A stretch of DNA of 49,028 nucleotides, taken from Nemertoderma westbladi (taxonomy: Eukaryota > Animalia > Xenacoelomorpha). The stretch's first letter is position 1. Each line of letters begins with the position of its first letter. The stretch covers positions 1-49,028 of the forward strand of contig JAUCBJ010006521.1 in assembly GCA_032718475.1 (NCBI GenBank). The letters run 5' to 3'. The translations under genes were made by a program, and so were the position numbers. Below are positions 1 to 49,028 of the stretch, one piece after another. Under the pieces are notes generated by a model. That model was not told the DNA's origin and did not search any database. It worked only from the letters and a program-made list of their open reading frames with translations.

Positions 1-386
1 ATACCACGCGCTCAGCTGCCCCCAGTGCAGTGCCCATTTCTTGCCATTCTCGCCTCAACTGAATTTATTTTTATTCTGTAATTGTGTATGCCAATGTATG
101 TTCCTTTTGAAACTTATAAGTTACATATAATAATCTGCTATACATATTATTTTATGTACCCGTAATACTTTATATGGGGATGCTGAACGAAAAAAAATAT
201 TAATGAAATAATCATACACGGATGCCGATATAGTATAATATAAATAATTATAATACAAAATAAGTATCCAGCAAAGTTTGTCATTCCCATATTTCTATAC
301 TACAGTACTAGAAAGCCTGTGTAAGATATTTATACATATTAGATATGCTTGCTACCTAACTGTACACTACTCAAGTAAAAACCAAC

Positions 387-772
387 CGAATTTCAACTCG
401 TTCGTCTTCTTTCCTGGGATCTAAACTAGTGTTACAAATATTTCCCGCCATTAGCGTTCCAGTTTCATCCGCAACTTGACGCGCCATCTTCAAAGCCTTT
501 CTGTTCATTTCCTCCAAACGATCTTCTAATCCGACCAGCTGCAGCTTGGTTCGATGAGCGTAGTACGTGAACGCGAGTACAACGTCGCTCCCACATCGCA
601 CGAAATCTCGGTACATGGTCCGAACGCGTTCTGGATCATCGAGGATGACCCGGGGAACAAACGGTCCTATTTGTAGCAACCCGAGTCGCTCAAAAGCGAA
701 TATATATCCCTCGGCGATAATAATTGTATCTCCATCCCGGATGCGATCTCTAAACGGCTTCACTGAACCCAT
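387..772 (-). CDS. BHMT: Betaine/homocysteine S-methyltransferase-like protein, probable first coding exon (gene continues beyond window start)
   Basis: Translation [12 protein letters not shown]...GPFVP...[19 protein letters not shown]...[12 protein letters not shown]...LMAGNICNT matches the N-terminal part of BHMT-like Hcy methyltransferases. Similarity ends at CG|GTTGGT (386), a plausible splice donor, and the ORF stops a few codons later. Confidence 0.8.
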
Positions 773-1518
773 TTCAAACAGTTAAATAATTGTAATTAGA
801 TAATCTCGGTGGTTACTAGGCCTACTGGCAAACCGAACCTTCTTATGAAAATCAGAAGAATTAAACTTTAGGTTAGTAGCAAAAAAATGTAATCATTATA
901 TTATGTTATATATATTATAATGTTTATGTTATTAATTGTATATTATTTTAATAATTGAGAGGGATACCTACCAATTAAATCAACTTCCAATATTTCGAAT
1001 CAAAGGCTATAACTGACCACATGGTGCCAAACATTTATATGTATTCGAATAATTCTATGACATTAATACAGTATGTCGGCATACAGACTGCTGTATGTAG
1101 GCAAAATTATATATAAAGTTTTCAAAAGAATATGCGAAACTGTAAAACAATATTAGCTTGATTGTACAGAATATCAGAAAAATAAATAAAGACATCATAT
1201 CTGAGAAATCATTTCAATATGATCGACCGATCTGGAACATGATCTATCACATCCGCACAGATCGCTGGGGGGGGGGGGGGGGGGGGGGGGTGTATAGCGG
1301 ATGTACTACTGGAACGGACTCAGTGTACTCGCTTTATCTCAAGCTGTTGTTAGTAAAGGGTCAATAACCTCATATAGTCGGCCATATACTGTATACGGTT
1401 TGGTTAATGGCATTCAATAATTTCTTCATTCGGTGGCCGAAAGAGTAAAAGTACATGAAATCTATAGTAGGTCTTCAGAAAGAAAAACGATTGAGTACCA
1501 GTACATAATCGTGTCAAT

Positions 1519-3761
1519 GAGTAATTGTTACAGAACCAAGAAGAGTAATTGTTACAGAACCAGTTCTGGTATAGTAATTGTTACAGAACCAAGTAGAGTA
1601 ATGGTTACAGATCCAAGTAGAGCAATGGTTACAGAACCAGTTCAAGTAGAGTGATGGTTACATAACCAAGTAGAGAAATGGTTACATAACCAATGCAAGT
1701 AAGGTAATGGTTACAGAACCAAGTGTAGTAATGGTTACAAAACCAAGTAGAGCAATGATTACAAAACCAGTTCGGGCAGAGTGATGGTTACAGAACCAAG
1801 TAGAGTAATGGTTACAGAACCAAGTAGAGCAATGGTTACATAACCAGTGCAAGTAGAGTAATGGTTACATAACCAAGTAGAGAAATGGTTACATAACCAA
1901 TGCAAGTAAGGTAATGGTTACAGAACCAAGTATAGTAATGGTTACAGAACCAAGTAGAGCAATGGTTACATAACCAGTGCAAGTAGAGTAATGGTTACAT
2001 AACCAAGTAGAGAAATGGTTACATAACCAATGCAAGTAAGGTAATGGTTACAGAACCAAGTAGAGCAATGGTTACAAAACCAGTTCGGGCAGAGTGATGG
2101 TTACATAACCAAGTAGAGTAATGGTTACAGAACCAAGAAGAGCAATGGTTACAGAACCAGTTCGGCCAGAGTGATGGATACAGAACCAAGTAGAGTAATG
2201 GTTACAGAACCAAGTAGAGTAATGGTTACAGAACGAGTTCTGGTAGAGTAATTGTTACAGAACCAATTAGAGTAATGGTTACAGAACCAATACAAGAAGT
2301 GTAATGGTTACAGAACCAAGTAGAGCAATGGTTACAGAACCAGTTCAGGTAGAGTTATGGTTACAGAACCAAGTAGAGTAATGGTTACAGATCCAGTTCC
2401 TGTAGAGTAATTGTTACAGAACCAAGAAGAGTAATGGTTACCGAACAAGTTGTGGTATAGTAATTGTTACAGAACCAAGTAGAGTTATGGTTACAGAACC
2501 AAGTAGAGTAATGGTTACAGATCCAGTTCCTGTAGAGTAATTGTTACAGAACCAAGAAGAGTAATGGTTACCGAACAAGTTGTGGTATAGTAATTGTTAC
2601 AGAACCAAGTAGAGTTATGGTTACAGAACCAAGTAGAGTAATGGTTACAGATCCAGTTCCTGTAGAGTAATTGTTACAGAACCAAGAAGAGTAATGGTTA
2701 CCGAACAAGTTGTGGTATAGTAATTGTTACAGAACCAAGTAGAGCAATGGTTACAAAACCAGTTCGGGCAGAGTGATGGTTACATAACCAAGTAGAGTAA
2801 TGGTTACAGAACCAAGAAGAGCAATGGTTACAGAACCAGTTCGGCCAGAGTGATGGATACAGAACCAAGTATAGTAATGGTTACAGATCCAAGTAGAGCA
2901 ATGGTTACAGAACCAGTTCAAGTTGAGTGATGGTTACATAACCAAGTAGAGAAATGGTTACATAACCAATGCAAGTAAGGTAATGGTTACAGAACCAAGT
3001 ATAGTAATGGTTACAAAACCAAGTAGAGCAATGGTTACAAAACCAGTTCGGGCAGAGTGATGGTTACATAACCAAGTAGAGAAATGGTTACAGAACCAAG
3101 TAGAGCAATGGTTACATAACCAGTGCAAGTAGAGTAATGGTTACAGAACCAAGTAGAGTAATGGTTACAAAACCAGTTCTGGTAGAGTAATTGTTACAGA
3201 ACCAAGTAGAGTAATGGTTACAGAACCAAGTAGAGTAATGGTTACAGAACCAAGTAGAGTAATGGTTACAGAACCAAGTAGAGTAATGGTTACAGATCCA
3301 AGTAGAGCAATGGTTACAGAACCAGTTCAAGTAGAGTGATGGTTACAGAACCAAGTATAGTAATGGTTACAAAACCAAGTAGAGCAATGGTTACAAAACC
3401 AGTTCGGGCAGAGTGATGGTTACATAACCAAGTAGAGTAATGGTTACAGAACCAAGTAGAGCAATGGTTACATAACCAGTGCAAGTAGAGTAATGGTTAC
3501 AGAACCAAGTAGAGTAATGGTTACAAAACCAGTTCTGGTAGAGTAATTGTTACAGAACCAAGTAGAGTAATGGTTACAGAACCAAGTAGAGTAATGGTTA
3601 CAGAACCAAGTAGAGTAATGGTTACAGAACCAAGTAGAGTAATGGTTACAGAATCAGTTCAGGTAGAGTAATGGTTACAGAACCAAGTAGAGTAATGGTT
3701 ACAGAACAAACTAGAGGAATGGTTACAGAATCAATGTAAGTACAGTATTGGTTACAGAACC
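1519..3761. repeat. Tandem satellite of mixed 24-bp (ACAGAACCAAGTAGAGTAATGGTT) and 29-bp units
   Basis: Directly visible array; ATCCAGTTCC recurs at 2391, 2521 and 2651, giving a 130-bp higher-order unit. Confidence 0.97.
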
Positions 3762-4168
3762 GGTGGTAATTAAGGCCACCTAATTATCTGCACTCGGTTA
3801 TTTATTAATTAATTATTTTATTTAGAAAAATAAACAGGTTCTGTTCATTAAAACGACGTGAGCGTATGGTGTTTACGTTTAGCAGACAGCTGGAGTATTC
3901 CCGTACAGAAAAATAAAGGTTGATTCAACAAAAAACATTACATTTACATAACCAAATAAGGTCATTTATTATCGAATACAAAACATATTTCCCGATGACA
4001 ACCAAAAACAAAATTTATCTAAATGCGAATAACAAACAACATCACCGATGTGAATGTAAAATGTGTGATTAACAAGGTAAAAGTAACCTAATTCCATATC
4101 TTCAATAAATAACAATAATACATCAAAAATAGTATAATATAAATTTGTTTTACAGTCATGGAGAGATT

Positions 4169-4265
4169 GATAACAACATCATTCATCAGATTAATGAGAT
4201 AACAACATCATTCATCAGATTAATGAGATAACAACATCATTCACCAAATTAATGAGATAACAACA
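4169..4265. repeat. 29-bp tandem repeat, about 3 copies
   Basis: GATAACAACATCATTCATCAGATTAATGA starts at 4169, 4198 and 4227. Confidence 0.9.
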
Positions 4266-4289
4266 GCCTCAATATTTTTTTCAGAAACT

Positions 4290-4500
4290 TTTTGTCACTA
4301 AAATATATTTTTTATCACTAAAATGTATTTTATCACCAAAAATGAAACTGTAACCTGTTCTATTGAATCTCATTTATTATTTTGCTTAGAATAATGTGCC
4401 ACTGTTACTGTGACCTGCTCCTTTCCCTAACTCAGTAAAAATTAATATATTTTTAGTGATAATTAATGCATTGAGTGGAAAGTAATATTTTAGTGATTTT
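4290..4500. mobile_element. Degenerate MITE with modular inverted sub-repeats around a shared core
   Basis: TCACTAAAA-type repeats on the left and TTTTAGTGAT on the right flank ACTGTAACCTGTTC / ACTGTGACCTGCTCCTTTCC, which resemble the core at 8221-8292. Confidence 0.45.
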
Positions 4501-4819
4501 CATGTTAAATTTACTGTAGTGTCATATAGCTGGTCATATAATTAGCATATATGTTGTTGGTTGATAAATTATGGGATGGCCAATAAATACATTCCATAAA
4601 ACCAAACGTGGATGGTAAACTGAGATCAGTTCAACTTAATTGGAACAATATAATATTTTTATAGCATAAAAGATAAATATAGGTTACAATTTGAGAATAT
4701 AATAATATTAATACTGATAATACTTCACATTATAACAAGAGGCAATTCACAGATAATAATCATAAATAAATGCGAAGAATATATACAGACAGACATTGGG
4801 AGCACAAATAATAAAGGGT

Positions 4820-5956
4820 TTACGTGTCATCGTTATTCAGCATCTCATTGAGTTCATCTTCCCACCCCAGGGTGTCCTCGACCCCGCCTTCGTCTACGAC
4901 CTCGAACTCCTGCAGTTCCTTCTGCAACTCAGTTTCCCAATCCTCGGCGGCCATCCCGAGCTGTTTCCGCTCCTCCTCCACCGAATCTACCGCCGGGGTG
5001 TCGTACAGGTCGCTAGCGAACTCTGTAGGCGAGGCCGGACGTGGTGGAGATCCCATCGCGGAATCCCGACCATCTACTGATCGGTTTATATCCTCCGATA
5101 GCTGTTTTTCCCCGGCGATTACGGATTTCATTATTTCACCTTTCTTTATTTCCCCGGTTATTTGCTTTATTTCACCGGACGAGCTGTTTCTATCCCCTTC
5201 CGGGTTTATTTCCCCGGTATCTCCAGTCTCGGACGCCAGAGTGGTCAGCTGCGAGGATTGCTTGACCAACGAGACTCTGTAGAAATAATTGCACCAAAAC
5301 TGTTCCTCTGAGATCCGTTGTGGGACCAACTTGAAGCGAAGTTGGCTGAGTCGAGGATCCTCGGAGAGCATCACCGTGGCAACAGGGTAAACAGAAGATA
5401 AATTAAAATGGAATTCTGAAGCGGGCGGGGGGCTTCGCAGAAGATTTCTTTCGTCTTTTGTGAGACTGAGTATTTGGGATCGCATAGAATCCTCCTCTTG
5501 GTACCCGACCCACGGCGCTATCGCAGTCTCCGTGTGTCGTTGCGGCCCCCGAGACTCTACGAACTTGCTTTGCTCCTGCGAGAAATCTCCCAGGATTGTG
5601 TTGTCGTGAAGGGCCGCTTTAAACACTTTGGTTGTGCTGGATAGACCCTTCTTGGCGTGCGAGGCGACCCCTGATAGGTAACTACCCCAAACTCCAGGCG
5701 AACCCAACTCTCCGATAATACCGGTAGTCGCTGCCGTTGGTTTCGATTCCTCGTCTATCGCTTCATTCTGTCCGGGTTCGCTCGGTTTAGATGGACACTC
5801 AACGGTTGCGGTGTCTTCAATTTTCCCGCTTTCGTTCGACGCGAGATCGCTGGTACCGGTACAGGTAGCGCGTTTATTTACGTTCCCGGTACTGGTACTG
5901 TTAGGCCTACCGGTACTACCCACCAGCCAACTTCCTAGTTGTGAAAACGTTTCCAT
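4820..5956 (-). CDS. SYAP1: Synapse-associated protein 1 / Sap47 (BSD domain), single-exon CDS
   Basis: 378-aa ORF with BSD motif DPRLSQLRFKLVPQRISEEQFWCNYFYRVSLVKQS, upstream APWVGY...ILSLTKDERNLLRSPP, and C-terminal DWETELQKELQEFEVV...WEDELNEML. Confidence 0.92.
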   Translation of the reverse strand: METFSQLGSWLVGSTGRPNSTSTGNVNKRATCTGTSDLASNESGKIEDTATVECPSKPSEPGQNEAIDEESKPTAATTGIIGELGSPGVWGSYLSGVASHAKKGLSSTTKVFKAALHDNTILGDFSQEQSKFVESRGPQRHTETAIAPWVGYQEEDSMRSQILSLTKDERNLLRSPPPASEFHFNLSSVYPVATVMLSEDPRLSQLRFKLVPQRISEEQFWCNYFYRVSLVKQSSQLTTLASETGDTGEINPEGDRNSSSGEIKQITGEIKKGEIMKSVIAGEKQLSEDINRSVDGRDSAMGSPPRPASPTEFASDLYDTPAVDSVEEERKQLGMAAEDWETELQKELQEFEVVDEGGVEDTLGWEDELNEMLNNDDT

Positions 5957-6580
5957 AAACCAGTAAACAGGTGCCCGGTAAACATATAAACAAATAAAGT
6001 ATTAATGAATATTGCAAAATTATATGGCCAGCTGTACAGCTGGTATAGCTGGTATAGGCTTTTCTCTGTTCAGCTGTTTCTCGTCTGTCAGGTGTCTTGT
6101 CTGCTAGTCATTCGGTGCTGCTATCCGGTTGTTGCCTCCCTACTGCCCTACATCACTGGTACTTCTGGTGTGAAAGAAACTTGCTGTCAAGTGTCAAGTC
6201 AATTTTAGCTAACTCGTGCGAACGACTTATGCCTACTTTTTGGTCGTACAAACGACTGGTACTACTTACTGTGTTGGTACTACTGTACTTACAAACTTAC
6301 CTATATATTGTATGTAAACCCACACACTCCTTCAAATTCCTCAACTCCAATTATACATTACGACCAAGGTATACTAAATAACAGGTTATTTAGTATACCT
6401 TGATTACGACCCTTGCAACACGAGTGTGGGACTTCGCACAGCTCAAGTCTATGAGCCTCTTTGCGTAGCAGTAAAAATAGTGGACCTATAGCGGTTGATA
6501 GAGATCGCGGTTATCATGAGGGTTTTTGTTCTAGAACAACTATTTGACCTTCTGTCAGTAAGATGGTACTACCATCTACC

Positions 6581-6661
6581 AAAGTACTAGCTAACACAAA
6601 AACAAAATTACTAGCTACCATTGGTAGCTAGTAATTTTGTGTTTGTGTTAGCCAGTACTTT
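6581..6661. repeat. Near-perfect ~80-bp palindrome, probably part of an old MITE
   Basis: AAAGTACTAGCTAACACAAAAACAAAATTACTAGCTACCA-T-TGGTAGCTAGTAATTTTGTGTTTGTGTTAGCCAGTACTTT; CTAGCTACCA sub-repeats recur through ~7100-8035. Confidence 0.8.
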
Positions 6662-7147
6662 TTATAAGATATAAAAAATAAAACCTATTTAGAACATCAA
6701 ACACAACTATGTGTTTGTGTGTTATAAGTTCTAGATTCAAAATGCTGTAGTTATTTACTGTATCAAAATTGATAGCTAACAAGTGTTCTATAACATTTAT
6801 AAAAAAAATTAGCAACAACTATCTACTGTCTGTAAAAAATCTGGTCAATGGGTAGGGTACCCAAAGGTGTACTTTACTAATGCCGTACAGTATGTTTGGT
6901 TAATTGATCGAAAACGTAATACCTGTAAATCACAAGATATAACTTTGCTATAGGCCTATACTGTAGGTATCATCACTACACCTTACATGCATGCACACAA
7001 AATCTGGATTTTTTAACGTGTATTTTTTATGCGGCTTTTTGGTTTTAATTATTGTTCTAGAACATAGTTGGACCTTCCCACAATATTATGGTAGCTATTA
7101 AATATTTTAATGGTAGCTAGTGATTTATGAAAATATTGCAAATAATA

Positions 7148-7542
7148 CACCATGTCCCGTAATATAGTGTCATTTTCTGATGACACGGACATTCAGATAT
7201 TCAGATTCAGATACGATTCAGTATGATTCAGATATTGTTACATATTTGGAATCCTTGCAACGCAAGCTTTTTAATGATATAAAAATATAATATAAATTAC
7301 CACTAATGTGAAGAATGGCAATGATACAGAGGGTGCGATTTTGCAAAAGACACTTTTTTAAAACTCTTATAAAAAATTTAAAGGCAAAATCGAAAATTCC
7401 GGCTTCATGGGGTCATCGACGGTGAGTGGAACTACTGTAGTTATGTTTCAAATTTCAAGCATTATGATAAAGATTTGTAGAAAAATCTGGGGGGGGTCCG
7501 TGTCATCAGAAAATGACACTACATATATTACGGGACATGGTG
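7148..7542. mobile_element. Tc1/mariner-like MITE (TA flanks)
   Basis: TIR CACCATGTCCCGTAATATAGTGTCATTTTCTGATGACACGGAC is mirrored at the right end, with TA on both sides. The interior matches ~17000-17308. Confidence 0.88.
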
Positions 7543-8166
7543 TAATTGAGTACTTTTCTTGTAGTGAATTATACAGTAAATCACAGGTTTTTATGCTGCC
7601 ATAACTTATAATGTTTCACATAAAAATTAAATTTTTTTGTATTTTCTAAAAACACTACCTAGTAAAAAAAACACAAGCTACCATAAAAAAATGTATCTAC
7701 TATGGTACTAGAACATTCACCATTATCAAAACACCAGTCAAAAAAGGCAAAAAAATCTCAAAAAACTGTGTGCTATAGTAGAAAAGTACCAATAATTGTA
7801 AAATCAAATATTTGGTATTTTTATTTTCTGTAAACCAGCAAAAATATGAATGTGTTGTGTTTTTTTATCGTTATTTCTAATTAACAGTTCTAGAACATAT
7901 TTTAGCAAACTTATTTGTAGCTAGTACTAATTAATTTAGAAATAATAAAAGTACCAAATATTTGATTTTATAATTTATTATTGTTTGCGAAATTTTCATA
8001 AAACACTAGCTACCAAAAAAAATCACTAGCTACCATAAAAACATATCTACCACTATGGTAAAGAAAAAAAAGTCTTAATTAGACATTAATAAACCATTTA
8101 AAACACGCATTTAAAAAATACTGATTTGATGTACATATGCGGTAGTGATACCGGCCTATAATTTGT

Positions 8167-8360
8167 GGGTGTAAACACTATGCCGACAACCGACATCCAC
8201 TGCCGACAACAGCAAATGTGATCGTTTATTGTTTTGGTTAGAATAACCTTCTACTGTAACCTGTTCCTTTCCTTCAATTAATAAATAACATTAATTAGCT
8301 TTAATAGTGGTTGTCGGCGTTGGTTGTCGGTAGTCGGTTGTCGGCGTAGCGTTTACACCC
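8167..8360. mobile_element. MULE-type MITE with 9-bp TSD
   Basis: TIR GGGTGTAAAC...GCCGACAACCGAC / GTCGGTTGTCGGC...GTTTACACCC; exact TSD ATAATTTGT at 8158-8166 and 8361-8369. Confidence 0.9.
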
Positions 8361-8660
8361 ATAATTTGTGACATTTTTCAAAATAAGTTTCAAGAAAAAA
8401 TATATCATTAATCTACTGTAGAACATGTTATTTTAGTTTGTTTAAAAAACTAAATAACTAAGCTTTTTGAACAAAAATAATTAGAAAAGGTATCCTTTAC
8501 ACAGTACTGTGTAGGGGGTGGGGTGTAGGCCTACCTAATATAACACGGTATCAGTACCATATTTGCGTGGCTGACAAACTCGAGGATGTGGAATTAAATT
8601 AGCTTATTTTTCTTTAAGGATTTTAAAACGTATACAATATCGAGATAATTGTCACTCGAA

Positions 8661-10175
8661 ATGTCGTCAGAAAACGACACTCCACACGCGAAATCCGGTG
8701 TCCTTAACAAACACTTCTGCTTCTTTTGTGACAAAATTTTACAAAAACCTTGTCAAGTTATATGTGGACACATATTTTGCGAAGCATGTCTCAAAAACTA
8801 CTTCGACACTTGTAGGGACAGGTTCTTGCTTTGTCCCCTTTGTCATGTGGAGATTCAAAGAGGAATATCGTTTCGCGATATAAGCACTGAAAAGGATATT
8901 CAAACCCTTCGTTTACAATGCAAAAACACTGACAAAGGTTGTAAGTTCACTGGGAATATCAATCAAGTTTCTGAGCATTTTAACAACCAGTGCGAACATG
9001 GGTGTATAGAATGCCCTATAGGGTGTGGGGTCACGATTGTAAGGAAGGAACTGGTGGCTCATAAAAGGTTGTGTAAATATCGACCGGATAGATGCATCTA
9101 TTGTAAAAATATGGTCAGACTGTTTGAGATATCACAGCATCATGAAATCTGCCCTCAGTATCCTATGGATTGCCCGAATAGCTGTGGTTTAGTGGGAATA
9201 TCCAGGAATCACTTGAGTGGTCATCTTAACGCGTGTCCGTTAACTACGACACCGTGCGAATATATCGTTGTAGGTTGTAAATTTAAAGGGACATCATCGG
9301 ATATGCTTAATCACATGCTGGAGAAGGTTGTGGAACACCAAGCTATGATGACCAGCAAGTTTTCTTCTATGTCAACTACTTTGGAAGAAGTATCCACCAG
9401 TCACGCAAATCTTGAAACTAAAGTTGGTCATTTGATGAGGTCACTTGCTTCCTTGATTAATGATTTCAGAGGAAATTGTTCAACTTGTGCTACAAATTTA
9501 GACAGCCATGTTAAACTTGATGAGTTTGCGCTAGTGAAGAGAGACCTTCATCTTTTAAGGTCAACTGAAGGATATGAAGCTGCATGTTCTCAACAACATC
9601 TTGAAAATGATGACAAGAAAGACGAGCAGTTGACAAATATTGAGTGTAAATTATCTGAGCAAGGTGCTCAGATAAAATTATTTGAAGAGCGTGCTACTAA
9701 AGGAGTCCTTTTAATGAAAATAGCCGATTTTCAAAGGAAGATTTTGCCTGAAGCTAAAGAAGGAAAGGTATTGAGTATAGATTCGGAACCCTTCTATACG
9801 TCTATGTATGGATACAAAATGTGTGTTAAGTTCTACCCCAATGGGTATGGTATTGGTAAAGGTAAAGGTTTTCTTTCTGTCTATATCGTTTTAATGAAAG
9901 GTGAATATGATAACATATTACAGTGGCCATTTAAACAAAAGATTAGTGTAACTTTAATTGATCAAGGCAAGAGAGGAAGACATATCCTGGAAACGTTCAC
10001 TCCCGATGGTCATGGCTTGAGTTTTCAGAAACCGCAAAATGATCTGAATGTCGCTTGTGGATTCCCTAAGTTCGCTCCTCACAAAATATTATTACAGAAA
10101 GGCAATGAGTATTTGAAAGATGATAAAATTGTCCTTCAAGTTGCAGTTACTGAAACCAAAGACAGATTAGATTGA
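8661..10175 (+). CDS. TNF receptor-associated factor (RING, TRAF zinc fingers, coiled coil, MATH), single-exon CDS
   Basis: RING CFFC...CGHIFCEAC...CPLC, TRAF-type Zn fingers, and MATH motifs SEPFYTSMYGYKMC and LSVYIVLMKGEYDNILQWPFKQK. First ATG is at 8661 (the track uses an upstream TTG). Paralog identity not assignable by eye. Confidence 0.93.
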   Translation: MSSENDTPHAKSGVLNKHFCFFCDKILQKPCQVICGHIFCEACLKNYFDTCRDRFLLCPLCHVEIQRGISFRDISTEKDIQTLRLQCKNTDKGCKFTGNINQVSEHFNNQCEHGCIECPIGCGVTIVRKELVAHKRLCKYRPDRCIYCKNMVRLFEISQHHEICPQYPMDCPNSCGLVGISRNHLSGHLNACPLTTTPCEYIVVGCKFKGTSSDMLNHMLEKVVEHQAMMTSKFSSMSTTLEEVSTSHANLETKVGHLMRSLASLINDFRGNCSTCATNLDSHVKLDEFALVKRDLHLLRSTEGYEAACSQQHLENDDKKDEQLTNIECKLSEQGAQIKLFEERATKGVLLMKIADFQRKILPEAKEGKVLSIDSEPFYTSMYGYKMCVKFYPNGYGIGKGKGFLSVYIVLMKGEYDNILQWPFKQKISVTLIDQGKRGRHILETFTPDGHGLSFQKPQNDLNVACGFPKFAPHKILLQKGNEYLKDDKIVLQVAVTETKDRLD

Positions 10176-10371
10176 TTATTTTATTGTAACTGGATGTACA
10201 GTATTATTGATCATTCTATAATGGAGAGTAAATTTTTATAAGTTGATGAATTATAATCTGTAATAAATACTAGTTTGTTCAATGCAATTTTTTCATTCAT
10301 TTACAGTATACACAGTATGAATACATATACAAATTTAATAAATGAGAAAGAAACAGTGTATCTTTACCATT

Positions 10372-10548
10372 TATCTATCTATAATCGGTATGCTGCATTT
10401 GCAGCTGCGTTAAGAATGCTATACCTGCTTAAAACAAACTTGCGCTCATAAAACGACCTATCAGTGCTATCATCCATGACTCTCGTGAGATTATCCGCAT
10501 CTTCAAGGCCAGTGTCCTATACGAGACGTCTCAAGAAATTCATGGGCT
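10372..10548 (-). mobile_element. 3' fragment of the RTE-like LINE family
   Basis: Reverse complement resembles ~26610-26770 (AGCCCATGA...CTTGAGACG...AGGACACTGGCCTT...GCATTCTTAA...GCAGCTGC). Confidence 0.8.
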
Positions 10549-10549
10549 A

Positions 10550-10752
10550 TAAATTACTTTCCGGTTTTCCGGTTTGAATTTCCCGGTTCCTGGTAGGGCG
10601 AAATTTGGACAGGCCATTCATTGGTTACTTTAGTAATTACATTCAAATAAAGGTATAATTGGCTGTTTTCCCAATACCATAACAAATTAATGGCCTGTAC
10701 AAATCTCGCCCTACAAAGGTACCGGGAAATTCATACTTCCAGAAATTAATTT
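10550..10752. repeat. Inverted-repeat element (MITE-like), followed by GGTCGACC sub-repeats to ~10810
   Basis: TGAATTTCCCGGT..GTAGGGCGAAATTTGGACAGGCCATT is mirrored by AATGGCCTGTACAAATCTCGCCCTAC..ACCGGGAAATTCA. Confidence 0.7.
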
Positions 10753-12094
10753 ATGGTCGACCAAAAATTAATAATTTATGGTCGACCTTAAGTTAATTTT
10801 TGGTCGACCATGATGAACTTATGAAAAAAAATTGAAAAAAAAAATTTATTATTTGGCAAAGATCAGCCTCCGTATAGTACAGATCCTTTCCTCCAAAAAG
10901 TTTACATATTTGCATTCGTGTCGCATACTAAAGTTATCGGCGCAAATGAGCGCAAATGTTCACCCCGTTGAACATTTGCGATAGGGCCTACCGCAATTGT
11001 GTACCACAAATATTACATACCAAAAATATTTGCCTTTGTACTTTATTGAATTATCGCTTCAGTAGGCCTATATGTATTTGCACAAAAGCGGGATTTTTAA
11101 ATATGTGCAGTGTTTTGCGTTACTGTACCGGTACTCCGTCAATACAATACTGCCTGACGACGACGGCCTCCTGTAAAGAGTCCGAAATATAACAAAAACG
11201 AGCTGTTTTTTCTATTTTCTCCTCATCTGCCCATCCATTGTTCGTTTTAATCACTTATATAACATTATTGTCATAATATTTTTATCAGTGCTGCGCTGCT
11301 TGAATTAAGATGTTTTAAACTGTTAAATAATCCTGTTTTAAACTAACACCCCCTGAAGTGAATTTCAAATCAATTTATTGTGGCGGTAATTTTAAAATAG
11401 TAATCGAACAGTCAGCTACAATAATTATTATTATTATTTCCGTGTCCGTGTTTGAGTGTGGAGCACTGGGTGGAGGTAGGCAGGTACAGAGGTAGGCGTA
11501 GGGGCTTGGGCTTACCGCTACCGGTACCAGTGCCTGTACACCCGTACTGTGTACTAGTGCACATCAGTACAAATAAATATATTACTGCAGTACTCTGGAA
11601 CGTGTTAATGTTATTTACAGATTTATAAATAGATAAAATATGAATAAGTAAATAGTTATTTATGCTGGCTGGATTCCAGATTCTGCCTTATGCTATTTAA
11701 GTGGAATTCCCCGTACCGCCCTGCAGCCGTAGCATGTCATGGAATATTGAAATTGAAATGGGCATTATCATTAAAATTTGGGGACGTTAATATTAGGCCC
11801 TAGTGCTAGTAGGCTATCATTAGAATAGAACCGCGTTGTAATTCTACAAAATCAAGTGCTTGTACAATAAACTCAAACTGATAAACAGATAAATTGGGTG
11901 CTCGTATGGAATAGTTATTATAAATAATATAATTTGCAATACTATTACCGGTAATACAGTAATTGTGAATAGTAAGAATAATAACGGACAGCTGGCTGTC
12001 TTTGTTTTAGCTTAGTTCAGTAGTTAAGTACAATTACCGTACTCTTCCATACTTGCAGGTTGCAGCTCAAAAGTAATCCAGAACTAGTTTCATT

Positions 12095-13675
12095 ATGAGC
12101 GGTACCGGTAAATTGAAAGCGCTTATCATTCAAACATTCAAACTTAATGGTTTATCTTTGAAACCGGACGCGGTGACTCTCCTCCAACACTCGCTGTCTC
12201 GAGTATCGTCGAGCGACTACGAGTCGAGTTTGGATCGAATAATCGACGCGGTAATAAAGTCGGAACCTGCGACTCCAATAATCGACGTGAATACTGTTGA
12301 ATCGGCGGTCCGGGAATGCAACACGGAAGCGGAGGAGGATATCGATTCCGTATTCAACGTTATCAACCTATTCGACGTTCCGCACTACGTCTACCATCAG
12401 GATCGCAAAAAATTTATCCTTTCCTCGGAATCCGAACGCCCAGTGCCGTCGAATTCAGTTTTTCCGGACGCAGATTCGAAAACCGACGCTATTGTTGAGA
12501 AGTACACGATGATCCGACAACGAGTCGAGCGACACCCAGAGTTGATTTCAGACGCGGATCGAAGTGAATTGAAACCAGTCGAGTTCCTATTAGGCAGCTC
12601 CTCGGGTGCGGTCACTGGGCGACACAAGATTGCGTTGCTAGGGGTGTTGACGCGGGGCCGGACCGGTAAACCCTGCCTGGAGGACCCAACCGGAACTGTG
12701 GAGTTGGATCTCTCCGAAACCGAAGTCGGGAAAGGTCTCTACACCGACGGATGTTTCGTGATAATCCGTGGAATCTATATCGACGGGACCCTAAAGGCCT
12801 CCAGTCTGTCTCTCCCTCCTATAGAAACCTCGCAGACATCGCGAACCTACGCTGGGAACATTAACTTCTTTGGAGGTCCTTCGCGTTACGCTGTTAAATC
12901 CTCTAGTAAACTGGCGGAGATGGAGTCGGAATTCCGGGAAGCTATGTTCGTTATCGTTTCGGACGTCTGGCTCGACGACCCTACCGTGATGCTCCGACTA
13001 AACTCGATGTTCGCTGGATTTGAATCGTCGCCTCCCGTAGCTTTTATTCTATGCGGCCCCTTTACTTCCCGCTGGTACGGATCCGAACACGTTAACAAAC
13101 TCAAAAACTCACTAAAAGATTTACAAACGACTCTACTGAGGTATCCCAACCTGGTTGCGACATCGCGTTTGGTTTTTGTTCCTTCATCTCGCGATCCGGG
13201 TTTAACGAACCTCCTCCCTCGCCCCGCGTTGTTCGACTCCGTCACCTCGGAGTTTCGCTCCCGTCTCCCCCACGCAGTGTTCGCGAGTAACCCGGCCCGC
13301 ATCCAGTACTGCACCCACGAGATTGTCGTATTCCGCGAGGACCTCGTCTCCAAGTGTCTCCGGAACTGTATGCGTCTCCCGCGGGAGCAATACGGTACCG
13401 TCCCGCAGCACCTGTCGCACACACTGCTGTCCCAATCTCATTTAATCCCTTTGTCCCTCTCCGTGTCCCCCACTTACTGGTCCTACAACCACTCACTCTC
13501 CCTCTACCCACTTCCCGACCTGGTTGTCATTGCCGATCGCTACAACGGTTTCTCTGTCGACAGCCACGGCGCCAAGGTCGTTAATCCGGGATCCTTCCCA
13601 TGTAACAACTTCGCCTTTAAGGTTTATTATCCGGCTAGTCGACAGATTGAGGACAGCGAAATACCGCCTCCATAA
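12095..13675 (+). CDS. POLE2: DNA polymerase epsilon subunit 2, single-exon CDS
   Basis: 526-aa ORF with N-terminal FKLNGL domain, LEDPTGTVELDLS, FVIVSDVWLD, FVPSSRDPG, NPARIQYCTHEIVVFREDL, LYPLPDLVVIAD and NPGSF...FKVYYP. Confidence 0.97.
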   Translation: MSGTGKLKALIIQTFKLNGLSLKPDAVTLLQHSLSRVSSSDYESSLDRIIDAVIKSEPATPIIDVNTVESAVRECNTEAEEDIDSVFNVINLFDVPHYVYHQDRKKFILSSESERPVPSNSVFPDADSKTDAIVEKYTMIRQRVERHPELISDADRSELKPVEFLLGSSSGAVTGRHKIALLGVLTRGRTGKPCLEDPTGTVELDLSETEVGKGLYTDGCFVIIRGIYIDGTLKASSLSLPPIETSQTSRTYAGNINFFGGPSRYAVKSSSKLAEMESEFREAMFVIVSDVWLDDPTVMLRLNSMFAGFESSPPVAFILCGPFTSRWYGSEHVNKLKNSLKDLQTTLLRYPNLVATSRLVFVPSSRDPGLTNLLPRPALFDSVTSEFRSRLPHAVFASNPARIQYCTHEIVVFREDLVSKCLRNCMRLPREQYGTVPQHLSHTLLSQSHLIPLSLSVSPTYWSYNHSLSLYPLPDLVVIADRYNGFSVDSHGAKVVNPGSFPCNNFAFKVYYPASRQIEDSEIPPP

Positions 13676-14269
13676 AATACCCCCTCCGTAAAATACCTTC
13701 TCCATAGGTAAAGTTATGCAATGTCATATCTCTATCATGGTTTAATTTTCTAATTACTTACTTTAGCAATTGTTAAAATTAAAACTACCGGAATGTTTTC
13801 ATGTCACTATCGAGGTTTGAACGTTTTAATAATATTATTACACCAGGGCCCGTAATATAGTGTAATTTTCTGATGTCCCGGAACCCCCCCCCCCCCCCCC
13901 CCCCCCCCCCGTACGTACGTTCTGATGACACGGACCCTCGTGTTTTTTCGCGGGAAGTTAATTTTGAAAATCGGCTGTGATTGGCTGCTACAGATTTGAC
14001 GTCACTACAACGTGATCTGTTAATTTCTTACGTAGTTTCTATGAAGGCGGTGGGTGATTTTAGATCCATTTAAATACATATTAAATCTCAATCATTTCAC
14101 ACGTATTTTATATATTTTACATATTTTATATATTGAAGTAACATGTGCGTGCATATATCTATAAATTATCATATGGGTTAAAATACACATTGATTGATTG
14201 ATTGATTGACACGTAGCTTATATCAACTGAAAGCGGAGAGTCTTGCTGAGACGCTAGAATTAATTAAAT

Positions 14270-14770
14270 TCATGATGATGAACATTGAAAAAACGCTCTT
14301 CACAATTGTAAACTCACTGTACGATTGTTCCACCACATTTGTATCTACTGCTGATGGTGACACAGATCCATTCGAAGGGGACACATTTGCGCCATTCTTA
14401 TTTGTAATTGTGGTTGATTATATTATACACAAGTCTTTAGACCATCTTAATCTGGCACAAGAAGTAGAGGAAATCCTGCAAAGTACCTTACTGATCTAGA
14501 CTTTACTGATGACATAGGGGCACTGTCAGAATCATAAGAGGGAGTCCAAACGCTCCTCTGCTCATTGGAGCAGGTTGCTTCTAGTGTTGGTCTTTTTGAC
14601 TCTAAGAAGACCAAAATTACGCCAGTCAACCTAGACAGCCCCCAAGAAATGTAAAGAAATATAAGAAACATATATAGAAGCATAAGCTCCAGCGATGGCT
14701 TGCTTGGGGACGTGGATGACTTCTGCTACTTTGGTTAATGGATCTTTAAAGTCAGGTCAAGATACATGGG
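14270..14770 (+). mobile_element. Degenerate RTE-like LINE reverse transcriptase fragment
   Basis: GDTFAPFLFVIVVDYI (RT motif), TDLDFTDDI (ADD-type motif) and VDDFCYFG with stops and frameshifts; similar to ~39800-40120. Confidence 0.85.
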
Positions 14771-14989
14771 GTGCAAATTTTTCATCATCAATGAAAATAC
14801 TAGTAAAAATTCAAAGAGTAAAACTTCAACATTAAAAATCAACCACCCTTCATTTAAAGGATGTAAGAGAGAATTGAGAAGGGGAGAGAATGGAGGGTGG
14901 GGCCGGGGGTGGGTTTAAATTCAAGAAAAAAATGTTGATAAAAATAAAATAAAAAAGTAGTTATTGTTTTGGCCACTTTCAGGCAGAGG

Positions 14990-16490
14990 GTATAATAATG
15001 TGGCAAGTACTCAGGATAAATCACAACTGATTGTAAATAAATTGGTTGTTAATTACACTGAAAGCGATGTTTATTTGGGGGTGCCATTTACGTCGGACGG
15101 GAAAGTGGCTTTTGGTACTTTTGGCACTTTGGCGCAGCACCAATTAAAGTGTGGAGATACAGTTACGTGTGTTAATACTAGCCTACCGTTTGTTGTTAAT
15201 ACTAGCCTACCGTTTGTTGTTAATACTAGCCTACCGTTTGTTGTTAAAACTAGCCTACCGTTTGTTGTTAATACTAGCCTACCGTTTGTTGTTAATACTA
15301 GCCTACCGTTTGTTGTTAATACTAGCCTACCGTTTGTTGTTAATACTAGCCTACCGTTTGTTGTTAATACTAGCCTACCGTTTGTTGTTAATACTAGCCT
15401 ACCGTTTGTTGTTAATACTAGCCTACCGTTTGTTGTTAATACTAGTCTACCGTTTGTTGTTAATACTAGCCTACCGTTTGTTGTTAATACTAGCCTATCG
15501 TATTGTTAATACTAGCCTACCTTTTGTTGTTAATACTAGCCTACCGTTTGTTGTTAATACTAGCCTACCGTTTGTTGTTAATACTAGCCTGCCGTTTGTT
15601 GTTAAAACTAGCCTACCGTTTCTTGTTAATACTAGCCTACCGTTTTATTTAAAGAAACGTGTTTTCGACGCGGCAGTAATGTCCGCATTATTATATGGAT
15701 GTGAGTCATGGTTGACGGGTAACACTGCCCAGTTAGAAAGATTTCATATTAAGATGGTGAAAGGGCTCCTCGGTGCGAGAAGTCAAACACACACAGATGT
15801 TTGATTAATAGAATTAGTGGCTCCGACATTAAACAGTTAGTGGCTCGTGCGAGGAAACGTTTCATGTCTAAAATACTTAAAAATATAGATTCGGAAATCA
15901 ATTCAAGTTTTCAATTTGTGTAAATGAAGTAATACGCCCGGGTACAAAATGTTAATGGAGGCTTACAATAGTGATAGTGTTGATTCGCTTACTGATAGTA
16001 GGAACCGTATTGTTATAAATAAACCATTAAGTGCTACAAAATTTGCGACTTACCGTAGGGATTTTAATGAGAAATTAGTTCAGTTTCCAATATACGGAAC
16101 CATAATAATGTGCCAGATTATTTGAGGATGTGGTTTACTAGGGTAAGGTTAATGTCTCATAATTAAGGTAGACAATGGTAGGTGGTCTAGGATTAGTAGA
16201 AACAGACGTGTGTGTGAGTGTGACAAGGAGGCTGTTAAACAGAGGCACATGTATTACTTTATGTATTACTGTATGTTAGATATTAGTTCGTTAATTAAGT
16301 ACATTATTTTACTGTAAACAGAGAGACTATTACATACTGTGCAAGTATATTCTTGACGTTATAGAATTATATCAAACGTAACAAACAATATGTTTTTCTT
16401 TTAGTGAGACCAAATTGTGCTTTAACAACATTTAAATAGGTATAATAAAATTAATTTGTATATTTCCTTTGGCTATGAAAATATAAATGA
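14990..16490 (+). mobile_element. 3' part of a second non-LTR retrotransposon family, degenerate
   Basis: VYLGVPFTSDG (late RT motif), KKRVFDAAVMSALLYGCESW, then RVRLMSHN...GRWSRI...RRVCECD typical of LINE ORF2 C-termini; multiple stops. Confidence 0.75.
15171..15645. repeat. 24-bp minisatellite (GTTAATACTAGCCTACCGTTTGTT), about 20 copies, inside the LINE ORF
   Basis: Directly visible; translates as (VNTSLPFV)n. Confidence 0.97.
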
Positions 16491-16493
16491 TCC

Positions 16494-16765
16494 CGAACTC
16501 CTCTATGGGAGTCCATGCTGGGCTCTAACTGCTGAGGACACCAAATCTCTGAATGGCACATTCACAAGAATGCTACGCCGGGTTCATTGTGTCAAGTACA
16601 ATGCACACATCTCCAACCAGACACTATATAACATTAGAGGTGTCTCATTGGTTCCCCCAAGCTTGACACTAGAACAAAATCGCCTCCGCTTTGCAGGACA
16701 TTGCTTTCGCCGTGAGGACCAGCCAGTGCATAATCTTGTACTTTGGCTGCGTCATGCAGTGAATA
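16494..16765 (+). mobile_element. RTE-like LINE fragment
   Basis: Nearly identical to ~26330-26600 (LLYGSPCWALTAEDTKSL...RFAGHCFR). Confidence 0.9.
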
Positions 16766-17517
16766 TCTAGTTTCCTAGCAAATCACATTCTTTACTTAAT
16801 TTGTATGGTACAGATAGTAGGCCTAGAACCAAGGTGTACTAAATTAAAATAACCGCAATTTCTAGCTGGCGGTCATAATGGCAAATTTAGTTATACTGGT
16901 TATTATACTAGTGTATTTATTAAATAGAATAAATGGCATGCAGCGAACAATAATTCTTGCAATCGTTGAATGCCTATATCTCAGCTGTTTCTCAACGAAA
17001 TTCAGACATTGTTACATATTTGGAATCCTTGCAACGCAAGCTTTCTATTGATATGAAAAAATTACGACTAAAGTGAAGAATGGCAATGATACAGAGGGTG
17101 CGATTTCGCAAAAGACACTTTTTTAAAACGCTTATAGAAAAAATTTAAAGGCGAAATCGAAAATTCCGGCTTCATGGTAACAACCACGGTGAGTTGAACT
17201 TGTTGTGTTTCAAATTTCAAGCAATATGATAATGATTTGTAGAAAAATTTGGGGGGGGGGGGGGTGTCCGTGTCATCAGAAAATGACACTATGTTACGGG
17301 TTAAGGTGTATATTATATAGGCCTGGGCCTACTGTACATATATTATTACTGTATTATAGGTCATTACAAAGGCAAATAAAACACATTTTAAAAGTCAATT
17401 AGAAAATCAATTAAGATTATACACGCTAAAAACAGATGAAACACATATTTATACAGGACAGACAGTAGAAGTATTCAATAGAAAGTATAATAAACACACA
17501 ATTAGGGTAAAAATATA

Positions 17518-20500
17518 TGGCGTCTGATTTGAGCCAAAATACCTTAGAATTACAAATGTGTACCTTACATATTTCTTTAGCTTATATTTATAAGATAAAA
17601 TGTCTTACTTTAAAGTATATATACATCGCTTAAAATTAAGCTATGTTTATGTAGTTGACTTTAATAAATCCCTTAAAAGTAAGGTTTTTTGTACAAATCC
17701 CTTAAAAGTAAGGTTTTTTGTACAAGTCCTGTTAAAACATCGCTTAAAAGTAAGCTATGTTTATGTAGTTGACTTTAATAAATCGCTTAAAAGTAAGGTA
17801 TTTTGTACAAGTCCTGTTAAAACATCGCTTAAAAGTAAGCTATGTTTATGTAGTTGACTTTAATAAATCGCTTAAAAGTAAGGTATTTTGTACAAGTCCT
17901 GTTAAAACATCGCTTAAAAGTAAGCTATGTTTATGTAGTTGACTTTAATAAATCGCTTAAAAGTAAGGTATTTTGTACAAGTCCTGTTAAAACATCGCTT
18001 AAAAGTAAGCTATGTTTACGTAGTTGACTTTAATAAATGACTTAAAATAAGGTATTTTATTGCAGTTGCGTTCCACCATTGTTTAAAATTAAGTATGTGT
18101 TTATGCACTGTAATATGGTTTAAAGTAGGCCTAACCGATGTTTTTACAGTGTCGTTTATTTAAACATAGTTTAATCTAAACTATGTTTTTGCAGTGTTTT
18201 GTCCAATCAAATGCTTTGTTTACAATATTTCAATTAGTAAATAGATCACGAGAGGGCGCTGTTGAGCAATTGTTGTATTCTAGTATTAGAACAGCTAAAT
18301 CGAATTTCTGATATGTAGGGTACACGGTACGGACAGTACTTTTAACAGTACCGGTATAGTAGTAGGCAAGGCATCCAAAATGTCATCTTCGAAATTGAGA
18401 GCCTAATACGGAGGTGCCAACAAATTTTAGAAGATGAGACATTTTCAAACTTAAATATAATAGAATATTTAACACGTATTTTTCAATATAAGATTTGTCT
18501 ACTGGTTACCTAATAGAGAATGCCGGTAATAGCCCTAGCAATATCGCCGATACCAGTACAGGTAATTCTGGAATAATTAATTAATCAAAGCCTCCATGAA
18601 TGGCTTCATTGGTTTTTAAGTATACGTATTGCTCGACATCAAAGAAACTGCTGCATTAGTGCTGCATTACATTGTCCCACTCTAACCTAAAACATGAGAT
18701 GCTGGTCGTCCACGTTTCGATGTATCTAAAGACTTATTAGTAAAGTAGAAAAATTGTCTAAAGTTCAAATATCCCGGATCGACGAACCATAACAAAAAGA
18801 GTTAACGATTATGAACTCCAAAATCGAAATCGAATACAAACTGTGATTGGTACTTGTTGCGGAAATACCTGGAGGGACAGTAAGAGGAATATTGGAAGGC
18901 GTCTCATTGCCTCTTCGTAAACCATCTTTATTAAGGCCGCAATTGTGCATTAGGGCACAGAAAGTGACGGATTCTTCGCGAATTTCGCAAACGTCGCGAA
19001 ATACGCGATTTTCCCAAACGTCGCAAACATCGGGAATTTTTTCTACAATATTGAAAGGGTCACGCAAATTATTTTTTTGAACCGTTATTTTTTGTGTTCT
19101 TGAGTGCTTTTTGCATAAAAAACATATCGACTAATGTTCTAGAACATTGGCCAATACCAAAAAAATTTAAAAAACTTTAAAAAGGAATGGTGAAAAAATG
19201 GCTGGGGGTGTCGCGAAGTAGGGATCCTTTTGCTTAAGGAGAGTCCATTTTACACAACAAAGAATTCCCGACGTTTGCGAAATTCGCGATGTTTGCGACG
19301 TTTGCAAAATACGCGAAGAATCCCGCAGTTTCTGTGCCCTACTCCAATTGTTGCAAAAGGGGCCAAAGACGGCCAATACTTCTGCCCCACAATATGTACA
19401 AAATACCATATTAAAGTGCAGATATTTTAGTCATCTAACTGCCTAACCCTAACAGAATCACTACTCACTAGTCCTGCTATTACCCCTAATCCAACCTCTA
19501 TTCTTTAGAATATAACAATTGCTCAAAAGCGCCGTCTCGTGGTCTAATTTACTAATTGCAGATATAGTCAACAAACCATTTGATTGGACAAAACACTGCA
19601 AAAAACATAGCTTACTTTAAACTATGTTTAAACGACACTGTAAAAACATAGCTTACTTTAAACTATGTTTAAACGACACTGTAAAAACATAGCTTACTTT
19701 AAACTATGTTTAAACGACACTGTAAAAAAACATCGGTTACTTTAAATTATATTACTGCATAAACACATACCTCATTTTAAGCAACTGCAATAAAATACCT
19801 TATTTTAAGTCATTTATTAAAGTCAACTACGTAAACATAGCTTACTTTTAAGCGATGTTTTAACAGGACTTGTACAAAATACCTTACTTTTAAGCGATTT
19901 ATTAAAGTCAACTACATAAACATAGCTTACTTTTAAGCGATGTTTTAACAGGACTTGTACAAAATACCTTACTTTTAAGCGATTTATTAAAGTCAACTAC
20001 ATAAACATAGCTTACTTTTAAGCGATGTTTTAACAGGACTTGTACAAAATACCTTACTTTTAAGCGATTTATTAAAGTCAACTACATAAACATAGCTTAC
20101 TTTTAAGCGATGTTTTAACATGACTTGTACAAAATACCTTACTTTTAAGCGATTTATTAAAGTCAACTACATAAACATAGCTTACTTTTAAGCGATGTTT
20201 TAGCAGGACTTGTACAAAATACCTTACTTTTAAGCGATTTATTAAAGTCAACTACATAAACATAGCTTACTTTTAAGCGATGTTTTAACAGGACTTGTAC
20301 AAAATACCTTACTTTTAAGCGATTTATTAAAGTCAACTACATAAACATAGCTTACTTTTAAGCGATGTTTTAGCAGAACATGTACAAAATACCTTACTTT
20401 TAAGCGATTTATTAAAGTCTACTACATAAACATAGCTTACTTTTAAGCGATGTTTTAACAGGACTTGTACAAAATACCTTACTTTTAAGCGATTTATTAT

Positions 20501-21129
20501 TAAAGTCAACTGCATAAACATAGCTTACTTTTAAGCGATGTTTTAGCAGAACTTGTACAAAATACCTTACTTTTAAGCGATTTATTAAAGTCTTCTACAT
20601 AAACATAGCTTACTTTTAAGCGATGTTTTAACAGGACTTGTACAAAATACCTTACTTTTAAGCGATTTATTATTAAAGTCAACTACATAAACATGGCTTA
20701 CTTTTAAGCGATGTTTTAGCAGAACATGTACAAAATACCTTACTTTTAAGCGATTTATTAAAGTCAACTACATAAACATAACTTACTTTTAAGCGATGTT
20801 TTAACAGGACTTGTACAAAATACCTTACTTTTAAGCGATTTATTAAAGTCAACTACATAAACATAGCTTACTTTTAAGCGATGTTTTAGCAGGACTTGTA
20901 CAAAATACCTTACTTTTAAGCGATTTATTAAAGTCAACTACATAAACATAGCTTACTTTTATGCGATGTTTTAACAGGACTTGTACAAAATACCTTACTT
21001 TTAAGCGATTTATTAAAGTCAACTACAAATACTTTAAAGTAAGGTATTTTATCTTATAAATATAAGCTAATGAAAAATGTAAGGTACACATTTGTAATTC
21101 TAAGGTATTTTGGCTCAAATCAGATGCCC
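17518..21129. mobile_element. Foldback (FB/MULE-like) element with long modular TIRs and 10-bp TSD
   Basis: TSD TAAAAATATA at 17508-17517 and 21130-21139. Arms ~17518-18290 and ~19497-21129 are inverted copies carrying an 85-bp tandem unit (about 5 copies left, about 14 right). Confidence 0.93.
18953..19339. mobile_element. MITE nested in the foldback interior
   Basis: TA|GGGCACAGAAA..GGATTCTTCGCG..GCAAACGTCGC is mirrored by GCGACGTTTGC..CGCGAAGAATCC..TTTCTGTGCCC|TA. Confidence 0.85.
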
Positions 21130-21419
21130 TAAAAATATAACTAAAAACGGATCTTTAAATAAAAAATATGTACATGTCACAAACAACAGTCATGAACAAT
21201 AGTTACAGCAGTGGATACAAAATAAAATAAATAAAATAAAATAAAAAACCATAGCAGTGCACAGTTAGTTAGTTATACAGAAGATAAATCAATATAAGTA
21301 GCGTTGGAGGGTGAAATTTGCAATGGCTACCTGTCTCACGGGTGTATCACTGAAAATATATTTAATGTTTTAATTAATTTTCTTGTTTTAAACATACTGT
21401 ATTCAGACAAGGGTTACCG

Positions 21420-21815
21420 TTTATATCACGCGCATTCACTACTGACTCTGAAAGGAGGTTCCATGTATTCACGACGTGACCTGCAAAGTTATTACACCTG
21501 CGTAGTGATCTACAGCCGGATCGTTAATACAGAGCGAGCTATGAGCCACGTGTTCTATAATTATGTAGTTCACTCCTAAACTGAAAGAAGTTACAGCGAT
21601 CTATATTGTCGATTCCATGGAACAAATTTGTATGTCGATATCAAGTCTGCGCGAATTCTACGATATATTAGTGTGGGAAGCTTAAGCTACTTCAGCCGGT
21701 CCTCATAGGGTAGATCTCGTAGGGATGGGATGAGTCTAGTAGCTCTGTGCTTGACTTGCTCGAGAATATCAATGTCGCGCTGAATAAATGGAGACCAAAC
21801 CACAGTGGAAGCAGG
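21420..21815 (-). mobile_element. CR1-clade LINE ORF2 C-terminal fragment (not in the ORF track)
   Basis: Manual minus-strand translation gives VWSPFIQRDIDILEQVKHRATRLIPSLRDLPYEDRLK*LKLPTLIYRRIRADLISTYK, later RTRG and VVNTWNLL..SVVNA, the characteristic CR1 C-terminal pattern. Confidence 0.88.
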
Positions 21816-22225
21816 GCGCATGGCATGGAAGAAATTTTTGTGTCTTCTATCACTGTATCACTTGACTGCTTGACGTAGGACGTGATATGATACTTGACCT
21901 GACCTACTGCAGTACTGTAATGCAATAAGCAGATAAGCTACATCACATCATCAACATCAGCAGAACAAAATACAGTATAGGCCTTCAGGTATAGCACATT
22001 ACAGCATTAGGCTGGTAGTGGTTAGAGTTAAGTACTGGTACAGGCCTATCAGATACTACACTCAGCTGCTCAGACACTACACACTACATTACAGCAAGAC
22101 CTCATTACATACAGCATTTGCGTAGGCCTACTGAAGTAAATCATCTCGGGGTAAACTTTTACTCCGCTGCTCCGCCTCTGACCCATGAATCCTGACAGTT
22201 ACCAAAAGACCAGGAACGCGGAAAC

Positions 22226-24472
22226 ATGGATTCAACATCAAATTCACTTCCCAACTGGCCAGTTGGAATTGATCAGGACCACGGCATTGGTTCTCCTCCG
22301 CATCCAATACCGCAATCACCAGTGGATCACGAAGAAGGCATTGCATCTCCACCACAAAAATCACTTGGATCACCAGTAGATCAAGATGATCCACAAGAAT
22401 CACCTGGATCAACATTGGTCAAGGAAGATGGTAATCAATCAACATCTCCGATACAAAAATCACCTGGATCACCAGTGGATCAAGAAGAGGGTATTGCATC
22501 TCCGCTGCAAGAATCACCTGGATCACCACAAGCTCATGAAATCATGGGCTCTCCAGAGGAATCTCCCCCACTATATTCCCCAGTTTATGATTTGGAGGGC
22601 AGTCCAATTTCTCCTCAAGAATCACCAGAATCTACAGAACAATCACCAGAATCTCCACAACAATCACCTGAATCTCCACAACAATCACCAGAATCTCCAC
22701 AACAATCACCAGAATATCCTCACCAATCACCGGAATTTCCACAACAATCACCAGAATCTCACAAGGACAGCTCCCCAGAAAGGCCGCCTATTTATTCGCC
22801 TATTGGAGAAACCCGCTTCCAATATGATCAAACACATGACGACGAACAGCCTACGGACGCCATTATAGAAGCAGAAGGTATGGGGAGTCCGATTTCCCAG
22901 GACTTTTCTTCCCAAGACTCAGATAAAGTAGGGGATTCGGGAGTTCCGATGTCTCCCATATCTCCAGTTGCTGAAGATATAGAAGTGGAAGGAGATGATG
23001 ATGGCGATAATAAAGATAATAATCTTGAACAGTTAATAGAAGAAACTGTGGAGATGGAACCTGATGGACCAGATATTGAAATAGCTATGAAAGAAGAAAC
23101 TGAATCATTGCACGCGGTCGATGTTACAGATATCGACCGATCCAATGATGTTGCCGTTCACTCTAAACTTACCGAGAATGGAAATGACGACGATATGGAG
23201 GGAGAAACCCACGAGGTTGTCCCGGAAACCACCGGCTCAGACGACGAGTTTTCGTCTCGTCGAGCCAAACGTAAACGCGGAATAAGTTCGTCTGACGAAG
23301 GCGAAACCGCGGAGGATTCTAAACAGAAACAGAGCCGAGTTGCGCCTGGCGAGGAGGAGGAGGTTGATAAACCAGCGGGGACCGAGTTGGAAGCCGAGGA
23401 AGATAACCTCGACGATGACAAACTCTTTAGTTCCGACGACGACGGAGATGATAACGCTAAACATCAGGAAGTCGGTGAACTCATCGCGGACATATTCGGG
23501 GACAGCGACAACGAGGGAGAGCGAGATGAGGACGATGCCAAACCTATTGTAAAGGCGAAACGTTCTGACTCTGAGAGCGAAACCGACCTCTCGCATCTTT
23601 CCGACTTCGATAGAATGATGATGAAGAAGAAGGAGCAGCAGAGCGCATCGAGAAGACGCCGTCGGAAGGGAGACGGTGACCTAATAAACGACAACGACGA
23701 TCTTATAGCCTCGATGTTGCGACGGATGAGTGCGGTGGCTGCCGAGGACCGCGAAGCGAATGCGAACAAACAGGCGGCCACCCGGAAGATCAAACTCTAC
23801 CCATCGGTGATCGCTCAGCTCAACAAGTCGGACCTCCGGGGTTACCTACTGGACGCGGGATTGTTGAAGTACATGTCGGATTGGTTGAACCCGTTGCCGG
23901 ATCGGAGTCTGCCGCACGTAACGATCCGTTCCGGTTTCCTTGGGATCCTCGCGCAGATGAACTACGTAGACGCGGATCTACTGAAAACTAGTGGAATTGG
24001 TAAATCTGTTATGTACCTCTACAAGCACCCAAAGGAGACGCGAGATAATAAGATCCTAGCGGGGCGGATTATAAACAACTGGTCGCGGCCGATTTTCGGT
24101 GTTGAGATCGATTACAACTCGCTGTCTAAAGAGGAGCGAGAAGAACGCGACATCGCACAGAAGAAGCGTCGCTCTTCGGTTAGTCTGACCCCGTCGATGG
24201 GAACCGCGTTGGATGCTCCTAGCTCGTCCCACGTTGCCAAGCAGCAGAAAGAGATCCCCCGAGCGCGTGTCCCTGTTCCCTCCACTCGGGATTACATCGT
24301 GCGACCCCGGTGGAATCTCGATTCAGATCTCGCGAAGCGCTCCGTTCGGAAACGCGATCGCGATGTGCGTTTCCAGAAACACATCCGCGCACTACGAACT
24401 GTGCGCTCCTCGAAAACCGACAAGGAACACGCAGTTACTATTAGTATCGAGGGGAATAAAATGCGTTTGTGA
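22226..24472 (+). CDS. IWS1: Transcription elongation factor IWS1/Spn1, single-exon CDS
   Basis: 748-aa ORF with TFIIS-N-like core (WLNPLPDRSLP, LKTSGIGKSVMYLYKHPKET, INNWSRPIF), RARVPVPSTRDYIVRP and terminal ISIEGNKM; long SP-rich and acidic N-terminus. Confidence 0.95.
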   Translation: MDSTSNSLPNWPVGIDQDHGIGSPPHPIPQSPVDHEEGIASPPQKSLGSPVDQDDPQESPGSTLVKEDGNQSTSPIQKSPGSPVDQEEGIASPLQESPGSPQAHEIMGSPEESPPLYSPVYDLEGSPISPQESPESTEQSPESPQQSPESPQQSPESPQQSPEYPHQSPEFPQQSPESHKDSSPERPPIYSPIGETRFQYDQTHDDEQPTDAIIEAEGMGSPISQDFSSQDSDKVGDSGVPMSPISPVAEDIEVEGDDDGDNKDNNLEQLIEETVEMEPDGPDIEIAMKEETESLHAVDVTDIDRSNDVAVHSKLTENGNDDDMEGETHEVVPETTGSDDEFSSRRAKRKRGISSSDEGETAEDSKQKQSRVAPGEEEEVDKPAGTELEAEEDNLDDDKLFSSDDDGDDNAKHQEVGELIADIFGDSDNEGERDEDDAKPIVKAKRSDSESETDLSHLSDFDRMMMKKKEQQSASRRRRRKGDGDLINDNDDLIASMLRRMSAVAAEDREANANKQAATRKIKLYPSVIAQLNKSDLRGYLLDAGLLKYMSDWLNPLPDRSLPHVTIRSGFLGILAQMNYVDADLLKTSGIGKSVMYLYKHPKETRDNKILAGRIINNWSRPIFGVEIDYNSLSKEEREERDIAQKKRRSSVSLTPSMGTALDAPSSSHVAKQQKEIPRARVPVPSTRDYIVRPRWNLDSDLAKRSVRKRDRDVRFQKHIRALRTVRSSKTDKEHAVTISIEGNKMRL

Positions 24473-24887
24473 TAAAATGAAGTTTAAAAACTGTTAATTT
24501 ATTATTGCAATATAATTACATAGGAAAAGTGTTGGTTTCCTTATAGTTGAGTTTCATTATAAGGACAAAAAGTAATTCAGCGGTACATTATTATCACGTA
24601 ACTGAGAATCCGCACTGTGAATATTATTGTTGGTTATCTTCCCTTCTTCGGGACCAAATCAGTTTTTTTTAATAGTTACATTATTAGTTCGCCCCCCCCC
24701 CCCCCCCCCCCCCCCCCCATCCCCTTCCCTTTCCACTTTCGCCCCTTAAAGGTCACAACAACTGCAATGTATCATTCCTAGGTAGAAGTTCATTGGTGGG
24801 GTCGCTTAAGGTGAAAATCGTTAATTACCGGACAAAAGCATGAAAATGTCCCTATATATGTAAAAAATGTGTAGATTAATCTGAGTC

Positions 24888-25731
24888 TGTGTACCAAAAA
24901 AATCTAGCAACAGGGTCACTTTTTCATAGCAACCGGGTAAAATTGGTCGTTTCTGTTATTAAAACTCGCCATAAACAAAAATTACGATTATATAACTGGA
25001 TTTGTTTAAAAATATAAGTCTGTACGCGTTTCCATAACAACAAGGAGACCTTTCCCTGGCAGCCGCTCTATATTTAATGGAGTTATGATTGAAACTTGGG
25101 ATAATCAACCTATCTAGCAATAGAAGATGGTTAATAGTGATATTGGCGCTGATACACGTGGCCATATGCAACAGGGTGACCTTTCTCTAGCAACTGCCTG
25201 AAAGTGTAATTAAGATTGAAAGTGGAGATAAACAGCTAGCAATATAAGATGGTTAGAAGTTATATTGGAGCTGTGATGCACGTTTCCATAGTAACAAAAG
25301 ATGATATCCATATTTAAAAAATATTGATATAACTGCTAACCATCTTCTATCGCTAGACAGGTAGATTATCCCTCGTTTCAATCAGAATTACATTAAATAT
25401 ACAACGGTTGCTAGGGAAAGGTCATCTTGTTGCTATGGAAACTTGTATCATCCCCAATGTCACTACTGGCCATCTTCTATTGCTAGACAGCTTGATTATT
25501 ATCACAAGTTTCAATAATAATTAAATTACATTAAATATACAACGGTTGCTTGGGAAAGGTCACCTTGTTGCTATGGAAACGTTTACACGACTTCTATTTT
25601 TAAACCAACCCAGTTATAATCGTAATTTTCCTATATGGCGAGTTTCAATAACAGATACGACCAAAAGTATCCGGTTGCTATGAAAAAAGTCACCCTGTTG
25701 CTAGGGAAGTAGTCAATTTTTTTGGTACACA
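24888..25731. mobile_element. Palindromic (foldback/MITE-like) element built from internal repeats
   Basis: TGTGTACCAAAAAAAT..CTAGCAACAGGGTCACTTTTTCATAGCAACCGG..AAACTCGCCATA is mirrored by TATGGCGAGTTT..CCGGTTGCTATGAAAAAAGTCACCCTGTTGCTAG..ATTTTTTTGGTACACA. No clear TSD. Confidence 0.85.
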
Positions 25732-26076
25732 AGCTATACAACGAATACTTCCCAACCGTGGTTTTTTTTCAGAAAATTCCAAATTCAAATTACACAGGTT
25801 CAAGATAGTGCGGGTGGGGCGGAATGAACGCAAATTCGATCTCGGCAAATTCATATCTCGTTTCAATGTTAAATTATCAAGTAAAGAAAAGGAACAGGTT
25901 ACAGTGACAAATTAATCTATCCATAACAATAAACGAAAGTCAATAGCATTGGTTATAGTTTCATTTTTATGGTAATCAGCTGTTATTTGCGTCTATTTTC
26001 CCCTGGAGAAGGTGGAATTTTGAATGCGTCTCGCACCACCACCCCCCCCCCCCCCCCCCTCCCCCTCCCCTTTATC

Positions 26077-26787
26077 AAATTCTGACAGTTAACTTTGAAA
26101 GTCCTCAGCAAGTCTCTGATCGGATGAGCATAAGCTCAAAGGATGGTATACTTGAGCATGTGGACGACTTCTGTTACCTGGGATCATGGATCCGGAAGTC
26201 AGGTGAGGACCTTCGAATACGTAAGGGAAAGGCATGGGCAGCCTTGAATAGGCTTTCCAGGATTTGGAAGTCACCTAGAATTAATCGGAAACTTAAGGTC
26301 CGATTATTTAGAGCAGCAGTAGTTCCAGTACTCCTCTACGGGAGTCCATGCTGGGCTCTAACTGCTGAGGACACCAAATCTCTGGATGGCACATTCACAA
26401 GAATGCTACGCCGGGTACATTGTGTCAAGTACAATGCACACATCTCCAACCAGACACTATATAACATTGGAGGTGTCTCATTGGTTCCCCCAAGCTTGAC
26501 ACTAGAACAAAATCGCCTCCGCTTTGCAGGACATTGCTTTCGCCGTGAGGACCAGCCAGTGCATAATCTTGTACTTTGGCAGCCTCATGGAGTGAATAAG
26601 CATGGTGGACAGCCCATGACTTTCTTGAGACGCATCTTAAAGGACACTGGCCTTAAAGATGCGGATGATCTAGCAAATGTCATGGGTGATAGGGAGTTGT
26701 GGCGGTGCAATTTTGTTGACAAGCCGGCACAGCATTCTTAAAAATGCAGCTGCTATGCAGCATGCCGATCCTAGTAGTAGTAGTAGT
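26077..26787 (+). mobile_element. 5'-truncated RTE-like LINE with open ORF2 tail, (TAG)n tail and probable TSD
   Basis: VDDFCYLGSWI, KVRLFRAAVVPVLLYGSPCW, RLRFAGHCFR; ends in CCTAGTAGTAGTAGT; flanks CCCCTCCCCTTT(T)ATC at ~26062 and ~26788. Confidence 0.92.
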
Positions 26788-26883
26788 CCCCCTCCCCTTT
26801 ATCTAAAATTGTCGAACTGCATTTTTTCACGTAGGTTTATCATTCAGTTCACCATATCATTTTTTTTTAATTAATTTGTTTAA

Positions 26884-27555
26884 AATAATTATTTATTACA
26901 TGAGAAAAAAAAAGTAGAACTTTTTATTTCATTACTCTCGAGGCATTTTATTTACCGATCGTCAGCGAGATTAATAAAGGGTCGAGAGAATATTGAAAAA
27001 AATGTTCTACGTTTTTTTTCCCATGTAATACGTAATTTTATTCTTACATTGGTACTTTTTTGTTGCTAAATTCTGTAACAAAACATAGCGATATACTAGG
27101 CCTACAGTACAGTTGTTTACAAAATAAATTGAACTGCAGTATTTTACTATATTGCTTCCATAGTATGTTGCCTTACTCAATGTTAAAATAATTTAGTGTT
27201 CTCGAATATTTATTACGTAACTAGAGAGCCGCTTAACTACATAAACCAATATTGGATATTGAGTTCCGTTTTGGAGTACGCGCGGAGACACTAAAGGCAA
27301 TAACTTTTGAGTGAGCGAATGGATTTTGCTCAAATTACTTTCAAACCTGTTCTACGTCGATGCTCTTTCACCACATGTAATAAAATTTAAAAATTCCACC
27401 AAAAATATTTTACTTTACTTTTTTCGCCGGGAAAAAAGTAAAATCAATGCATTCCTATTGATTACTTTTTTTCCCTAGGGTAAAAAGGGAAACTCTTTCT
27501 CCCGATTTTGGGGTATATTCGAGCGAAAAAGTGACAATTTTAAGAGTAAAAACAA
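26884..27555 (+). repeat. ~670-bp interspersed repeat, copy 1 of an inverted pair
   Basis: Aligns by eye in reverse with 31686-32369; its first ~140 bp form their own inverted repeat (TATTACATG..GTAGAAC / GTTCTAC..CATGTAATA). Confidence 0.9.
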
Positions 27556-29012
27556 TTATTAATAGGCCTAATATGTGTCATGCCGATCAAGATAGTGAGC
27601 TGTCTGCACTCAAAAAATCGGAAAGGGATTTTTCAATCGTTAAGCGTAAGTATATAATTGTACACTACTACGAACTTATTAAAAAGTATCAATGTTAGTT
27701 TGATATTTGTGAATGAAGATTCATGCGGAAATAGGTGGTTTGTCTAATATATTATTCCTCATATTTTTTTCATTACATTTTACTCACAAGGTAAATAACA
27801 CTCGGGCTATGGTGGCCCTGAGAGGCCAGTTTAATCTTTCTTGTTTCCCCGGCTTTTACAAACTCATTCGAACCACTTTACAAAACTCGGGGTAAGAAAT
27901 ATAATCAACAGTTTCTATACCAACAAACTAATCCAATCAATCAAATCAAGTTTGTTTCCACAATTTAGCTAGCGAATTGAGGCTGTTGTCTCCTTGATAA
28001 TCGATTGAATCGAATCTGTACAGTTAGTTAATTAATGTAGAATATTTCGAGATATCGTTTATTTATGTTTCTAAGGAAACTGTTTCACTTCATTTTGAAA
28101 TTTGTAGATCCTGAAGGCGTAAAGGCCTCAGAAAAATCCTTCATCGACGAACGCGATACCCTAAACTCTAAAAGTTCTAATCACCGGTTCATATTGATGT
28201 ATATGATAAGTTATAGCTTATGCCTACCGCTATATTAGTAGTCTATGATAAGTTGAAGCTATTCCTGTGGATTCCCAATTGACGGGTTCTCAGGGACCTC
28301 GGGTCCTCTCGTCGAATATGTCTTGCGGAGTAACAAAGATCCTAAAATTGTTGTTGGATCAATGTTCATGAATTATATAATAACTTACTTAATTAGAGTT
28401 GATGTCGGAGCGAAAATATTATTACTAAACGCCACAAAGAACTGCGGTGGAGTTGTATCGATTCACGGCGAAATAATTATATAATAACAGGAAGTTTCGG
28501 ATATAATACTAGAATTTCGCGATTCTGGAGGGATTTGAGATCTAATGTTGTTCAGTTTCTGATAGATAGACATATTATTCTAAAGTGGGTTTTATAATAC
28601 AACCAATCCTATCCACATTCAAACAGCAAGTTTTTTTTTTGAACTAATACAAACAAAAAAGCTAAACTTTTTTATGCAGAACTGGAACACACACAGAATG
28701 CGACGTAACCGCAAGATAGATTATGTTTATTATCCTTTTGAGCTTATACTTTACTTTGCAGTTGTCTATTAAAAGCATAGGTTGTGGACCCAGATCCATT
28801 AATTAACAGTTATCCAATCTGCCACACAATTATTATGCGTAACCCCGCACGCTGTTCAAGTACCATCAGCAGCCGCTGCACTCCATGAGCTCTACAAGAC
28901 ATATTTATTCTATATGGGTCGCCCTTAAATTAAGTAACGGTTTATCTAAATCATTTACCGCTCGTATAGGGGCTACTGCAGGGTCGTTCACACACTGCCC
29001 CCACTGGCGGAT

Positions 29013-29243
29013 TCGAACGAGTTGGCAAAATGATAATACCCGTTTCTTCTAGCAAGTTTATCATTATTATTGTACAAATTAATTATGGAGTCGAACGAGT
29101 TGGCAAAATGATAATTCCCGTTTCTTCTAGCAAGTTTATCATTATTATTGTACAAATTAATTATGGAGTCGAACGAGTTGGCAAAACGATAATTCCCGTT
29201 TCTTCTAGCAAATTTATCATTATTATTGTACAAATTAATTATA
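29013..29243. repeat. 78-bp tandem repeat x3
   Basis: TCGAACGAGTTGGCAAAA starts at 29013, 29091 and 29169; preceded by GGGTCGTTCACAC (28981), which resembles a PIF/Harbinger-type terminus. Confidence 0.9.
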
Positions 29244-29882
29244 TTAATAATTAGTAATAATATAATGATAATAAATAATTAGTACAACAATATAATGATA
29301 AATGGGACAGGAAAAACGGGTAAAGTAAATTTAATTAATATAAACTTGACAATTTATAAGTGTTTTCTTGTTAAAAATTAGATTCAGTTTTAAAAATAAA
29401 TATTGCGGAAAATATGAACAGCTGCCCGGTGGCCATAGTCTACTGCGCTGGATCAGGTCAGTTTATGTTTTATTTGTACTTTCAAAACACATTTGAACCA
29501 TGTAAACAATAATTATGATACTTTCTGAGTCATTCAGTATTAATTCACTTGAAGATTCAGTTTAAAAAATTGAAGTTACACAGTCAAATCGAAAAGTTTT
29601 ACAATGATTTTCATGGAACAAACTTTAAAATAAAACCCTGGGGAAACGAGACACTCCCAGTACCTCGCGCTTCCGTTCCCACAGCTCCTATCATGGCCAA
29701 TTAAGTAAATTCGGGAATGGAGGGATCGGCCTACAGATTGTCCGCCGTGTTGCTCAATGTAAGTCAGGCGGTCACAACCTCTGGTGGTGGTGGTTTGGGA
29801 CATATAACATATCCTCAGGTACTACGTGAAACCAATTCTGACATATTAGCAGTAGCATAATTGTGGCCAGTCGTTCCAATTA

Positions 29883-30716
29883 TCAGTTACTGCAATGAGG
29901 TAAATACCCCCGGCAATTGAGTTCCCTACACAAACACGCGGTGGCGCTGAGATTCTGACCACCATCTCCATGGCTGTAATCATACGAGAGTTCCTCGAGA
30001 TGGTTGATATCGCGAACAGCGAATAAAGCAAACCGCGGAACCATGCAACCTACCCGCACAGGAACCACTCGTAGGTTCGGGGCACAGCTGTGGTTTATGT
30101 ACCGCGCGTGGTTGCTATGGATACTAGTGGCATCTACCTTAGTGACAGACCATAGCCTGTTGTCGTGAGTATATTCCCGAACAATCAGTTTGTAATTGGA
30201 TTGGGAACGAGTTTGTTCAATAGGAGCAGGTAATAATGTTCCATTGTGAGTGGTCAGTTCAATTGACGATGTATTATCACCTAACTCGTTATTATCCAGG
30301 TCCTCTATCGATGTTGAATTCCCAATGGCCTCCTGATTGGTCAGTTTTATCGTACTTGTAACACCACTGTACTCACATACGAATTGTCCCTCATGTATAT
30401 GAGTCAAAGTTATCAAACCGAACCCCTTCCCTTGGGTTTCGACGATTTCAAGAGAAGAGTCGATCGTACGCCCCGTAGCGACCACATTGTTTTTGCAGCC
30501 GACACAACCACAACGCTCGGTGCACTCAAATATGGGGCTGTCTGGGGTGGGTATGCGTAAAGCGCCATCTAGCGTGTAGGACGAGTAATTAGTTCCTGAA
30601 AGGGAGGAACACGGGCAGCCAATCAAACAGCCCGTATCTTGGCAACAACACTCTTGGTCTATTAACTCCATATCGAAGTTTAACTCAACACCTTCGTTTT
30701 CAATATTATAAGACAT
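29883..30716 (-). CDS. SETMAR-type histone lysine methyltransferase (pre-SET, SET, post-SET; no transposase), single-exon CDS
   Basis: Pre-SET cysteines (PIFECTERCGC..CKNNVV), GKGFGL, GQFVCEYSG, ARYINHSCAPNL..VPVRV, EELSYDY and post-SET CLCRELNCRGYLP. First ATG is at 30716. Confidence 0.9.
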   Translation of the reverse strand: MSYNIENEGVELNFDMELIDQECCCQDTGCLIGCPCSSLSGTNYSSYTLDGALRIPTPDSPIFECTERCGCVGCKNNVVATGRTIDSSLEIVETQGKGFGLITLTHIHEGQFVCEYSGVTSTIKLTNQEAIGNSTSIEDLDNNELGDNTSSIELTTHNGTLLPAPIEQTRSQSNYKLIVREYTHDNRLWSVTKVDATSIHSNHARYINHSCAPNLRVVPVRVGCMVPRFALFAVRDINHLEELSYDYSHGDGGQNLSATACLCRELNCRGYLPHCSN

Positions 30717-31685
30717 TATTACTATTATGTAAAAAAACAATATTATATAATTATTAATTTATGTGCGTTGAAACTCTACAAACTCGCCGATATAAGGATA
30801 TCCACCGGCCACATTTATAAACAATCTAATAGCTCGATAATGTACATGAATTAAAATATCCAACCGAACTGATATTACTTAAAGCTAATTACTCAACCCC
30901 TAACATAGACCCCATACCTAGTTTTACAATAAGATAATATATTCTTGTCTCCTTCAACTTATTGTCTCGTTAAGATATATAACACAACCACAATGTGCCG
31001 TAACATGAGCCAAATGCGAACAGGTTTCAACAAAAATTGAACGCCCCCCCCCCCCCCCCTCCCCTTTGTACCCAGTGGGTATTCTTAATCGCCCGGCACC
31101 AAATATTTGGCATGTCCTGAAAAATACTTTTATTCAAGTGTGCCAGAGCTGTTAAAAAAAAACCAGGTGGGAATGTTATATATAAGTATAATAGAATGAA
31201 AAAAAACGTTAGTCGGCTTGTAACAGAAGTCCATATAAAATAAATAAATAATTTAGAGAGATTTCCTGCTCATCTCCTACACTTACTGACATTTACGGAA
31301 CTATTACTAAGTCATCTAGGTTACTGTGACTGGGTTGTGGAGATAATTCCGACCGAATTTACGATAATTCCGATAACTTTTGTGAATAGGAAATGTCCCA
31401 CTTAGCGGACAGTAATTCCCTCCATATTATATTCGACATATTATTTCAGTTTCCATTTTACATGATTACCGTTATCCTTGTGATGTTTATCAAATTCACT
31501 TATTTTTCATCAAATTGACGTTTTTTTCGTGAATATCAAGTATTTATGTTACATTTATATTATATTTATAATTATTACCACAATTTCCAGTGGCAACCCT
31601 GTAGCAATTGAGAATTGAATCCAATATTTACAAAAACCTTAGATATTATTAGATTAGATATAAAAACCAAAAGATAATGTTATTA

Positions 31686-32369
31686 GATTTTTATTCTTAA
31701 ATTGTTACTTTTTCGCTCGAATATACCCCGAAATCTGGAGCCCTTTTCTTCCCTAGTAACCCATGGGATTGCATTGATTTCACTGTTTTCTCGGCGAAAA
31801 AAGTAAAATATAATATTTTTGGTGGAATTTCTTATTTTTATTACATGTGTTGAAAGATCATCGACGTAGAAAAGGTTTGCCCTTAATTTGAACAAAATCC
31901 ATTCAAACACTCATAAGTTTATTGCAACTTTAGTGTCTCCGCGGCGAACTCCAAAACGGAACTCAATATCCAATATTGGTTTATGTAGTTAAGCAGCTCT
32001 CTATTTACATAATAAACATTCGAGAACACTTAAATTATTTAACATTGAGTAAGGCAGTATCAGGAGTTTGTTGAAGAGTGCAATAATTTGAATTGCAGTA
32101 ACTATGGAAGCAATATAGTAAAATACGACAGTTCAATTTATTTTGTAACAATACATCGCTCTATAATTTATTAAAGAATTGAGCAACAAAAAGTACCAAT
32201 TTAAGATTAAAATTACGTATTACATGGGGAAAAAAACGTAGAACATATTTTTTTCCATATTCTCTCGACCCTTTATTAACCTCGCTGACGCTCGGTAAAT
32301 AAAATGCCTCGAGAATAGTGAAAAAAAGTTATACAAAAAAAGGTTCCCATGTAATATATAATTATTGTT
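31686..32369 (-). repeat. ~680-bp interspersed repeat, copy 2 of the inverted pair
   Basis: Reverse complement of 26884-27555 with substitutions and indels (e.g. CTCCAAAACGGAACTCAATATCCAATATTGGTTTATGTAGTTAAGC). Confidence 0.9.
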
Positions 32370-32987
32370 TTTAGTTAGTATATTTTGTTTGTTTATATTT
32401 GGATCGGTATTTTGGAACAATAAATTTTCAAAAATAGGAATTATCACAAACTCGTATCAGAGTAAGGGAAAGTATTGAAAAATGAACATAAACAGAGGAG
32501 GGGGTAGGGGGGTGGGGGGGGGGGGCTATTGGCGTGAATTGGCTAATCCACATCAATCACAATGTTAAATTATCAATTAATGGAAAGGTACTGAAGTACC
32601 AGGTTGCACTGACCTGTTATACTAATTAAAACAATAAACAAGTGTAATAGCAATAGCAAATGACTTACCGTACAATTTGATTTTTGTATCAATTTGCAGG
32701 TTTTTATATTTTTTTCTAATTTATATTATTTTTGGAAGTGTTTAATTGTCTCCGCGTGTCAGCAGTCCCGACCCCACACACCCCTGCTGTCTATGTCTGT
32801 CTGTAAACAGTAAGTTAGAATGCGGACTAAATAAATAACATTAATGAAAAACATTAATATACAATGATTCAGCGTTTGAAGTCTACTTACTAAAAGTTAG
32901 CACATTATGACATTTATGATGTTACGGTTATAAAAGTTGAATATTAAAAAAAAAGTAGAGACTGGGAAATCCGACTGACTGACTAAT

Positions 32988-33479
<492 letters not shown>

Positions 33480-34586
33480 CTACAATATTCCTCAAATTTC
33501 GAGAACCGATACGAGTAAACTGGTGGGCCTACTGTGGTAAAAAGAAAGGCTGCGGTCTGACGGTAGTACTTCCGGTACCGGGTAGCCTAATTAAATTACG
33601 ATATAGGCCTACTCAGCTACTGGCTGACCAGTAGTAGAGCCTTGGGCTTGGGGGCCTAGTACTGGCTATACTGGTGATAGATCAGGAGGTCCGTTGATGG
33701 GTTTTCGGTCGTTAGGCCAACGCTCTCGCTGCTACCGATACATATGGTACCAGCTAAAGTAAAGCGCGGAAGTTGTAAGCTGTAAGGTCTACAGACAGCA
33801 GCAGAGATAATCATATACCGGTACCAGTACTGCAGTATACGGTACAGACAGACTGACAGACAGACAGAGTTGACAGAAGGCCTTGTCTTGTGTTTTACAT
33901 AACCTAGCTAACTCCGTACACCATACATGTCAGCGGCTTTGTGTGGAATCAGGCTTTTTTTTTAAAAGCCTAGGCTTTCTTTAAATTCTAAACATTACCT
34001 AGGTTTTTTAAACAAAGACTGATTCATTAGACTATTTTTAGCATATGCTCTAAACCATTCTGAATCAAGAAAAGACTCACAACGGGTGGCCCGGGGATTT
34101 TGGGCTGTGATTGTTGTAGTGGCGCAGAGTAGCGTCAAGTGTGCGACGATGAGGTACGGATGTCGAAATGCTGATAGAAAGTGCAACTCGCGCTGTCATA
34201 TAAGTCGAACACATGTAATAATAAGTAGGCGTAAATAGGCGGATAATACTGTAGTTGGGGTTATGGACAGTTGGATGGATGATGGTGTGATAATGTCATA
34301 ATGTGTGATAGTGTCACATATCTGCCTGTTTTTTAATGCCCCAATTATTGTTATCAAAATTTGCCGGTTTTATTTTAATGCTCTAAATATTTTACATATT
34401 CGTTTGTCACTTAATTTTCCGTTTTAAATCCCTAATTATTTATTTTGCTTATATTAGTTGATCACGAATTTGTCTATTTTGATACTTTTCGACACGCAAT
34501 AAAATTACAACGATCACGAATTTGTCTATTTTGATACTTTTCGACACGCAATAAAATTACAAACTGCATTGTCAATTTGTAGTAAT

Positions 34587-36804
34587 CAGTGCCGGATTAA
34601 CCTTAAGGCATACAAGGCACGTGCCTTAGGGCCAGCCGAAAATACAGGCCATTTTTTCTCAGCGAGTCATTCTTGTGAAAAAAATATTTTTATCTGAAAA
34701 GTCCGGAAACAGAGCAAGAAAGTGCATCTTTCGACTACTTTCTATCCCTAAATTTCTGATAGAAAGTGCAAAATTCTAGCTCAGTCGACCGACAGGTGCT
34801 GTGTTATTAGTTCGAGTCCTGATGGCAGGGAAATAATAAAACATGGGCAGTAAAACTTTAAAGTGCTAATTATGAACAATGGAGAATTTAATTTTATTTA
34901 TTTGTGGGGAATTTTTTGTAGTTATGCTCTTAAACTTTCGAGAACAACCCAATAATTACGTGGTGACATACTGGAAATACTGTACATAGTAAATGTATGG
35001 CGTGGAGATATGGTAGTGCGAAATTATTATTTTTTACCGGAAACGAGTTTTATAAATATAGGCCCTAATAGATAAAAAAAAGGATAAAATAGTTGTTGTA
35101 GTCAGGCCTTTATACCCTTTAACGCCGGCTTAATAAAAATTTTCTGCATTGAAAACCGGCTATAGAAAAAAAAGTTTTTTTTTTTTTAATTTGTCAAAAC
35201 CCTTGAAATTAAAAACTAAAAAAAAATTTCAAAAATTTTTTTCAAAATTTTACCTTTAGTAGTAACTTCACTTCATACTGTAGTACAAAAATTGTTTTCA
35301 ACATTTTTTTCAAAAATTTTTTTTAAAAATTTATTTTTTGAAGAAATTTTTGTACTAATGTAGGCAGGGTACTACTAAAGGTAAAATAAAAACAGATATT
35401 TAACTTCTATCACGATTTTGGCCTAGTTTTACCGTGTTACAGTATTATTATAGGAAATGGAAATGGAAATATTATAATATTATTATTATTATTATTACTA
35501 TTATAATATATTATAATAGAGTAAGGTTATGTTATGCATGTGACAAATATTCCAGCATGGTGAATTGATTTATTAATTTAAAGAACTTTACAAAAATTTG
35601 CAACATTACACATTCAACTGTGTTGAGGAAAGCAGTAAATGGGGAACAATATAACTAACTATTCTTTGTTATAACCCAATGTAAACCAATAGCTTCAACC
35701 AAAAGCGTCATAGGCTAATTTATTATACACTTAGATATTGACTGCATGTCTGCCGGCTATAAGGGAATGCACTGCATTGAAAACCGGCGCCATAACAAAT
35801 CACTATAGCAAAGAATAGAACAGTGACGGGCGGTGCCCGTCTGCCGCGCATGTCATCAACGGACACCACCCGCTTGCGGTGTCAAAGGGTTAAGGGGGCC
35901 AACTATACCCACCACAGAAATGAAATTTTCGAAAATTTGTACAATTTTTTGTAGTTTGATAGAAGGGCTTTCATAAGGTGATATCGGTTTTAAACATTGA
36001 ATTATTTTATGACGTCAAAACTGCTCTTTTCAACAACATAATATATTGCTGATATTTATGACTCTCTGTATAAAACAACCTTTTTATCAGTTTGTCGATT
36101 TTGACTTTTTCCTTCACTAAATTCCCTACTACTGTATTATTTTGTAGTCAATTGCCATCAAACATATAGGCCCTACCAAAATGTGCAGCAGCTTTTGGAC
36201 TACTGTACTATCGTTGGTTTTGTAAAACATGGCCATTTGGATCTTCTAGAGCCGATTTTGTAACATTTATTTTGCACCTAATTTTGAAAAAACCGACCTG
36301 CTCAAAAAGTGCCATATTTTTCGAACAAACGGTTTATGAAGCTATCTATACTCAGTTTTCATACTGTAGTATATAAAATATCACAGATCATTGTGTTAAA
36401 GTTTCAGAATAGTAGCTTTATAAATAAAACAAATAGATTTTGGGTAATGCAGTAATGGTCCCATTAATATATTAAAAAATTAAAGCTTGAGAAATTCTAC
36501 CAAAACCATTACACTTTTTATAGCAAAGGTTTTATAGGCATAATATGCCGTTTAGTAATGTTACAATTCTTGATGAAAACTATTTTTGCAAAGTACTTAT
36601 TATTAAAGTACTTAGTAGTTATTTGCACGCAGTCAGTCATCCAACGAAAATACTTTATATTTCCTTCGCAACATTTTCACAATTTCAGTTGTTTTTAGCA
36701 GCTGTTTCTTTTGAAAGGGTTTGCGGAAAAATATCAATTTTCGGGCCATTTTTGGAAATTACTAAAATGTGCCTTAGGGCCACCAGAGGCTTAATCCGGC
36801 ACTG
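34587..36804. mobile_element. Non-autonomous hAT element with 8-bp TSD
   Basis: TIR CAGTGCCGGATTAA / TTAATCCGGCACTG; exact TSD GTAGTAAT at 34579-34586 and 36805-36812; GTGCCTTAGGGCCA near both ends. Confidence 0.93.
35115..35889. mobile_element. piggyBac-like MITE nested in the hAT element
   Basis: CCCTTTAACGCC / GGTGTCAAAGGG termini; TTAA on the right but TATA on the left; CTGCATTGAAAACCGGC near both ends. Confidence 0.55.
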
Positions 36805-37673
36805 GTAGTAATTAATTTAAGTATTTGTAATTGTATCACTGAACTTATGCTGATCGTTGTCGTGTCACATATCTGCCTGTTTTTAATGCCCCAATTGTGT
36901 AACGTTATCAAATTTTGCCGGTTTTATTTTAATGCTCTAAATATTTTACATATTTTTTATGATATATATTTATCATATATTTTACATATCGCTTACTTGT
37001 CCGTTTTAATATCCAAAATATTTTACTTTATCACTAATTTGTCTGTATTTGGTGCATTAATTGAGTTTCTTATATTCGTTTATCGTACTTTATCGCTATG
37101 TACCAATATTTCTAGATAGTGACTTAAGCGCCTTAGCGTACTGTTTAATTATTGTAAATTTGGCGCTATACAAATTTATTTTATTATTATTATTATTATA
37201 ATAAACTGATTTGGTCGTTTGTGAACTAATTACGGCGGAAAATAAAAATATCAATGTCACACATCCCTGATCCAATATATAGATTTCATTCTTTATGATC
37301 AATCAGCGCAATATTATTGGAAATAGTAAAGCCTATATAGGCATTCCTAAAATAAAAGCATGTTTCATTGGAAGGCACTAACAGTCTAATACAAATAATA
37401 CATACAGTACAACTGTAGAAAGTCTAGGCTTTGTGTGGATTCTATTGAATGCCTTATTGCCTAGGCTCAGTGGTGGATTTAGGGGGGATTCACATCAGGG
37501 ATCAGGATAGGATTCACATTGTCCCTGCCCAGGCATATATGGGTAGCCAAAGAAAGGTTAAACTATTTCTTATTGAAGGGAACTGGGAGGCCGCAGGCCA
37601 AGGCCATTATGTGGTCTGATTGGACGGAGCTTGTATAAGTCGCTGGTTATGTAATAACGGTTAATAATCTTGT

Positions 37674-39232
37674 GGGGCGAGCCACGAAGTTGGCGGAGCC
37701 TTAGCGAATTGACACTGTTAGGGGGTGGGTCAATTTATGCAAATAGTTGTCGTCGTCGTCGTCGTCGTCGTTGTCGTCGTCGTCGTTGTCGTCGTCGTCG
37801 TTGTCGTCGTCGTTACGATTTTGACATGCTAATAACTTTGTCGGATTTAAAGCTGCCAAGTTGAAAATTTGTAGGTATCAATATGAGCAAAAGTTGAGAT
37901 TTTTGAGAGACTTTCAGACACCATCAGTGCAATGGTCTCCCGCTAGAGGGCCACATGTCTAAACATTAAATGGCCACCCATTTCTTTGCTTTTAATCCGT
38001 TTAAGCTGAAACTTGGGAAGTATGTACTAGACCATTAGCTGTAAATTTCAAAGGAGGCTAATCTGTCTGCAGTTCTCCAGTCTGCCGCTAGAGGGCGAAA
38101 TGTCCCGAATGTGAAATTATTCTTCCATTTAGTTGTTTATGATCTGATTACGCTGAAACTTGTCATATATGTACTAGATGACATCCTGAGTCTTTGTGTG
38201 GATTGTAATCGGTCCGAAGTTTTCCAGTCTCCCGCTAGAGGGCCACATGTCTAAACATTAAATGGCCACCCATTTCTTTGCTTTTAATCCGTTTAAGCTG
38301 AAACTTGGGAAGTATGTACTAGACCATTAGCTGTAAATTTCAAAGGAGGCTAATCTGTCTGCAGTTCTCCAGTCTGCCGCTAGAGGGCGAAATGTCCCGA
38401 ATGTGAAATTATTCTTCCATTTAGTTGTTTATGATCTGATTACGCTGAAACTTGTCATATATGTACTAGAAGACATCCTGAGTCTTTGTGTGGATTGTAA
38501 TCGGTCCGAAGTTTTCCAGTCTCCCGCTAGAGGGCCACATGTCTAAACATTAAATGGCCACCCATTTCTTTGCTTTTAATCCGTTTAAGCTGAAACTTGG
38601 GAAGTATGTACTAGACCATTAGCTGTAAATTTCAAAGGAGGCTAATCTGTCTGCAGTTCTCCAGTCTGCCGCTAGAGGGCGAAATGTCCCGAATGTGAAA
38701 TTATTCTTCCATTTAGTTGTTTATGATCTGATTACGCTGAAACTTGTCATATATGTACTAGAAGACATCCTAAGTCTTTGTGTGGACAGTAATCGGTCCG
38801 GAGTTTTCGAGTCTGCCGCTAGAGGGCGAAATGTAGGAAAGTGATAACCTTTGCGAATTCCTTGATCTTAATCTATTTAAGCTGAATTTTGGAATATACA
38901 GTACCGGTATGTACTAGACCACATGCCTCGTCTTTGTGAGGAAGGTGATCGATCCGTAGTTCTTTAATATGCCGCTAGAGGGCTAAATGTATGAAAGTGA
39001 AAACCTTCCAACATTTCGTTATTTATGATCCGTCAATCGGAAACTTGGTAGATATGTAATAGACCATAGGATGTGGCTTTGTAGGGAAACTAATCCTTCC
39101 TTCTTCAGTTACCCAGTCTCCCGCTAGAGGGTTAACGTTTTCCGGGAAAATCTTCTCCTATGTTTTTATAATCCTTTCGAGTTGATACTTAGCATTAACT
39201 CATTTCACGTGCTGCGCGAAGGCCCCACTTCG
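37674..39232 (+). mobile_element. Non-autonomous element with (GTC)n microsatellite and internal 292-bp tandem array (DINE-1/HINE-like architecture)
   Basis: Starts TGT|GGGGCGAGCCACG and ends CACGTGCTGCGCGAAGGCCCCACTTCG|TGT; (GTC)n at ~37749-37812; 292-bp dimer of 145/147-bp subunits. Termini are shared with 42756-43984. Confidence 0.8.
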
Positions 39233-39594
39233 TGTCAGATATACTGTCAATTGGTTTACTATTATTTTAATACAGTACTATAATACTTTATTAGTATATT
39301 ACAATTTATCTAATATTTTATTAATTATTTACTTAATTATTAATTATTTAAAGTAGGTTTAATTATTAATGATTTATTTAATTAATTAATTATAATAATT
39401 ATTTTAATATTATAATTACTTGGTAATAATAACTGTTTATGTATTTAATGTATCTATTTAACTGTTTAAATCTATTTTTTTAATAATCAGGGCCGGATTT
39501 AGGCATATACTGTAGGCCGAGAAGGGCTCGGCCTAGAGCCTCCCACAACTAGGGGGCATTGTTGATGCCATCAATGACAGAATAATGCCGACTA

Positions 39595-40462
39595 CAGCAG
39601 GCAATCATCCCAGGCATGGAAATCCATCAACTTGCTTACTGGGCGGAAAAGCCAACCAACCACCACGGTTAAGGCAGAATCACCAGCCGATCGCCTCCAT
39701 CTGGTTGGAAGGCCCACTTTGAAAAGCTCATCAATAATATGACAGGGTATTGCCTGATAACTATATATAAATAAAAGTGTGAGTCTGTACTCCCAGATAT
39801 TCCCATTGGCGATAGTCCGACTGGCTCCAGAAGTCAATGAAATCCTGCAAAGTGCTGTACCAAACTGATAACTTTGCGATAACTTAGGAGTACTCTGAGA
39901 ATCACTAGAGGGAGCCCAACGGCTCCTCAGCTCATTAGAACGGGCTGCTTCTAGTGTTGGTCTTTTTATTAACTCCAAAAAGATCACAATTTTGGCAGTT
40001 AACTTTGAAAGTCCTAAGCAAGTCTCTGACCGGATGAGCATAAGCTCCCAAAGGATGGTATGATTGAGCATGTGGACTTCTGTTACCTGGGATAATGGAT
40101 CCGGAAGTCAGGTGAGTACCTTTTAATACGTATTGGAAAACGCATGGGCAGCCTTGAATAGGCTTTCCAGGATTTGGAAGTCACATAGAATTAATCGGGA
40201 ACTTAAGGTGCGATTATTTAGAGCAGCAGTAGTTCCCAGTACGGCAGTCCATACTGGGCTCTAACTGCTGAGGACACAAAATCTCTGGATGGTACATTCA
40301 CAAGAATGCTACGCCGGGTTCACTGTGTCAAGTATAAATATACAGTAGTAGTGTTGGTCTTTTTGTTAACACCAAAAAGACCAAAATTGTTACAGTTGAC
40401 TTAGAAAGTCCTCAGCAAATCTCTGATCGGATGAGCATAAAAGCTCAAAGGATGGTATGCTT
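39595..40462 (+). mobile_element. Degenerate RTE-like LINE fragments, including a short internal duplication
   Basis: ~39995-40335 closely matches ~26085-26430; ~40352-40462 repeats part of the same segment. Confidence 0.88.
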
Positions 40463-42755
40463 CCCTAGTAGCACATAACGTTCACACACAGCTTTTGGAC
40501 GTTGAGAACAACCATTCCACTCCATAAACGTCGCACATACTGTACGACATTTAAACGTTCTAAATTAGTCTCCATATAATAACGCCTAAATGGTGTTGGT
40601 GTTTCAACTGAAAAGTAACGTTCATTAATGGTATCAGTTAATTTCCCGTTAATGTTCTTGGACGTTTGAATGGCATCCAAAGCAATAACCAGTTCAATTT
40701 GAGTTCAGAAACTGAAAAGTAACGATTTGTAAATGGCAAGTTATATTTCCGTTAGCTATTGTGAACGTTTGAATAATGTTTATAATCCAATAAAAATTAA
40801 CCAGTTCAATTTCAGTTCAGATATTTTTAAAATTGTCGTTCAAAAAATGTCCAAACTATGTTTTTCATAACCGTAGTTCAATAGCGGTTCAATACTAAAC
40901 ATTTTCCGTACAAAGTAATAATTATCTGAACGACAAACTTTCCCACGCTATGGGAACCAGTGTCTGTGATGAGTCAGCCAATTACAGGCAATACTGGAAC
41001 TGCCCAAGTACTGAATGATGTAAAATAGTGGTATATTGGTTCATACAGAACTCAGGAGCAAAAGTATACAGTAGTAGGTACTGTATAACGGTGTGTAATA
41101 CAACATTAATTTTTGTTGCGTCTCAATTATTTTCTGTATATTTTTATAACGGCATGGGGCACATACGTCATGGGGTACATACATTCAATACGTGAACAGT
41201 GCGAAGATCGAGGTCAATCTTGTGATGCCTTTCAACCGTATCGGGACCAATAATAAAGGGCCGCCATCCATCAAAGACACTAAAGGTAATTATTTAAAAT
41301 TTAATTATTAGTTAATAATTTTATTTCTAGTCGAATATATGACAGAACTTTAGACAGTTAGAGTTATTAGCTTTAAAATATGGAATTTAATATATCACAT
41401 GAGCGGTACCGGTACTGCATGTAATTGAATTCGAAGATTGTTGTAATAAACATATACGGTTAATGCAAAAAAATATGATTGAATAAATATAAATTTTTTA
41501 AATTGATCCAATTTACCGATCAGCCTGCTTATGGCACAGCGGTAAATTAAATACTTAAAATCTTTGGTTGAATCTCTCAAGTTTATAATGCGGTATGTAA
41601 GTATCTATCTCTTTATAACAAAAATTCGTTCCACCGCCATGCAACCTACAATTGGCTTACTGTGAAGCAGCATGCAATGAATGATATGCCAGGTTATATA
41701 CAAAATTCCACCGCCGCTATTCCCTATCCCCATAATTATCAGCATCTCCAAGGCCAATATCCTTTAAGAGGCGTCTTAAGAAAGTCAGAAAGCGCAAGAT
41801 TGCGCACAGACTCACTGGTACTCACGGCGAAAGCAATGTCCTGCAAAGCGGAGGCGGCATATATATTATATGTATATTTATAGTATAGGCCCTACATGTC
41901 TGTATAAATGAGCATCTCATTAGAAAGATTCAGTTTCATATTTGTGCAAGTCTATACAGTTTATAAAAGTATAGGCATACTAACAGTATATCACTTGAAG
42001 TAAAAGTGACTTATACAACATGCTATTCATTAGGTTTAATCATATAATTGGCTCCTTCCTTTTTTTGAAGTAAAGTAGTGCATAAAATGTTTCTTTTAAA
42101 TTTTTTATTTTTAAATAAGGTTTATTTTTGTTACAGCTGGGAAAGGCTATTTATTATGGACGGAGTGAGTGTGGGGATTCGACTAGCTACAAAATTCAAG
42201 AGAAAAGAAGGAATGCTACCCAGAGAAAGATATCATTACACAGTACTCCAACTCTGTATAATTAACTCTAGACTTATCTATTTTACTTTTACCTTAATGA
42301 TATATTATGTATTTCCTATTTGATTTATCTCTTTGTTATATTTATTTCCATGTTTCTCATGTTCGGTAAATTCGGTATATTTGTGATAAAAGTAAGTAGG
42401 GGTAATATTCAATATAAACTTGTGGTCTTATTTCAACAAGCAAATGTTTGTTTTCATGTTCAGTTGATTTACTTTTGCTGCAGTCCTGCAGTACACAAAT
42501 CGTTAGGAAGGAAGCATTATTGAACCTTTTCAAAACAATATTAAGCCGTTCAAAATGAGTTCGGTAAATAATTAGTTGAACGGACCATTTTAGAACGAAT
42601 ATCTAACGTTTATAAGATGACGTCGAATCAACGTTTTTTGAGCGGGACAAATCCCTTCCTAGATGAACGTGTACAGTGAACGCACCTGGAACGTTATCAG
42701 AACAACGTTATCCACATTATTAGAACTATTCTAAACGTGAGGTGAACGTTGGTGT

Positions 42756-43984
42756 GGGGCGAGACACGTAGTCGGCGAGCCTTGGCATACGGTTCATATA
42801 GGGTAAATGGGGCATGTCCGTCTGTCTGTCCGTCCGTCTGTCTGGTAAATGTTTGAACGCGAATTTCTCGGCATCGCTGGTTCGGAATTGAACCAAACTT
42901 AGTAGGCAAGTAGTAGAGAGAAAGTTTAGAAAGTTTGTAAAGTTTGGTGAAAAATCATGCAGTCTGACGTCAGCTACGACAGATTATGTGGTTTTTAGAA
43001 AATGTTAAATTTCTCGGGAAGGCCTCATTTTCCTGAGCTGAAATTTTGGTGGCCTGTAGAGAATCATGAAGTCTATCTTTTACGAAATTGAAAAGTTAAG
43101 ACATTTAATTGGGGATCCGCTAGAGACTCAGAAGTAATGACATAGGCCTACCGGTACGGTACTGCTGTACAGTGCTGCACTGGTAAGTACAAAATTGCAG
43201 AATAACACGTTCGTGGGGACTTCGCGCAGCACGTAGTCGGCAAGCCTTGGCATACGGTTCATATAGAGCAAATGGGGCATGTCTAGTTTGGACCCCATAT
43301 CCCATGCTATAAATGTATTCATTCGATATACAATCATATGTTAATCCGCTAGGTGGTGTCAAATTGTTATTCTGCAATTTCGTACTTACCAGTGCAGCAC
43401 TGTACAGCAGTACCGTACCGGTAGGCCTATGTCATTACTTCTGAGTCTCTAGCGGATCCCCAATTAAATGTCTTAACTTTTCAATTTCGTAAAAGATAGA
43501 CTTCATGATTCTCTACAGGCCACCAAAATTTCAGCTCAGGAAAATGAGGCCTTCCCGAGAAATTTAACATTTTCTAAAAACCACATAATCTGTCGTAGCT
43601 GACGTCAGACTGCATGATTTTTCACCAAACTTTACAAACTTTCTAAACTTTCTCTCTACTACTTACCTACTAAGTTTGGTTCAATTCCGAACCAGCGATG
43701 CCGAGAAATTCGCGTTCAAACATTTACCAGACAGACGGACAGACAGACAGACGGACAGACGGACATGCCCCATTTGCCCTATATGAACCGTATGCCAAGG
43801 CTCGCCGACTACGTGTCTCGCCCCACAATTTGACACCACCTAGCGGATTAACATATGATTGTATATCGAATGAATACATTTATAGCATGGGATATGGGGT
43901 CCAAACTAGACATGCCCCATTTGCTCTATATGAACCGTATGCCAAGGCTTGCCGACTACGTGCTGCGCGAAGTCCCCACGAACG
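42756..43984 (+). mobile_element. ~0.6-kb element (outer copy) interrupted by an inverted copy of itself
   Basis: 42756-43204 plus 43828-43984 reconstitute one element with ~55-bp subterminal inverted repeats and a (GTCY)n microsatellite; TGT on both flanks. Confidence 0.9.
43208..43824 (-). mobile_element. Inner full-length copy (617 bp) in opposite orientation
   Basis: Near-identical reverse complement of the outer copy; flanked by ACA at 43205-43207 and 43825-43827. Confidence 0.92.
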
Positions 43985-44285
43985 TGTTGGCCTACTAGGG
44001 TTATGCGAAAGGGAGCTGTGGTTCTGAATTCCTTTTAGTTCGTTTCAGTTAGTCTTTTAGTTAGTATCGTTGTTTTTGTTTCAGAGGGGGAGGTGTTATA
44101 TTGACCCCCCCCCCGGGTTTAAGGGAATACTGGAAACTTCACATGCTGACATAGGCAGAAACTTCAGTACGCAGAAGTTACGTTACGTAACTTACGTTGT
44201 ACTTACGTTGTACGTTGTACTTTCCTATGAGTGACTGTAAAAGCCTATATATGATAGCCCACTCCAAAGTGAATAAATCTTCTAC

Positions 44286-44377
44286 GCCCTGGTAGCTCAG
44301 TGGTATTAGGACACACACTCGGCTGATGATAACCGGAAGTTTGAAACCTAGGTACCGTGTTCGAGCCCCAATAGGGC
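44286..44377 (+). pseudogene. Degenerate tRNA-derived sequence (tRNA pseudogene or SINE head, Asn-like)
   Basis: GCCCT...AGGGC acceptor-like stem, A-box TAGCTCAGTGG, B-box GTTCGAGCC and CGGCTG..TAACCG anticodon-arm remnant; insertions break the cloverleaf. Confidence 0.55.
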
Positions 44378-45374
44378 GGTTGATATTTTTCACTATGGAG
44401 ATCATTATCATAATGTACTATAACATTTAGCTATCATTTAAGGATGCAAGCAGAGATGCCTCCTGACCGGTGCTGATATCGCCGCGTGACACTTTTTTCA
44501 AACGCTTGTAGCTAAAGAATAAAAACCAAAAATACAAATTCTGGCTCAGGCACTAAGGATGAGGGAGGTGAAACTACTGTAACTCTGTTTCACATCATGC
44601 TATTCATTAAAATTTGTATAAAAGTTTAGGAAGGGGAGGGGGTGTCATGTTTTTGAATTACGACACTAAATTACAACATTAAATAATTAGGCATATTCAA
44701 TTAATTTTCTTAATCAAAGAGACCTTGGTGTAGAGGTTGCATTGAATTCACATCTTTCGGAGGTCGTGGGTTCAGTGTTCAGTCTAAGATCTGACAGCGC
44801 TGCAGTATTTATTCCAGCGAAAAAATCGGCACTGGTCCAGCTGGTCAGCAGGTACGGAACTGCAAACTGCGCTGCGATATGTTGTACCGTTAGGTACATG
44901 TGCGACGTGCTGATTGATTGTACGTACAGGCTGACGGGGTGCATGATAGCAAGAAAATATCTGAATATTAAAATGTTAAATATTACAATTTGAATATTAA
45001 ATAAAAGAATTTAAAAATAATTATTAATTAAGTTAAGAATATATTTTATACAGTATAGAGCAGTAGAGTAAATAGCTTCTGTATCGTTATAGTAGAAAAT
45101 AATATATATCTTTAAATATATATGAATGCCACTGGACATAATATACTGTAGATCAATTTTCTTTGTATCTGATGATATTATTATATAATCGACAGAACTG
45201 ATAACATTGTACATTGTACTAATTTACTGCTAAATATGGCTCCCAGATAAAAAATATACGGATTATTAGTATGCATAACTATATAATTATCATTTTACTC
45301 TACAGCATTTGCCGGATAAAACATAACATACAGTAACTAGGCATAACTAAACAAAACTAAGCTAAATGATCCAA

Positions 45375-45670
45375 CCTTTGAAAAGTCTACAAATTTAGCC
45401 TTCTTTTAGAAGGATAATTTATCCTTCGAATAGCAGCATAAATGATCATTCTAAACGAAGGATAAAAATTATCAATCCATCCACCCTTCGAAAAGTCTAC
45501 AAATTTATCCTTCGTTTAGAAGGATGATTTATCCGGCTCATACTGTAATATATAGTAGGCATATTTATCCTTCTACAGTATTTGCAGGCTAAAAACTAGC
45601 TCAATCTTCAGAATCTTCGAATAGTCTTCAAATGTATCCTTCGTTTAGAAAGGATAATTTATCCTACGAA
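45375..45670. repeat. Cluster of direct and inverted sub-repeats (AAGGATAATTTATCCTT)
   Basis: GAAAAGTCTACAAATTTA.CCTTC.TTTAGAAGGAT.ATTTATCC occurs at ~45380 and ~45490, with a partial copy at ~45635 and an inverted copy at ~45450. Confidence 0.7.
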
Positions 45671-46234
45671 TTATAGACTATTATTTGAATTGTCAGACAA
45701 TTTAGACGGCTAAAATGCTGATAATTTTGAAGAAAATTTATTTCGATCAAATTAGCAGCATATTACTGTCAGACTGTAGTAGCAATTTCGAAGGATGTGA
45801 GATGTGACTTTGCTGGGTACAATGCCATAACCAGGCTTAGTACAGTAGTAGTAGGTTTCCCTGTAATTAGAGAAATAAATGATCAATATTGACTTGCGGC
45901 GAAATGGCATTTGCAGTGAGACACCTAGCCGCACATTATCTGCGGCGAGGTGACCTGCGGCGAAGTGGCAGTGCGGCGAGGTGACCTTTCCCTCAATTGG
46001 TACTGTGGTAACAACATTGTTTATTGTTTTGGTTAGAAAAACCCACCCTGTAACCTACTCTTCTCTTTGGGGCGTATTGGTAACTTCTCAGCTTGTATAT
46101 AAGTGGCTATTTTACTATTAGGCCTACTAAATGACTACCGGCAGACAGGTACTGTAATATTGGCGAGTATCACAGGCGGCGGCGGGTACCAAACCTACAG
46201 ACCGATGATTCCCTTAAAAGTTAATGTAACGTAG

Positions 46235-46284
46235 GTAAGTAATTTAACATTGTCAGATTGATCGATTGATAATTTAATTAACAG
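46235..46284 (+). other. Candidate 50-nt 5'-UTR intron of TTLL7
   Basis: AG|GTAAGT consensus donor and TTTAATTAACAG acceptor, 184 nt upstream of the ATG; no transcript evidence. Confidence 0.4.
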
Positions 46285-46467
46285 AGGATACTACTGTAGG
46301 TACTAATAATAAATACAAATATCAGAATATAGTCATTTCCTGAGATATACCAGTATACTGAGCAGCTGACTGGCTGAGTGGACATCTGATATCAGGATAA
46401 CGTATTTAATAATCAATCTAACTAACTATATTCTGATATTACTAGCCCCACATGATCTGATGATACG

Positions 46468-48978
46468 ATGCCGAACCCACAATCTATCGATGTATATAGT
46501 AAACTACCAGACACCAAACCACCTGATGGTAAGTTTAAACCACTAACGGAAAGCGTCGCCTCAAACGGCAGCAGCAGGTTTAACCGCTTATCTGAATCAG
46601 AAATCGAGGAGTCGCTTCCAACAAGAAACTCCCCATCCATTTATAGCAGAATGTTCCCAACAACGACAACATCTACGAAACCACCGGGCAACAAATTGCG
46701 TCGGCAATCAGCCATCATGGTGCATATCGCCGGGACCCGTTACGATGTTGTAAAGGAAGTCGCAGAGGAGATGGGATTCCGTACCACGGTCCTCGATAAG
46801 GATCTCACCGAGTGTTTCATTATTTGGAGCGACGCCTGCGTCCAAACCGAAGTGATATCCTCCTTAAAATCCTTCCAGCGTATTAACCACTTCCCGGGAA
46901 TGGGTGAGATTTGTCGGAAAGATTTTTTGGCGCGAAATTTAAGCAAAATGGCTCGTAAATTCCCCGACGAGTATAAATTCAGCCCCAAAACCTGGATCTT
47001 ACCCGCGGATTATACGAACTTACAGAATTACATCCAGGATTTGAAAGCAAAACGTAAAACTAAAACGTTTATAATAAAACCCTGCAACGGCTCTATGGGC
47101 CACGGGATTCAACTGTTCCGCAATTTGGATAAAATTCCCCACGACGAGATGAACGTAGTCCAGGAATACCTCGACAAGCCGCTCCTAATCGACGGTTACA
47201 AGTTCGACCTTCGCGTCTACGTCGTCATGACTTCATGCGACCCGTTACGGGCGTTCCTCTACAACGACGGGCTGGTGCGACTCAGTACGGAACCTTACGC
47301 CACGCCCTCCGAGGCCAACCTAGCCCGCAGCTGCATGCATCTAACCAACTACTCGCTCAACAAGTTCAGCGACAACTTTATCCGCAGCGAGGACATCGAC
47401 AAAGGAAGCAAGCGATCTATTAAGTACCTAATGGAATATTTATCCGATAAAGGTTTCGATGTGGATAAACTCTGGGCCGATATAAAGTCGGTTCTGGTGA
47501 AAACGTTATTGGTGGCGGAGCCGCACGTGTTGCACGGATACCGAGGCTGTCGTCCCGGGCAACCGCCCAACGCCCAGTCCGTCTGCTTCGAGGTCCTCGG
47601 CTTCGATATCTTCCTCGACCGCCGGTTGAAGCCTCATCTTATCGAGATAAACCGCGCACCGAGTTTCGGAACGGATTCACGAATCGACTACGATATAAAG
47701 AGCGGAATCCTCAGGGATTCCTTCCGACTGCTGCGCGTCCGGCCTTCCGATCGCCGGAAGAGCATCGCCTTGGATAAAGCGGAGAGTCAACGACGCCTCC
47801 ATCCCGCGGGCGAGTCCGGGAAAAAGTTATCCCGTCGACGTCGCGAGATTAACGACGAGTTATCGCGAGTTCGAAGAGAGAAACTCCGGTTCGAGTTCGA
47901 GAATCGGAACCTCGGTAACTTCCAGCGGCTGTTCCCGACGGAGGTCGAGGGATTAGCGAGTCGATACGAGGAGTTGATGAGGTTCGCCTTCCTCTCGACG
48001 CTCTCGGGAGGCCGATCCGTCGCGTTGCACAAGGACTACGCGACCGTCGCCACGAACAAACAGCGGGAGGAGGAGTTACTCCAGTTGCTGGAGGAGTGCG
48101 AGTTGGATGAGTCGAACGAGTCGTCACGGCCTAAACCGCTGTCGTCGATGCCTCCAGCGGAGACGCCCAGTCGTCGGAACGCTGAGACGACGACGGACGA
48201 GGAAGAGGAGCCCCGAAAACCGGTGGAGCGACGGAGACGATCGGGTTTGCTTCCGGCAACCCGGAGGATAGTCGCCCCCCGGAAGCCGCCGCCGGCGCGT
48301 CTCGCGTTCCCGCTGCGGAACCAGAACCTCCAGATGGGCGCGGAACGGAGCGGCGCGGAACGGAACGGGGACGACGATGAACGGATACGCGACGCGCTCT
48401 CGGCGCTCAACTCGCTGCGGATTAAATACCCCGGACGGGGCGACGTGGAGGCGGCCGATCGGCTCTGCGAGATAACCGCCAACTGGGGCTTCCATAAACC
48501 CCGGGTCGGCGCCTATTGGCTGGTTAAACTGGACGCGGTAAAACGGCGCCGCTTATTGGACATCGTCCAGGACAACGCGAGAGAGGTTGTTCGTAAAGTT
48601 TGGATGGTTAGCGAACCGGTGACGGTGCCGTTGTGGATGGCCGTCGTTAAAGTAATCAATCGGTTGCTATGGAACCACGGACAGGGTCTGTGGGCGGCCT
48701 TCGACCCCGGTACGGGAGACTCTGTCTGGGAGTCCACGCTGCTCAGGGATAAGACGCCCCCTAACGGAGTCACCCTGGACTGCTGTAGACGGGTGGTGCA
48801 GCTCGCCAAGGACTGTCTGCTGACAGTCTACCAGCTGTCCCTAGAGACCCGACCCCGTACAGACTCAATGGCCCAGACCGTGGTCCCCATTAGCTTCCCC
48901 AGCCCCTCCAGTTTGGCGCCTCTCAGCCAACGACTCATGAGAATCTACGGCAGAGAAGTTCCTTCGTATGCAAAGTAA
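46468..48978 (+). CDS. TTLL7: Tubulin polyglutamylase TTLL7-like, single-exon CDS
   Basis: 836 aa: QRINHFPGMGEICRKD, KFDLRVY, MHLTNYSLNK, VCFEVLGFDI..IEINRAPSFGTD..IDYD, and C-terminal NRLLWNHGQGLW characteristic of TTLL7. Confidence 0.92.
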   Translation: MPNPQSIDVYSKLPDTKPPDGKFKPLTESVASNGSSRFNRLSESEIEESLPTRNSPSIYSRMFPTTTTSTKPPGNKLRRQSAIMVHIAGTRYDVVKEVAEEMGFRTTVLDKDLTECFIIWSDACVQTEVISSLKSFQRINHFPGMGEICRKDFLARNLSKMARKFPDEYKFSPKTWILPADYTNLQNYIQDLKAKRKTKTFIIKPCNGSMGHGIQLFRNLDKIPHDEMNVVQEYLDKPLLIDGYKFDLRVYVVMTSCDPLRAFLYNDGLVRLSTEPYATPSEANLARSCMHLTNYSLNKFSDNFIRSEDIDKGSKRSIKYLMEYLSDKGFDVDKLWADIKSVLVKTLLVAEPHVLHGYRGCRPGQPPNAQSVCFEVLGFDIFLDRRLKPHLIEINRAPSFGTDSRIDYDIKSGILRDSFRLLRVRPSDRRKSIALDKAESQRRLHPAGESGKKLSRRRREINDELSRVRREKLRFEFENRNLGNFQRLFPTEVEGLASRYEELMRFAFLSTLSGGRSVALHKDYATVATNKQREEELLQLLEECELDESNESSRPKPLSSMPPAETPSRRNAETTTDEEEEPRKPVERRRRSGLLPATRRIVAPRKPPPARLAFPLRNQNLQMGAERSGAERNGDDDERIRDALSALNSLRIKYPGRGDVEAADRLCEITANWGFHKPRVGAYWLVKLDAVKRRRLLDIVQDNAREVVRKVWMVSEPVTVPLWMAVVKVINRLLWNHGQGLWAAFDPGTGDSVWESTLLRDKTPPNGVTLDCCRRVVQLAKDCLLTVYQLSLETRPRTDSMAQTVVPISFPSPSSLAPLSQRLMRIYGREVPSYAK

Positions 48979-49028
48979 TTTTGGTGCACCTGAAGTTTCT
49001 ATAGATTTTTGTATTTAAATTAAATAGA

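What the first reader, a model, noticed from the sequence alone, without database searches (positions are those of the whole stretch)
4820..48978. Seven of seven complete genes have intronless CDSs in a non-compact animal genome
Seen: SYAP1, TRAF, POLE2, IWS1, SET, TMEM50 and TTLL7 are each one uninterrupted, apparently full-length ORF (up to 2.5 kb) with no stops, poly-A remnants or TSDs, separated by kilobases of repeats. Established: POLE2, IWS1, TTLL7, SYAP1 and TMEM50 are multi-intron genes in most studied animals (TRAFs and the SETMAR SET region are less diagnostic). Inference: lineage-wide intron loss decoupled from genome compaction, possibly by RT-mediated cDNA recombination; three LINE families are present locally as RT sources.
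Basis: partly seen in the sequence, partly recalled or inferred. Interest (0 to 1): 0.78.

Follow-up and report, generated by a model that had tools for sequence, protein, structure and literature searches.

The report
Core genes stripped of all introns
Seven neighbouring genes in a repeat-rich animal genome, among them a DNA-polymerase subunit, have no introns in their coding sequence, likely because each was overwritten by a reverse-transcribed copy of its own mRNA, which would make this animal (likely a marine acoelomorph worm) a rare case of heavy whole-gene intron loss without genome shrinkage.

Summary
Largely confirmed. SYAP1, a TRAF, POLE2, IWS1, a SETMAR-like SET gene, TMEM50 and TTLL7 are single ORFs. 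POLE2, TMEM50, IWS1 and TTLL7 align almost end to end with animal orthologs (11, 31, 45, 62). DNA runs of two studies hold the intron-free form of the six genes laid. So these are expressed genes, not cDNA contamination or dead pseudogenes. Caveats: an eighth gene (BHMT-like, 371-772) breaks off after 133 codons; SET is short at its N-terminus; I found two LINE families, not three. Genome-wide absence of introns is unlikely: unreviewed notes on this genome describe intron-bearing PRP8, aconitase, NF-kB and others. Best reading: a mosaic genome in which many core genes lost all introns through LINE reverse transcriptase while others keep large ones. In-place conversion versus retrogene replacement is untested.

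The parts
371..772 (-). BHMT-like 5' part, 133 codons; long intron or truncation after it
4820..5956 (-). SYAP1-like CDS (BSD domain), one exon; run X4 contig 4209-6171 colinear
8661..10175 (+). TRAF CDS (best match TRAF3), one exon; AT-rich third positions; raised depth in runs X2 and X3
12040..12058 (+). pyrimidine tract and CAG; X4 contig starts at 12059; candidate trans-splice or UTR acceptor
12095..13675 (+). POLE2 CDS, one exon; single X4 contig 12059-13687
15649..15831 (+). second, diverged LINE 3' fragment (weak, E 0.025)
22226..24472 (+). IWS1 CDS, one exon; untemplated poly-A after 24658 in X4
26074..26760 (+). 3' end of a very abundant LINE (RTE-like by recalled motifs); related fragments near 10384, 14452, 16491, 39821-40462, 41678-41856
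29883..30716 (-). SETMAR-like pre-SET/SET CDS without transposase, one exon, short N-terminus; X4 contig 29775-30916
32988..33470 (-). TMEM50 CDS, one exon; X4 contig 32783-33520 begins at the G of a CCAG
46468..48978 (+). TTLL7 CDS, one exon of 2511 bases; no reads laid

Best explanation
Seven neighbouring genes have intron-free coding sequences, and they are likely a sample of a mosaic genome in which a large share of ancestrally multi-intron genes were likely replaced whole by reverse-transcribed copies of their spliced mRNA, while other genes likely kept large introns. Shown: intron-free genomic form in DNA runs (6 genes laid), colinear RNA-like contigs (5 genes), near-precise protein alignment, an abundant LINE beside them. 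Inferred: LINE reverse transcriptase copies mRNA in the germ line; the cDNA either recombines with the original locus or inserts elsewhere and the parent is lost (I lean 55:45 to in-place conversion; untested). Inferred and speculative: repeat-swollen introns make the intron-free version cheaper, and spliced-leader trans-splicing gives such copies a clean 5' end.
For: Whole-gene, near-precise loss: POLE2 has two small indels over 526 aa against 9 homologs; TTLL7 has 6 indels of 5-10 aa against 6 homologs. DNA contigs span whole CDSs without a break: POLE2 in X2 and X3, SYAP1 in X1-X3, TRAF in X1, SET and TMEM50 in X1 and X2; IWS1 lies in two pieces 13 bases apart in X1 and X2. X4, listed as 'DNA?', behaves as RNA: depth 1480-3230 over SYAP1, POLE2, IWS1 and TMEM50, 0-70 in most unique spacers, 20 untemplated A after 24658. 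Its POLE2 contig differs by 5 of 1629 letters. LINE 3' end: summed depth 2.2 million in X1 against 31 at IWS1, and 61,763 in X4 (a rough measure, no copy number). Print, if the animal is Nemertoderma: 3.28 exons per gene, 59.7% repeats, RTE 7.4%; a 62-Mb short-read assembly with N50 4 kb still held 76.8% of BUSCO genes at 1.5 exons per gene (PMC10565955). Xenoturbella: mean 8.5 exons (PMC11521371).
Against: The eighth gene breaks off. Multi-intron ancestry of these genes is recalled, not tested (one search gave nothing usable). The species name rests on one unreviewed note; my POLE2 tree shows only a long branch with no supported group. The 1.5-exon figure can come from fragmentation, 'present' BUSCOs may include fragments, and the paper's authors call gene architecture comparable to acoels. 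TRAF and SET are weak cases. No poly-A or target-site traces and no spliced-leader relic, so the RT step leaves no direct mark here. One DNA run may be the window's own source.
Confidence: 0.6

Rival explanations
1. A local island: this region gathered old retrogenes (parents lost or diverged) or underwent regional intron loss, while the genome at large is ordinarily intron-bearing.
For: Many intron-bearing genes noted elsewhere in this genome (unreviewed); 0 of 79 notes mention intronless genes or retrogenes; windows with seven whole genes select for short genes; TRAF region shows 10-50 times the depth of POLE2 in X2 and X3.
Against: Seven unrelated functions in mixed orientation; low published exon counts in acoelomorphs; notes are chosen for oddity, and splice-site satellites select for intron-bearing genes.
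Confidence: 0.17
2. Introns were lost one by one through exact genomic deletion or double-strand-break repair over a long, fast-evolving branch, with no cDNA step.
For: Long POLE2 branch, 1.45 against a median of 0.25; the Aculops paper could not exclude this route (PMC7738191).
Against: All-or-none pattern, about 18-20 introns (recalled human counts) gone from POLE2 and TTLL7 while other genes are reported to keep several; few indels.
Confidence: 0.1
4. The contig comes from a co-sequenced, intron-poor organism or is an amplification or cDNA artefact.
For: No protein over 75% identity to name the species; wild microscopic animals carry contaminants.
Against: Held by 5 runs of organism A from 3 studies; intergenic DNA and CDS lie on the same DNA contigs; shares a LINE with million-fold summed depth in those runs.
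Confidence: 0.04

Closest known systems
Reverse-transcriptase-mediated intron loss (Zhu and Niu 2013, PMC3652778, abstract seen; Wang et al. 2014, PMC4256211, passages seen)
   Same: Precise loss of many adjacent introns; RT supplied by retroelements.
   Different: Described as rare single or few-intron events; here whole CDSs of neighbouring genes.
Aculops lycopersici (PMC7738191, passages seen)
   Same: Animal with conserved genes wholly intron-free; precise loss; same two candidate routes named.
   Different: 32.5 Mb, few transposons, median intergenic 538 bp, 84% intronless; here spacers of 1.9-13 kb full of repeats, and likely a mixed genome.
'Orphan' retrogenes (Ciomborowska et al., PMC3548309, abstract seen)
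   Same: Functional intron-free copy with no parent seen.
   Different: 25 cases in the human genome; here seven side by side; relocation not shown.
Dinoflagellate mass retroposition (PMC6050394, passages seen)
   Same: Large genomes, many orphan retrogenes, trans-splicing implicated.
   Different: Marked by spliced-leader relics; none found here with the Symsagittifera leader.
Acoelomorph genomes (PMC10565955 sections 3.1, 4.1, passages, supplements 2 and 4; PMC9911081 passages)
   Same: Repeat-rich (about 60%), low mean exon counts (3.3-6.4), 30% trans-spliced genes in Symsagittifera.
   Different: In what I read, neither paper treats this as intron loss or names intron-free core genes; Figure 1D could not be seen.

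Membership tests
RT-mediated in-place intron loss | Precise loss without protein indels | tested here: met
   POLE2 and TTLL7 alignments; intron positions themselves not mapped
RT-mediated in-place intron loss | Simultaneous loss of adjacent introns | tested here: inconclusive
   All are absent, but ancestral counts are recalled and timing is unknown
RT-mediated in-place intron loss | Gene stays at its ancestral locus (synteny) | not testable with these tools
   No eukaryote genomes held
RT-mediated in-place intron loss | 5' bias of surviving introns | tested here: inconclusive
   Acceptor-like starts before POLE2 and TMEM50; BHMT break is not 5'-most
RT-mediated in-place intron loss | RT source in the genome | tested here: met
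   Abundant LINE 3' ends, also in the RNA-like run; no intact RT in the window
Orphan retrogene | Intron-free, expressed, intact ORF | tested here: met
   5 of 6 genes laid are covered colinearly in X4 as apparent transcripts; TRAF at spacer-like depth
Orphan retrogene | Parent absent from the genome | tested here: inconclusive
   No near-identical second copy seen in contigs; a diverged parent is not excluded
Orphan retrogene | New locus, away from ancestral neighbours | not testable with these tools
   Needs synteny
Young processed pseudogene cluster | Genomic poly-A tail and target-site duplication | tested here: not met
   IWS1 poly-A is not in the DNA
Young processed pseudogene cluster | Disabled or silent ORFs | tested here: not met
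Streamlined intron-poor animal genome (Aculops type) | Small genome, short spacers, few transposons | tested here: not met
   21% coding, 30% self-repeat

The most novel reading that the evidence does not exclude
Nemertodermatid worms have a two-class gene architecture not described in animals: half or more of the ancient housekeeping genes were rewritten from their own mRNA by LINE reverse transcriptase, helped by spliced-leader trans-splicing and driven by the cost of satellite-swollen introns, inside a genome that grew instead of shrinking: an animal parallel to dinoflagellate gene recycling.
Probability: 0.3. Interest if true: 0.8.

Novelty: new variant of a known kind. Interest (0 to 1): 0.58.

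Why it matters
The extreme animal case of intron loss that I read about (Aculops) goes with a tiny genome, so loss and compaction are confounded there. A large, LINE-rich genome holding both fully stripped and intron-bearing genes would let the RT model be tested gene by gene (germ-line expression, mRNA length, 5' bias, synteny) against a slow-evolving relative, Xenoturbella, that keeps its introns and linkage groups. It also warns that intron positions and microsynteny may mislead in the dispute over where acoelomorphs belong. Tempering this: across 590 eukaryotes intron number does not track genome size (R2 0.002, PMC11649378), so decoupling as such is no surprise; the all-or-none scale would be.

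Tried and rejected
No RNA holder listed; X4 was judged RNA-like only after laying. Exact look-up: 0 of 7 proteins in the collection. POLE2 tree (quick search, 35 rows, 34 named homologs picked from 120): no supported placement. Symsagittifera spliced-leader core: 0 matches at 3 mismatches; the leader may differ in this lineage. No shared upstream relic longer than AT-rich or palindromic 12-mers. Pfam on 95 spacer frames: no credible exon; hits were repeats, the LINE and weak integrase matches. BHMT continuation: a profile from 26 of 150 homologs finds nothing in the window (a first try failed). Third LINE family not found. Earlier-finding look-ups for intronless, retrocopy and the LINE sequence returned nothing. 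Paper searches for a prior report showed none on intron loss in acoelomorphs; 'Acoelomorpha' with 'intron loss' gave 1 unrelated paper; most subscription papers are not in the library. PMC13125763, PMC12104807 and PMC5648526 (passages) held nothing on gene structure. Supplements of PMC10565955 hold no exon table (0 hits for 'exon' in 5 files).
Full report
Observation. POLE2 covers 99% of its length against Saccoglossus at 47% identity and differs from nine animal homologs by one 9-aa deletion and one 4-aa insertion, so no intron hides in frame. TMEM50, TTLL7 and IWS1 also run to their ends. TRAF is nearest TRAF3. The SET gene is nearest SETMAR but lacks part of the N-terminus. The seven CDSs fill 21% of the window; spacers hold satellites and dispersed repeats, and no credible hidden exon among 95 frames. 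That these genes have many introns in other animals (human POLE2 about 19 exons, TTLL7 about 21, IWS1 about 14, SYAP1 about 9, TMEM50 about 7) is recalled and comes from no call.

A BHMT-like ORF at 371-772 ends at codon 133, where homologs continue with a conserved EQ-x-x-WA motif. A profile of that continuation finds nothing in the window. It has an intron running off the left end or is truncated; only weak donor candidates lie there. So the tally is seven intron-free genes and one interrupted gene. I found one abundant LINE family with several 3' fragments and one weak second family, not three.

Are the genes real and used? Five runs of organism A from three studies hold the stretch. DNA-like runs carry the intron-free form together with its flanks: POLE2 in one contig in X2 and X3, SYAP1 in X1-X3, TRAF in X1, SET and TMEM50 in X1 and X2, IWS1 in two near-abutting contigs. 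One run may be the window's source, which leaves at least one other study. Run X4 is listed as 'DNA?' but behaves as RNA: high depth over SYAP1, POLE2, IWS1 and TMEM50, little in unique spacers, and 20 untemplated A after 24658 where the genome has none. Its contigs are colinear with SYAP1 (4209-6171), POLE2 (12059-13687, 5 other letters), SET (29775-30916) and TMEM50 (32783-33520); IWS1 is in pieces with gaps of 31-35 bases. No joint inside a CDS is among those listed (250 and 390 weaker joints were not shown). TRAF is covered at 36-67, no more than spacers, so its expression is open. Unbroken DNA contigs argue against a near-identical intron-bearing parent; a diverged one is not excluded.

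5' ends. The POLE2 contig starts exactly after a pyrimidine tract and CAG, with almost no depth upstream (332.5 observed against 331.5 expected from that contig alone) and no listed joint to an upstream exon. The TMEM50 contig starts at the G of a CCAG, with depth 138 beyond against 2969. This fits trans-splice acceptors, known in the acoel Symsagittifera for 30% of genes (PMC9911081), but UTR introns or plain start sites are not excluded, and the two starts differ by one base in register.

Which animal, and is it genome-wide? My POLE2 tree shows a long animal branch with no supported group. Other notes describe introns, many swollen to 13-63 kb by splice-site satellites, in PRP8, aconitase, NF-kB, GALNS, MEMO1, a RhoGEF and glutamate receptors. 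These weigh against near-total loss. For N. westbladi, print gives 3.28 exons per gene, 59.7% repeats and 7.4% RTE LINEs; a short-read assembly with N50 4 kb had 76.8% of BUSCO genes present and mostly single-exon models, which fits many compact core genes but also fragmentation. Xenoturbella has a mean of 8.5 exons and 2532 single-exon genes of about 15,000; Symsagittifera has 3.2 introns per gene in about 1 Gb. At a 17-21% background 7 of 7 has p 4e-6 to 2e-5; at 45% it has p 0.004. Selection of gene-dense windows inflates the effect.

Mechanism. The pattern is all-or-none and close to precise, which both cDNA routes predict: gene conversion in place, or retroposition with loss of the parent (PMC4256211; PMC7738191; PMC3548309). 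An RT source is plausible: the LINE 3' end at 26074-26760 has about 70,000 times the summed depth of IWS1 in X1 and is deep in X4 (not a copy number). Lack of poly-A and target-site traces means old events or in-place conversion. Five of the seven CDSs have CpG observed/expected of 1.1-1.4 against 0.84 in sampled spacers, and third-position GC rises toward the 3' end in SYAP1, POLE2, IWS1 and TTLL7; in grasses, exons beside lost introns are GC- and CG-richer. That is a hint only. I commit to cDNA-mediated whole-gene replacement acting on a large share of genes (0.6). Rivals: local island 0.17, stepwise deletion 0.10, near-total loss 0.07, foreign or artefactual contig 0.04.

Comparison and verdict. 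It works like RT-mediated intron loss and orphan retrogenes; membership in either hangs on synteny, which I could not test. It is not a pseudogene cluster and not an Aculops-type streamlined genome. Animal introns usually take about as much sequence as spacers (PMC5534336, passages); here the seven CDSs have none. Eight paper searches showed no report of intron loss in acoelomorphs, though low exon means are in print. New variant of a known kind; interest 0.58, held down by resting on one window and an untested species name.

Noticed in passing
window 7000-11430: The TRAF region has 10-50 times the depth of POLE2 in runs X2 and X3 but about equal depth in X1; its CDS is AT-rich (GC3 0.36, CpG o/e 0.67) unlike its neighbours. 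Possibly a copy-number-variable or transposon-carried TRAF.
   Followed up: partly
within 500 bases upstream of the ATGs: Palindromes are enriched: AGGCCT 8 of 21 non-coding copies against 2.2 expected, TAGGCCTA 5 of 13. The motifs were picked from the same data, so the p-values are circular. Candidate promoter element.
   Followed up: partly
window 12059 (+) and 33520 (-): RNA-like contigs begin at splice-acceptor-like sites; possible spliced-leader trans-splicing.
   Followed up: partly
window 1519-3761: 2.2-kb satellite built on GTAATGGTTACAGAACCAAGTAGA-like units between BHMT and SYAP1.
   Followed up: no
window 17516-18282 and 19506-21131: Two arrays of an 85-base unit in opposite orientation with shared outer flanks: a transposon-like element with long tandem inverted ends around about 1.2 kb.
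   Followed up: no
window 26884-27552 and 31688-32366: Inverted copies (79% identity) of a high-copy 670-base element flank the SET gene and a decayed integrase-like remnant at 28403-28769 (weak Pfam PF24764).
   Followed up: no
window 42750-44000: A long near-perfect inverted repeat seen by eye (about 42760-43220 against 43340-43830), MITE- or foldback-like.
   Followed up: no
window 22393-22764: IWS1 N-terminus carries Ser-Pro-rich tandem repeats (60- and 21-base units) in place of the human SDSE-type repeats.
   Followed up: no
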